In this document: one piece after another, positions 1-64,000 of the stretch | How positions within the stretch are numbered: the stretch's first letter is position 1 | How the letters are laid out: each line of letters starts with the position of its first letter | Assembly: GCA_964016885.1 (NCBI GenBank) | Contig: OZ024766.1 | Span: forward strand, 15,748,001-15,812,000 | Reading direction: 5' to 3' | DNA length: 64,000 bases | From: Eledone cirrhosa | Lineage: Eukaryota | Program-made: the position numbers and the translations under genes | The notes under the pieces: model-generated | Told to the model about the DNA's origin: nothing | The model's database searches: none | What the model saw: the letters and a program-made list of their open reading frames with translations, nothing else

Positions 1-455
1 GTTTATATAAAGATTCACTTCTTTAAATATTACATAATTTATCTACTAAATTTCGTGGCTGTTCATTAAATATATTTTGTTTATTTAAAGATTCACTTCT
101 TTAAAATTTTCAAATGTCAACACTTCCGGTGGCCATCACTTAAATAAACATACCAATTTTCCGTCACTAATTTTCTCCTAATGCAGTTTATATATAATAT
201 CGTCTTTTTTTAATGTATCATGGATTACTTTACTGATTACATAAGACAGTGTAACACAGTCTCTCTTCAATTTATGTGTATTATATATTGTCAATTACGA
301 TTTTATTTGATGTATCATATCTACATGTATATATACCTGCGTATAATATCAATATACACACTACATATGCTAGCAGAACACACCTTAACGGTGGTTTTTC
401 TGCTAGTATTTATAATTATATATAACTCATATATAATTATAAATAATATTATTAG

Positions 456-790
456 CATCATCATCATCGTTTAACGTCCATCTTCCACGCTAGCATGGGT
501 TTAGACGGTAATTGTCCCACTTGAGGCAAGATTGCTCGTCTCGATCGTATAGGACTGTCTGGCAGGTTTTCTATAGCTGGATACCCTTCCTAACACCAAC
601 CACGTTTACAGTGTGGTCTGGGAGGTTTTTACAGTGTTACCTACACAGCCACATTACAGCGTGGACTGTGTGTTTTTTTGTCGTGACACCTACACGACCT
701 CATTTATTTAGGACTGGATATTGTGGTACCAACATAACTTTACAGAGAAAGAGGGTGGTGTTGATGGGGGTGGGGGAGTTGTGGGTAGTG
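456..790 (-). mobile_element. 5'-truncated RTE-clade LINE 3' UTR (subfamily A) with (GAT)n tail
   Basis: Reverse complement matches the 3' UTR of the RTE copy at 42743-43125 (GTTGGTGTTAGGAAGGG.ATCCAGCT.TAGAAAA motif); (CAT)n at 456-468 is the tail on the minus strand. Confidence 0.8.
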
Positions 791-820
791 GGATATATAC
801 ATATATATATATATACACAC

Positions 821-1368
821 GTAATGCAGTAAAACAGAAGACCCGACTTCCCACAGGTACAATCTGAAGTTGAATCATATAGACAATATGCTCCCACACC
901 CTCCCACTGTAAAGTGGTCGTGGAGGTGCCACGGCAAAAAAGCACCCAGCCCACACTGTAAAGTGGTCGTGGAGGTGCCACGGCAAAAAAGCACCCAGCC
1001 TACACTGTAAAGTGGTCGTGGAGGTGCCACAGCAAAAAAGCACCCAGCACTCACTATAAAGTGGTCGTGGAGGTGTCACGGCAAAAAAGCACCCAGCACT
1101 CACTGTAAAGTGGTCGTGGAGGTGCCACAGCAAAAAAGCACCCAGCACTCACTATAAAGTGGTCGTGGAGGTGTCACGGCAAAAAAGCACCCAGCACTCA
1201 CTGTAAAGTGGTCGTGGAGGTGCCACGGCAAAAAAGCACCCAGCACTCACTGTAAAGTGGTCGTGGAGGTGCCACGGCAGAAAAGCACCCAGCACTCACT
1301 GTAAAGTGGTCGTGGAGGTTCCACGGCAAAAAAGCACCCAACCCACACTGTAAAGCACCCAGCACTCA
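821..1368 (+). mobile_element. RTE subfamily B 3' region containing a 49-bp tandem array; tail missing
   Basis: 821-906 resembles the reverse complement of ~8400-8490 (RTE ORF end/3' UTR); followed by the 49-bp repeat. Confidence 0.65.
907..1347 (+). repeat. 49-bp tandem repeat, 9 copies (CTGTAAAGTGGTCGTGGAGGTGCCACGGCAAAAAAGCACCCAGCACTCA)
   Basis: Unit starts at 907, 956, 1005 ... 1299; the same unit occurs once in the SINE at 48341-48627. Confidence 0.95.
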
Positions 1369-1371
1369 TTG

Positions 1372-1692
1372 GAGTGCTGGGTGCTTTTTTACCGTGGCAC
1401 CTCCACGACCACTTTACAGTGAGTGCTGGGTGCATTTTTGCCGTGGCACCTCTACGACCACTTTACAGTGTGGGCTGGGTGCTTTTTTTGCCGTGACACC
1501 TCCACGACCACTTTACAGTGGAATGATAGGGACCCCTGTCCCTATCATCTCATTTCTACATCTGAGTAAACTGGAGCAATGTGAAATAAATTGTCTTGCT
1601 CAAGGACACAACACATCATCTGGTCTGAGAATTGAACACACAACCTTTCGACGATTGCAAGGCCAATGCTCTAACCACTAAGCCATGTGCCT

Positions 1693-1694
<2 letters not shown>
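1372..1694 (-). mobile_element. tRNA-derived SINE (CORE-like middle, RTE-B-derived 3' part with ~3 copies of the 49-bp unit)
   Basis: Minus strand reads GGAGGCACATGGCTTAGTGGTTAGAGC (A box) ... GTTCAATTC (B box) ... GTGTCCTTGAGCAAGAC (CORE-like) ... ATGATAGGGAC-N4-GTCCCTATCAT hairpin, then 49-bp units. Confidence 0.8.

Positions 1695-1760
<66 letters not shown>
1695..1760. repeat. (TA)n microsatellite, ~33 units
   Basis: Direct reading. Confidence 0.98.
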
Positions 1761-1763
<3 letters not shown>

Positions 1764-2049
1764 CCACACCCTCCACCGCAAGGTGGTCGTGGAGGCGCCA
1801 CGGCAAAAAAAAAGCACCCAGCCCACACTGTAAAGTGGGCGTGTAGGCGCCACGAAAAAGCACCCAGCACTCACTGCAAATGAGGTTGGTGTTAGGAAGG
1901 GCATCCAGCTGTAGAAATCAAGCCAAACTCAGTTCCTGTATGAGCAAGGCATGGTCAGCCGACCAGACACTGCCCACAACAGAAGAACCCGTCTAACCAA
2001 TGCTAGCGTGGAAGAACGGACGTAAAACGGTGATGATGATGATGATGAT
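1761..2049 (+). mobile_element. RTE subfamily B 3' end with (GAT)n tail, flanked by (TA)n
   Basis: 49-bp-like units, GGTTGGTGTTAGGAAGGGCATCCAGCTGTAGAAA motif, CCCGTCTAACC..TGCTAGCGTGGAAGAACGGACGTAAAACG then (GAT)n; homologous to 8139-8420 on the opposite strand. Confidence 0.8.
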
Positions 2050-2309
2050 ATATATATATATTTTTAAATAACAGATTAAAGTTTAAGCAAAGAATCGCTG
2101 CTTTCACACTTAACAGATCTTCTGAAACTAAAAATACTAGCATGTGTTGTGTGTATTGGCTAAACGGAGATTTTGGCATTTGAACATTTTAAAGAAGTGA
2201 AACTTATTTTGCAAACAGGGTAAAAAAATATATTCTGGATGTAATCCTGCGCCCATTTCTTTATTATAGTTAATGTTGTATGGACTGTGAATCGAACTCA
2301 CAACCTCAT

Positions 2310-3568
2310 TGTTGTATGGACTGTTAAATTCGATTTGTTCAATTACACGTGCTCATACATTTGCATATGAATCACGTGACCTGGGCAGTCAGTCAGCGCT
2401 GGTATTAAAAACTCGGTCACAGACTACTTACTTACTTTATGTTATTCTGCAACTGCGAGGAGGGGCGTTTTGGTTGTTTCGCAAATTACACAAATTATTT
2501 GAAAACACACAGTCCACGCTGTAATGTGGCCGTGTAGACAACACGGTAAAAACCTCCCAGTCCCACACTGTAAATGTGGTTGGTGTTAGGAAGGGCATCC
2601 AGCTGTAGAAAACCCGCCAGACAGTCCACGCTGTAATGTGGCCGTGTAGGCAACACGGTAAAAACCTCCCAGTCCCACACTGTAAATGTGGTTGGTGTTA
2701 GGAAGGGCATCCAGTTGTAGAAAACCCGCCAGACAGTCCACGCTGTAATGTGGTCGTGTAGGCAACACGGTAAAAACCTCCCAGTCCCACACTGTAAATG
2801 TGGTTGGTGTTAGGAAGGGCATCCAGCTGTAGAAAACCCGCCAGACAGTCCACGCTGTAATGTGGCCGTGTAGGCAACACGGTAAAAACCTCCCAGTCCC
2901 ACACTGTAAATGTGGTTGGTGTTAGGAAGGGCATCCAGCTGTAGAAAACCCGCCAGACAGTCCACGCTGTAATGTGGCCGTGTAGGCAACACGGTAAAAA
3001 CCTCCCAGTCCCACACTGTAAATGTGGTTGGTGTTAGGAAGGGCATCCAGCTGTAGAAAACCCGCCAGACAGTCCACGCTGTAATGTGGCCGTGTAGGCA
3101 ACACGGTAAAAACCTCCCAGTCCCACACTGTAAATGTGGTTGGTGTTAGGAAGGGCATCCAGCTGTAGAAAACCCGCCAGACAGTCCACGCTGTAATGTG
3201 GCCGTGTAGACAACACGGTAAAAACCTCCCAGTCCCACACTGTAAATGTGGTTGGTGTTAGGAAGGGCATCCAGCTGTAGAAAACCCGCCAGACAGTCCA
3301 CGCTGTAATGTGGCCGTGTAGGCAACACGGTAAAAACCTCCCAGTCCCACACTGTAAATGTGGTTGGTGTTAGGAAGGGCATCCAGCTGTAGAAAACCTG
3401 CCAGACAGTCCTATGCGAGCAAGACAACCACTCTTGCCTCAAGTGGGAAAACCCCCGTCCAAACCCATGCAAGCGTGGAACACGGACGTTAAACGACGAT
3501 GATGATGATGATGATGATTTGATATAACTCGTTGTGTTTTCTCTGCGGGTACCGAGAGGAATACAACA
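2310..3568 (+). mobile_element. Putative 5' LTR of a Gypsy-like LTR retrotransposon (~250 bp), interrupted by an RTE insertion
   Basis: Begins TGTTGTAT (2310; the same 15-mer also at 2274) and ends ATACAACA (3561-3568), a perfect 8-bp TG..CA inverted terminus; followed by a PBS-like TGG sequence and a gag-like start. Confidence 0.65.
2502..3518 (+). mobile_element. RTE subfamily A 3' end with internal 112-bp tandem amplification (8 copies, 2509-3404) and (GAT)n tail
   Basis: 112-bp period (ACAGTCC at 2509, 2621 ... 3405); unit and downstream sequence match 42905-43125; possible ATTTGA target-site duplication. Confidence 0.88.
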
Positions 3569-3576
3569 GAGTTTAT

Positions 3577-3595
3577 TGGCGTCGCCGATAGAATT
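3577..3595 (+). other. Putative primer-binding site TGGCGTCGCCGATAG(A/G)ATT
   Basis: Starts with TGG 8 nt after the LTR end; reverse complement AAT(T/C)CTATCGGCGACGCCA has the form of a tRNA 3' end (T-arm 3' side, acceptor strand, CCA). Confidence 0.6.
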
Positions 3596-6500
3596 TACCC
3601 ACATTGCAGATAGGATTTACCCACATTGCAGATAGAATTTACCCACATTGCAGATAGGATTTACCCACATTGCAGATAGAATTTACCCACATTGCAGATA
3701 GGATTTACCTCCATTGCAGATAGAATTTACCCGCATTGCAGATAGGATTTACCTACATTGATAGGATTTACCTACATTGCAGATAGAATTTACCCACATT
3801 GCAGATAGAATTTACCTCCATTGCAGATAGAATTTACCTCCATTGCAGATAGAATTTACCTCCATTGCAGATAGGATTTACCTACATTGATAGGATTTAC
3901 CTACATTGCAGATAGAATTTACCCACATTGCAGATAGGATTTACCTACATTGCAGATAGGATTTACCTCCATTGCAGATAGGATTTACCTCCATTGCAGA
4001 TAGAATTTACCTCCATTGCAGATAGAATTTACCTCCATTGCCGATAGAATTTACCCACATTGCAGATAGGATTTACCTCCATTGCAGATAGGATTTACCT
4101 CCATTGCAGATAGAATTTACCTCCATTGCCGATAGAATTTACCTACATTGCAGATAGAATTTACCCACATTGCAGATAGAATTTACCTCCATTGCAGATA
4201 GAATTTACCTCCATTGCAGATAGAATTTACCCGCATTGCAGATAGAATTTACCTCCATTGCAGATAGAATTTACCTCCATTGCCGATAGAATTTACCTAC
4301 ATTGCAGATAGAATTTACCCACATTGCAGATAGAATTTACCTCCATTGCAGATAGAATTTACCTCCATTGCAGATAGAATTTACCTCCATTGCAGATAGA
4401 ATTTACCTCCATTGCAGATAGAATTTACCCACATTGCAGATAGAATTTACTTACATTGCAGATAGAATGTACCCACATTGCAGATAGAATTTACCTCCAT
4501 TGCAGATAGGATTTACCCACTTTGCAGATAGGATTTACCTACATTGCAGATAGGATTTACCCACATTGCAGATAGGATTTACCTACATTGCAGATAGGAT
4601 TTACCTACATTGCAGATAGGAATTACCCACATTGCAGATAGGATTTACCTACATTGCAGATAGAATTTACCTCCATTGCCGATAGAATTTACCTCCATTG
4701 CAGATAGGATTTACCTACATTGCAGATTGGATTTACCCACATTGCAGATAGAATTTACCTCCATTGCAGATAGGATTTACCTCCATTGCAGATAGGATTT
4801 ACCTACATTGCAGATAGGATTTACCCACATTGCAGATAGAATTTACCTCCATTGCAGATAGGATTTACCTCCATTGCAGATAGGATTTACCTACATTGCA
4901 GATAGGATTTACCCACATTGCAGATAGGATTTACCTCCATTGAAGATAGAATTTACCCACATTGCAGATAGGATTTACCTCCATTGCAGATAGAATTTAC
5001 CTACATTGCAGATTGGATTTACCCACATTGCAGATAGGATTTACCTCCATTGCAGATAGGATTTACCTACATTGCAGATAGGATTTACCTACATTGCAGA
5101 TAGGATTTACCCACATTGCAGATAGAATTTACCTCCATTGCAGATAGAATTTACCTCCATTGCAGATAGGATTTACCCACATTGCAGATAGGATTTACCC
5201 ACATTGCAGATAGGATTTACCTACATTGCAGATAGGATTTACCCACATTGCAGATAGGATTTACCCACATTGCAGATAGAATTTACCTCCATTGCAGATA
5301 GAATTTACCTACATTGCAGATAGGATTTACCTACATTGATAGGATTTATCCACATTGCAGATAGGATTTACCCACATTGCAGATAGGATTTACCTAAATT
5401 GATAGGATTTACCCACATTGCAGATAGGATTTACCTACATTGCAGATAGGATTTACCCACATTGCAGATAGGATTTACCCACATTGATAGGATTTACCCA
5501 CATTGCAGATAGGATTTACCTCCATTGCAGATAGGATTTACCTACATTGCAGATAGGATTTACCTACATTGCAGATAGGATTTACCTACATTGATAGGAT
5601 TTACCCACATTGCAGATAGAATTTACCTCCATTGCCGATAGGATTTACCCACATTGCAGATAGAATTTACCCACATTGCCGATAGAATTTACCTCCATTG
5701 CAGATAGAATTTACCTCCATTGCAGATAGGATTTACCCACATTGCAGATAGAATTTACCTACATTGCAGATAGAATTTACCCACATTGCAGATAGAATTT
5801 ACCTACATTGCAGATAGAATTTACCTCCATTGCAGATAGAATTTACCTCCATTGCAGATAGAATTTACCCGCATTGCAGATAGGATTTACCTCCATTGCA
5901 GATAGAATTTACCTCCATTGCAGATAGAATTTACCTCCATTGCCGATAAAATTTACCTACATTGCAGATAGAATTTACCCACATTGCAGATAGAATTTAC
6001 CTCCATTGCAGATAGAATTTACCTCCATTGCAGATAGAATTTACCTCCATTGCAGATAGAATTTACCCGCATTGCAGATAGAATTTACCTCCATTGCAGA
6101 TAGAATTTACCTCCATTGCCGATAGAATTTACCTACATTGCAGATAGAATTTACCCACATTGCAGATAGAATTTACCTCCTTGCAGATAGAATTTACCTC
6201 CATTGCAGATAGAATTTACCTCCATTGCAGATAGAATTTACCCACATTGCAGATAGAATTTACCTCCATTGCAGATAGGATTTACCCACTTTGCAGATAG
6301 GATTTACCTACATTGCAGATAGGATTTACCCACATTGCAGATAGGATTTACCTACATTGCAGATAGGATTTACCTACATTGCAGATAGGAATTACCCACA
6401 TTGCAGATAGGATTTACCTACATTGCAGATAGAATTTACCTCCATTGCCGATAGAATTTACCTCCATTGCAGATAGGATTTACCTACATTGCAGATTGGA

Positions 6501-8050
6501 TTTACCCACATTGCAGATAGAATTTACCTCCATTGCAGATAGGATTTACCTCCATTGCAGATAGGATTTACCTACATTGCAGATAGGATTTACCCACATT
6601 GCAGATAGAATTTACCTCCATTGCAGATAGAATTTACCCACATTGCAGATAGGATTTACCCACATTGCAGATAGGATTTACCCACATTGCAGATAGGATT
6701 TACCTCCATTGCAGATAGAATTTACCCACATTGCAGATAGGATTTACCTCCATTGCAGATAGAATTTACCTACATTGCAGATAGGATTTACCTACATTGA
6801 TAGGATTTACCCACATTGCAGATAGGATTTACCCACATCGCAGATAGGATTTACCTACATTGATAGGATTTACCCACATTGCAGATAGGATTTACCTACA
6901 TTGCAGATAGGATTTACCCACATTGCAGATAGGATTTACCCACATTGATAGGATTTACCCACATTGCAGATAGGATTTACCTCCATTGCAGATAGGATTT
7001 ACCTACATTGCAGATAGGATTTACCTCCATTGCAGATAGGATTTACCTCCATTGCAGATAGGATTTACCCACATTGCAGATAGGATTTACCTACATTGCA
7101 GATAGAATTTACCCACATTGCAGATAGGATTTACCTACATTGCCGATAGGATTTACCCACATTGCAGATAGAATTTACCTCCATTGCAGATAGAATTTAC
7201 CTCCATTGCAGATAGGATTTACCTACATTGCAGATAGAATTTACCCACATTGCCGATAGGATTTACCTCCATTGCAGATAGAATTTACCTACATTGCAGA
7301 TAGAATTTACCTCCATTGCAGATAGAATTTACCCACATTGCAGATAGAATTTACCTACATTGCCGATAGGATTTACCTCCATTGCCGATAGGATTTACCT
7401 ACATTGCAGATAGGATTTACCCACATTGCCGATAGGATTTACCTCCATTGCAGATAGAATTTACCTACATTGCAGATAGAATTTACCTCCATTGCAGATA
7501 GAATTTACCTACATTGCAGATAGAATTTACCTACATTGCAGATAGAATTTACCCACATTGCAGATAGGATTTACCCACATTGCAGATAGAATTTACCTCC
7601 ATTGCAGATAGAATTTACCCACATTGCAGATAGGATTTACCCACATTGCAGATAGGATTTACCCACATTGCAGATAGAATTTACCTCCATTGCAGATAGG
7701 ATTTACCCACATTGCAGATAGGATTTACCTCCATTGCAGATAGGATTTACCTACATTGATAGGATTTACCTACATTGTTGCAGATAGGATTTACCCACAT
7801 TGCCGATAGGATTTACCTACATTGCCGATAGGATTTACCTACATTGCAGATAGGATTTACCTACATTGCAGATAGGATTTACCCACATTGTTGCAGATAG
7901 GATTTACCCACATTGCCGATAGGATTTACCTACATTGCAGATAGGATTTACCTACATTGCAGATAGGATTTACCTACATTGCAGATAGGATTTACCCACA
8001 TTGCCGATAGGATTTACCCACATTGCCGATAGGATTTACCTACATTGCCG
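3584..8050. repeat. 22-bp minisatellite, ~203 copies, consensus GC(A/C)GATAG(A/G)ATTTACC(C/T)(A/C)CATT
   Basis: 22-bp period read directly (e.g. ACATTG at 3601 and 3623); bounded on both sides by GCCG. Confidence 0.97.
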
Positions 8051-8072
8051 GGAAATTGTTTATCATAAAAAC

Positions 8073-8138
8073 ATGGCGGAACAACAAACAGCGGAGCTAA
8101 TAAAGTTGTTTAGCGAACAGATGGAACAACAAATGCAA
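8073..8138 (+). pseudogene. Truncated gag-like N-terminus MAEQQTAELIKLFSEQMEQQMQ
   Basis: ATG just downstream of the LTR/PBS; Q/E-rich helical start as seen in invertebrate Gypsy gag proteins; cut off by the RTE insertion at 8139. Confidence 0.5.
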
Positions 8139-8582
8139 CATCATCATCATCATCATCATCACCGTTTTACGTCCGTTCTTCCACGCTAGCATGGGTTAGA
8201 CGGGTTGTCCTGCTGTGTGCAGTGTCTGGTCGGCTGACCCTGCCTTGCTCATACAGGAACTGATCTGGCTTGATTTCTACAGCTGGATGCCCTTCCTAAC
8301 ACCAACCTCATTTACAGTGAGTGCTGGGTGCTTTTTCGTGGTGCCTACACGTCCACTTTACAGTGTGGGCTGGGTGCTTTTTTGCCGTGGCACCTCCACG
8401 ACCACCTTGCGGTGGGGGGCGTGGGGGCATATTGTTTATATGCTTCAGCATGTACCCAGGGGAGGTCGGGTACTCTGTATTACTGCGTGACGCCAGAAGT
8501 CACGGTCGTGTGTCATTGTCTTTGAGAGGTCTAATTGGGTAAGGTTGGCTTTTATCACCTCATCCCAGGTCATCTTAAGATC
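8139..8582 (-). mobile_element. 5'-truncated RTE LINE (subfamily B): ORF C-terminus, 3' UTR and (GAT)n tail
   Basis: Minus strand ~8580-8465 translates MTWDEVIKANLTQLDLSKTMTHDRDFWRHAVIQSTRP, homologous to KTWDDLINSNLTHLHLSKTMSLDRDLWRYSVIEKTR of ORF 41867-42742; (CAT)n at 8139-8162. Confidence 0.85.
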
Positions 8583-8684
8583 TATTCAGATAGAAAGAAA
8601 GGCAGCACACCACCACCACAATACACTCACTACACAACACCACAACCCAACAACACACAAATGCACAACACATCACATTATGCA

Positions 8685-10360
8685 AGTATTTTCTCTCAGA
8701 TCCCTTATCGTCCGGTCCAAAGCTTTAATTGCTCGTTTATAGTTCATGCTGGGGTCATTCCAAATTATCATCTTCCATGTTTGCAGAAGCTTAACCCTTG
8801 GATGAGTTCTTCTTGATGTTGCAAAAAGATTTGTCATGCCATGTAAGGCCTATGGGCCACTTAAGCATGGAGTGTGCAGTCCTGCCTCCATTCAGAAGTG
8901 CTGCTATAATACCTCCCGAAAACACGGCAAGGGAAATATGTTATTTTGGTGAACTTTTGCAAGCAGGAGGTTCATGAGGAATGTCTTCCTGTGCCAAGCA
9001 GGAGCATCGATGAAGAAAAGTCCTCCCCTGTCATTTTGAATGTTTTTCATGATGTTGTGGTCGGCATATTTCTGGTCATCCACCAGTCAAGGTTTATTTT
9101 CATCCACAAACTTACGCAACACTTCAATATCATGGTTTGTCTCCTGGAAAACTGATTGTGTTACATCAATTTCTTCTGGCTCTGGCTTCCTGCATTGTTA
9201 TTCATCGCTGGAATTCAATGGGACAGGTTGCACAGAGGTTGATTGTAAATCCTGGAGGTAGATTCCACATAAATATTGCTATAACATCTTTGGGCTAGGT
9301 GTAGATAGTCGTCTGACATATTGTTTTTGTACTCCTGCCAGGGTAGATGAGATTTATTCCACATGCTGTGAGTATAGTAGCAAACAACTGTCTTATTTAA
9401 CTGGCCCCTCCAGTGACTGCTCCTTCTAGTCCCTTCTTCCAATGTCAGTTGTCATACAGGTGTCCATGGCTGTCTTATTTAACTGGCTACTCCAGTGACT
9501 GCTCCTTCTAGTCCCTTCTTCCAATGTCAGTTGTCATACAGGTGTCCATGGCTGTCTTATTTAACTGGCCCCTCCAGTGACTGCTCCTTCTAGTCCCTTC
9601 TTCCAATGTCAGTTGTCATACAGGTGTCCATGGCTGTCTTATTTAACTGGCTACTCCAGTGACTGCTCCTTCTAGTCCCTTCTTCCAATGTCAGTTGTCA
9701 TACAGGTGTCCATGACTGTCTTATTTAACTGGCTACTCCAGTGACTGCTCCTTCTAGTCCCTTCTTCCAATGTCAGTTGTCATACAGGAGTCCATGGCTG
9801 TCTTATTTACCTGGCTACTCCAGTGACTGCTCCCGCTAGTCCCTTCTTCCAATGTCAGTTGTCATACAGGAGTCCATGGCTGTCTTATTTAACTGACTAC
9901 TCCAGTGACTGCTCCTTCTTGTCTCTTCTTCCAATGTCGATTGCCATGCAGGAGTTGATGTTCTTTAGATGCTTCTTGGTATGTGCTGCACTCTTCCACC
10001 AAATCACCTGAGATCCTCAAATGACGTTGGTCCTTGAACAATATGCAGAAGTGGCTGTAAATAAAAACTCTCTCTGTTGTTGGGGTGGTCATTGTAAACA
10101 TGCCCAATAGCATCACTTTCCTTGACTTCATCACCTTCCACTAAATGACCCTGCTTCCTTTGATTCCAAGTCTTACAATTGGTCCAGGTGTAGTATTTTG
10201 GGATGTCAGCATATAGGAGGGATCGAACAAATTCTTTATTCTGGCAGTGTTTCAAAAAAGCAGTTAGAGTAGTGTCAGGTGGTGCTGGTGTCAACTGATG
10301 AGCAGTGGTTTCAGTGAAGTACACACTCTGTCCATTTTCTATATGTATAGAGATAAGGAT
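8685..10360 (-). mobile_element. Decayed Helitron Rep/PIF1-helicase fragment (longest copy), interrupted by the 82-bp satellite
   Basis: Minus-strand peptides HIENGQSVYFT..PPDTTLTAF..LLYADIPKYYTW..RKQG..HPNNRESFYL.PLLHIVQGPTSFEDLR; IRQLFATILTAC; WQEYKNNMSDD; GGLFFIDAPAWHRKTFLMNLLLA (degenerate Walker A); LLNGGRTAHS; KALDRTIRDLR, in RepHel order; frameshifts and stops present. Confidence 0.88.
9388..9954. repeat. 82-bp satellite array 1 (~7 copies)
   Basis: Unit CATGGCTGTCTTATTTAACTGGCTACTCCAGTGACTGCTCCTTCTAGTCCCTTCTTCCAATGTCAGTTGTCATACAGGTGTC. Confidence 0.95.
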
Positions 10361-10367
10361 GAAAATC

Positions 10368-10560
10368 AAAGTTAATCCCTCAGAGGTTAGCTTTGCCTTT
10401 CATCCCTACGGGGTCGATAAAATAAAGTACCAGTAATGTACTGGAGTATGGCTGGCCTTGTGCCTAATGTAGAAACAATTATTACGGGGTCGATAAAATA
10501 AAGTACCAGTAATTCACTGGGGTATTTACTGGCCTTGTGCCAAAATTAGAAACAATTATC
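10368..10560 (+). mobile_element. SINE 3' half (Meta-domain-like) with ~76-bp tail unit in tandem (2 copies here; 3 at ~18490-18760, 2 at ~36580-36772, 1 at ~52320-52433, 5 at ~63176-63590)
   Basis: GAGGTTAGCTTTGCCTTTCATCCCTACGGGGTCGATAAAATAAAGTACCAGT, same as the 3' half of the intronic SINE at 11956-12132. Confidence 0.7.
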
Positions 10561-10599
10561 ACATTTCTTTTTAATAAATCACATCACTATATAATTAAA

Positions 10600-10712
10600 T
10601 ACGACTGGAAATGTGCCTGAAGGTACGAAATTATGTCAGGGACTTTTCACGTTTGACACCGCACGAGAGTCGAGACATTCGCTAAGACACCGAGTACCTG
10701 CTGTCTTCGTTA
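10600..10712 (+). promoter_or_regulatory. Candidate ZNF promoter (CpG-containing patch), repeated at ~18798, ~36812, ~52473 and ~63627
   Basis: CpG-rich non-repeat patch in otherwise AT-rich DNA, ~500 bp upstream of a conserved splice donor; inference only, no transcript data. Confidence 0.35.
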
Positions 10713-11305
10713 TAACTTTAATTAATCTAATTATATCTTGTGTAACAATTATATATATATACACACACACAATTTTAATTCCCCGACATCAGTCTTACAC
10801 TGTCATATCTATTCTTACTTTACAATTGTGTCTACTAAGAGTTCCATTACAATCTGTAGTAGTAAAACTACTATTTCACCAGAACATCTGCTATCAGTCA
10901 TTTATAGACAATATATATATTTTAGACCACATATCAACCTAATATATATATATTTCCTATCTAATCTGTAGCTAAAGACATAAAGTCAGCCTCACTACTT
11001 CATTCTGACAAGATATCAATTTATGACTAAAGATGAAGAAGATACACCAACGTTAATGTCGTGAAATAAAGCTGATAACATTGAAACTTCTAATTTGATA
11101 ACAAAGAGATTATTTCTTTGGTTGTTTAGTAACAACTAACAACACAATACATTGATTATATGTGAAGGAGGTAAGTTGACAAAGATTTACTTAATGTCTA
11201 TATTAATGTGTGTAAATAATATAATTATGTGACCCCTACAACGCACCAGTAATTAACCAGATTCCACTGTTACATGTGATATAAAATATATTGTTATCAT
11301 GATTC

Positions 11306-11643
11306 TTTATTATTTAAATTACCTCCGTCTATTTAATTATCTTGTTCACTACCTTACATTATAAAATATAGTTTATATTTAGCTGTACCTTGTTGTTGTT
11401 TGAAGTAAATTAAAGATATATTTATTATTTAAATTACCTCCGTCTATTTAATTATCTTGTTCACTACCTTGCATTATAAAATACAGTTTATATTTAGCTG
11501 TACCTTGTCATTGCTTTAAGTAAATTAAAGATATATTTATTATTTAAATTACCTCCGTCTATTTAATTATGTGGTTCACTACCTTACATTATAAAATATA
11601 GTTTATATTTAGCTGTACCTTGTTGTTGCTTTAAGTAAATTAA
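11306..11643. repeat. 115-bp AT-rich intronic VNTR (3 copies; 2 at ~19503-19725, 6 at ~37511-38193, 5 at ~53176-53738)
   Basis: ACCTCCGTCT marker at 11321, 11436, 11551; and at 37526, 37641, 37756, 37871, 37986, 38101. Confidence 0.92.
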
Positions 11644-11955
11644 TATTTTGTGGATTTTAGTCTAAACCTCTTACAATTTAATTAACTTCATCTACTTATG
11701 GTTGAACATTACTTTATTGTGTGTTTCATTTCATTATAATTATGTCTGAGTTAGCCAGCCAAGTAGAGGTTGAGTATCTGTATTTCAGGGCACTGCTTTG
11801 ATGGTGAAGGGACATCTGTTGGTGTGGGATCTCGGTGGCTGTACATACTAAGGTTCTAATACTCTAAAGAGCTAGCTGAATAACCGTCTGATACATGTCT
11901 TGTATACAGGATCATAAAGCCATGTATAGAAGAGCAGTCAGGATTAACATTCATA

Positions 11956-12132
11956 GTGAAGTGGCAGCATCGGTAGAGAGTCGGACACCATGCTTTGAGG
12001 CACAGAGTTACGTCCCTTTGTGATCTGAGTTCACATCCAGCCGAGGTTAACTTTGCCTTACATCCATACAGGGTCGATAAAATAAAGTACCAGTAATGTA
12101 CTGGCCTTGTGTTTAAAATAGAAACAATTATA
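11956..12132 (+). mobile_element. tRNA-derived SINE with Meta-like domain (also ~20048-20235, ~38516-38703, ~54061-54248)
   Basis: A box TGGCAG(C/T)ATCGG, B box GAGTTCA(A/C)ATCC, then GCCGAGGTTAACTTTGCCTTACATCCATAC.GGGTCGATAAAATAAAGTACCAGT. Confidence 0.75.
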
Positions 12133-12229
12133 GTGAATAATTTGGAGTGTAGTCTGGTGTCCACCAGGGCTCTGTTCTTAGCCCTCACTTAGTTATTATC
12201 GTCCTGCAGCCTATAACAGAGATGTTTAA

Positions 12230-12815
12230 GACTGGCTGCCCATGGTAACTCCTGTATGCCCAGCAGGTCCTGAAGAATGCGATCATGTGCATTTTCCAGG
12301 TCTATAAAACGATAATATATACCTCTTAGCAATACTCCCACGATTTCTCAAAGACGTGCCACAGTGAGAATATTTGGTGGGTTATGTTGCACCCAGGGAG
12401 AAAACAGCACTGTCCATCAGCTAGCTTCGACTCGCTACATCACTTTGCCAGAAACTTAGCATATACTTTACCATGGAGTCTTAACAAGGTGATCCCTCTC
12501 TATTTGGAACAATCTCTCGTGTCTCCCTTTTTATAAATTGGGATTATTACTCCCGAGTGCCATTTCAGAGACCCAGGCCACCTGACACACATGAGTCGGT
12601 CACATTTGAGCTCTTTAATTGCTCTTGTGACCTCAGCCTCCGAGAGATTAGTCACCGCTATCAGATTCACCTCATGTACATCCGAAGATGCTGTTGTGAT
12701 CGGGTTTGGGAGATCAGCAAAGTATTCTCTCCACCTCATGAGGATCCATCTCTCTGAAGAGAAAAGAACCCCAGATGCACTCATGGTTGCAGGTGTGGAG
12801 GAAGATTTCTTGTAA
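12230..12815 (-). mobile_element. Old RTE-like LINE ORF fragment, linker and RT N-terminus (also ~20330-20933, ~38800-39401, ~54345-54944)
   Basis: RWREYFADL, EAEVTRAIKELK, GVIIPIYKKGDTRDCSK followed by RGITLLRL..KVYAK; frameshifted. Confidence 0.8.
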
Positions 12816-12972
12816 CTAATTAAAAATTAAAATAATTTCATTTTTCAATAAAAAGTTTCCAGGGTTTATAGATGTGAAATTTCCACTGTTTAATCTATCT
12901 CTGCTTCTTAAGTATTCTCTATTATCTCATACTGTTTCTTTTTCATTTCAGAATATCAGATGACATTGGGAT

Positions 12973-13206
12973 AAATTATTATTTTCAATCTTGGATACAT
13001 CACCTCTATTTATCATCATTTGAAGATTAAAACTTTTTAAACGGAACTTATATAACACTGTTTATATAAATCTATCAGAATTACTGTGAAAATTATTATT
13101 TTCAATGTTGGATACATCACCTTTATTTATCATCATTTGAAGATTAAAACTTTTTAAACAGAACTTATATAACACTGTTTATACAAATCTATCAGAATTA
13201 CTGTGA
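12973..13206. repeat. 117-bp tandem duplication in the predicted 5' UTR, private to gene 1
   Basis: TTGGATACATCACC at 12991 and 13108; single copy in the other three genes. Confidence 0.9.
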
Positions 13207-13406
13207 TATATTTCCTCAGAACTGAGTTTAAAGACAAAATTTCTTTTCTTCACTGTGTGGTGTATATATGAGAGATATATTTTGTATTTTAACTCAACTT
13301 CAATGACAAAGAAGTTTGCATCATCTTCAGGTATTAACTGAGATCATAATTGAGGGAAATATAACAAAAGAAATATTTTTTAGGAATATAATATGAAAAA
13401 TATTAA

Positions 13407-14558
<1,152 letters not shown>

Positions 14559-15075
14559 CAAAGTCATATCTCATTGTCTCAAAATTGTAAATTAATTTGA
14601 CACAAATACATTCATATGAGTGAGAAGCTATACCACCGTGATATTGTGGAGAAATTATTCTCTTGTATTGCTACATTAACTACATACAAACATAAATATC
14701 TACTGAAGAAAAGCCATATCACTGTGATATCTGTGGAAATTGTTATCTATAAAAGCTAGCTTAACTAGACACAAACATATATATACAGGAGAGAAACTAT
14801 ATCACTGTGATATCTGTGGGAAATCATTCTCTGAAATAAGTCACTTCACTCAGCACTAACATTTACAGAAAAGGAACCATATCATTGTGATATCTGCAGT
14901 AAATCATTCTCTAAATGTGGCTTCACTAGACACTAACATATACAGGAGAGGAACTATATCACTGTGATGTCTGGTAAATCCTTCTCTAAATGTTGAGAAT
15001 TCCCTACACACTAACATATACAGGAGAGGAACCATATCACTGTGTTGTCTGTGGTAAATCATTTTCTAAATGTTG
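14559..15075 (+). pseudogene. ~6 decayed zinc-finger relics in the 3' UTR (equivalents 23142-23740, 56823-57340; shortened at ~41450-41565)
   Basis: Recurrent CCATATCACTGTGATATCTGTGG / ACATATACAGGAGAG.AACC motifs with stops and indels. Confidence 0.85.
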
Positions 15076-15178
15076 TGGTACCAACATAAGGTTACTTAAT
15101 GTAACAGAAACACAATCAGACAAGATAAAAACCATATCACTCACCCAAAATAGTGCCACCAATGTTGTTAATGTTTTG

Positions 15179-15184
15179 AATAAA
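15179..15184 (+). terminator. Candidate polyadenylation signal AATAAA (also 23843, 41665, 57445)
   Basis: Conserved in all four genes, followed by T/GT-rich sequence. Confidence 0.5.
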
Positions 15185-15519
15185 ACTTGTTTGTTCTGAA
15201 ATTATTCTCCTTTCATTTTATTAGTAGAAGTTGTAACCAAGACTTATGCTGACAAATCTGTATGGTACAGAATTTACAAACACTGTATATATATATATAT
15301 ATGTGCCAAAACATCTATGATCTCGGTTTACAGCTGATGAAGGGTTTATTTTCTCCTTTCATCCATATTACCATCTCAAACTTTGTTTACAGTAACCACA
15401 CAGCTCCTTTCGTTTCTTAGAATTTTATATATATATATATAACAAAGGAAGTGTGGTAAAGAACCAGATGGACCATATACACACCAGAGTACTCAATACT
15501 TAGGGTAGTAGAGCGGGTA

Positions 15520-15642
15520 ATAGGAAAATGTTTAACCCCGACGGCAGAGCTCAAACCGTTTCGACGGCTATTTCTGGAAACAGTCCAGACATAACCGTCG
15601 AAATGGCTTGAGCTCTGCCGTCAGGGTTAAAGATTTGCCTAT
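15520..15642. repeat. ~123-bp fold-back palindrome (MITE-like); copies at 24192-24314, 43213-43335, 57782-57904
   Basis: ATAGGAAAATGTTTAACCCCGACGGCAGAGCTCAA ... TTGAGCTCTGCCGTC(A/G)GGGTTAAA.ATTT.CCTAT, ~59-bp arms, 5-nt loop. Confidence 0.88.
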
Positions 15643-15958
15643 ATATATATATGTATGAGTGTATATTTCAGTGTGTAGAAATTTCTGTCCATGAAAATGA
15701 TTATCTTTATTTGTGTATATGTGTGTGTGTATATGTATATGTATGTTTATATGTGTTCTTATATACATGTGTGCACATCTTGAAATATTTTCAGTGTCTG
15801 TTCTAGTTCTCAGAGTACAAATCCCACTGAGGTAAAGTTGCTTCGATATTTTGAGGTCAATAAATGAAATACCAGTGAAATACTGGGGTGGTTAATTCCT
15901 CTTCTTTGTCATTGTCTGTTTGTCTACTCTTCTCTTTCTCTGTATTTATATATATATA

Positions 15959-16154
15959 TCCAAAATTAAGATAAATTAAAATAAAATTAATGTAAATCAA
16001 ATTATGGGAGTCATGCCAGAAAGACATGTGACATATCACCCGTAAAATAAGCTCCATGGAGCTTATTTTATGGGTGATATGGTGCATGTCTTTCTGGCAT
16101 TACACCCATAATTTGATTTAGATTAATTTTATTTTAATTTATCTTAATTTTGGA
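15959..16154. mobile_element. ~196-bp spacer-less palindrome (MITE-like) inserted in (TA)n; copies at 24639-24828, 43654-43826, 47692-47881, 58214-58409
   Basis: TCCAAAATTAAGATAAAT ... ATTTATCTTAATTTTGGA, symmetric about AAGCTCCA|TGGAGCTT; (TA)n on both sides. Confidence 0.88.
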
Positions 16155-16609
16155 TATATATATATATAAATAGGGCCTCTTAATTGTAGAGCTAACTCTG
16201 TTGAAAGGACCTGACTGCTGTTTCTAGTTGTCAATAACCCTATTCACGCAACTGGGACGAAGCTGGTATGATGTGTGTATTTTTAGTAGATACAGCACGT
16301 GTTACTGGTCAGTCGCTGATTTGAACTTGATGCGTAAACACAGATGGTTGGACTTCTTCCTTGTTGAGAATCCAAGATCTGGCTACTGTCGTTTACCAAT
16401 CGATTAATTGGTGAAATATATTTCTTTAATGGAATATATACAAGGAAGATTAATCATTTTCTAAGGTATCTATTTTTGAAGTTCTAGTTAAATTTATTTT
16501 GTTACCTACCTAGCTATGTGTGCTTACACACTTTTACAAATTATCCCCTGTGATTGTTTCATATGTTTATTTATATGTCAATCAATTTCTAGTTGATACA
16601 TATATATAT

Positions 16610-18072
16610 CCATGGCTGTCTTATTTAACTGACTACTCCAGTGACTGCTCCTTCTAGTCTCTTCTTCCAATGTCAGTTCTCATACAGGTGTCCATGGCTG
16701 TCTTATTTAACTGGCTACTCCAGTGACTGCCCCTTCTAGTCTCTTCTTCCAATGTCAGTTGTCATACAGGTGTCCATGGCTGTCTTATTTAACTGGCTAC
16801 TCCAGTGACTGCTCCATCTAGTCCCTTCTTCCAATGTTAGTTGTCATACAGGTGTCCATGGCTGTCTTATTTAACTAGCTACTCCAGTGACTGCTCCTTC
16901 TAGTCCCTTCTTCCAATGTCAGTTGTCATACAGGTGTCCATGGCCATATTATTTAACTGGCTACTCCAGTGTCTGCTCCTTCTAGTCCCTTCTTCCAATG
17001 TCAATTGTCATACAGGTGTCCATGGCTGTCTTATTTAACTGGCTACTCCAGTGACTGCTCCTTCTAGTCTCTTCTTCCAATGTCAGTTGTCATACAGGTG
17101 TCCATGGCTGTCTTATATAACTAGCTACTCCAGTGACTACTCCTAGTCTCTTCCAATGTCAGTTGTCATACAGGAGTCCATGGCTGTCTTATTTAACTGG
17201 CTACTCCAGTGACTGCTCCTTCTAGTCCCTTCTTCCAATCTCAGTTGTCATACAGAAGTCCATGGCTGTCTTATTTAACTGGCTACTCCAGTGACTGCTC
17301 CTTCTAGTCCCTTCTTACATTGTTAGTTGTCATACATGTGTCCATGGCTGTCTTATTTAACTGGCTACTCCAGTGACTGCCCCTTCTAGTCTCTTCTTCC
17401 AATGTCAGTTGTCATACAGGAGTCCATGGCTGTCTTGTTTAACTGGCTACTCCAGTGACTGCTCCTTTTAGTCCCTTCTTCCAATGTCAGTTGTCATACA
17501 GGAGTCCATGGCTATCTTATTTAACTGGCTATTCCAGTGATTGCTCCTAGTCCCTTCTTCCAATGTCAGTTGTCATACAGGTGTCCATGGCTGTCTTATT
17601 TAACTGGCTACTCCAGTGACTGCTCCTTCTAGTCCCTTCTGCCAATGTCAGTTGTCATACAGAAGTTCATGGCTGTCTTATTTAACTGGCTACTCCAGTG
17701 ACTGCTCCTTCTAGTCTCTTCTTCCAATGTCAGTTGTCATACAGGAGTCCATGGCTGTCTTATTTAACTGGCTACTCCAGTGACTGCTCCTTCTAGTCTC
17801 TTCTTCCAATGTCAGTTGTCATACAGGAGTCCATGGCTGTCTTATTTAACTGGCTACTCCAGTGACTGCTCCTTCTAGTCTCTTCTTCCAATGTCAGTTG
17901 TCATACAGAAGTTCATGGCTGTCTTATTTAACTGGCTACTCCAGTGACTGCTCCTTCTAGTCTCTTCTTCCAATCTCAGTTGTCATACAGAAGTCCATGG
18001 CTGTCTTATTTAACTGGCTACTCCAGTGACTGCTCCTTCTAGTCTCTTCTTCCAATATCAATTGCCATGCAG
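16610..18072. repeat. 82-bp satellite array 2 (~18 copies)
   Basis: CATGG at 16611, 16693 ...; joined directly to (TA)n on the left. Confidence 0.96.
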
Positions 18073-18480
18073 AATTTGATGTTCTTTAGATGCTTCTTGT
18101 TATTTGCTGCACTCTTCCACCAAATCACCTGAGATCCTCAATTGACGTTGGTCCTTGAACAATATGCAGAAGTGGCTGTAAATAAAAACTCTCTCTGTTG
18201 TTGGGGTGGTCATTGTAAACATGCCCAATAGCATCACTTGCCTTGACTTCATCACCTTCCACTAAATGACCCTGCTTCCTTTGATTCCAAGTCTTACAAT
18301 TGGTCCAGGTGTAGTATTTTGGGATGTCAGCATATAGGAGGGATCGAAGAAATTCTTTATTCTGGCAGGGTTTCAAAAAAGCAGTTAGAGTAGTGTCAGG
18401 TGGTGCTGGTGTCAACTGATGAGCAGTGGTTTCAGTGAAGTACACACTCTGTCCATTTTCTATATGTATAGAGATAAGGA
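18060..18480 (-). mobile_element. Helitron RepHel fragment (upstream part only)
   Basis: ORF 18125-18490 nearly identical to 10004-10369. Confidence 0.85.
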
Positions 18481-21443
18481 TGAAAAGCAAAGTTAATCCC
18501 TCAGAGGTTAGCTTTGCCTTTCATCCCTACGGGTTCGATAAAATAAAGTACCAGTAGTGTACTGGGGTATTGCTGGCCTTGTGCCTAATGTAGAAACAAT
18601 TATTACGGGGTCGATAAAATAAAGTACCAGTAATTCACTACCGTATTTACTGGCCTTGTGCCTAAAGTAGAAACAATTATTACGGGGTCGATAAAATAAA
18701 GTACCAGTAATACACTAGGGTAATTGCTGGCCTTGTGCCAAAAGTAGAAACAATTATCACATTTCTTTTTAATAAATCACATCACTATAGAATTAAATAC
18801 GACTGGAAACGTGTGTGAAGGTACTAAATTATGTCAGGGACTTGTCACGTTTGACACCGCACGAGAGTCGAAACGTTCGCTAAGACACCGAGTACCTGCT
18901 GTCTTCGTTATAACTTTAATTAATCTAATTATATCTTGTGTAACAATTATATATATATATACACACACACAATATTAATTCCCCGACATCAGTCTTACAC
19001 TGTCATATATATTCTTACTTTACAATTGTGTCTACTAAGAGTTCCATTACAATCTAGTAAAACTACTATTTCACCAGAACATCTGCTCTCAGTCATTTAT
19101 AGACAATATATATATTTTAGACCACATATCAACCTAATATATATATATTTCCTATCAAATCTGTAGCTAAAAACATAAAGTCAGTCTCACTACTTCATTC
19201 TGACAAGATATCAATTTATGACTAAAGATGAAGAAGATACACCAACGTTAATGTCGTGAAATAAAGCTGATAACATTGAAACTTCTAATTTGATAACAAA
19301 GAGATTATTTCTTTGGTTGTTTAGTAACAACTAACAACACAATACATTGATTATATGTGAAGGAGGTAAGTTGACAAAGATTTACTTAATGTCTATATTA
19401 ATGTGTGTAAATAATATAATTATGTGAACCTTACAACGATTCAGTAATTAACTAGATTCCACTGTTACATGTGATATAAAATATATTGTTATCATGACTG
19501 TCTTTATTATTTAAATTACCTCCGTCTATTTAATTATCTTGTTCACTACCTTACATTATAAAATATAGTTTATATTTAGCTATACCTTGTTATTGCTTTA
19601 AGTAAATTAAAGATATCTTTATTATTTAAATTACCTCCGTCTATTTAATTATGTGGTTCACTACCTTACATTATAAAATATATTTTATATTTAGCTGTAC
19701 CGTGTTGTTGCTTTAAGTAAATTAATATTTTGTCTATTTTAGTCTAAATCTCTTACAATTTAATTAACTTCATCTACTTATGGTTGAACATTACTTTATT
19801 GTGGGTTTCATTTCATTATAATTATGTCTGATTAGCCAGCCAAGTAGGGGTTGAGTATCTGTATTTCAGGGAACTGCTTTGATGGTGAAGGGACATCTGT
19901 TGGTGTGGGATCTCGGTGGCTGTACATAATAAGGTTCTAATACTCTAAAGAGCTAGCTGAATAACCGCCTGATACATGTCTTGTATAGAGGATCATAAAG
20001 CCATGTATAGAAGAGCAGTCAGCAATGTCAGGATTAACATTCATTATAGTGAAGTGGCAGTATCGGTAGAGAGTCGGACACCATGCTTTGAGGCACAGAG
20101 TTACGTCCCATTATGATCTGAGTTCAAATCCCGCCGAGGTTAACTTTGCCTTACATCCATACGGGGTCGATAAAATAAAGTACCAGTAATGTACTGGGTA
20201 ATTGCTGGCCTTGTGTTTAAAATAGAAACAATTATAGTGAATAATTTGGAGTGTAGTCTGGTGTCCACCAGGGCTCTGTTCTTAGCCCTCACTTAGTTAT
20301 TATCGTCCTGCAGCCTATAACAGAGATGTTTAAGACTGGCTGCCCATGGGAACTCCTGTATGCTCAGCAGGTCCTGAAGAATGCGATCATGTGCATTTTC
20401 AAGGTCTATAAAACAATAATATATACCTCTTAGCAATACTCCCACGATTTCTCAAAGACCTGCCACAGTGTGAATATTTGGTAGGTTATGTTGCACCCAG
20501 GGAGAAAACAGCACTGTCCATCAGCTAGCTTGGACTCGCTACATCACTTTGCCAGAAACTTTGCATATACTTTACCAGGGAGTCTTAACAAGGTGATCCC
20601 TCTCTATTTGGAACAATCTCTCGTGTGTCCCTTTTTATAAATTGGGATTATCACTCCCGATTGCCTTTGCTTGAGTGCCATTTCAGAGACCCAGGCCATC
20701 TGACACACATGAGTCGGTCACATTTGAGCTCTTTAATTGCTCTTGTGACCTCAGCCTCCGAGAGATTAGTCACCGCTATCAGATTCACCTCATGTACATC
20801 CGAAGATGCTGTTGTGATCGGGTTTGGGAGATCAGCAAAGTATTCTCTCCACCTCATGAGGATCCATCTCTCTGAAGAGAAAAGAACCCCAGATACACTC
20901 ATGGTTGCAGGTGTGGAGAAAGATTTCTTGTAACTAATTAAAAACTAAAATAATTTGATTTTTCAATAAAAAGTTTCCAGGGTTTATAGATGTAAAATTT
21001 CCACTGTTAAATCTATCTCTGCTTCTTAAGTATTCTCTATTATTTCATACTGTTTCTTTTTCATTTCAGAATATCAGATGACATTAGGATAAATTATTAT
21101 TTTCAATCTTGGATACATCACCTCTATTTATCATCATTTGAAGATTAAAACTTTTTAAACAGAACTTATATAACACTGTTTATATAAATCTATCAGAATT
21201 ACTGTGATATATTTCCTCAGAACTGAGTTTAAAGACAAAATTCCTTTTCTTCACTGTGTGGTATATATATATGAGAGATATATTTTGTATTTTAACTCAG
21301 CTTCAATGACAAAGAAGTTTGCATCATCTTCAGGTATTAACTGAGATCATAATTGAGGGAAATATAACAGAAATATTATTTTTTAGGAAAAAAAATATTA
21401 AAGAGTAACATCTGTAAATTCTGCCAAGGGTAGAAGAATTATT

Positions 21444-23141
21444 ATGGAAAATAAATTGAGTGAAAAGAAGATTAAATGTGAAACAATGTCTAAAGATATG
21501 GCTATTCCAGAAGAGATGTTAAAGGATAGAGGAGAGAAGCCATATCACTGTGATGTTTGCGGTAAATCATTCTCTGAAAGTAGTAAGTTAACTAGTCACA
21601 AACGTATACATACAGTAGAGAAGCCATATCACTGTGATATCTGTGGTGAATCATTCTCTCAAAGTAGTACCTTAACTAGCCACAAACGTACACATACAGG
21701 AGAGAAGCCATATCACTGTGATATCTGTGGTAAATCATTCTTTGTTAATGGTGAATTAACTAGACACAAACATACACATACAGGTGAGAAGCCATATCAC
21801 TGTGATATCTGTGGTGAATCATTCTCTCAAAGTAGTACCTTAACTAGCCACAAACGTACACATACAGGAGAGAAGCCATATCACTGTGATATCTGTGGTA
21901 AATCATTCTCTGGAAGTGGTCATTTAAATAGCCACATGCGTATACATACAGGTGAGAAGCCATATCACTGTGATATCTGTAGTAAATCATTCTCTTTTAG
22001 GAGTAATTTAACTAGCCACGTGCGTATACATATAGGTGACAAACCATATCACTGTGATATCTGTGGTAAATCATTCTCTCGAAGTAGTATATTAACTTGT
22101 CACATCCGTACCCATACAGGTGATAAGCCATATCACTGTGATGTCTGTGGTAAATCATTCTCTCACAGTGATACCTTAACTAGCCACGTACGTACCCATA
22201 CAGGAGACAAACCATATAACTGTGATATCTGTGGTAAATCATTCTCTAAAAGTAGTATATTAACTAACCACATGCTTATACATATAGGTGAGAAACCATA
22301 TTGCTGTGATATCTGTGGTAAATCATTCTTTGTTAATAGTGAATTAACTAGACACAAACGTACACATACAGGTGAGAAGCCATATCACTGTGATATTTGT
22401 GGTAAATCATTCTCTGAAAGTGGTAGCTTAACTAGACACAAACGTATACATACAGGAGAGAAACCATATCACTGTGATATCTGTGGTAAATCATTCTCTC
22501 GAAGTAGTCATTTAACTACACACAAACATATACATACAGGAGAGAAGCCATATCACTGTGATATCTGTGGTAAATCATTCTCTTTTAGTAGTAATTTAAC
22601 TTCTCACATACGTACTCATACAGGAGACAAGCCTTATCACTGTGATATCTGTGGTAAATCATTCTTTGTTAATAGTAATTTAACTAGTCACAAAAGTATA
22701 CATACAGGAGAGAAACCATATCGCTGTGATATCTGTGGTCAATCATTCTCTCTAAGTAGTATATTAACTTATCACATCCGTACCCATACAGGTGACAAGC
22801 CATATCACTGTGATATCTGTGGTAAATCATTCTCTAGAAGTGGTAACTTAACTACACACAAACGTATACATACAGTAGAGAAACCATATCACTGTGATAT
22901 CTGTGGTAAATCATTCTCTTTTAGTAGTAATATAAATTCTCACATACGTACTCATACAGGAGAGAAGCCATATCATTGTCATATCTGTGGTAAATCATTC
23001 TCTCGAAGAAGTTACTTAACTCAGCACTTACGTATCCATACAGGTGAGAAGCCACATCACTGTGATATCTGTGGTAAATCATTCTCTCAATTAAGTAGTT
23101 TAACTAAACACAAATTTACCCATACAGGTAAGAAACCATAA
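21444..23141 (+). CDS. C2H2 zinc-finger protein 2, 565 aa, 19 tandem fingers
   Basis: Intact ORF; same leader and same terminal [16 protein letters not shown] finger as gene 1. Confidence 0.94.
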
Positions 23142-23278
23142 CAAAGTCATATCTCATTGTCTCAAAATTGTAAATTAATTAGACACAAATACATTCATAT
23201 GAGTGAGAAGTCATACAACTGTGATATTGCGGAGAAATTATTCTCTTGTATTGCTACATTAACTACATACAAACATAA

Positions 23279-23413
<135 letters not shown>

Positions 23414-25268
23414 TGAAATAAGTCACTTCACTCAGCACTAACATTTAAAGAAAAGGAACCATATCGTTGTGATATCTGCAGTAAATCATTCTCTAAATGT
23501 TGTGGCTTCCCTACAAACTAGCATATACAGGAGAGGAACCATATCACTGTGATATCTGCAGTAAATCGTTCTCTAAATGTGGCTTCACTAGACACTAACA
23601 TATACAGGAGAGGAACCATATCACTGTGATGTCTGTGATAAATCCTTCTCTAAATGTTGTGACTTTACTAGACACTAACATATACAGGAGAGGAACAATA
23701 TCACTGTGTTGTCTGTGGTAAATCATTTTCTAAATGTTGTGGTACCAACATAAGGTTACTTAATGGAACACAAACACAATCAGACAAGATAAAAACCATG
23801 TCACTCACCCAAAATAGTGCCACCAATGTTGTTAATGTTTTGAATAAAACTTGTTTGTTCTGAAATTATTCTCCTTTCATTTTATTTGTAGAAGTTGTAA
23901 CCAAGACTTATGCTGACAAATCTGTATGGTACAGAATTTACAAACACTATATATATATATATATATATATATGTGCCAAAACATCTATGATCTCGGTTTA
24001 CAGCTGATGAAGGTTTTCTTCTCTCCTTTCATCCATATTACCATCTTAAACTTTGTTTACAGTAACCACACAACTCCTTTCGTTTCTTATGATTTTATAT
24101 ATATATATATATAACAAAGGAGGTGTGGTAAAGAACCAGATGGACCATATACGCACCAGAGTACTCAATACTTAGGGTAGTAGAGCGGGTAATAGGAAAA
24201 TGTTTAACCCCGACGGCAGAGCTCAATCTGTTTCGACGGCTATTTCTGGAAACAGTCCAGAAATAACCGTCGAAATGGCTTGAGCTCTGCCGTCGGGGTT
24301 AAACATTTTCCTATATATATATATACATATGTATGAGTGTATATGTCAGTGTGTAGAAATTTCTGTCCATGAAAATGACTATCTTTATTTGTGTATATAT
24401 GTATGTGTATATGTATGTGCATGTTTATGTGTTCTTATATACGTGTGTGCACATCTTGATGTATTTTCAGTGTCTGTTCTAGTTCTCAGAGTACAAATCC
24501 CACTGAGGTAAAGTTGCTTCGTTATTTTGAGGTCAATAAATGAAATACCAGTGAAATACTGGGATGTGGGGTTAATTCCTCTTCTTTGTCATTGTCTGTT
24601 TGTCTACTCTTCTCTTTCTCTGTATATATATATATATATCCAAAATTAAGATAAATAAAATTAATCTATATCAAATTATGGGTGTCATGCCAGAAAGACA
24701 GGCGCCATATCACTCGTATAATAAGGTCCATGGAGCTTATTTTATGAGCGATATGGCACCTGTCTTATTGGCATGACACCCATGATACGATTCAGATTAA
24801 TTTCATTTTAATTTATCTTAATTTTGGATATATATATATATAAATAGGGCCTCTTAATTGTAGAGCTAACTCTGTTGAAAGGACCTGACTGCTGTTTCTA
24901 GTTGTCAATAACCCTATTCACGCAATTGGGACGAAGCTGGTATGATGTGTGTATTTTTAGTAGATACAGCACGTGTTACTGGTCAGTCGCTGATTTGAAC
25001 TTGATGCGTAAACACAGATAGTTGGACTTCTTCCTTGTTGAGAATCCAAGATCTGGCTACTGTCGTTTACCAATCGATTAATTGGTGAAATATATTTCTT
25101 TAATGGAATATATACAAGGAAGATTAATCATTTTCTAAGGTATCTATTTTTGAAGTTCTAGTTAAACTTTATTTAGTTACCTACCTAGCTATGTGTGCTT
25201 ACACACATTTACAAATTATCCCCTGTCGTTGTTTCATATGTTTATTTATATGTCAATCAATTTCTAGT

Positions 25269-25302
<34 letters not shown>

Positions 25303-25517
25303 GTGGAAAAGTAAAATATAGCAGAACAGACCGTTAAAAGATGTTTATTTAAAATAGCACCTATGTAATGAAGACATGACAAATTGTCCTCGCTCTCTCT
25401 CTATATATATAGAAAAGGTGAAGTTGGAAATAGCACGGAAAATATATTTTAGGGTCTGTTTTTCTGTTATTTATCTTTTGGTTCGTCAAAGTGACATTAT
25501 TGAAAATATGGGAGGGA

Positions 25518-25653
25518 CATCATTATTCATCATTTCATTTCACGTCCGCATTTTCCCTGCTTGCAAGGGTGGGACAGGAACTGATTGTGGCTTGATTTCT
25601 ACAGATGGATGCCCTTCCTAACGCTAACCTCATTTACAGAGAGTGCTGGGTGC
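25518..25653 (-). mobile_element. SINE/RTE-B tail fragment fused to the Helitron at the cassette junction (also 44527-44665, 49449-49587, 59982-60120)
   Basis: Reverse complement of the 3' end of SINE 48341-48627 (GGATGCCCTTCCTAAC motif, CAT-rich tail). Confidence 0.8.
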
Positions 25654-28600
25654 TGTCATGTTGAATGTTTTTCATGATGTTGTGGTAGGCATATTTCTGG
25701 TCGTCCACCAGTCAAGGTTTATTTTCATTCACAAACTTACGCAACACTTCAATATCATGGTTTGTCTCCTGAAAAACTGATTGTATTACCTCAATTTCTT
25801 CTGGCTCTGGCATCCTGCATTGCTATTCATTGCTGGAATTCAATGGGACAGGTTACACAGAGCTGGATTGTAAATCTTGGAGGTAGATTCCACATATATA
25901 TTGCTATAACGTCTTTGGGCTAGGCGTAGATAGTCGTCTGACATATTGTTTTTGTGCTCCTGCCAGGGAAGATAAGATTTATTCCACATGCTGTGAGTAT
26001 AGTAGCAAACAACTGTCTTATTTAACTGGCTACTCCAGTGACTGCTCCTTCTAGTCCCTTCTTCCAATGTCAGTTGTCATACAGAAGTCCATGGCTGTCT
26101 TATTTAACTGGCTACTCCAGTGACTGCTCCTTCTAGTCTCTTCTTCCAATGTCAGTTGTCATACAGGTGTCCATGGCTGTCTTATTTAACTGGCTACTCC
26201 AGTGACTGCTCCTTCTAGTCCCTTCTTCCAATGTCAGTTGTCATACAGAAGTCCATGGCTGTCTTATTTAACTGGCTACTCCAGTGACTGCTCCTTCTAG
26301 TCTCTTCTTCCAATGTCAGTTGTCATACAGGTGTCCATGGCTGTCTTATTTAATTGGCCACTCCAGTGACTGCTCCCTCTAGTCCCTTCTTCCAATGTCA
26401 GTTGTCATAAAGGAGTCCATGGCTGTCTTATTTAACTGGCTACTCCAGTGACTACTCCTTCTAGTCCCTTTTTCCAATGTCAGTTGTCATACAGGTGTCC
26501 ATGGCTGTCTTATTTAACTGGCTACTCCAGTGACTGCTCCTTCTAGTCCCTTCATCCAATGTCAGTTGTCATACAGGAGTCCATGGCTGTCTTATTTAAC
26601 TGGCTACTCCAGTGACTGCTCCTTCTAGTCCCTTCTTCCCATCTCAGTTGTCATACAGAACTCCATGGCTGTCTTATTTAACTGGATACTCCAGTGACTG
26701 CTCCTTCTAGTCCCTTCTTCCAATATCAGTTGTCATATAGGTGTCCATGGCTGTTATTTAACTGGCTACTCCAGTGACTGCTCCTTCTAGTCCCTTCTTC
26801 CAATGTTAGTTGTCATACAGGTGTCCATGACTGTCTTATTTAACTGGCTACTCCAGTGACTGCTCCTTCTCGTCTATCTTTCCAATGTCAGTTGTCATAC
26901 AGGAGTCCATGGCTGTCTTATTTAACTGGCTATTCCAGTGACTGCTCCTTCTAGTCCCTTCTTCCAATGTCAGTTGACATACAGGTGTCCATGGCTGTCT
27001 TATTTAACTGGCTACTCCAGTGACTGCTCCTTCTAGACCCTTCTTCGAATGTTAGTTGTCATACAGGAGTCCATGACTGTCTTATTTAAGTGGCTACTCC
27101 AGTGACTGCTCCTTCTAGTCCCTTCTGCCAATGTCAGTTGTCATACAGGTGTCCATGGCTGTCTTATTTAACTGGCTACTCCAGTGACTGCTCCTTCTAG
27201 ACCCTTCTTCGAATGTTAGTTGTCATACAGGAGTCCATGACTGTCTTATTTAAGTGGCTACTCCAGTGACTGCTCCTTCTAGTCCCTTCTGCCAATGTCA
27301 GTTGTCATACAGGTGTCCATGGCTGTCTTATTTAACTGGCTACTCCAGTGACTGCTCCTTCTAGTCCCTTCTGCCAATGTCAGTTGTCTTACAGGAGTCC
27401 ATGGCTGTCTTATTTAACTAGCGACTCCAGTGACTGCTCCTTCTAGTCCCTTCTTCCAATATCAGTTGTCATACAGGTGTCCATGGCTGTCTTATTTAAC
27501 TGGCTACACCAGTGACTGCCCCTTCTAGTCCCTTCTTCCAATGTCAGTTGTCATACAGAAGTCCATGGCTGTCTTATTTAACTGGCTACTCCAGTGACTG
27601 CTCCTTCTAGTCTCTTCTTCCAATGTCAGTTGTCATACAGGAGTCCATGGCTGTCTTATTTAACTGGCTACTCCAGTGACTGCTCCTTCTAGTCTCCTCT
27701 TCCAATCTCAGTTGTCATACAGAAGTCCATGGCTGTCTTATTTAACTGGCTACTCCAGTGACTGCTCCTTCTAGTCTCTTCTTCCAATGTCAATTGTCAT
27801 ACAGGAGTCCATAACTGTCTTATTTAACTGGCTACTCCAGTGACTGCTCCTTCTAGTCTCTTCTTCCAATGTCAGTTGTCATACAGGTGTCCATGGCTGT
27901 CTTATTTAACTGGCTACTCCAGTGACTGCCCCTTCTAGTCTCTTCTTCCAATGTCAGTTGTCATACAGGTGTCCATGGCTGTCTTATTTAACTGGCTACT
28001 CCAGTGACTGTCCCTTCTAGTCTCTTCTTCCAATGTCAGTTGTCATACAGGTGTCCATGGCTGTCTTATTTAACTGGCTACTCCAGTGACTGCTCCTTCT
28101 AGTCTCTTCTTCCAATGTCAGTTGTCATACAGGTGTCCATGGCTGTCTTATTTAACTGGCTACTGCAGTGACTGCTCCTTCTAGTCTCTTCTTCCAATGT
28201 CAGTTGTCATACAGGTGTCCATGGCTGTCTTATTTAACTGGCTACTCCAGTGACTGCCCCTTCTAGTCTCTTCTTCCAATGTCAGTTGTCATACAGGTGT
28301 CCATGGCTGTCTTATTTAACTGGCTGCTCCAGTGACTGCTCCTTCTAGTCTCTTCTTCCAATGTCAGTTGTCATACAGGTGTCCATGGCTGTCTTATTTA
28401 ACTGGCTACTCCAGTGACTGCTCCTTCTAGTCTCTTCTTCCAATGTCAGTTGTCATACAGGTGTCCATGGCTGACTTATTTAACTGGCTACTCCAGTGAC
28501 TGCTCCTTCTAGTCCCTTCTTCCAATGTCAGTTGTCATACAGGTGTCCATGGCCATCTTATTTAACTGGCTACTACAGTGACTACTCCCTCTAGTCCCGT

Positions 28601-31600
28601 CTTCCAATGTCAGTTGTCATACAGGATTCCATGGCTGTCTTATTTAACTGGCTACTCCAGTGACTGCTCCTTCTCGTCTCTTCTTCCAATGTCAGTTGTC
28701 ATACAGGTGTCCATGGCTGTCTTATTTAACTGGCTACTCCAGTGACTGCTCCTTCTAGTCTCTTCTTCCAATGTCAGTTGTCATACAGGTGTCCATGGCT
28801 GACTTATTTAACTGGCTACTCCAGTGACTGCTCCTTCTAGTCCCTTCTTCCAATGTCAGTTGTCATACAGGTGTCCATGGCCATCTTATTTAACTGGCTA
28901 CTACAGTGACTACTCCCTCTAGTCCCTTCTTCCAATGTCAGTTGTCATACAGGATTCCATGGCTGTCTTATTTAACATGCTACTCCATTGACTGTTCCTT
29001 CTAGACCCTTTTTCCAATATCAGTTGTCATACAGGTGTCCATGGCTGTCTTATTTAACTGGCTACTCCAGTGACTGTTCCTTCTAGTCCATTTTTCCAAT
29101 ATCAGTTGTCATACAGGTGTCCATGGCTGTCTTATTTAACTGGCTACTACAGTGACTGCTCCTTCTAGTCCCTTCTTCCAATGTCAGTTGTCATACAGGT
29201 GTCCATGGCTGTCTTATTTAACTGGCTACTCCAGTGACTGCTCCTTCTAGTCTCTTCTTCCAATGTCAGTTGTCATACAGGTGTCCATGGCTGTCTTATT
29301 TAATTGGCCACTCCAGTGACTGCTCCCTCTAGTCCCTTCTTCCAATGTCAGTTGTCATACAGGAGTCCATGGCTGTCTTATTTAACTGGCTACTCCAGTG
29401 ACTACTCCTTCTAGTCCCTTTTTCCAATGTCAGTTGTCATACAGGTGTCCATGGCTGTCTTATTTAACTGGCTACTCCAGTGACTGCTCCTTCTAGTCCC
29501 TTCATCCAATGTCAGTTGTCATACAGGAGTCCATGGCTGTCTTATTTAACTGGCTACTCCAGTGACTGCTCCTTCTAGTCCCTTCTTCCCATCTCAGTTG
29601 TCATACAGAACTCCATGGCTGTCTTATTTAACTGGCTACTCCAGTGACTGCTCCTTCTAGTCCCTTCTTCCAATATCAGTTGTCATATAGGTGTCCATGG
29701 CTGTTATTTAACTGGCTACTCCAGTGACTGCTCCTTCTAGTCCCTTCTTCCAATGTTAGTTGTCATACAGGTGTCCATGACTGTCTTATTTAACTGGCTA
29801 CTCCAGTGACTGCTCCTTCTCGTCTATCTTTCCAATGTCAGTTGTCATACAGGAGTCCATGGCTGTCTTATTTAACTGGCTATTCCAGTGACTGCTCCTT
29901 CTAGTCCCTTCTTCCAATGTCAGTTGTCATACAGGTGTCCATGGCTGTCTTATTTAACTGGCTACTCCAGTGACTGCTCCTTCTAGACCCTTCTTCGAAT
30001 GTTAGTTGTCATACAGGAGTCCATGACTGTCTTATTTAAGTGGCTACTCCAGTGACTGCTCCTTCTAGTCCCTTCTGCCAATGTCAGTTGTCATACAGGT
30101 GTCCATGGCTGTCTTATTTAACTGGCTACTCCAGTGACTGCTCCTTCTAGACCCTTCTTCGAATGTTAGTTGTCATACAGGAGTCCATGACTGTCTTATT
30201 TAAGTGGCTACTCCAGTGACTGCTACTTCTAGTCCCTTCTGCCAATGTCAGTTGTCATACAGGTGTCCATGGCTGTCTTATTTAACTGGCTACTCCAGTG
30301 ACTGCTCCTTCTAGTCCCTTCTGCCAATGTCAGTTGTCTTACAGGAGTCCATGGCTGTCTTATTTAACTAGCGACTCCAGTGACTGCTCCTTCTAGTCCC
30401 TTCTTGCAATATCAGTTGTCATACAGGTGTCCATGGCTGTCTTATTTAACTGGCTACTCCAGTGACTGCCCCTTCTAGTCCCTTCTTCCAATGTCAGTTG
30501 TCATACAGAAGTCCATGGCTGTCTTATTTAACTGGCTACTCCAGTGACTGCTCCTTCTAGTCTCTTCTTCCAATGTCAGTTGTCATACAGGAGTCCATGG
30601 CTGTCTTATTTAACTGGCTACTCCAGTGACTGCTCTTTCTAGTCTCCTCTTCCAATCTCAGTTGTCATACAGAAGTCCATGGCTGTCTTATTTAACTGGC
30701 TACTCCAGTGACTGCTCCTTCTAGTCTCTTCTTCCAATGTCAATTGTCATACAGGAGTCCATAACTGTCTTATTTAACTGGCTACTCCAGTGACTGCTCC
30801 TTCTAGTCTCTTCTTCCAATGTCAGTTGTCATACAGGTGTCCATGGCTGTCTTATTTAACTGGCTACTCCAGTGACTGCCCCTTCTAGTCTCTTCTTCCA
30901 ATGTCAGTTGTCATACAGGTGTCCATGGCTGTCTTATTTAACTGGCTACTCCAGTGACTGCCCCTTCTAGTCCCTTCTTCCAATGTCAGTTGTCATACAG
31001 AAGTCCATGGCTGTCTTATTTAACTGGCTACTCCAGTGACTGCTCCTTCTAGTCTCTTCTTCCAATGTCAGTTGTCATACAGGAGTCCATGGCTGTCTTA
31101 TTTAACTGGCTACTCCAGTGACTGCTCCTTCTAGTCTCCTCTTCCAATCTCAGTTGTCATACAGAAGTCCATGGCTGTCTTATTTAACTGGCTACTCCAG
31201 TGACTGCTCCTTCTAGTCTCTTCTTCCAATGTCAATTGTCATACAGGAGTCCATAACTGTCTTATTTAACTGGCTACTCCAGTGACTGCTCCTTCTAGTC
31301 TCTTCTTCCAATGTCAGTTGTCATACAGGTGTCCATGGCTGTCTTATTTAACTGGCTACTCCAGTGACTGCCCCTTCTAGTCTCTTCTTCCAATGTCAGT
31401 TGTCATACAGGTGTCCATGGCTGTCTTATTTAACTGGCTACTCCAGTGACTGCCCCTTCTAGTCTCTTCTTCCAATGTCAGTTGTCATACAGGTGTCCAT
31501 GGCTGTCTTATTTAACTGGCTACTCCAGTGACTGCTCCTTCTAGTCTCTTCTTCCAATGTCAGTTGTCATACAGGTGTCCATGGCTGTCTTATTTAACTG

Positions 31601-34600
31601 GCTACTCCAGTGACTGCCCCTTCTAGTCCCTTCTTCCAATGTCAGTTGTCATACAGGAGTCCATGGCTGTCTTATTTAACTGGCTACTCCAGTGACTGCT
31701 CCTTCTAGTCTCTTCTTCCAATGTCAGTTGTCATACAGGAGTCCATGGCTGTCTTATTTAACTGGCTACTCCAGTGACTGCTCCTTCTAGTCTCCTCTTC
31801 CAATCTCAGTTGTCATACAGAAGTCCATGGCTGTCTTATTTAACTGGCTACTCCAGTGACTGCTCCTTCTAGTCTCTTCTTCCAATGTCAATTGTCATAC
31901 AGGAGTCCATAACTGTCTTATTTAACTGGCTACTCCAGTGACTGCTCCTTCTAGTCTCTTCTTCCAATGTCAGTTGTCATACAGGTGTCCATGGCTGTCT
32001 TATTTAACTGGCTACTCCAGTGACTGCCCCTTCTAGTCTCTTCTTCCAATGTCAGTTGTCATACAGGTGTCCATGGCTGTCTTATTTAACTGGCTACTCC
32101 AGTGACTGCCCCTTCTAGTCTCTTCTTCCAATGTCAGTTGTCATACAGGTGTCCATGGCTGTCTTATTTAACTGGCTACTCCAGTGACTGCTCCTTCTAG
32201 TCTCTTCTTCCAATGTCAGTTGTCATACAGGTGTCCATGGCTGTCTTATTTAACTGGCTACTCCAGTGACTGCTCCTTCTAGTCTCTTCTTCCAATGTCA
32301 GTTGTCATACAGGTGTCCATGGCTGTCTTATTTAACTGGCTACTCCAGTGACTGCCCCTTCTAGTCTCTTCTTCCAATGTCAGTTGTCATACAGGTGTCC
32401 ATGGCTGTCTTATTTAACTGGCTGCTCCAGTGACTGCTCCTTCTAGTCTCTTCTTCCAATGTCAGTTGTCATACAGGTGTCCATGGCTGTCTTATTTAAA
32501 TGGCTACTCCAGTGACTGCTCCTTCTAGTCTCTTCTTCCAATGTCAGTTGTCATACAGGTGTCCATGGCTGACTTATTTAACTGGCTACTCCAGTGACTG
32601 CTCCTTCTAGTCCCTTCTTCCAATGTCAGTTGTCATACAGGTGTCGATGGCCATCTTATTTAACTGGCTACTACAGTGACTACTCCCTCTAGTCCCGTCT
32701 TCCAATGTCAGTTGTCATACAGGATTCCATGGCTGTCTTATTTAACTGGCTACTCCAGTGACTGCTCCTTCTCGTCTCTTCTTCCAATGTCAGTTGTCAT
32801 ACAGGTGTCCATGGCTGTCTTATTTAACTGGCTACTCCAGTGACTGCTCCTTCTAGTCTCTTCTTCCAATGTCAGTTGTCATACAGGTGTCCATGGCTGA
32901 CTTATTTAACTGGCTACTCCAGTGACTGCTCCTTCTAGTCCCTTCTTCCAATGTCAGTTGTCACACAGGTGTCCATGGCCATCTTATTTAACTGGCTACT
33001 ACAGTGACTACTCCCTCTAGTCCCTTCTTCCAATGTCAGTTGTCATACAGGATTCCATGGCTGTCTTATTTAACTGGCTACTCCAGTGACTGTTCCTTCT
33101 AGTCCCTTTTTCCAATATCAGTTGTCATACAGGTGTCCATGGCTGTCTTATTTAACTGGCTACTCCAGTGACTGTTCCTTCTAGTCCATTTTTCCAATAT
33201 CAGTTGTCATACAGGTGTCCATGGCTGTCTTATTTAACTGGCTACTACAGTGACTGCTCCTTCTAGTCCCTTCTTCCAATGTCAGTTGTCATACAGGTGT
33301 CCATGGCTGTCTTATTTAACTGGCTACTCCAGTGACTGCTCCTTCTAGTCTCTTCTTCCAATGTCAGTTGTCATACAGGTGTCCATGGCTGTCTTATTTA
33401 ATTGGCCACTCCAGTGACTGCTCCCTCTAGTCCCTTCTTCCAATGTCAGTTGTCATACAGGAGTCCATGGCTGTCTTATTTAACTGGCTACTCCAGTGAC
33501 TACTCCTTCTAGTCCCTTTTTCCAATGTCAGTTGTCATACAGGTGTCCATGGCTGTCTTATTTAACTGGCTACTCCAGTGACTGCTCCTTCTAGTCCCTT
33601 CTTCCAATGTTAGTTGTCATACAGGTGTCCATGACTGTCTTATTTAACTGGCTACTCCAGTGACTACTCCTTCTAGTCCCTTCTTCCAATGTCAGTTGTC
33701 TTACAGGAGTCCATGGCTGTCTTATTTAACTAGCTACTCCAGTGACTGCTCCTTCTAGTCCCTTCTTCCAATGTCAGTTGTCATACAGGAGTCCATGGCT
33801 GTCTTATTTAACTGGCAACTCCAGTGACTGCTCCTTCTAGTCCCTTCATCCAATGTCAGTTGTCATACAGGAGTCCATGGCTGTCTTATTTAACTGGCTA
33901 CTCCAGTGACTGCTCCTTCTAGTCCCTTCTTCCCATCTCAGTTGTCATACAGAACTCCATGGCTGTCTTATTTAACTGGCTACTCCAGTGACTGCTCCTT
34001 CTAGTCCCTTCTTCCAATATCAGTTGTCATATAGGTGTCCATGGCTGTTATTTAACTGGCTACTCCAGTGACTGCTACTTCTAGTCCCTTCTTCCAATGT
34101 TAGTTGTCATACAGGTGTCCATGACTGTCTTATTTAACTGGCTACTCCAGTGACTGCTCCTTCTCGTCTATCTTTCCAATGTCAGTTGTCATACAGGAGT
34201 CCATGGCTGTCTTATTTAACTGGCTATTCCAGTGACTGCTCCTTCTAGTCCCTTCTTCCAATGTCAGTTGTCATACAGGTGTCCATGGCTGTCTTATTTA
34301 ACTGGCTACTCCAGTGACTGCTCCTTCTAGACCCTTCTTCGAATGTTAGTTGTCATACAGGAGTCCATGACTGTCTTATTTAAGTGGCTACTCCAGTGAC
34401 TGCTCCTTCTAGTCCCTTCTGCGAATGTCAGTTGTCATACAGGTGTCCATGGCTGTCTTATTTAACTGGCTACTCCAGTGACTGCTCCTTCTAGACCCTT
34501 CTTCGAATGTTAGTTGTCATACAGGAGTCCATGACTGTCTTATTTAAGTGGCTACTCCAGTGACTGCTCCTTCTAGTCCCTTCTGCCAATGTCAGTTGTC

Positions 34601-36572
34601 ATACAGGTGTCCATGGCTGTCTTATTTAACTGGCTACTCCAGTGACTGCTCCTTCTAGTCCCTTCTGCCAATGTCAGTTGTCTTACAGGAGTCCATGGCT
34701 GTCTTATTTAACTGGCTACTCCAGTGACTGCTCCTTCTAGTCTCTTCTTCCAATGTCAGTTGTCATACAGGAGTCCATGGCTGTCTTATTTAACTGGCTA
34801 CTCCAGTGACTGCTCCTTCTAGTCTCCTCTTCCAATCTCAGTTGTCATACAGAAGTCCATGGCTGTCTTATTTAACTGGCTACTCCAGTGACTGCCCCTT
34901 CTAGTCTCTTCTTCCAATGTCAGTTGTCATACAGGTGTCCATGGCTGACTTATTTAACTGGCTACTCCAGTGACTGCCCCTTCTAGTCTCTTCTTCCAAT
35001 GTCAGTTGTCATACAGGTGTCCATGGCTGTCTTATTTAACTGGCTACTCCAGTGACTGCTCCTTCTAGTCTCTTCTTCCAATGTCAGTTGTCATACAGGT
35101 GTCCATGGCTGTCTTATTTAACTGGCTACTCCAGTGACTGCTCCTTCTAGTCTCTTCTTCCAATGTCAGTTGTCATACAGGTGTCCATGGCTGTCTTATT
35201 TAACTGGCTACTCCAGTGACTGCCCCTTCTAGTCTCTTCTTCCAATGTCAGTTGTCATACAGGTGTCCATGGCTGTCTTATTTAACTGGCTACTCCAGTG
35301 ACTGCTCCTTCTAATCTCTTCTTCCAATGTCAGTTGTCATACAGGTGTCCATGGCTGTCTTATTTAACTGGATACTCCAGTGACTGCTCCTTCTAGTCTC
35401 TTCTTCCAATGTCAGTTGTCATACAGGTGTCCATGGCTGTCTTATTTAACTGGCTGCTCCAGTGACTGCTCCTTCTAGTCTCTTCTTCCAATGTCAGTTG
35501 TCATACAGGTGTCCATGGCTGTCTTATTTAACTGGCTACTCCAGTGACTGTTCCTTCTAGTCTCTTCTTCCAATGTCAGTTGTCATACAGGTGTCCATGG
35601 CTGACTTATTTAACTGGCTACTCCAGTGACTGCTCCTTCTAGTCCCTTCTTCCAATGTCAGTTGTCATACAGGTGTCCATGGCCATCTTATTTAACTGGC
35701 TACTACAGTGACTACTCCCTCTAGTCCCGTCTTCCAATGTCAGTTGTCATACAGGATTCCATGGCTGTCTTATTTAACTGGCTACTCCAGTGACTGCTCC
35801 TTCTCGTCTCTTCTTCCAATGTCAGTTGTCATACAGGTGTCCATGGCTGTCTTATTTAACTGGCTACTACAGTGACTGCTCCTTCTAGTCCCTTCTTCCA
35901 ATGTCAGTTGTCATACAGGTGTCCATGGCTGTCTTATTTAACTGGCTACTCCAGTGACTGCTCCTTCTAGTTTCTTCTTCCAATGTCAGTTGTCATACAG
36001 GTGTCCATGGCTGTCTTATTTAACTGGCTGTTCCAGTGACTGCTCCCTCTAGTCCCTTCTTCCAATGTCAGTTGTCATACAGGAGTCCATGGCTGTCTTA
36101 TTTAACTGGCTACTCCAGTGACTGCCCCTTCTTGTCTCTTCTTCCAATGTCAATTGCCATGCAGGAGTTGATGTTCTTTAAATGCTTCTTGATATGTGCT
36201 GCACTCTTCCTCCAAATCACCTGAGATCCCCAAATGACGTTGGTCCTTGAACAATATGCAGAAGTGGTTGTAAATAAAAACTCTCTCTGTTTTTGGGGTG
36301 GTCATTGTAAAAATGCCCAATAGCATCACTTGCCTTGACTTCATCACCTTCCACTAAATGACCCTGCTTCCTTTGATTCCAAGTCTTACAATAGGTCCAG
36401 GTGTAGTATTTTGGGATGTCAGCATATAGGAGGGATCGAACAAATTCTTTATTCTGGCAGAGTTTCAAAAAAGCAGTTAGAGTAGTGTTAGGTGGTGCTG
36501 GTGTCAACTGATGAGCAGTGGTTTCAGTGAAGTACACACCCTGTCCATTTTCTATATGTATAGAGATAAGGA
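25654..36572 (-). mobile_element. Helitron RepHel fragment split by the 10-kb satellite (25654-26012 and 36150-36572)
   Basis: Homologous to 9029-9387 and 9940-10360. Confidence 0.85.
26013..36167. repeat. 82-bp satellite array 3 (~124 copies) with higher-order block duplications
   Basis: 82-bp period; rare variant CGTCTATCTTTCC recurs at 26871, 29821, 34165. Confidence 0.97.
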
Positions 36573-39500
36573 TGAAAAGCAAAGTTAATCTCTCAGAGGT
36601 TAGCTTTGCCTTTCATCCCTACGGGGTCGGTAAAGTAAAGTACCAGTAATGTCCTTGGGTATTGCTGGCCTTGTGCCTAATGTAGAAACAATTATTACAG
36701 GGTCGATAAAATAAAGTACCAGTAATATACTAGGGTAATTGCTGGCCTTGTGCCAAAAGTAGAAACAATTATCACATTTCTTTATAATAAATCACATCAC
36801 TATAGAATTAAATACGACTGGAAATGTGTGTGAAGGTACGAAATTATGTCAGGGACTTTTCACGTTTGACACCGAACGAGAGTCGAAACATTCGCTAAGA
36901 CACCGAGTACCTGCTGTCTTCGTTATAACTTTAATTAATCTAATTATATCTTGTGTAACAATTATATATATATACACACACAATTTTAATTCCCCGACAT
37001 CAGTCTTACACTGTCATATATATTCTTACTTTACAATTGTGTCTACTAAGAGTTCCATTACAATCTGTAGTAGTAAAACTACTATTTCACCAGAACATCT
37101 GCTCTCAGTCATTTATAGACAATATATATATTTTAGACCACATATCAACCTAATATATATATATTTCCTATCTAATCTGTAGCTAAAGTCAGCCTCACTA
37201 CTTCATTCTGACAAGATATCAATTCATGACTAAAGATGAAGAAGATACACCAACGTTAATGTCGTGAAATAAAGCTGATAACATTGAAACTTCTAATTTG
37301 ATAACAAAGAGATTATTTCTTTGGTTGTTTAGTAACAAGTAACAACACAACACATTGATTATATGTGAAGGAGGTAAGTTGACAAAGATTTACTTAATGT
37401 CTATATTAATGTGTGTAAATAATATAATTATGTGACCCCTACAACGATTCAGTAATTAACCAGATTCCACTGTTACATGTGATATAAAATATATTGTTAT
37501 CATGACTGTCTTTATTATTTAAATTACCTCCGTCTATTTAATTATATTGTTCACTACCTTACATTATAAAATATAGTTTATATTTAGCTGTACCTTGTTG
37601 TTGCTTTAAGTAAGCTAAAGATATCTTTATTATTTAAATTACCTCCGTCTATTTAATTATCTTGTTCACTACCTTACATTATAAAATATAGTTTATATTT
37701 AGCTGTACCTTCTCATTGCTTTAAGTAAGTTAAAGATATTTTTATTATCTAAATTACCTCCGTCTATTTAATTATGTGGTTCACTACCTTACATTATAAA
37801 ATATAGTTTATATTTAGCTGTACCTTGTTATTGCTTTAAGTAAATTAAAGATATCTTTATTATTTAAATTACCTCCGTCTATTTAATTATCTTTTTCACT
37901 ACCTTACATTATAAAATATAGTTTATATTTAGCTGTACCTTGTTATTGCTTTAAGTAAATTAAAGATATCTTTATTATTTAAATTACCTCCGTCTATTTA
38001 TTTATCTTGTTCACTACCTTACGTTATAAAATATAGTTTATATTTAGCTGTACCTTGTCATTGCTTTAAGTAAATTAAAGATATATTTATTATTTAAATT
38101 ACCTCCGTCTATTTAATTATGTGGTTCACTACCTTACATTATAAAATATATTTTATATTCAGCTGTACCTTGTTATTGCTTTAAGTAAATTAATATTTTG
38201 TCTATTTTAGTCTAAATCTCTTACAATTTAATTAACTTCATCTACTTATGGTTGAACATTACTTTATTGTGGGTTTCATTTCATTATAATTATGTCTGAT
38301 TAGCCAGCCAAGTAGGGGTTGAGTATCTGTATTTCAGGGAACTGCTTTGATGGTGAAGGGTCATCTGTTGGTGTGGGATCTCGGTGGCTGTACATAATAA
38401 GGTTCTAATACTCTAAAGAGCTAGCTGAATAACCGTCTGATACATGTCTTGTATACAGGATCATAAAGCCATGTATAGAAGAGCAGTCAGCAATGTCAGG
38501 ATTTACATTCATTATAGTGAAGTGGCAGTATCGGTAGAGAGTCGGACACCATGCTTTGAAGCACAGAGTTACGTCCCTTTATGATCTGAGTTCAAATCCC
38601 GCCGAGGTTAACTTTGACTTACATCCATACGGGGTTGATAAAATAAAGTACCAGTAATGTACTGGTTAATTGCTGGCCTTGTGTTTAAAATAGAAACAAT
38701 TATAGTGAATAATTTGGAGTGTAGTCTGGTGTCCACCAGGGCTCTGTTCTTAGCCCTCACTTAGTTATTATCGTCCTGCAGCCTATAACAGAGATGTTTA
38801 AGACTGGCTGCCCATGGGAACTCCTGTATGCACAGCAGGTCCTGAAGAATGCGATCATATGCATTTTCAAGGTCTATAAAACGATAATATATACCTCTTA
38901 GCAATAGTCCCACGATTTCTCAAAGACCTGCCACAGTGTGAATATTTGGTGGGTTATGTTGCACCCAGGGAGCAAACAGCACTGTCCATCAGCTAGCTCT
39001 GACTCGCTACATCACTTTGCCAGAAATTTAGCATATAATTTACCAGGGAGTCTTAACAAGGTGATCCCTCTCTATTTGGAACAATCTCTCGTGTCTCCCT
39101 TTTTATAAATTGGGATTATCACTCCCGATTGCCTTTGCTTGAGTGCCATTTCAGAGACCCAGGCCATCTGACACACATGAGTCCGTCATATTTGAGCTCT
39201 TTAATTGCTCTTGTGACCTCAGCCTCCGAGAGATTAGTCACCGCTACCAGATTCACCTCATGTACATCCGAAGATGCTGTTGTGATCGGGTTTGGGAGAT
39301 CAGCAAAGTATTCTCTCCACCTCATGAGGATCCATCTCTCTGAAGAGAAGAGAATCCCAGATGCACTCATGGTTGCAGGTGTGGAGAAAGATTTCTTGTA
39401 ACTAATTAAAAACTAAAATAATTTGATTTTTCAATAAAAAGTTTCTAGGGTTTATAGATGTAAAATTTCCACTTTTAAATCTATCTCTGCTTCTTAAGTA

Positions 39501-39917
39501 TTCTCTATTATCTCATACTGTTTCTTTTTCATTTCAGAATATCAGATGACATTAGGATAAATTATTATTTTCAATCTTGGATACATCACCTCTATTTATC
39601 ATCATTTGAAGATTAACACTTTTTAAACAGAACTTATATAACACTGTTTATATAAATCTATCAGAATTACTGTGATATATTTCCTCAGAACTGAGTTTAA
39701 AGACAAAATTCCTTTTCTTCACTGTGTGGTATATATATGAGAGATATATTTTGTATTTTAACTCAGCTTCAATGACAAAGAAGTTTGCATCATCTTCAGG
39801 TATTAACTGAGATCATAATTGAGGGAAATATAACAGAAGAAATATTTTTTAGGAATATAATATAAAAAATATTAAAGAATAAAATCTGTAAATTCTGCCA
39901 AGGGAAGAAGAATTATT

Positions 39918-41117
39918 ATGGAAAATATATTGAGTGAAAAGAAGATTAAATGTGAAACAATGTCTAAAGATATGGCTATTACAGAAGAGATGTCAAAGGA
40001 TAGAGGAGAGAAGCCATATCACTGTGATATCTGTGGTATATCATTCTCTCTAAGTTGTATATTAACTTGTCACATACGTACCCATACATGTAACAAACCA
40101 TATCACTGTGATATCTGTGGTAAATCATTCTTTGTGAGAAGAAATTTAACTAATCACATACGTACCCATACAGGAGAGAAGCCATATAACTGTGATATCT
40201 GTGGTAAATCATTCTCTCAAAGTAGTATATTAACTAACCACATACGTATACATACAGGTGAGAAGCCATATCACTGTGATATCTGTGGTAAATCATTCTC
40301 TCTAAGTAATACATTAACTTGTCACATACGTACCCATACATGTAACAAACCATATCACTGTGATATCTGTGGTAAATCATTCTCTTTTAGGAGTAATTTA
40401 ACTAATCACAAACGTATACATACAGGAGAGAAGCCATATCATTGTGATATCTGTGGTAAATTGTTCTCAACAAGTGGTACATTAACTTCTCACATACGTA
40501 CTCATACAGGAGACAAGCCTTATCACTGTGATATCTGTGGTAAATCATTCAATAGTAGTAGTACCTTAACTATCCACAAACGTACCCATACAGGAGACAA
40601 GCCATATCACTGTGATATATGTAGTAAATCATTCTCTGATAGTAGTACCTTAACTAGCCACAAACGTACCCATACAGGAGACAAGCCATATCACTGTGAT
40701 ATCTGTGGAAAATCATTCTTTGTTACTGGTAATTTAACTAGCCACAAACGTATACATACAGGAGACAAGCCATATCACTGTGATATCTGTGGGAAATCAT
40801 TCTCTCAAAGTGGTACCTTAACTAGCCACAAACGTATACATACAGGAGAGAAGCCATATCACTGTGATATCTGTGGTAAATCATTCTCTGTAAGTAGTGC
40901 CTTACCTAGACACAAACGTACTCATACAGGAGACACGCCATACCACTGTGATATCTGTGGGAAATCATTCTCTCGAAGTAGTCACTTAACTAGACACAAA
41001 CATATACATACAGGAGACAAACCATATCACTGTGATATCTGTGGTAAATCATTCAATAAAAGTAGTCACTTAACTGCACACATGCGTATACATACAGGTG
41101 ACAAACCATATCACTGA
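39918..41117 (+). CDS. C2H2 zinc-finger protein 3, 399 aa, 13 fingers, truncated by a 2-bp deletion
   Basis: CACTGTGATATC shortened to CACTGATATC, creating TGA at 41115-41117; finger sequence continues downstream. Confidence 0.85.
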
Positions 41118-41480
<363 letters not shown>

Positions 41481-41910
41481 TTGTGGCTTCACTAGACATT
41501 AACATATACAGGAGAGGAACCATATAATTGTGATGTCTGTGGTAAATCATTTTCTAAATGTTGTGGTACCAACATAAGGTTACTTAATGTAACACAAACA
41601 CAATCAGACAATAAAAACGATATCACTCACCCAAAATAGTGCCACCAATGTTGTTAATGTCTTGAATAAAATTTGTTTGTTCTGAAATTATTCTCCTTTC
41701 ATTTTATTTGTAGAAGTTGTAACCAAGACTTATGCTGACAAATCTGTATGGTACAGAATTTACAAACACTCTATATATCTATATATGTGCCAAAACATCT
41801 ATGATGTCGTTTTACAGCTGATGAAGGGTTTCTTCTCTCCTTTCATCCATATTACCATCTTAAACTTTGTTTACAGTAACCACACAGCTCCTTTCTTTTC
41901 TTATTATTTT

Positions 41911-43125
41911 AAATAGGAAAGAAAATAAGGCGCCGGTCCCTTCCGGGAAATGGCCATGCTCAGTGTGTAGGAAAGGCGTTGGTAGAAACTCCATTTTATG
42001 TCCCAAATGCAAAGTATGGGTGCATAAAAGATGTAGTGGGATCACAGGTAAACTAACTAAGAACATAGATTTTACATGTGGCCGGTGCTCTGGTGCAATT
42101 AGTAGCAGCAAGTGCCCACAAAATACTAGCTCTTTCAATTGCGCAGAGGGTTCTATAGAAATAGTGGACAGCTTCCGTTACCTGGGTGACAAAATCAGCA
42201 GTGGGGGAGGGTGCTCTGAAAGTACAGTAGCTAGAGTCAGAACTGGATGGAAAAAGTTGAGAGAGCTTATACCACTATTAGCCGCTAAAGGGTTCTCCCT
42301 AAAAATGAAAGGCATGTTGTATGATGCCTGCATACGAACAGCAATGTTACATGGCAGTGAGACCTGGGCATTGTGTGCAGAGGATATACGCAGACTAGAG
42401 AGAAACGAAGCTTGCATGCTCCGCTGGATGTGTAATAGTAATATACGTAATCGGCAAAGCATAAACGAACTAAGGGGAAAATTAGAAATAAGAGGCGTCA
42501 GATGTTGTTTAGTCGAGAGAATGGTACGTTGGTATGGTCACGTGATGCGCATGAAAGACGACAGCTGTATAAAAAAGCGCAGGGCAATAAAGATAGACGG
42601 TAGCCACGGAGTAGGCAGACCCAGAAAAACCTGGGACGACCTGATAAATTCCAACCTCACACACTTACACCTCTCCAAGACAATGTCACTGGACCGAGAT
42701 CTTTGGCGGTACTCAGTAATAGAGAAGACCCGCCTTATCTGAATACAAAGTAAAACCTACTACAGTCAGTAGGCATCTCTAACAAAACACACCCCCGTCC
42801 CCCCACCCCACCACACCGCCCCTTTCAATGTAAAGTTATGTTGGTGCCACAACATCCAGGCCGAAACAAATGAGATCGTGTAGGTGTCACGACAAAAAAA
42901 ACACACAGTCCACGCTGTAATGTGGCCGTGTAGGCAACACGGTAAAAACCTCCCAGTCCCACACTGTAAATATGGTTGGTGTTAGGAAGGGCATCCAGCT
43001 GTAGAAAACCTGCCAGACAGTCCTATGCGTGCAAGACAACCACTCTTGCCTCAAGTGGGAAAACTCCCGTCCAAACCCATGCAGGCGTGGAAAATGGACG
43101 TAAAGCGATGATGATGATGATGAAG
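41911..43125 (+). mobile_element. Young 5'-truncated RTE-clade LINE (subfamily A): open ORF C-terminus to 42742, 3' UTR and (GAT)n tail
   Basis: C4HC3 Cys cluster, EIVDSFRYLG, AMLHGSETW, MLRWMC, RWYGHVMR, GRPRKTW, DRDLWR; absent from the equivalent (TA)n site of the other cassettes. Confidence 0.92.
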
Positions 43126-44267
43126 ATATATATAACAAAGGAGGTGCAGTAAGGAACCAGATGGACCATATACGCACCAGAGTACTCAATACTTAGGGTA
43201 GTAGAGCGGGTAATAGGAAAATGTTTAACCCCGACGGCAGAGCTCAGTCCGTTTCGATGGCAATTTCTGGAAACAGTTCAGAAATAACCGTCGAAATGGT
43301 TTGAGCTCTGCCGTCGGGGTTAAACATTTTCCTATATATATATATATATGTATGAGTGTATATGTCAGTGTGTAGAAATTTCTGTCCATGAAAATGATTA
43401 TCTTTATTTGTGTATATGTGTGTATATGTATGTTTATATGTGTTCTTATATACATGTGTGCACATCTTGATATATTTTCAGTGTCTGTTCTAGTTCTCAG
43501 AGTACAAATCCCACTGAGGTAAAGTTGCTTCGATATTCTGAGGTCAATAAATGAAATACCAGTGAAATACTAGGGTGGTTAATTCCTTTTCTTTGTCATT
43601 GTCTGTTTGTCTACTCTTCTCTTTCTCTGTATATATATATATATATATATATATCCAAAAGTAAGATAAATAAAATTATTCTATATCAAAGAAAGACATG
43701 TGCCATATCACCCGTAAAATAAGCTCCATGGAGCTTATTTTATGAGCGATATGGCGCCTGTCTTATTGGCATGACACCCATGATACGATTCAGATTAATT
43801 TCATTTTAATTTATCTTAATTTTGGATATATATATATATAAATAGGGCCTCTTAATTGTAGAGCTAACTCTGTTGAAAGAACCTGACTGCTGTTTCTAGT
43901 AGTCAATAACCCTATTCACGCCACTGGGACGAAGCTGGTATGATCTGTGTATTTTTAGTAGATACAGCACGTGTTACTGGTCAGTCGCTGATTTGAACTT
44001 GATGCGTAAACACAGATGGTTGGACTTCTTCCTGGTTGAGAATCCAAGATCTGGCTACTGTCGTTTACCAATCGATTAATTGGTGAAATATATTTCTTTA
44101 ATGGAATATATACAAGGAAGATTAATCATTTTCTAAGGTATCTATTTTTGAAGTTCTAGTTAAATTTATTTAGTTACCTACATAGCTATGTGTGCTTACA
44201 CACATTTACAAATTATCCTCTGTGATTGTTTCATATGTTTATTTATATGTCAATCAATTTCTAGTTG

Positions 44268-44298
<31 letters not shown>

Positions 44299-44665
44299 TA
44301 TATATATATACGTGGAAAAGTAAAATATAGCAGAACAGACCGTTAAAAGATGTTTATTTAAAATAACACCTATGTAATGAAGACATGACAAATTGTCCTC
44401 ACGCTCTCTCTATATATAGAGAAAAGGTGAAGTTGGAAATAGCACGGAAAATATATTTTAGGGTCTGTTTTTCTGTTATTTATCTTTTGGTTCGTCAAAG
44501 TGACATTATTGAAAATATGGGAGGGACATCATCATTCATCATCATTTCATTTCACGTCCGCATTTTCCCTGCTTGCAAGGGTGGGACAGGAACTGATTCT
44601 GGCTTGATTTCTACAGATGGATGCCCTTCCTAACGCCAACCTCATTTACAGAGAGTGCTGGGTAC

Positions 44666-45014
44666 TGTCATGTTGAATGTTTTTCATGATGTTGTGGTAG
44701 GCATATTTCTGGTTATCTACCAGTCAAGGTTTATTTTCATCCACAAACTTATGCAACACTTCAATATCATGGTTTGTCTCCTGAAAAACTGATTGTATTA
44801 CCTCAATTTCTTCTGGCTCTGGCATCCTGCATTGCTGGATTTCAATGGGACAGGTTGCACAGAGCTTGATTGTAAATCTTGGAGGTAGATTCCACATAAA
44901 TATTGCTATAACGTCTTTGGGCTAGGTGTAGATAGTCGTCTGACATATAGTTTTTGTGCTCCTGCCAGGGAAGATGAGATTTATTCCACATGCTGTGAGT
45001 ATAGTAGCAAACAA
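44666..45014 (-). mobile_element. Helitron fragment (downstream part)
   Basis: Homologous to 9029-9387. Confidence 0.82.
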
Positions 45015-47603
45015 CTGTCTTAGTTAACTGGCTGCTCCAGTGACTGCTCCTTCTAGTCCCTTCTTCCAATGTCAGTTGTCATACAGGAGTACATGGCTGT
45101 CTTATTTAACTGGCTACTCCAGTGACTGCTCCTTCTAGTTTCTTCTTCCAATGTTAGTTGTCATACAGGAGTCCATGGCTGTCTTATTTAACTGGCTACT
45201 CCAGTGACTGCTCCTTCTAGTCCCTTCTTCCAATGTTTGTTGTCATACAGGTGTCCATGGCTGTCTTATTTAACTGGCTACTACAGTGACTGCTCCTTCT
45301 AGTCCCTTTTTCCAATGTCACTTGTCATACAGGTGTCCATGGCTGTCTTAATTAACTGGCCACTCCTGTGACTGCTCTTTCTAGTCTCTTCTTCCAATGT
45401 CAGTTGTCATACAGGAGTCCATGGCTGTCTTATTTAACTGGCTACTCCAGTGACTGCTCCTTCCAGTCTCTTCTTCCAATATCAGTTGTCATATAGGTGT
45501 CCATGGCTGTTATTTAACTGGCTATTCCAGTGACTGCTCCTTCTAGTCTCTTCTTCCAATGTCAGTTGTCATATAGGTGTCCATGGCTGTTATTTAACTG
45601 GCTACTCCAGTGACTGCTCCTTCCAGTCTCTTCTTCCAATGTCAGTTGTCATACAGGTGTCCATGGCTGTCTTATTTAACTGGCTACTCCAGTGATTTCC
45701 CCGTCTAGTCTCTTCTTCCAATGTCAGTTGTCATACAGGTGTCCATGGCTGTCTTATTTAACTGGCTACTCCAGTGATTTCCCCTTCTAGTCTCTTCTTC
45801 CAATGTCAGTTGTCATACAGGTGTCCATGGCTGTCTTATTTAACTGGCTACTCCAGTGACTGCTCCTTCTCGTCTCTTCTTCCAATGTCAGTTGTCATAC
45901 CGGAGTCCATGGCTGTCTTATTTAACTGGCTACTCCAGTGACTGCTCCTTCTAGTCTCTTCTTCCAATGTCAGTTGTCATACAGGTGTCCATGGCTGTCT
46001 TATTTAACTGGCCACTCCAGTGACTGCTCCTTCTAGTCCCTTCTTCCAATGTCAGTTGTCATACAGGTGTCCATGGCTGTCTTATTTAACTGGCTACTCC
46101 AGTGACTGCTCCTTCTAGTCTCTTCTTCCAATGTCAGTTGTCATACAGGTGTCCATGGCTGTCTTATTTAACTGGCTACACCAGTGACTGCTCCTTCTAG
46201 TCCCTTCTTCCAATGTCAGTTGTCATACAGGTGTCCATGGCTGTCTTATTTAACTGGCTACTCCAGTGACTGCTCCTTCTAGTCCCTTCTTCCAATGTCA
46301 GTTGTCATACAGGTGTCCATGGCTGTCTTATTTAACTGGCTACTCCAGTGACTGCTCCTTCTAGTCCCTTCTTCCAATGTCAGTTGTCATACAGGTGTCC
46401 ATGGCTGTCTTATTTAACTGGCTACTCCTGTGACTGCTCCTTCTAGTCCCTTCTTCCAATGTCAGTTGTCATACCGGAGTGCATGGCTGTCTTATATAAC
46501 TGGCTACTCCAGTGACTGCTCCTTCTAGTCCATTCTTCCAATGTCAGTTGTCATACAGGTGTCCATGGCTGTCTTATTTAACTGGCTACTCCAGTGACTG
46601 TTCATTCTAGTCTCTTCTTCCAATGTCAGTTGTGATACAGGAGTCCATGGCTGTCTTATTTAACTAGCTACTCCAGTGACTGCTCCTTCTAGTCCCTTTT
46701 TCCAATGTCAGTTGACATACAGGTGTCCATGGCTGTCTTATTTAACTGGCCACTCCAGTGACTGCTCCTTCTAGTCCCTTCTTCCAATGTCAGTTGTCAT
46801 ACAGGTGTCCATGGTTGTTTTATTTAACTGGTTACTCCAGTGATTTTCCCTTCTAGTCTCTTCTTCCAATGTCAGTTGTCATACAGGTGTCCATGGCTGT
46901 CTTATTTAACTGGCTACTCCAGTGACTGCTCCTTCTACTCTCTTCTTCCAATGTCAGTTGTCATACAGGTGTCCATGGCTGTCTTATTTAACTGGCTACT
47001 CCAGTGACTGCTCCTTGTAGTCCCTTCTTCCAATGTCAGTTGTCATACAGGTGTCCATGGCTGTCTTATTTAACTGGCTACTCCAGTGACTGCTCCTTCT
47101 AGTCCCTTCTTCCAATGTTAGTTGTCATACAGGTGTACATGGCTGTCTTATTTAACTGGCTACTCCAGTGATTTCCCCTTCTAGTCTCTTCTTCCAATGT
47201 CAGTTGTCATACAGGTGTCCATGGCTGTCTTATTTAACTGGCTACTCCAGTGATTTCCCCTTCTAGTCTCTTCTTCCGATGTCAGTTGTCATACAGGTAT
47301 CCATGGCTTTCTTATTTAACTGGCTACTCCTGTGACTGCTCCTTCTAGTCTCTTCTTCCAATGTCAGTTGTCATACAGGAGTCCATGGCTGTCTTATTTA
47401 ACTGGCTACTCCAGTGACTGCTCCTTCTAGTCCCTTCTTCCAATGTTAGTTGTCATACAGGTGTCCATGGCTGTCTTATTTAACTGGCTACTGCAGTGAC
47501 TGCTCCTTCTAGTCCCTTCTTCCAATGTCAGTTGTCATACAGGTGTCCATGGCTGTCTTATTTAACTGGCTACTCCAGTGACTGCTCTTTCTAGTCCCTT
47601 CTT
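45015..47603. repeat. 82-bp satellite array 4 (~31 copies), right end cut by a deletion
   Basis: Ends mid-monomer at CCCTTCTT|GTGAAATACTGGGG. Confidence 0.95.
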
Positions 47604-48340
47604 GTGAAATACTGGGGTGGTTAATTGCTCTTCTTTGTCATTGTCTGTTTGTCTACTCTTCTCTTTCTCTGTATATATATATATATATATATCCAAAATT
47701 AAGATAAATAAAATTATTCTATATCAAATTATGGGTCTCATGCCAGAAAGACATGTGCCATATCACCCGTAAAATAAGCTCCATGGAGCTTATTTTATGA
47801 GCGATATGGCGCCTGTCTTATTGGTATGACACCCATGATTCGATTCAGATTAATTTCATTTTAATTTAACTTAATTTTGGATATATATATATATATAAAT
47901 AGGGCCTCTTAATTGTAGAGCTAACTCTGTTGAAAGAACCTGACTGCTGTTTCTAGTAGTCAATAACCCTATTCACGCCACTGGGACAAAGCTGGTATGA
48001 TGTGTGTATTTTTAGTAGATACAGCACGTGTTACTGGTCAGTCGCTGATTTGAACTTGATGCGTAAACACAGATGGTTGGACTTCTTCCTTGTTGAGAAT
48101 CCAAGATCTGGCTACTGTCGTTTACCAATCGATTAATTGGTGAAATATATTTCTTTAATGGAATATATACAAGGAAGATTAATCATTTTCTAAGGTATCT
48201 ATTTTTGAAGTTCTAGTTAAATTTATTTAGTTACCTAGCTATGTGTGCTTACACACTTTTACAAATTATCCTCTGTGATTGTTTCATATGTTTATTTATA
48301 TGTCAATCAATTTCTAGTTGATATATATATATATATATAT

Positions 48341-48627
48341 CAGTTCAATTCTCAGACCGGGTGATGTGTTGTTTCCTTGAGCAAGACACTTTATTTCACA
48401 TTGCTCCAGTTTACTCAGCTGTAGAAATGAAATGATAGGGACTGGGGTCCCTATCATTCCACTTTAAAGTGGTCGTGGAGGTGCCACGGCAAAAAAGCAC
48501 CCAGCACTCACTGTAAATGAGGTTGGTGTTAGGAAGGGCATCCAGCTGTAGTATTCAAGCCAGAATCAGTTCCCGTCTCACCCTTGCAAGCAGGGAAAAA
48601 TGGACGTAAAATGAAATGATGATGATA
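48341..48627 (+). mobile_element. 5'-truncated SINE (B box, CORE-like part, hairpin, RTE-B tail) inserted in (TA)n; duplicate at ~58874-59159
   Basis: Same family as 1372-1694; absent from the equivalent (TA)n at ~25271-25300 and ~44268-44310. Confidence 0.85.
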
Positions 48628-48709
48628 TATATATATATATACACGTGGAAAAGTAAAATATAGCAGAACAGACCGTTAAAAGATGTTTATTTAAAATAGC
48701 AACTATGTA

Positions 48710-49293
48710 CATTTCACCTGGATGGGCTTCTCAAGGGTATAAATAACTAAAAAGTGTTCCTTACATGGCCCAGAATGTGTTTTTAGAGATAAGTTCACGT
48801 CAGAGTTCATTCTACGCGAAAAAGCGTGTTTTGATTTTGCAGTAGGTCAAGGGAGGTAACTCTAGCTGGTGTGAGGGCAGTCTTTCCCGGAAAATTTTTT
48901 TATCTGTTAAAAGATATGGTTACAACCCTACCATTGTCGATACGCACAGGGTCAGGTATGCAACGTTTGTTTGCTGCACCTGCCCGCCTCGGTCACTTGA
49001 AGCCATGTCTGGGATACATGGTTAGTTTCATGATTTTTTTTGCAGCACCTGCTATATATATATATATGAGCGAGACACGGTCACCCGACCTAACTTGCTT
49101 CTAAATACGACAAACCCGTCCAACCCATGCTAGCATGGAAGATAGATAATAATCGATGATGATGATATCTAGGGATTGTAACATTACCACAACAGAAGTC
49201 GGACAAGCTTTTGATTCCAGAGTCAGGCTAGATCAATACAGATCAAACCTTGAGCTGATCGATAGCAAAACGTGCTTCACTGCTCAATAAATG
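48710..49293. other. 584-bp segment present only here and at 59243-59826; contains an RTE tail fragment (~49100-49167)
   Basis: Flanked by ATGTA on both sides; cassettes at ~25363 and ~44372 read CCTATGTAATGAAGAC without it. Confidence 0.75.
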
Positions 49294-49587
49294 TAATGAA
49301 GACATGACAAATTGTCCTCTCGCTCCCTCTCTCTATATATAGAGAAAAGGTGAAGTTAGAAATAGCACGGAAAATATATTTTAGGGCCTGTTTTATGTTA
49401 TATATCTTTTGATTCGTTAAAGTGACCCTATTGAAAAAATGGGAGAGACATCATCATTCATCATCATTTCATTTCACGTCCACATTTTCCCTGCTTGCAA
49501 GGGTGGTACGGGAACTGATTGTGGCTTGATTTCTAAAGATGGATGCCCTTCCTAACGCCAACCTCATTTACAGTGAGTGCTGGGTGC

Positions 49588-52310
49588 TGTCATGTTGAAT
49601 GTTTTTCATGTTGTGGTAGGCATATTTCTGGCCATCCACCAGTCAAGGTTTATTTTCATCCACAAACTTACGCAACACTTCAATATCATGGTTTGTCTCC
49701 GGAAAAATTGATTGTATTAACTCAATTTCTTCTGGCTCTGGCATCCTACATTGCTATTCATTGTTGGAATTCAATGGGACAGGTTGCACAGAGGTTGATT
49801 GTAAATCTTGGAGGTAGATTCCACATAAATATTGCTATAACGTCTTTGGGCTAGGTGTAGATAGTCGTCTGACATATTGTATTTGTGCTCCTGCCAGGGT
49901 AGATGAGATTTATTCCACATGCTGTGAGTATAGTAGCAAACAACTGTCTTATTTAACTGGCTACTCTAGTGACTGCTCCTTCTAGTACCTTCTCCCAATG
50001 TCAGTTGTCATACAAGTGTCCATGGCTGTCTTATTTAACAGGCTACTCCAGTGACTGCTCCTTCTAGTCTCTTCTTCCAATGTCAGTTGTCATACAGGTG
50101 TCCATGGCTGTCTTATTTAACTGGCTACTCCAGTGACTGCTCCTTCTAGTCCCTTCTTCCAATGTCAGTTGTCATACAGGTGTCCATGGCTGTCTTATTT
50201 GACTGGCTACTCCAGTGACTGCTCCTTCTAGTCTCTTCTTCCAATGTCAGTTGTCATACAGGTGTCCAAGGCTGACATATTTAACTGGCTACTCAAGTGA
50301 CTGCTCCTTCTAGTCCATTCTTCCAATGTCAGTTGTCATACAGGTGTCCATGGCTGTCTTGTTTAACTGGATACTCCAGTCACTGCCGCTTCTAGTCTCT
50401 TCTTCCAATGTCAGTTGTCATACAGGTGTCCATGGCTGTCTTATTTAACTGGCTACTCCAGTGACTGCCCCTTCTAGTCTATTCTTCCAATGTCAGTTGT
50501 GATACAGGTGTCCATGGCTGACTTATTTAACTGGCTACTCCAGTGTCTGCTCCTTCTAGTCTCTTCTTCCAATGTCAGTTGTGATACAGGTGTCCATGGC
50601 TGACTTATTTAACTGGCTACTCCAGTGACTGCTCCTTCTAATCTCTTCTTCCAATGTCAGTTGTCATACAGGAGTCCATGGCTGTCTTATTTAACTGGCT
50701 ACTCCAGTGACTGCTCCTTCTAGTCCCTTCTTCCAATGTCAGTTGTCATACAGGTGTCCATGGCTGTCTTGTTTAACTGGCTACTCCAGTGACTGCTCCT
50801 TCTAGTCTCTTCTTCCAATGTCAGTTGTCATACAGGTGTCCATGGCTGTCTTATTTAACTGGCTACTCCAGTGACTGCTCCTTCTAGTCTCTTCTTCCAA
50901 TGTCAATTGTCATACAGGAGTCCATGACTGTTTTATTTAACTGGCTACTCCAGTGACTGCTCCTTCTAGTCTCTTCTTCCAATGTCAGTTGTCATACAGG
51001 TGTCCATGGCTGTCTTATTTAACTGGCTACTCCAGTGACTGCCCCTTCTAGTCTATTCTTCCAATGTCAGTTGTCATACAGGTGTCCATGGCTGTCTTAT
51101 TTAACTGGCTACTCCAGTGACTGCTCCTTCTAGTCTCTTCTTCCAATGTCAATTGTCATACAGGAGTCCATGACTGTTTTATTTAACTGGCTACTCCAGT
51201 GACTGCCCCTTCTAGTCTATTCTTCCAATGTCAGTTGTCATACAGGTGTCCATGGCTGTCTTATTTAACTGGCTACTCCAGTGACTGCCCCTTCTAGTCT
51301 ATTCTTCCAATGTCAGTTGTCATACAGGTGTCCATGGCTGTCTTATTTAACTGGCTACTCCAGTGACTGCTCCTTCTAATCTCTTCTTCCAATGTCAGTT
51401 GTCATACAGGAGTCCATGGCTGTCTTATTTAACTGGCTACTCCAGTGTCTGCTCCTTCTAGTCCCTTCTTCCAATGTCAGTTGTCATACAGGTGTCCATG
51501 GCTGTCTTATTTAACTGGCTACTCCAGTGACTGCTCCTTCTAGTCTCTTCTTCCAATGTCAATTGTCATACAGGTGTCCATGGCCATCTTATTTAACTGG
51601 CTACTACAGTGACTACTCCTTCTAGACCCTTCTTCCAATGTCAGTTGTCATACAGGATTCCATGGCTGTCTTATTTAACTGGCTACTCCAGTGACTGCTC
51701 CTTCTCGTCTCTTCTTCCAATGTCAGTTGTCATACGGGTGTCCATGGCTGTCTTATTTAACTGGCTACTACAGTGACTGCTCCTTCTAGTCCCTTCTTCC
51801 AATGTCAGTTGTCATACAGGAGTCCATGGCTGTCTTATTTAACTGGCTACTCCAGTGACTGCCCCTTCTTGTCTCTTCTTCCAATGTCAATTGCCATGCA
51901 GGAGTTGATGTTCTTTAAATGCTTCTTGATATGTGCTGCACTCTCCCTCCAAATCACCTGAGATCCTCAAATGACGTTGGTCCTTGAACAATAAGCAGAA
52001 GTGGCTGTAAATAAAAACTCTCTCTGTTGTTGGGGTGGTCATTGTAAACATGCCCAATAGCATCACTTCCCTTGACTTCATCACCTTCCACTAAATGACC
52101 CTGCTTCCTTTGATTCCAAGTCTTACAATTGGTCCAGGTGTAGTATTTTGGGATGTCAGCATATAGGAGGGATCGAAGAAATTCTTTATTCTGGCAGTGT
52201 TTCAAAAAAGCAGTTAGAGTAGTGTCAGGTGGTGCTGGTGTCAACTGATGAGAAGTGGTTTCAGTGAAGTACACACTCTGTCCATTTTCTATATGTATAG
52301 AGATAAGGAT
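49588..52310 (-). mobile_element. Helitron RepHel fragment split by satellite
   Basis: ORF 51954-52319 and region 49588-49943 homologous to cassette 1. Confidence 0.85.
49944..51904. repeat. 82-bp satellite array 5 (~24 copies)
   Basis: 82-bp period. Confidence 0.96.
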
Positions 52311-55300
52311 GAAAAGCAAAGTTAATCTCTCAGAGGTTAGCTTTGCCTTTCATCCCTACGGGGTCGATAAAATAAAGTACCAGTAATATACTAGGGTAAT
52401 TGCTGGCCTTGTGCCAAAAGTAGAAACAATTATCACATTTCTTTTTAATAAATCACATCACTATAGAATTAAATACGACTGGAAATGTGTGTGAAAGTAC
52501 AAAATTATGTCAGGGACTTTTCACGTTTGACACCGAACGAGAGTCGAAACATTCGCTAAGACACCGAGTACCTGCTGTCTTCGTTATAACTTTAATTAAT
52601 CTAATTATATCTTGTGTAACAATTATATATATATACACACACAATTTTAATTCCCGGACATCAGTCTTACACTGTCATATCTATTCTTACTTTACAATTG
52701 TGTCTACTAAGAGTTCCATTACAATCTGTAGTAGTAAGACTACTATTTCACCAGAACATCTGCTATCAGCCATTTATAGACAATATATATATTTTAGACC
52801 ACATATCAACCTAACATATATATATTTCTATCAAATCTGTAGCTAAAGACATAAAGTCAGCCTCACTACTTCATTCTAACAAGATATCAATTTATGACTA
52901 AAGATGAAGAAGATACACCAACGTTAATGTCGTGAAATAAAGCTGATAACATTGAAACTTCTAATTTGATAACAACGAGATTATTTCTTTGGTTGTTTAG
53001 TAACAACTAACAACACAATACATTGATTATATATGAAGGAGGTAAGTTGACAAAGATTTACTTAATGTCTATATTAATGTGTGTAAATAATATAATTATG
53101 TGACCCCTACAACGCACCAGTAATTAACCAGATTCCACTGTTAAATGTGATATAAAATATATTGTTATGACTGTCTTTATTATTTAAATTACCTCCGTCT
53201 ATTTAATTATCTAGTTCACTACCTTACATTATAAAATATAGTTTATATTTAGCTGTACCTTGTTATTGTTTTAAGTAAATTAAAAATATATTTATTATTT
53301 AAATTACCCCCGTCAATTTAATTATCTTGTTCACTACCTTACATTATAAAATATAGTTTATATTTAGCTGTACCTTGTTATTGCTTTAAGTAAGTGAAAG
53401 ATATATTTATTATTCAAATTACCTCCGTCTATTTAATTATGTGGTTCACTACCTTACATAATGTAATTTATATTTAACTGTACCTTGTTATTGCTTGAAG
53501 TAAGTTAAATATATATTTATTATTTAAATTACCTCCGTCTATTTAATTATCTTGTTCACTACCTTACATTATAAAATATAGTTTATATTTATCTGTACCT
53601 TGTCATTGCTTTAAGTAAATTAAAGATATATTTATTATTTAAATTACCTCCGTCTATTTAATTATGTGGTTCACTACCTTACATTATAAAATATAGTTTA
53701 TATTTAGCTGTACCTTGTTATTGTTTTAAGTAAATTAATATTTTGTCTGTTTTAGTCTAAATCTCTTACAATTTAATTAACTTCATCTACTTATGGTTGA
53801 ACATTACTTTATTGTGGGTTTCATTTCATTATAATTATGTCTGATTAGCCAGCCAAGTAGGGGTTGCGTATCTGTATTTCAGGGAACTGCTTTGATGGTG
53901 AAGGGACATCTGTTGGTGTGGGATCTCGGTGGCTGTACATAATAAGGTTCTAATACTCTAAAGAGCTAGCTGAATAACCGTCTGATACATGTCTTGTATA
54001 GAGGATCATAAAGCCATGTATAGAAGAGCAGTCAGCAATGTCAGGATTAACATTCATTATAGTGAAGTGGCAGTATCGGTAGAGAGTCGGACACCATGCT
54101 TTGAGGCACAGAGTTACGTCCCTTTATGATCTGAGTTCAAATCCCGCCGAGGTTAACTTTGCCTTACATCCATACGGGGTCGATAAAGTAAAGTACCAGT
54201 AATGTACTGGGTAATTGCTGGCCTTGTGTTTAAAATAGAAACAATTATAGTGAATAATTTGGAGTGTAGTCTGGTGTCCACCAGGGCTCTGTTCTTAGCC
54301 CTCACTTAGTTATTATCGTCCTGCAGCCTATAACAGAGATGTTTAAGACTGGCTGCCCATGGTAACTCCTGTATGCTCAGCGGGTCCTGAAGAATGCGGT
54401 CATGTGCATTTTCCAGGTCTATAAAACGATAATATATACCTCTTAGCAATACTCCCACGATTTCTCAAAGAGCTGCCACAGTGTGAATATTTGGTGGGTT
54501 ATGTTGCACCCAGGGAGCAAACAGCACTGTCCATCAGCTAGCTTCGACTCGCTACATCACTTTGCCAGAAACTTTGCATATACTTTACCAGGTAGTCATA
54601 ACAAGGTGATCCCTCTCTATTTGGAACAATCTCTCGTGTGTCCCTTTTTATAAATTGGGATTATCACTCCCGATTGCCTTTGCTTGAGTGCCATTTCAGA
54701 GACCCAGGCCATCTGACACACGAGTCGGTCACATTTGAGCTCTTTAATTGCTCTTGTGACCTCAGCCTCCGAGAGATTAGTCACCGCTATCAGATTCACC
54801 TCATGTACATCCGAAGATGCTGTTGTGATCGGGTTTGGGAGATCAGCAAAGTATTCTCTCCACCTCATGAGGATCCATCTCTCTGAAGAGAAAAGAACCC
54901 CAGATACACTCATGGTTGCAGGTGTGGAGAAAGATTTCTTGTAACTAATTAAAAACTAAAATAATTTGACTTTTCAATAAAAAGTTTCCAGGGTTTATAG
55001 ATGTAAAATTTCCACTGTTAAATCTATCTCTGCTTCTTAAGTATTCTCTATTGTTTCATACTGTTTCTTTTTCATTTCAGAATATCAGATGACATTAGGA
55101 TAAATTATTTTTTTCGATCTTGGATACATCACCTCTATTTATCATCATTTGAAGATTAAAACTTTTTAAACAGAACTTATATAACACTGTTTATATAAAT
55201 CTATCAGAATTACTGTGATATATTTCCTCAGAACTGAGTTTAAAGACAAAATTCCTTTTCTTCACTGTGTTGTATATATATGAGAGATATATCTTGTATT

Positions 55301-55460
55301 TTAACTCAGCTTCAATGACAAAGAAGTTTGCATCATCTTCAGGTATTAACTGAGATCATAATTGAGGGAAATATAACAAAAATAATATTTTTTACGAATA
55401 TAATATAAAAAATATTAAAGAATAACATCTGTAAATTCTGCCAAAGGAAGAAGAATTATT

Positions 55461-56822
55461 ATGGAAAATAAATTGAGGGAAAAGAAGATTAAATGTGAAA
55501 CAATGTCTAAAGATATGGCTATTACAGAAGAGATGTCAAAGGATAGAGGAGAGAAGCCATATCACTGTGATATTTGTGGTAAATCATTCTCTGAAAGTGG
55601 TAACTTAACTAGACACAAACGTATACATACAGAAGAGAAACCATATCACTGTGATATCTGTGGTAAATCATTCTTTGTTAATGGTAATTTAACAAGCCAC
55701 AAACGTACACATACAGGAGAGAAGCCATATCACTGTGATATCTGTGGTAAATCATTCTCTCGAAGTAGTAATTTAACTAGCCACATGCGTATACATACAG
55801 GTGAGAAGCCATATCACTGTGATATCTGTGGTAAATCATTCTTTGTTAATAGTAAATTAACTAGACACAAACGTACACATACAGGAGACAAGCCATATCA
55901 CTGTGATATCTGTGGTAAATCATTCTCTCTAAGTAGTATATTAACTTGTCACATCCGTACCCATACAGGTGACAAGCAATATCACTGTGATATCTGTGGT
56001 AAATCATTCTCTGAAAGTGGTAACTTAACTAGACACAAGCGTATCCATACAGGAGAGAAGCCATATCACTGTGATATCTGTGGTAAATCATTCTCTTTTA
56101 GTAGTAATATAAATTCTCACATACGTACTCATACAGGAGAGAAGCCATATCACTGTGATATCTGTGGTAAATCATTCTTTAATAATATTAGTTTAACTAG
56201 ACACGAACGTACCCATTCAGGAGAGAAGCCATATCACTGTGATATCTGTGGTAAATCATTCTTTGTTAATAGTAATTTAACTAGACACAAAAGTATACAT
56301 ACAGGAGAGAAGCCATATTACTGTGATATCTGTGGTAAATCATTCTCTGAAAGTGGTACCTTAACTAGCCACAAACGTATACATACAGGAGACAAGCCAT
56401 ATCACTGTGATATCTGTGGTAAATCATTCTCTCGAAGAAGTTACTTAACTGAGCACTTACGTATCCATACAGGTGAGAAGCCATATCACTGTGATATCTG
56501 TAGTAAATCATTCTCTGATAGTGGTACCTTAACTAGCCACATACGTATACATACAGGAGAGAAGCCATATCACTGTGATATCTGTAGTAAATCATTCTCT
56601 GAAAGTGGTACCTTAACTAGACACAAACGTATCCATACAGGAGAGAAGCCACATCACTGTGATATCTGTGGTAAATCATTCTCTGAAAGTGGTACCTTAA
56701 CTAGACACAAACGTATCCATACAGGAGAGAAGCCATACCACTGTGATATCTGTGGTATATCATTCTCTCAATTAAGTAGTTTAACTAAACACAAATATAC
56801 CCATACAGGTAAGAAACCATAA
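55461..56822 (+). CDS. C2H2 zinc-finger protein 4, 453 aa, 15 tandem fingers
   Basis: Intact ORF; same leader and terminal finger as genes 1 and 2. Confidence 0.94.
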
Positions 56823-59800
56823 CAGAGTCATATCTCATTGTCTCAAAATTGTAAATTAATTAGACACAAATACATTCATATGAGTGAGAAGCCATACCAC
56901 TGTGGTATTGTGGAGAAATAATTCTCTTGTATTGCTACATTAACTACATACAAACATAAATATATACTGGAGAAAAGCCATATTACTGTGATATCTGTGG
57001 AAATTGTTATCTATAAAAGCTAGCTTAACTAGACACAAACATATATATACAGGAGAGAAACTATATCACTGTGATATCTGTGGGAAATCATTCTCTGAAA
57101 TAAGTCACTTCACTCAGCACTAACATTTACAGAAAAGGAACCATATCATTGTGATATCTGCAGTAAATCATTCTCTAAATGTGGCTTCACTAGACACTAA
57201 CATATACAGGAGAGGAACTATATCACTGTGATGTCTGTGGTAAATCCTTCTCTAAATGTTGAGAATTCCCTACACACTAACATATACAGGAGAGGAACCA
57301 TATCACTGTGTTGTCTATGGTAAATCATTTTCTAAATGTTGTGGTACCAACATAAGGTTACTTAATGTAACAGAAACACAATCAGACAAGATAAAAACCA
57401 TATCACTCACCCAAAATAGTGCCACCAATGTTGTTAATGTTTTGAATAAAACTTGTTTGTTCTGAAATTATTCTCCTCTCATTTTATTAGTAGAAGTTGT
57501 AACCAAGACTTATGCTGACAAATCTGTATGGTACAGAATTTACAAACACTATATATATATATATGTGCCAAAACATCTATGATCTCGGTTTACAGCTGAT
57601 GAAGGGTTTATTTTCTCCTTTCATCCATATTACCATCTCAAACTTTGTTTACAGTAACCACACAGCTCCTTTCGTTTCTTAGAATTTTATATATATATAT
57701 ATAACAAAGGAGGTGTGGTAAAGAACCAGATGGACCATATACACACCAGAGTACTCAATACTTACGGTAGTAGAGCGGGTAATAGGAAAATGTTTAACCC
57801 CGACGGCAGAGCTCAAACCGTTTCGACGGCTATTTCTGGAAACAGTCCAGACATAACCGTCGAAATGGCTTGAGCTCTGCCGTCAGGGTTAAAGGTTTTC
57901 CTATATATATATATGTAAGAGTGTATATTTCAGTGTGTAGAAATTTCTGTCCATGAAAATGATTATCTTTATTTGTGTATATGTGTATATGTAGTTGTAT
58001 GTTTATATGTGTTCTTATATACATGTGTGCACATCTTGAAATATTTTCAGTGTCTGTTCTAGTTCTCAGAGTACAAATCCCACTGAGGTAAAGTTGCTTC
58101 GATATTTTGAGGTCAATAAATGAAATACCAGTGAAATACTGGGGTGGTTAATTCCTCTTCTTTGTCATTGTCTGTTGTCTACTCTTGTCTTTCTCTGTAT
58201 TTATATATATATATCCAAAATTAAGATAAATTAAAATAAAATTAATGTAAATCAAATTATGGGTGTCATGCCAGAAAGACAGGCGCCATATCACTCGTAA
58301 AATAAGCTCCATGGAGCTTATTTTATGGGTGATATGGTGCATGTCTTTCTGGCATGACACCCATAATTTGATATAGAATAATTTTATTTTAATTTATCTT
58401 AATTTTGGATACATATATATATATAAGTACGGTCCCTTAATTGTAGAGCTAACTCTGTTGAAAGGACCTGACTGCTGTTTCTAGTTGTCAATAACTCTAT
58501 TCACGCCACTGGGACAAAGCTGGTATGATGTGTGTATTTTTAGTAGATACAGCACGTGTTACTGGTCAGTCGCTGATTTGAACTTGATGCGTAAACACAG
58601 ATGGTTGGACTTCTTCCTGGTTGAGAATCCAAGATCTGGCTACTGTCGTTTACCAATCGATTAATTGGTGAAATATATTTCTTTAATGGAATATATACAA
58701 GGAAGATTTATCATTTTCTAAGGTATCTATTTTTGAAGTTCTAGTTAAACTTTATTTAGTTACCTACCTAGCAATGTGTGCTTACACACTTTTACAAATT
58801 ATCCCCTGTGATTGTTTCATATGTTTATTTATATTTCAATCAATTTCTAGTTGATATATATATATATATATATCAGTTCAATTCTCAGACCGGGTGATGT
58901 GTTGTTTCCTTGAGCAAGACACTTTATTTCACATTGCTCCAGTTTACTCAGCTGTAGAAATGAAATGATAGGGACTGGGGTCCCTATCATTCCACTTTAA
59001 AGTGGTAGTGGAGGTGCCACGGCAAAAAAGCACCCAGCACTCACTGTAAATGAGGTTGGTGTTAGGAAGGGCATCCAGCTGTAGTATTCAAGCCAGAATC
59101 AGTTCCCGTCTCACCCTTGCAAGCAGGGAAAAATGGACGTAAAATGAAATGATGATGATATATATATATATATACACGTGGAAAAGTAAAATATAGCAGA
59201 ACAGACCGTTAAAAGATGTTTATTTAAAATAGCAACTATGTACATTTCACCTGGATGGGCTTCTCAAGGGTATAAATAACTAAAAAGTGTTCCTTACATG
59301 GCCCAGAATGTGTTTTTAGAGATAAGTTCACGTCAGAGTTCATTCTACGCGAAAAAGCGTGTTTTGATTTTGCAGTAGGTCAAGGGAGGTAACTCTAGCT
59401 GGTGTGAGGGCAGTCTTTCCCGGAAAATTTTTTTATCTGTTAAAAGATATGGTTACAACCCTACCATTGTCGATACGCACAGGGTCAGGTATGCAACGTT
59501 TGTTTGCTGCACCTGCCCGCCTGGGTCACTTGAAGCCATGTCTGGGATACATGGTTAGTTTCATGATTTTTTTTGCAGCACCTGCTATATATATATATAT
59601 GAGCGAGACACGGTCACCCGACCTAACTTGCTTCTACATACGACAAACCCGTCCAACCCATGCTAGCATGGAAGATAGATAATAATCGATGATGATGATA
59701 TCTAGGGATTGTAACATTACCACAACAGAAGTCTGACAAGCTTTTGATTCCAGAGTCAGGCTAGATCAATACAGATCAAACCTTGAGCTGATCGATAGCA

Positions 59801-60120
59801 AAACGTGCTTCACTGCTCAATAAATGTAATGAAGACATGACAAATTGTCCTCTCGCACCCTCTCTCTATATATAGAGAAAAGGTGAAGTTAGAAATAGCA
59901 CGGAAAATATATTTTAGGGCCTGTTTTATGTTATATATCTTTTGATTCGTTAAAGTGACCCTATTGAAAAAATGGGAGAGACATCATCATTCATCATCAT
60001 TTCATTTAACGTCCACATTTTCCCTGCTTGCAAGGGTGGTACGGGAACTGATTGTGGCTTGATTTCTAAAGATGGATGCCCTTCCTAACGCCAACCTCAT
60101 TTACAGTGAGTGCTGGGTGC

Positions 60121-63100
60121 TGTCATGTTGAATGTTTTTCATGTTGTGGTAGGCATATTTCTGGCCATCCACCAGTCAAGGTTTATTTTCATCCACAAAC
60201 TTACGCAACACTTCAATATCATGGTTTGTCTCCTGAAAAAGTGATTGTATTAACTCAATTTCTTCTGGCTCTGGCATCCTACATTGCTATTCATTGTTGG
60301 AATTCAATGGGACAGGTTGCAAAGAGGTTGATTGTAAATCTTGGAGGTAGATTCCACATAAATATTGCTATAACGTCTTTGGGCTAGGTGTAGATAGTCG
60401 TCTGACATATTGTATTTGTGCTCCTGCCAGGGTAGATGAGATTTATTCCACATGCTGTGAGTATAGTAGCAAACAACTGTCTTATTTAACTGGCTACTCC
60501 AGTGACTGCTCCTTCTAGTCTCTCCTTCCAATATCACTTGTCATACAGGTGTCCATGGCTGTCTTATTTAACTGGCTACTCCAGTGACTGCTCCTTCTAG
60601 TCTCTTCTTCCAATGTCAGTTGTCATACAGGTGTCCATGGCTGTCTTATTTAACTGGTTACTCCAGTGACTGCTCCCTCTAGTCCCTTCTTCCAATGTCA
60701 GTTGTCATACAGGAGTCCATGGCTGTCTTATATAACTGGCTACTCCAGTGACTGCTCCCTCTAGTCCCTTCTTCCAATGTCAGTTGTCATACAGGAGTCC
60801 ATGGCTGTCTTATTTAACTGGCTACTCCAGTGACTGCTCCTTCTAATCTCTTCTTCCAATGTCAGTTGTCATACAGGAGTCCATGGCTGTCTTATTTAAC
60901 TGGCTACTCCAGTGACTGCTCCTTCTAGTCCCTTCTTCCAATGTCAGTTGTCATACAGGTGTCCATGGCTGTCTTGTTTAACTGGCTACTCCAGTGACTG
61001 CTCCTTCTAGTCCCTTCTTCCAATGTCAGTTGTCATACAGGTGTCCATGGCTGTCTTGTTTAACTGGCTACTCCAGTGACTGCTCCTTCTAGTCTCTTCT
61101 TCCAATGTCAGTTGTCATACAGGTGTCCATGGCTGTCTTATTTAACTGGCTACTCCAGTGTCTGCTCCTTCTAGTCCCTTCTTCCAATGTCAGTTGTCAT
61201 ACAGGTGTCCATGGCTGTCTTATTTAACTGGCTACTCCAGTGACTGCTCCTTCTAGTCCCTTCTTCCAATGTCAGTTGTCATACAGGTGTCCATGGCTGT
61301 CTTGTTTAACTGGCTACTCCAGTGACTGCTCCTTCTAGTCTCTTCTTCCAATGTCAGTTGTCATACAGGTGTCCATGGCTGTCTTATTTAACTGGCTACT
61401 CCAGTGTCTGCTCCTTCTAGTCCCTTCTTCCAATGTCAGTTGTCATACAGGTGTCCATGGCTGTCTTATTTAACTGGCTACTCCAGTGACTGCTCCTTCT
61501 AGTCCCTTCTTCCAATGTCAGTTGTCATACAGGTGTCCATGGCTGTCTTGTTTAACTGGCTACTCCAGTGACTGCTCCTTCTAGTCTCTTCTTCCAATGT
61601 CAGTTGTCATACAGGTGTCCATGGCTGTCTTATTTAACTGGCTACTCCAGTGTCTGCTCCTTCTAGTCCCTTCTTCCAATGTCAGTTGTCATACAGGTGT
61701 CCATGGCTGTCTTATTTAACTGGCTACTCCAGTGACTGCTCCTTCTAGTCTCTTCTTCCAATGTCAATTGTCATACAGGAGTCCATGACTGTTTTATTTA
61801 ACTGGCTACTCCAGTGACTGCTCCTTCTAGTCTCTTCCAATGTCAGTTGTCATACAGGTGTCCATGGCTGTCTTGTTTAACTGGCTACTCCAGTGACTGC
61901 TCCTTCTAGTCTCTTCTTCCAATGTCAGTTGTCATACAGGTGTCCATGGCTGTCTTATTTAACTGGCTACTCCAGTGACTGCTCCTTCTAGTCTCTTCTT
62001 CCAATGTCAGTTGTCATACAGGTGTCCATGGCTGTCTTATTTAACTGGCTACTCCAATGACTGCTCCTTCTAGTCTCTTCTTCCAATGTCAATTGTCATA
62101 CAGGTGTCCATGGCCATCTTATTTAACTGGCTACTACAGTGACTACTCCTTCTAGACCCTTCTTCCAATGTCAGTTGTCATACAGGATTCCATGGCTGTC
62201 TTATTTAACTGGCTACTCCAGTGACTGCTCCTTCTCGTCTCTTCTTCCAATGTCAGTTGTCATACGGGTGTCCATGGCTGTCTTATTTAACTGGCTACTC
62301 CAGTGACTGCTCCTTCTAGTCTCTTCTTCCAATGTCAGTTGTCATACAGGTGTCCATGGCTGTCTTATTTAACTGGCTACTCCAATGACTGCTCCTTCTA
62401 GTCTCTTCTTCCAATGTCAATTGTCATACAGGTGTCCATGGCCATCTTATTTCACTGGCTACTACAGTGACTACTCCTTCTAGACCCTTCTTCCAATGTC
62501 AGTTGTCATACAGGATTCCATGGCTGTCTTATTTAACTGGCTACTCCAGTGACTGCTCCTTCTCGTCTCTTCTTCCAATGTCAGTTGTCATACGGGTGTC
62601 CATGGCTGTCTTATTTAACTGGCTACTACAGTGACTGCTCCTTCTAGTCCCTTCTTCCAATGTCAGTTGTCATACAGGAGTCCATGGCTGTCTTATTTAA
62701 CTGGCTACTCCAGTGACTGCCCCTTCTTGTCTCTTCTTCCAATGTCAATTGCCATGCAGGAGTTGATGTTCTTTAAATGCTTCTTGATATGTGCTGCACT
62801 CTTCCTCCAAATCACCTGAGATCCTCAAATGACGTTGGTCCTTGAACAATAAGCAGAAGTGGCTGTAAATAAAAACTCTCTCTGTTGTTGGGGTGGTCAT
62901 TGTAAACATGCCCAATAGCATCACTTGCCTTGACTTCATCACCTTCCACTAAATGACCCTGCTTCCTTTGATTCCAAGTCTTACAATTGGTCCAGGTGTA
63001 GTATTTTGGGATGTCAGCATATAGGAGGGATCGAAGAAATTCTTTATTCTGGCAGTGTTTCAAAAAAGCAGTTAGAGTAGTGTCAGGTGGTGCTGGTGTC

Positions 63101-63168
63101 AACTGATGAGAAGTGGTTTCAGTGAAGTACACACTCTGTCCATTTTCTATATGTATAGAGATAAGGAT
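60121..63168 (-). mobile_element. Helitron RepHel fragment split by satellite
   Basis: ORFs 60304-60537 and 62812-63177 homologous to cassette 1. Confidence 0.85.
60477..62762. repeat. 82-bp satellite array 6 (~28 copies)
   Basis: 82-bp period. Confidence 0.96.
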
Positions 63169-64000
63169 GAAAAGCAAAGTTAATCTCTCAGAGGTTAGCT
63201 TTGCCTTTCATCCCTACGGGGTCGATAAAATAAAGTACCAGTAATACACTGGGGTAATTGCTGGCCTTGTGCCTAAAGTAGAAACAATTTTTACGGGGTC
63301 GATAAAATAAAGTACCAGTAATACACTGGAGTAATTGCTGGCCTTGTGGCTGAAGTAGAAACAGTTATTATGGGGTTGATAAAATAAAGTACCAGTAATT
63401 CACTGGGGTTATTTGCTGGCCTTGTGCCTAAAGTAGAAACAGTTATTACGGGGTTGACAAAATAAACTACCAGTAATACACTGATTTATTTACTGGCCTT
63501 GTGCCCAAAGTAGAAACAGTTATTACCTGGCTGATAAAATATAGTACCAGTAATTACTGGCCTTGTGTTAAAAGTAGAAACAATTATCACATTTCTTTTT
63601 AATATATCACATCACTATAGAATTAAATACGACTGGAAATGTGTGAAGGTATTAAATTATGTCAGGGACTTTTAACGTTTGACACCGGTACGAGAGTTGA
63701 TACATTCGCTAAGACACCGAATACCTGCTGTCTTCGTTATAACTTTAATTAATCTAATTATATCTTGTGTAACAATTATATATATATATACACACACACA
63801 ATTTTAATTCCCCGACATCAGTCTTACACTGTCATATCTATTCTTACTTTACAATTGTGTCTACTAAGAGTTCCATTACAATCTGTAGTAGTAAAACTAC
63901 TATTTCACCAGAACATCTGCGCTCAGTCATTTATAGACAATATATATATTTTAGACCACATATCAACCTAATATATATATATTTCCTATCAAATCTGTAG

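Follow-up and report, generated by a model that had tools for sequence, protein, structure and literature searches.

82-bp arrays and ZNF genes in the window

The window is a 64-kb stretch of Eledone cirrhosa DNA and forms the left edge of a C2H2 zinc-finger (ZNF) gene cluster on contig C27. Six arrays of an 82-bp repeat were located by TRF (6.9 to 123.9 copies, 93-95% matches), with the sizes and positions given in a preliminary description of this DNA. Array 1 is embedded in remnants of a dead Helitron gene (RepHel), for which residues are numbered according to the RepHel proteins P0001 and P0002. The features were as follows:

8673-9027, minus strand: far helicase part of the dead RepHel gene (tblastn); family copies match from 8673
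9028-9387, minus strand: Hel-side flank of array 1, remnants of the RepHel linker and P-loop region
9388-9952, minus strand: array 1, 6.9 copies; monomer equivalent to P0001 residues ~642-669 (TRF, tblastn)
9953-10345, minus strand: Rep-side flank, a RepHel fragment equivalent to P0001 508-641 and P0002 765-~900
13407-14558, plus strand: ZNF ORF of unit 1, 383 aa stop-to-stop, 12 C2H2 fingers
16609-18072, minus strand: array 2, 18.0 copies; without a Hel-side flank, adjoining the unit 1 tail (TRF, self-alignment)
21402-23138, plus strand: ZNF ORF of unit 2, 579 aa, 19 fingers; coordinates derived from array-ORF distances
26013-36165, minus strand: array 3, 123.9 copies, with long-range duplications inside (TRF, self-alignment)
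39876-41114, plus strand: ZNF ORF of unit 3, 413 aa, 13 fingers; coordinates derived from array-ORF distances
45015-47603, minus strand: array 4, 31.6 copies; lacks the Rep-side flank and a ZNF gene (TRF, self-alignment)
49944-51902, minus strand: array 5, 23.9 copies (TRF, self-alignment)
55419-56819, plus strand: ZNF ORF of unit 5, 467 aa, 15 fingers; coordinates derived from array-ORF distances
60477-62760, minus strand: array 6, 27.9 copies; its ZNF ORF lies ~3.8 kb further on, outside the window (TRF)

An array had been described upstream of every ZNF gene. This was accurate for all four ZNF ORFs in the window, each with an array 3.3 to 3.7 kb upstream, but not for all six arrays, as array 4 is without a gene and that of array 6 falls outside the window. 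At the edge of array 4, position 47604 is joined straight to a unit tail (the equivalent of 15875-16608). The finger array of unit 1 runs on in degenerate form to ~15067.

Origin of the monomer in Helitron coding sequence

The Helitron fragment of the window lies antisense, ~3.5 kb upstream of a C2H2 ZNF ORF. It spans only residues ~765-1175 of the ~1,490-residue RepHel protein, lacks the Rep nuclease domain (Helitron_like_N) and, as an internal coding piece, has no sign of element ends. The far helicase part (8673-9027) reaches approximately residue 820 of P0001 or 1175 of P0002 and carries stops and frameshifts. The Hel-side flank (9028-9387) belongs to the duplicated unit described below and contains the peptides ..LFATILTACGI.., ..WQEYKNNMSDDYL.. 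and GGLFFIDAPAWHRKTFL. The only helicase profile matched was PIF1 (PF05970), with an E value of 3.7e-4 and a score of 20.6 bits, below Pfam's cut-off of 25.9. The Rep-side flank (9953-10345) contains a 131-aa open stretch beside the array, which matched RepHel proteins with an E value of 4e-34.

All of the peptides previously quoted for the satellite were recovered: the flanks contain ..CSTYQEASKEHQ.., ..LFATILTAC.. and ..WQEYKNNMSDD.., and the majority monomer translates as HGHLYDN*HWKKGLEGAVTGVAS*IRQ. None of the three frames of this monomer is open. Using a full-length RepHel query in tblastn, P0001 residues 508-626 matched positions 10355-10005 of the window (minus strand; E 2e-42), residues 642-680 matched the last monomer plus flank (46% identity; E 4e-5), and the helicase part was matched up to residue 820, collinear with the other matches. 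The proposed derivation of the satellite from RepHel coding sequence, in register, was thereby substantiated at the protein level for the monomer and both flanks, and now also at the DNA level. The site of the monomer in RepHel is the linker between the Rep and helicase domains.

At the DNA level, the segment corresponds to one in-frame 85-bp stretch that is present in single copy in all eight dispersed family copies fetched (8 of 383 first-look family candidates were examined for this state). The majority monomer was identical to the single-copy segment of these eight copies at 66-69 of 80 aligned bases, comparable to the identity of the flanks (80-86%). The segment is in frame and free of stops in seven of the eight; in L005, which is near-intact, the single stop of the copy falls within it. 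Relative to the family segment, that of the cluster lineage is 3 bp shorter, carries two new stop codons and has been tandemly amplified. Monomers run head to tail; of 3,085 monomers cut, 2,879 measure exactly 82 bp.

L005 spans residues 60-1487 of the 1,490-residue P0002. Its ORF at 1576-3942 contains Helitron_like_N (PF14214, E 6.5e-48, 163.9 bits against a cut-off of 28.9), its ORF at 3946-5721 contains PIF1 (PF05970, E 4.6e-59) and PF21530 (E 9e-17), and the segment sits between the Helitron_like_N and PIF1 domains. The progenitor family is a Helitron of the RepHel type, with a Rep nuclease and a C-terminal PIF1-type helicase.

Confinement to one cluster and duplication of the unit

Genome-wide mapping had been suggested as a test of whether the satellite is confined to ZNF clusters. 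A map of the monomer-monomer junction placed 2,193 of 2,193 junctions in a single 1.09-Mb cluster. The junction 20-mer gave 618 + 1,575 matches in the 3.0-Gb genome (reversed control, 0 + 0), all inside C27:15,757,462-16,842,647; by exact-junction mapping of this assembly, it was found nowhere else. The cluster contains 95 arrays of 1.7 to 463 copies, occupying 272 kb or 25% of its length. In each genome search 40 candidates were scored; a diverged paralogous unit lacking the Helitron scrap could exist elsewhere.

Self-alignment showed that the whole unit of Helitron scrap, array and ZNF gene repeats at ~95% identity. The median spacer between arrays is 8,356 bp. A same-strand open multi-finger ZNF ORF lies 3.0 to 4.6 kb downstream of 80 of the 95 arrays, and nearly all ORFs are open with 5 to 25 fingers. 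Five arrays are followed by another array with no ZNF ORF in between, and a few ZNF ORFs lack an array of their own. The Hel-side flank adjoins 77 of the 95 arrays and the Rep-side flank 89, with both retained at 71, and the truncations of the scrap are identical across units. The far helicase piece (355 bp) occurs once in 1.264 Mb, in unit 1, which is the leftmost of the cluster; canonical units have a ~680-bp deletion relative to unit 1. The presence of an array before each ZNF gene is most simply explained by tandem duplication of scrap, array and gene as a single unit.

Very probably, then, the satellite is an amplified piece of dead RepHel coding sequence whose position before the ZNF genes most likely results only from co-duplication of the unit. 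A short ACAG-like microhomology may have been the site of the first duplication, through slippage or misaligned repair; the repeat junction contains one base beyond those expected of a clean microhomology join. The array would already have been multi-copy and polymorphic when duplication of the unit began, and the ~8.4-kb unit plus array would then have been duplicated by unequal crossing-over, with multi-unit block copies and inversion of one cluster half as probable later steps. Thereafter, the arrays would have grown and shrunk independently by unequal exchange as near-neutral passengers.

A satellite carried by a transposing non-autonomous Helitron has a precedent, as Helitron-associated tandem repeats are described as having spread in this way in Drosophila (DINE-TR1) and in Helentrons of oyster in the available portions of PMC9659126 and PMC7492417. 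Here, the restriction of all junctions to one cluster, the internal coding nature of the fragment with no sign of element ends, flanks with the same truncations from unit to unit and the single-copy state of the segment in all eight dispersed copies leave this origin with almost no probability. Within the reach of exact-junction mapping in this assembly, a dispersed, Helitron-carried satellite is refuted.

The pattern might also be largely a product of assembly, for example of haplotypes placed in tandem, given the very long arrays and near-identical 150-kb blocks. In one block pair, spacer identity is mostly 99.7-99.98%. Block pairs at ~99.8% identity, like arrays of 25-38 kb, which are difficult to assemble, could in part be assembly products, and the DNA runs found contain, in the form of short contigs, less than half of the words sampled. 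Against this, the 95 arrays have distinct strings of monomer variants and several junction types, most units differ by 3-5%, and the cluster region contains no N in the assembly. We consider an artefact on this scale very improbable, and the origin and confinement of the satellite would stand even if some blocks were allelic.

Array length, possible roles and related systems

Cluster flanks are 95-97% identical to one another and only 81-83% identical to the family copies. Monomer identity is 93.8% within arrays and likewise between arrays, and the two main variant sites of the monomer are in linkage equilibrium. The monomer data indicate that the array was polymorphic before the units multiplied, or that exchange is ongoing. 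In the block pair with near-identical spacers, matching arrays contained 57.7 versus 41.8, 102.1 versus 77.2 and 27.4 versus 23.3 copies, and arrays of 30.9, 20.0, 16.0 and 4.9 copies were unchanged. The subtype strings differed by insertions or deletions of ~19-21 monomers. The unequal lengths of matching arrays despite near-identical spacers point to unequal exchange as the mode of array-length change.

The suggestion that the satellite provides homology for unequal exchange is supported in part: arrays gain and lose blocks of monomers, and 24 of the 95 have a rearrangement junction at an edge. Between units, arrays are not needed for such exchange, as the ~8.4-kb spacers are 95-99.9% identical. 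A stronger version, in which the satellite actively drove growth and rearrangement of the cluster and the arrays were preferred sites of breakage and non-allelic exchange, would fit the rearrangement junctions found at the edge of 24 of the 95 arrays, where one canonical flank is lost (~7 junction types; ~5 Hel-side, 2 Rep-side). It would also fit the absence of the Hel-side flank from all three of the largest arrays, the largest of which (463 copies) adjoins the point where the cluster halves switch orientation. However, as arrays make up a quarter of the cluster, some breakpoints at arrays are expected by chance; ~7 junction types against ~95 unit copies imply that later duplication accounts for the majority of the junction copies; the spacers offer ample homology without arrays; and no statistical excess of breakpoints at arrays was demonstrated. 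An active role of this kind is unlikely.

The preliminary description raised the idea that each array is a cis-acting, length-variable chromatin or regulatory element tuning its ZNF paralog. Such elements could act, for example, by heterochromatin nucleation, as a source of small RNAs or through binding by the cluster's own ZNF proteins. The arrays lie at a fixed position, 3.3 to 3.9 kb before the ORF in most units; this stereotyped place and the retention of arrays in 95 units would also be expected if they were useful, and the openness of nearly all ORFs is compatible with the idea. One analogy is offered by human ZNF clusters, with which satellites and heterochromatin occur in association. 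A further analogy is the proposal, in the available text of a preprint, that Helitron minisatellites serve as insulators in C. elegans (bioRxiv 10.64898/2026.08.08.743475). The fixed position nevertheless follows from duplication of the unit alone, and the five arrays without a ZNF ORF and the few ORFs without an array count against such a role. Arrays of 1.7 to 463 copies precede equally open ORFs: array length was unrelated to ZNF ORF length (rho 0.006, p 0.96, n=80) and to finger number (rho -0.016, n=80). No 10-bp periodicity was detected in the monomer (10.25-bp harmonic against shuffles: WW p 0.38, AA/TT 0.84, SS 0.74) and no Rfam match in the unit. The tests of length against ORF state and of periodicity thus gave no support for a regulatory role, and cis-acting arrays appear distinctly improbable. 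Slightly less probable again is the specific case in which they were co-opted as paralog-specific chromatin dials, with silencing in proportion to length via cluster ZNF proteins or small RNAs. If this were true, rapid expansion and contraction of the arrays would govern the choice of the gene expressed among ~95 near-identical ZNF genes, and would also damp ectopic recombination within the cluster. If paralog expression or chromatin state proved to vary with array length, ~95 natural alleles of one element would be open to study in the cluster; the case history by itself is no demonstration of satellite function.

Satellites from transposon ORFs are described in the available part of a review (PMC9659126): PROsat and Pvc20 (both LINE-1 ORF2), the chicken HinfI repeat (CR1 ORF2), rye E3900 (gag) and Chenopodium CficCl-61-40 (CACTA Tnp2 transposase). 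As in those cases, the 82-bp monomer is a protein-coding piece of a transposable element, tandemly amplified after death of the element. It differs from them, as far as that text describes them, in that the source is Helitron RepHel, the satellite is private to one gene cluster, and the progenitor segment, the junction and every genomic array have been mapped. In the same part of the review, Helitrons are listed only for non-coding central repeats, in agreement with the background given earlier that Helitron-linked satellites usually derive from non-coding internal repeats. A Helitron transposase gene thus joins the list of transposon coding regions that seeded satellites.

Rolling-circle transposon ancestry is shared with Drosophila DINE-TR1 and the Helentron repeats of Crassostrea gigas (PMC9659126, PMC7492417, in the portions available). 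Those repeats are described as non-coding, internal to non-autonomous elements and dispersed by transposition (PMC9659126), whereas the 82-bp satellite is coding-derived, lies in an immobile truncated fragment and has spread only by segmental duplication. The PATC insulators of C. elegans, reported in the available preprint text to have evolved from Helitron minisatellites, are likewise Helitron-derived tandem repeats beside genes for which a chromatin function is proposed, but their defining ~10-bp periodic A/T signal is absent from the 82-bp monomer (bioRxiv 10.64898/2026.08.08.743475).

With the progenitor segment, exact junction, a founder-like edge copy and every genomic array identified, the history of the birth of this satellite is unusually complete, and the duplicated blocks allow array-length change to be compared with point divergence. 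The human 19p12 KRAB-ZNF cluster is reportedly interspersed with beta-satellite (Eichler et al. 1998). Like the cluster described here, it would be a large tandem ZNF cluster in which satellite blocks multiplied together with genes, a likeness of architecture rather than of homology; any role of the satellite would be putative in both. The E. cirrhosa satellite is unrelated in sequence and origin, its arrays are much smaller and number one per gene, and it belongs to another animal lineage. The cluster is thus a non-vertebrate ZNF cluster on the same plan as the satellite-interspersed ZNF clusters of human.

Coding origin of the 82-bp satellite

Tandem Repeats Finder identified six 82-bp arrays in the window, of 6.9, 18.0, 123.9, 31.6, 23.9 and 27.9 copies (93-95% matches within arrays), at the positions given in the preliminary description, together with four plus-strand arrays of an 84-bp zinc-finger repeat. 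The 82-bp pattern is real and well above chance expectation. Every RepHel-like peptide cited in that description was also found, on the minus strand of the window.

A 131-aa open stretch beside the leftmost array (window 10004-10399, minus strand) matched full-length RepHel proteins carrying Pfam Helitron_like_N and PIF1 domains (E 4e-34). Window 8000-10700 was then used as a tblastn target for three full-length RepHel proteins, and the matches were collinear. The RepHel remnant bordering the array toward the Rep domain (Rep-side flank) corresponded to residues 508-626 of one of these queries, P0001 (E 2e-42). The last monomer and its flank corresponded to residues 642-680 (E 4e-5), aligned as HGLLEDDAHWDQTLEEAAATRHSRQLRQLFAIMLITCGM vs HGHLYDN*HWKKGLE-GAVTGGAS*IRQLFATILTACGI. 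Beyond these residues, WEKHRDSMAEDIL was aligned to WQEYKNNMSDDYL, the P-loop region, and the helicase match extended to P0001 residue 820 (approximately window 8677). The collinear matches indicate that the Helitron fragment, which contains stops and frameshifts, spans only approximately residues 765-1175 of a 1,490-residue RepHel. The satellite derives from RepHel coding sequence, as had been proposed: comparison of the 8-10-kb region with RepHel placed the monomer collinear with its flanks, and alignment to single-copy progenitors agreed. Coding reuse of the monomer was ruled out, all three frames being closed.

A first-look search with the remnant bordering the array toward the helicase domain (Hel-side flank) gave 383 candidates across the genome. 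Forty were scored, and 39 of these lay on other contigs at 82-84% identity. The amplified segment was single in all eight family copies fetched from the 383. In an alignment of these copies the progenitor segment was 85 bp, in frame (..HGLLHDNGHWKKCLEEAAITQVASQIRQLFAIMLTACGI..), and stop-free in seven. One dispersed family copy, L005, spans residues 60-1487 of a second RepHel query, P0002, with one stop, which falls within the segment; the segment lies between its Helitron_like_N (E 6.5e-48) and PIF1 (E 4.6e-59) domains. A 3-bp deletion, which brings the length to 82 bp, and a pair of stops (GGA to TGA, CAA to TAA) are common to all cluster copies. Of 80 aligned bases, the majority monomer shares 66-69 with the progenitors, a level like that of the flanks (80-86%).

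In L005 (G000:C2:275835300-275842500), positions 1576-5721 contain a nearly intact progenitor-family RepHel gene, in which a single stop divides ORFs of 789 and 592 aa. Identity among family copies is 89-95%, and activity of the family may therefore be fairly recent. In another family copy, L008, a 2.4-kb stretch with all three frames open proved to be an unrelated 21-bp satellite (more than 108 copies, extending past the locus end). At 4894-7201 of L008, this satellite and a GT-rich 64-bp repeat occupy the expected place of the N-terminal half of this Helitron copy.

Confinement to one ZNF cluster and the duplicated unit

The genome was searched with a 20-mer spanning the monomer-monomer junction, which is impossible in the single-copy progenitor. 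Across the 3.0-Gb genome, 618 forward and 1,575 reverse occurrences were counted, against 0 for a reversed control 20-mer. The cluster sequence analysed was C27:15,738,001-17,002,000, on the contig carrying the window, and all 618 + 1,575 junctions lay within 15,757,462-16,842,647. Since the genome-wide and cluster counts are equal, the satellite is private to one 1.09-Mb ZNF cluster; the confinement expected in the preliminary description therefore held when mapped genome-wide.

The cluster contains 95 arrays, which range from 1.7 to 463 copies (median 18.9) and sum to 272 kb, or approximately 25% of the cluster length. Fifty-five arrays are oriented one way up to 16.384 Mb and 40 the opposite way from 16.406 Mb, and the ZNF genes of the two halves converge tail to tail. 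The orientation switch, at C27 16.384-16.406 Mb (L067-L069), has the largest array (463 copies, 38 kb) beside it. The window forms the left edge of the cluster, with no array or ZNF ORF within 10 kb to its left.

Self-alignment of the window showed one unit recurring at approximately 95% identity, in the following order (coordinates of single features are those of unit 1, the leftmost):

Window 9028-9387: Hel-side flank
Window 9388-9952: 82-bp array 1
Window 9953-10345: Rep-side flank
Window 10374-10563, 18528-18757, 36620-36776 and 63215-63560: 77-bp repeat, 2-4.4 tandem copies per unit, dispersed and extremely abundant
Window 11306-11643, 19501-19725, 37509-38193 and 53176-53738: length-variable 115-bp tandem repeat, 2.9, 2.0, 6.0 and 4.9 copies
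ZNF gene
Tail

At least one ZNF ORF lies ahead of the next array for 90/95 arrays, and a same-strand ZNF ORF (206-788 aa, 5-25 fingers) lies at 3.0-4.6 kb for 80/95. Both Helitron flanks are retained by 71/95. The far helicase piece (window 8673-9027) occurs once in the cluster, in unit 1, and canonical units carry a deletion of approximately 680 bp relative to this unit; the window thus holds the least-deleted, founder-like copy. Because the repeated unit is shared, co-location of arrays and ZNF genes reflects inheritance of one insertion and not repeated targeting, and unit duplication accounts for an array lying before each ZNF gene. Within the cluster, Hel-side flanks share 95.3% identity and Rep-side flanks 97.1%, vs 81-83% with family copies, which makes the insertion old relative to cluster growth. 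In the proposed order, a Helitron would have inserted before a single ZNF gene and then acquired the 3-bp deletion and stops; the first 82-bp duplication and subsequently unit multiplication would have followed. A ZNF just past the right edge (C27:16846852-16849389) was no empty-site paralog, sharing only fingers with the unit. When the genome was searched with the sequence upstream of the ZNF, the 40 of 5,180 candidates scored all lay in the cluster, with no diverged paralog elsewhere among them.

Length change and rearrangement of arrays

Neighbouring monomers were 94.3% identical, and comparisons within arrays and between arrays both gave 93.8%. Two main variant sites define four subtypes (864, 718, 674 and 578 monomers) near linkage equilibrium; either the array was polymorphic before unit multiplication, or exchange is ongoing. 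Lag analysis gave no global higher-order repeat, only local long-range duplications of 39, 42 and 20-25 monomers.

A multi-unit block of approximately 150 kb occurs twice in C27, at approximately 15.88-16.03 Mb and 16.18-16.34 Mb. Nine of its 13 spacers are 99.67-99.98% identical and four 94.9-98.6% (weighted identity 99.1% over 93 kb). The pair represents a very recent duplication or, alternatively, the tandem assembly of two haplotypes. Some arrays at matching positions differ (57.7 vs 41.8, 102.1 vs 77.2 and 27.4 vs 23.3 copies), and others are unchanged (30.9, 20.0, 16.0 and 4.9 copies). Subtype strings of matching arrays differ by insertions or deletions of approximately 19-21 monomers. 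These differences indicate that the length of long arrays changes more quickly than point divergence of 0.1-0.3% builds up; should the blocks be allelic mis-joins, the differences would mean array polymorphism instead.

The Hel-side flank is absent from 18 of the 95 arrays and the Rep-side flank from six. The outer sequences form approximately five Hel-side and two Rep-side junction types, copied later with the units. This fits some role of the arrays as breakpoints. No breakpoint excess at arrays could be demonstrated, given that a quarter of the cluster consists of arrays and that similarity among the spacers is also high.

Regulatory role, known systems and neighbouring repeats

A regulatory role of the arrays on ZNF genes, as suggested in the preliminary description, was unsupported. 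Across 80 units, among which block-duplicated units are not independent, array length was correlated neither with ORF length (rho 0.006, p 0.96) nor with the number of fingers (rho -0.016). A search for RNA runs matching window 9953-15300 found none. Three possible-RNA runs of other organisms, and a further run of unknown kind, gave only generic zinc-finger contigs (70-80 nt, 90-95% likeness), with no locus-specific splice or start signal. The same runs gave very high depth on two dispersed repeats, at window 10311-10668 and 11922-12279.

The architecture of this cluster resembles that of the human 19p12 ZNF cluster with beta-satellite, which Eichler is said to have described in 1998. The octopus genome paper of Albertin et al. 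in 2015 reportedly noted enrichment of a tandem repeat of 70-90 bp at C2H2 clusters; our literature search found no such account.

Satellites from LINE-1 ORF2, CR1 ORF2, gag and CACTA transposase are on record, and the only Helitron satellites listed by the same source are non-coding central repeats of DINE elements (PMC9659126). Oyster Helentron-borne repeats are likewise described as non-coding and dispersed (PMC7492417). The 82-bp satellite differs from these two kinds of Helitron-linked repeat in its RepHel-coding derivation. At the level of titles and abstract openings, a literature search found no precedent for a RepHel-derived satellite; the present case documents a satellite from Helitron coding sequence in unusual detail. 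Helitron-derived insulators proposed in C. elegans have a 10-bp periodicity (bioRxiv 10.64898/2026.08.08.743475), for which the 82-bp monomer was searched and which was absent from it.

The 77-bp repeat recurs 1.6-2.4 kb beyond RepHel homology in family loci, which had suggested the Helitron's 5' region. This reading was rejected, since its variable distance and enormous depth (millions in a DNA-like run, with presence also in runs of other organisms) suggest an independent repeat of high abundance. Neither it nor the rest of the unit gave a tRNA or Rfam match. The 115-bp repeat is a second tandem repeat between the satellite and each ZNF gene. A 117-bp duplication lies at window 12973-13206, approximately 0.2 kb ahead of the ZNF ORF. 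Every unit contains an open stretch of 108 aa (window 12500-12826, minus strand), located 0.6-0.9 kb upstream of its ZNF ORF, that resembles the beginning of a reverse-transcriptase ORF of a non-LTR retrotransposon.

At the left end of the window (905-1520 and 2509-3411), a 49-bp repeat (9.2 copies) runs straight into 3 copies of its reverse complement, and a 112-bp repeat (8.1 copies, 98% matches) has motifs in common with it. A related 300-bp piece at window 8143-8441 matches 2049-1747 at 93%, and the canonical duplicated units are bounded on their left by a short stretch of this element. A 22-bp satellite (window 3587-8048, 204 copies, 91% matches) borders the ZNF cluster at its left edge.

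Follow-up and report, generated by a model that had tools for sequence, protein, structure and literature searches.

We found that the six zinc-finger cassettes at the left end of a 1.09-Mb array in Eledone cirrhosa belong to a young tandem family of 95 finger-only genes, whose finger arrays are reshuffled and probably selected for new specificities against fast-changing targets, likely transposable elements (TEs). The array is an effector-less, macrosatellite-like counterpart of young KRAB-ZNF clusters; it works like one and is not one. The window, by which we mean the whole stretch of 64,000 nucleotides that was analysed (contig OZ024766.1, positions 15,748,001 to 15,812,000), covers its first six units.

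The history of the array may be reconstructed as follows. A member of the family would have landed beside a dead Helitron, and a unit of about 10 kb holding the gene and the relics would have been duplicated head-to-tail, an order of events that we infer from the observed architecture. Unequal exchange of single units and of multi-unit blocks would have expanded the array, and one inversion would have produced its two arms. Out-of-register exchange inside the 84-bp finger repeat would have created chimeric, longer and shorter arrays from one pool, products that we do observe, and selection for new DNA-binding specificities would have acted on them. The transposon relics, like the satellite of the array itself, would likely be passengers, and the length changes of the satellite, VNTR and SINE-tail arrays are likely passenger effects too.

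We propose TEs as the likeliest targets because of two analogies, each drawn from the accessible parts of the source. Young mouse KZFP clusters show block duplication with TEs as cargo, and several bind ERVs (PMC12575710); predicted motifs of octopus ZNFs are enriched in TE consensuses, in a paper that also gives only 5% of predicted ZNF motifs as matching experiment (PMC10547256). On these analogies the case for TEs would balance about evenly against host-gene regulation and the other candidates taken together. A role of finger diversification in host-gene regulation, for instance in neuronal cell types, rather than in tracking transposons is possible, though we do not think it likely. In coleoids, most of the expanded C2H2 genes are neural, and they fall into different co-expression modules (PMC12513265); the proteins encoded here have no repressor domain. 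However, fast turnover, truncation and loss among copies about 3% apart would fit moving targets better than stable networks, and the accessible text of PMC12513265 treats it as an open question whether cephalopod-type C2H2 expansions serve neural regulation or a TE arms race.

Layout of the array

A sequence-only reading of the window had described six head-to-tail cassettes with conserved scaffolds, with gene truncation and loss side by side. Self-alignment bore this out: six units start between 9028 and 60120 (Table 1), their shared non-repeat scaffolds are mostly 91-99% identical, the ORF of unit 3 is frameshifted and unit 4 has no gene. Unit 1 runs in the order Helitron part B, satellite, Helitron part C, SINE-like tail array, exon 1, VNTR, intron, finger exon and tail. 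Besides the 82-bp satellite, TRF detected 76-77-bp arrays, 115-bp arrays (2.9, 2.0, 6.0 and 4.9 copies) and the 84-bp finger arrays. The tail repeat is very abundant genome-wide, consistent with its label as a putative SINE. A Gypsy label given in the same reading was dropped, the 13 stop-free segments of the candidate insertion having no Pfam hit; the intronic RTE-like relic had no Pfam hit either, and a homologue search with the retroelement fragment of unit 3 returned only unnamed RT/PHD proteins.

Table 1. Features of the six units, in positions of the window
Feature	Position	Strand	Basis or remark
Helitron relic, helicase-side continuation	8676..9027	-	tblastn to the PIF1-type ORF of L136; one copy in 1.26 Mb
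Unit 1	9028..16608	+	self-alignment
82-bp satellite, unit 1	9388..9952	.	TRF, 6.9 copies; tandem duplication of Helitron Rep/helicase coding DNA
Helitron relic part C	9953..10399	-	73% amino-acid identity to sister Helitron L135
76-77-bp tandem array, high-copy SINE-like tail	10408..10562	.	TRF; putative SINE
Non-coding exon 1, unit 1	10800..11170	+	start approximate; donor GAG/GTAAGT at 11170; homologous to the spliced exon of unit 2
115-bp intronic VNTR	11306..11643	.	TRF, 2.9 copies
C2H2 gene 1	13449..14558	+	369 aa, 12 fingers; leader of ~30 aa, no effector domain; exon 2 from 12952, AATAAA at 15179
Unit 2	16609..25652	+	begins at a tail-to-satellite deletion junction seen in 13 array units
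82-bp satellite, unit 2	16609..18072	.	TRF, 18 copies
GT..AG intron, unit 2	19366..21069	+	1704 bp; skipped in 3 contigs of run X4, none of run X1
C2H2 gene 2	21444..23141	+	565 aa, 19 fingers
Unit 3	25653..44664	+	self-alignment
82-bp satellite, unit 3	26013..36165	.	TRF, 124 copies
C2H2 gene 3	39918..41117	+	399 aa, 13 fingers; ended early by a frameshift
Inserted non-LTR retroelement fragment, unit 3	41916..43125	+	PHD plus RT-type C-terminal part
Unit 4, gene-less	44665..49586	+	satellite joined directly to tail; junction in 3 units
82-bp satellite, unit 4	45015..47603	.	TRF, 32 copies
Unit 5	49587..60119	+
82-bp satellite, unit 5	49944..51902	.	TRF, 24 copies
C2H2 gene 4	55461..56822	+	453 aa, 15 fingers
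Unit 6, cut by the window	60120..64000	+	21-finger gene 2.6 kb past the window
82-bp satellite, unit 6	60477..62760	.	TRF, 28 copies

To describe the array we extended the window, in one assembly, by 80 kb on its left side and by 1.12 Mb on its right (1.26 Mb in total). The array is two-armed and inverted and spans 15,757,028-16,843,180 of the contig (1,086,153 bp), with about 1.03 Mb of it beyond the window. In this assembly it counts 95 C2H2 zinc-finger genes of 3–24 fingers each, 52 in plus and 43 in minus orientation, and its arms meet tail-to-tail across a spacer of about 5 kb. There are also 95 satellite blocks, one per unit, of 2-463 monomers each; with about 3310 monomers they make up 25% of the array. 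As a multi-kb unit repeated head-to-tail at a single locus, the array is macrosatellite-like. Its upstream scaffolds differ between copies by a median of 2.9%, and the gene copies lie only 1.6% from their consensus. The leader and the exon 2 scaffold also define a larger family, with members on at least 9 other contigs and in a second array on the same contig.

Part of the copy number might be an assembly artefact, with two haplotypes stitched in tandem, which we regard as doubtful. Multi-unit blocks do recur: a 48-kb block returns 315 kb away with 99.2% identity, and a 5223-bp stretch is present as an exact duplicate. However, some modules are fourfold (genes 8, 25, 32 and 50) and so exceed two alleles, the array contains no N gap, and 51 of the 95 copies remain distinct after de-duplication at 0.7%. 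Given the fourfold modules and the distinct copies, some very close blocks could be haplotype stitching and most of the array cannot be. A weak hint against the artefact comes from run X1, in which array-type contigs have a depth of 356-634 compared with 10-14 for three divergent contigs, depth not being equal to copy number.

Finger exchange and the 82-bp satellite

The genes comprise 75 distinct ORFs with 58 fingerprint arrays and 162 fingerprints, and their 1443 fingers include 475 distinct full-length sequences; distinct fingers differ by 15% on average. The claim of the sequence-only reading that recombination diversifies the fingers held up: of 477 finger sequences, 115 are found in two or more of the 44 gene families and 27 recur inside a single gene, and change is concentrated at positions -1, 2, 3 and 6. 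Runs of 9-11 fingers join differing N- and C-terminal halves, gene 79 for example combining a 91-type start with a 94-type end. Because fingers and finger runs are common to different families, we conclude that recombination reshuffles specificity. All four gametes are present in 511 of the 903 site pairs inside the finger. Sister ORFs share 30 of the 162 fingerprints (44 ORFs, a partial sampling of sister loci with similar leaders), and the closest finger of a sister array lies a median of 8 nt away, compared with 1 nt within the array; judged by sequence comparison, the finger pool is array-specific.

We used site linkage in place of a correlation of distance matrices across the internal arrays, which was rejected as a way to find exchange hotspots because contiguous 170-bp controls gave values as low (0.01-0.55). 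Along the scaffold, linkage falls with distance from an r2 of 0.11 to 0.03. Across the finger array r2 was 0.038 (null 0.027), the lowest of eight neighbouring intervals in the 51 de-duplicated copies, a value that may reflect distance alone because the finger array is 1-2.5 kb long.

The TE relic and the satellite had been proposed as the engine of the cassette. That the 82-bp satellite seeds the amplifying crossovers, or else is the binding target of the fingers, is in our view quite unlikely. Every unit has its block, and the satellite is the fastest-changing part of the array: among 35 near-identical pairs, which are not independent, 28 differ in the satellite, 10 in the VNTR, 7 in the SINE-like tail, 9 in the fingerprints and only 4 in finger number. 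About eight distinct deletion junctions end in the satellite. However, the satellite fills a quarter of the array, and a deletion that ends there leaves the gene intact. The markers flanking the satellite are the most tightly linked of the eight neighbouring intervals (r2 0.128, null 0.033, 51 de-duplicated copies), exceeding even sites less than 100 bp apart (0.114), which argues that the satellite is not an exchange hotspot and probably not the engine; it changes length without swapping its flanks. Its length is also unrelated to finger number (rho = -0.01 over 87 cassettes). The array lengths, claimed to vary independently, did so for this pair and for VNTR and fingers (rho = -0.15), but the other four pairs showed a |rho| of about 0.3, uncorrected for kinship. 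Sister arrays that have other minisatellites and no Helitron satellite diversify in the same manner, with a contact omega of 2.55 (P = 0.001, 178 fingers). Finally, the satellite is present only in this array and is therefore unlikely as the driver, and its monomers, 3.5% from their consensus, would be too uniform a target for 162 fingerprints.

Selection on the genes and origin of the satellite

Frameshifts, stops and zinc-ligand losses are removed by purifying selection. Frameshifts were found in 10 of the 95 ORFs (mean 1398 nt) compared with 84 of 90 upstream 1400-bp flanks, a count that leaves out 5 rearranged copies and ORF lesions past the first stop. The flanks contain 30 distinct frameshift-size indels and 388 substitution alleles; about 21 distinct nonsense alleles would be expected from the latter, and the ORFs have 2 (P = 2e-7). 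A canonical end is retained by 76 of the 95 ORFs, the other 19 showing 10 frameshifts, 3 nonsense changes (2 alleles) and 6 terminal deletions, and one further gene lacks its ATG. The ORF lesions are few and almost all late in the gene, and there are about 6 distinct zinc-ligand substitutions. Gene conversion, however, could also erase lesions without selection.

A codon model on one finger tree gave an omega of 2.2 at the contact positions -1, 2, 3 and 6 (LRT P = 2e-5 against 1) and of 0.65 at the 20 other non-ligand codons, sizes that are only rough because recombination breaks the single-tree assumption and can inflate omega. The four contact positions, which were specified beforehand, rank first to fourth of the 24 non-ligand codons for change, and entropy among the 475 distinct strict full-length fingers peaks at -1, 3, 6 and 2 (degenerate fingers were excluded by the strict pattern and tallied apart). 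In a minimum-spanning network, whose edges are not independent, contact omega was 1.9-2.0 when CpG-type changes were left out, and also on one-step edges only. Transitions alone on short edges gave a weak signal (P = 0.05 and 0.39, the latter for edges of at most two steps).

These data bear on whether the array might be a neutral macrosatellite, with ORFs kept open by youth and homogenisation and with a contact excess that stems from the founder gene or from a method artefact, a reading that we consider very improbable. The copies do lie close to their consensus, the dead Helitron segment is likewise stop-free in most copies, and omega is near 1 at some helix-flanking positions. However, flanks of the same age have collected the indels and substitutions given above and the ORFs have few lesions, contact omega is still 1.9 on one-step edges, and most fingerprints are absent from the sister loci.

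At 8676-10399 the minus strand of the window contains a broken fragment of a Helitron Rep/helicase gene, with stops and frameshifts. It shares up to 73% amino-acid and 83-85% nucleotide identity with sister copies in the genome, and the ORFs of sister Helitrons match Pfam Helitron_like_N and PIF1. Each 82-bp monomer encodes the same 27-28 residues of the Helitron protein, from which we conclude that the satellite arose by tandem duplication within coding DNA that was already dead. All genome-wide matches to the junction 22-mer of the satellite (1474 + 544 = 2018) lie inside the array, a satellite born from transposon coding DNA and grown to about 3300 copies at one locus.

The sequence-only reading had also held that the cassette amplifies itself, which our data do not support. 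The cassette is not dispersed, and relic copies of at least 85% amino-acid identity (150 scored) are all in the array, as are the satellite junction 22-mers; relic matches elsewhere reach at most 80%. The helicase-side continuation, found only at the left end of the array, marks the ancestral flank, and the junction between units falls within helicase-coding sequence, which meets another repeat there via a 6-bp shared word; together these two features indicate that the cassette is not a mobile element. Its broken frames, a junction in coding DNA and the lack of dispersed close copies speak against an active or gene-capturing Helitron. That a Helitron captured the gene and built the array by rolling-circle amplification is thus largely refuted and hardly tenable, since the fragment, although present in nearly every unit and related to Helitrons abundant in the genome, is 15-17% diverged from its sister Helitron and far older than the amplification.

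Transcript, leader and related systems

The genes have two exons, the first non-coding and the second, at the 3' end, carrying all fingers, which are of the Kruppel-type C2H2 class with TGEKP linkers. In the spliced leader, whose exon 1 start was assumed, the only ORFs have 13 codons or fewer; the leader is therefore non-coding and the proteins consist of about 30 residues plus the fingers, with no room for SET, KRAB or SSXRD before the fingers. The 33-aa leader peptide gave no Pfam hit, and neither KRAB nor another effector domain was found in it, in agreement with the earlier view of the genes as KRAB-independent.

Expression had been named as a check, and it was answered for the family. The three contigs of run X4 that skip the intron of unit 2 have a summed depth of 488, and in X4 both exons are deeply covered and most of the intron only thinly. 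The splice sites are kept (donor GT in 91 of 92 copies, acceptor AG in 97 of 97 hits). Compared with unit 2, the exon 1 contig of X4 has 3 differing sites. This difference count and both listed alleles are matched by 16 of 92 array copies, and six sister-locus copies differ at 7-13 sites. A gap of the sister type at the start context has a depth of 0 of about 300 in X4 and of 823 of about 7040 in X1. We conclude that the spliced family transcript in X4 probably includes this array, an assignment that depends on contigs from a single run of unrecorded library type, in a family whose sister loci share the splice sites. The share of 28% of 31-mers in X4 was rejected as an array-specific signal because the sister loci that we retrieved account for 19% by themselves; runs X8 and X19, which come from other organisms and have small shares, were also set aside, as they cover mainly high-copy repeats and the finger start.

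The leader peptide evolves with an omega of 1.03 (53 distinct sequences). Of 129 leaders, a count that leaves out two with a codon deletion, 128 carry an I/V/L/M-K-x-E motif, which we take to be the SUMO consensus. The near-invariant SUMO-type motif makes the leader a tentative candidate for an effector domain, yet 6 of 30 positions are invariant and omega is about 1. Homologue searches with the leader yielded no homologue outside the family and no usable Atlas hit, and whole-protein searches gave only generic C2H2 proteins of 36-66% identity among the 120 matches listed, none of them under an octopus name. The fingers and the SINE-like tail presumably resemble octopus sequences. We also considered that exchange is damped by the satellite and channelled into the fingers, which would make the array a germline diversity generator in which 95 genes draw on a common pool of about 475 finger alleles for an adaptive, KRAB-free silencing of young TEs, perhaps via the IKCE SUMO-type motif of the leader. 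This extension is speculative and seems to us doubtful; if it were true, the tandem arrays of the genome would each form a repertoire of their own that evolves independently. The data do suggest that contact sites can diversify without a KRAB-like or FiNZ-like domain, and hint at some other route by which the fingers would be coupled to chromatin. With 95 traceable young paralogs in about 44 architecture families, clear selection signals and chimeras, the array is a tractable test set.

Vertebrates already provide examples of this overall mode, in which clustered finger genes arise and are lost with repeats as cargo. The literature searched contained no description of this cassette; Albertin 2015, Eichler 1998 and the supplements lay outside its reach and may note satellite-linked C2H2 clusters. 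The following comparisons draw on the accessible parts of the cited papers. Like young mouse KRAB-ZFP clusters (e.g. Chr4), the array shows multi-gene block duplications, TE cargo and fingers in one 3' exon, and its 58 distinct fingerprint arrays compare with 38-47 per mouse cluster; unlike them, it has no KRAB, a uniform 10-kb single-gene cassette and no ERV load, and it is known from sequence alone whereas mouse targets were mapped by ChIP (PMC12575710). In the human 19p12 cluster, too, Kruppel-type genes are interspersed with a satellite, the beta-satellite (PMC3018141, citing Eichler 1998). The satellite of the Eledone array is unrelated to it, Helitron-born in place and private to one array, and our linkage test argues against its driving exchange.

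Zebrafish FiNZ-ZNF genes resemble the array as a KRAB-independent, lineage-specific expansion with positive selection at base-contacting residues, but FiNZ is a conserved domain on its own exon, whereas here exon 1 is non-coding and the leader has an omega of about 1 (PMC10547256). The coleoid C2H2 expansions, of which the array may be part, likewise have huge clustered repertoires in multi-megabase tandem arrays (PMC9068888; PMC12513265); in contrast to those accounts, one array is resolved here to the level of units, finger pool and selection. With the finger minisatellite of PRDM9 the array has in common an 84-bp repeat, contact-residue variation and reshuffling by recombination (PMC8925151). 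Unlike in PRDM9, there is no SET, KRAB or SSXRD, the pool spans 95 paralogs instead of alleles of one gene, and distinct fingers differ by the 15% given above (PMC8925151). The macrosatellites TAF11-like and PRR20 likewise consist of multi-kilobase units in long tandem runs (PMC3018141). Their units are near-identical, whereas the coding core of the Eledone array diversifies while its scaffold stays uniform.

Leader and unit tail

The peptide motif I/V/M-K-C/W-E occurs in the leader of 128 of the 129 sequences (the window and all copies). This motif fits the SUMO consensus; set against the overall conservation of the leader, it was not significant. The spliced non-coding leader, roughly 750 nt long, holds seven short upstream ATG frames of 1-13 codons, which may damp translation. 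A near-perfect, MITE-like palindrome of roughly 220 bp is present in the tails of nearly all units.

Lesions and new C-termini in the finger arrays

The same lesions arise repeatedly at the TG-rich cysteine codons of the finger arrays and are of two kinds: a loss of 2 bp, after which the ORF stops late, and an in-frame loss of 9 bp, which removes one cysteine. These lesions were found in genes 3, 7, 17, 42, 60, 62, 69, 71, 79 and 22, 47, 56, 63, 67, 82. Downstream of the stop codon lie 3-9 frameshifted pseudo-fingers of 80 bp, which are common to the sister loci too. In six genes that have undergone deletions, the ORF runs on into the pseudo-fingers or the tail, resulting in new C-termini.

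Sister loci and surroundings of the main array

This contig carries a second array in which genes of the family are tandemly repeated. It is likewise two-armed, its units measure 7-12 kb, and it has distinct minisatellites of its own, with repeats of 20 bp and 49 bp. Because no match to exon 1 was present in the 120 kb of this array examined, its copies may use a different promoter or a common far-off first exon. On G000:C28, two exon 1 elements stand head-to-head about 0.7 kb apart, each directed toward a family gene at a distance of 7-10 kb, and possibly form a bidirectional promoter.

The inter-arm spacer of the main array contains a 78-bp satellite in both orientations, which recurs at the left edge of the window. 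A diverged C2H2 finger array, with about 65% nucleotide identity to the main-array family, lies 4 kb past the right end. To the left of the cassettes are unrelated tandem arrays of 49-bp, 112-bp (8 copies) and 22-bp (204 copies) repeats.

Positions of the features described (L-numbers denote fetched genome stretches)
Feature	Position	Stretch
Leader motif	window 13476-13487	
Spliced leader	window 18991-19365 joined to 21070-21443	
Tail palindrome	window 15943-16166 and equivalent tails	
Pseudo-fingers	window 14560-15073 and equivalents	
Second array	G000:C27 19.43-20.05 Mb	L121-L128, L137-L140
Head-to-head exon 1 pair	G000:C28 ~46.065-46.068 Mb	L129-L134
Inter-arm spacer	G000:C27:16,392,700-16,398,040	L058-L059
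78-bp satellite, left edge	G000:C27 15,747,248-15,748,105	
Diverged finger array	G000:C27:16,846,860-16,848,450	L104
Unrelated tandem arrays	window 905-8048
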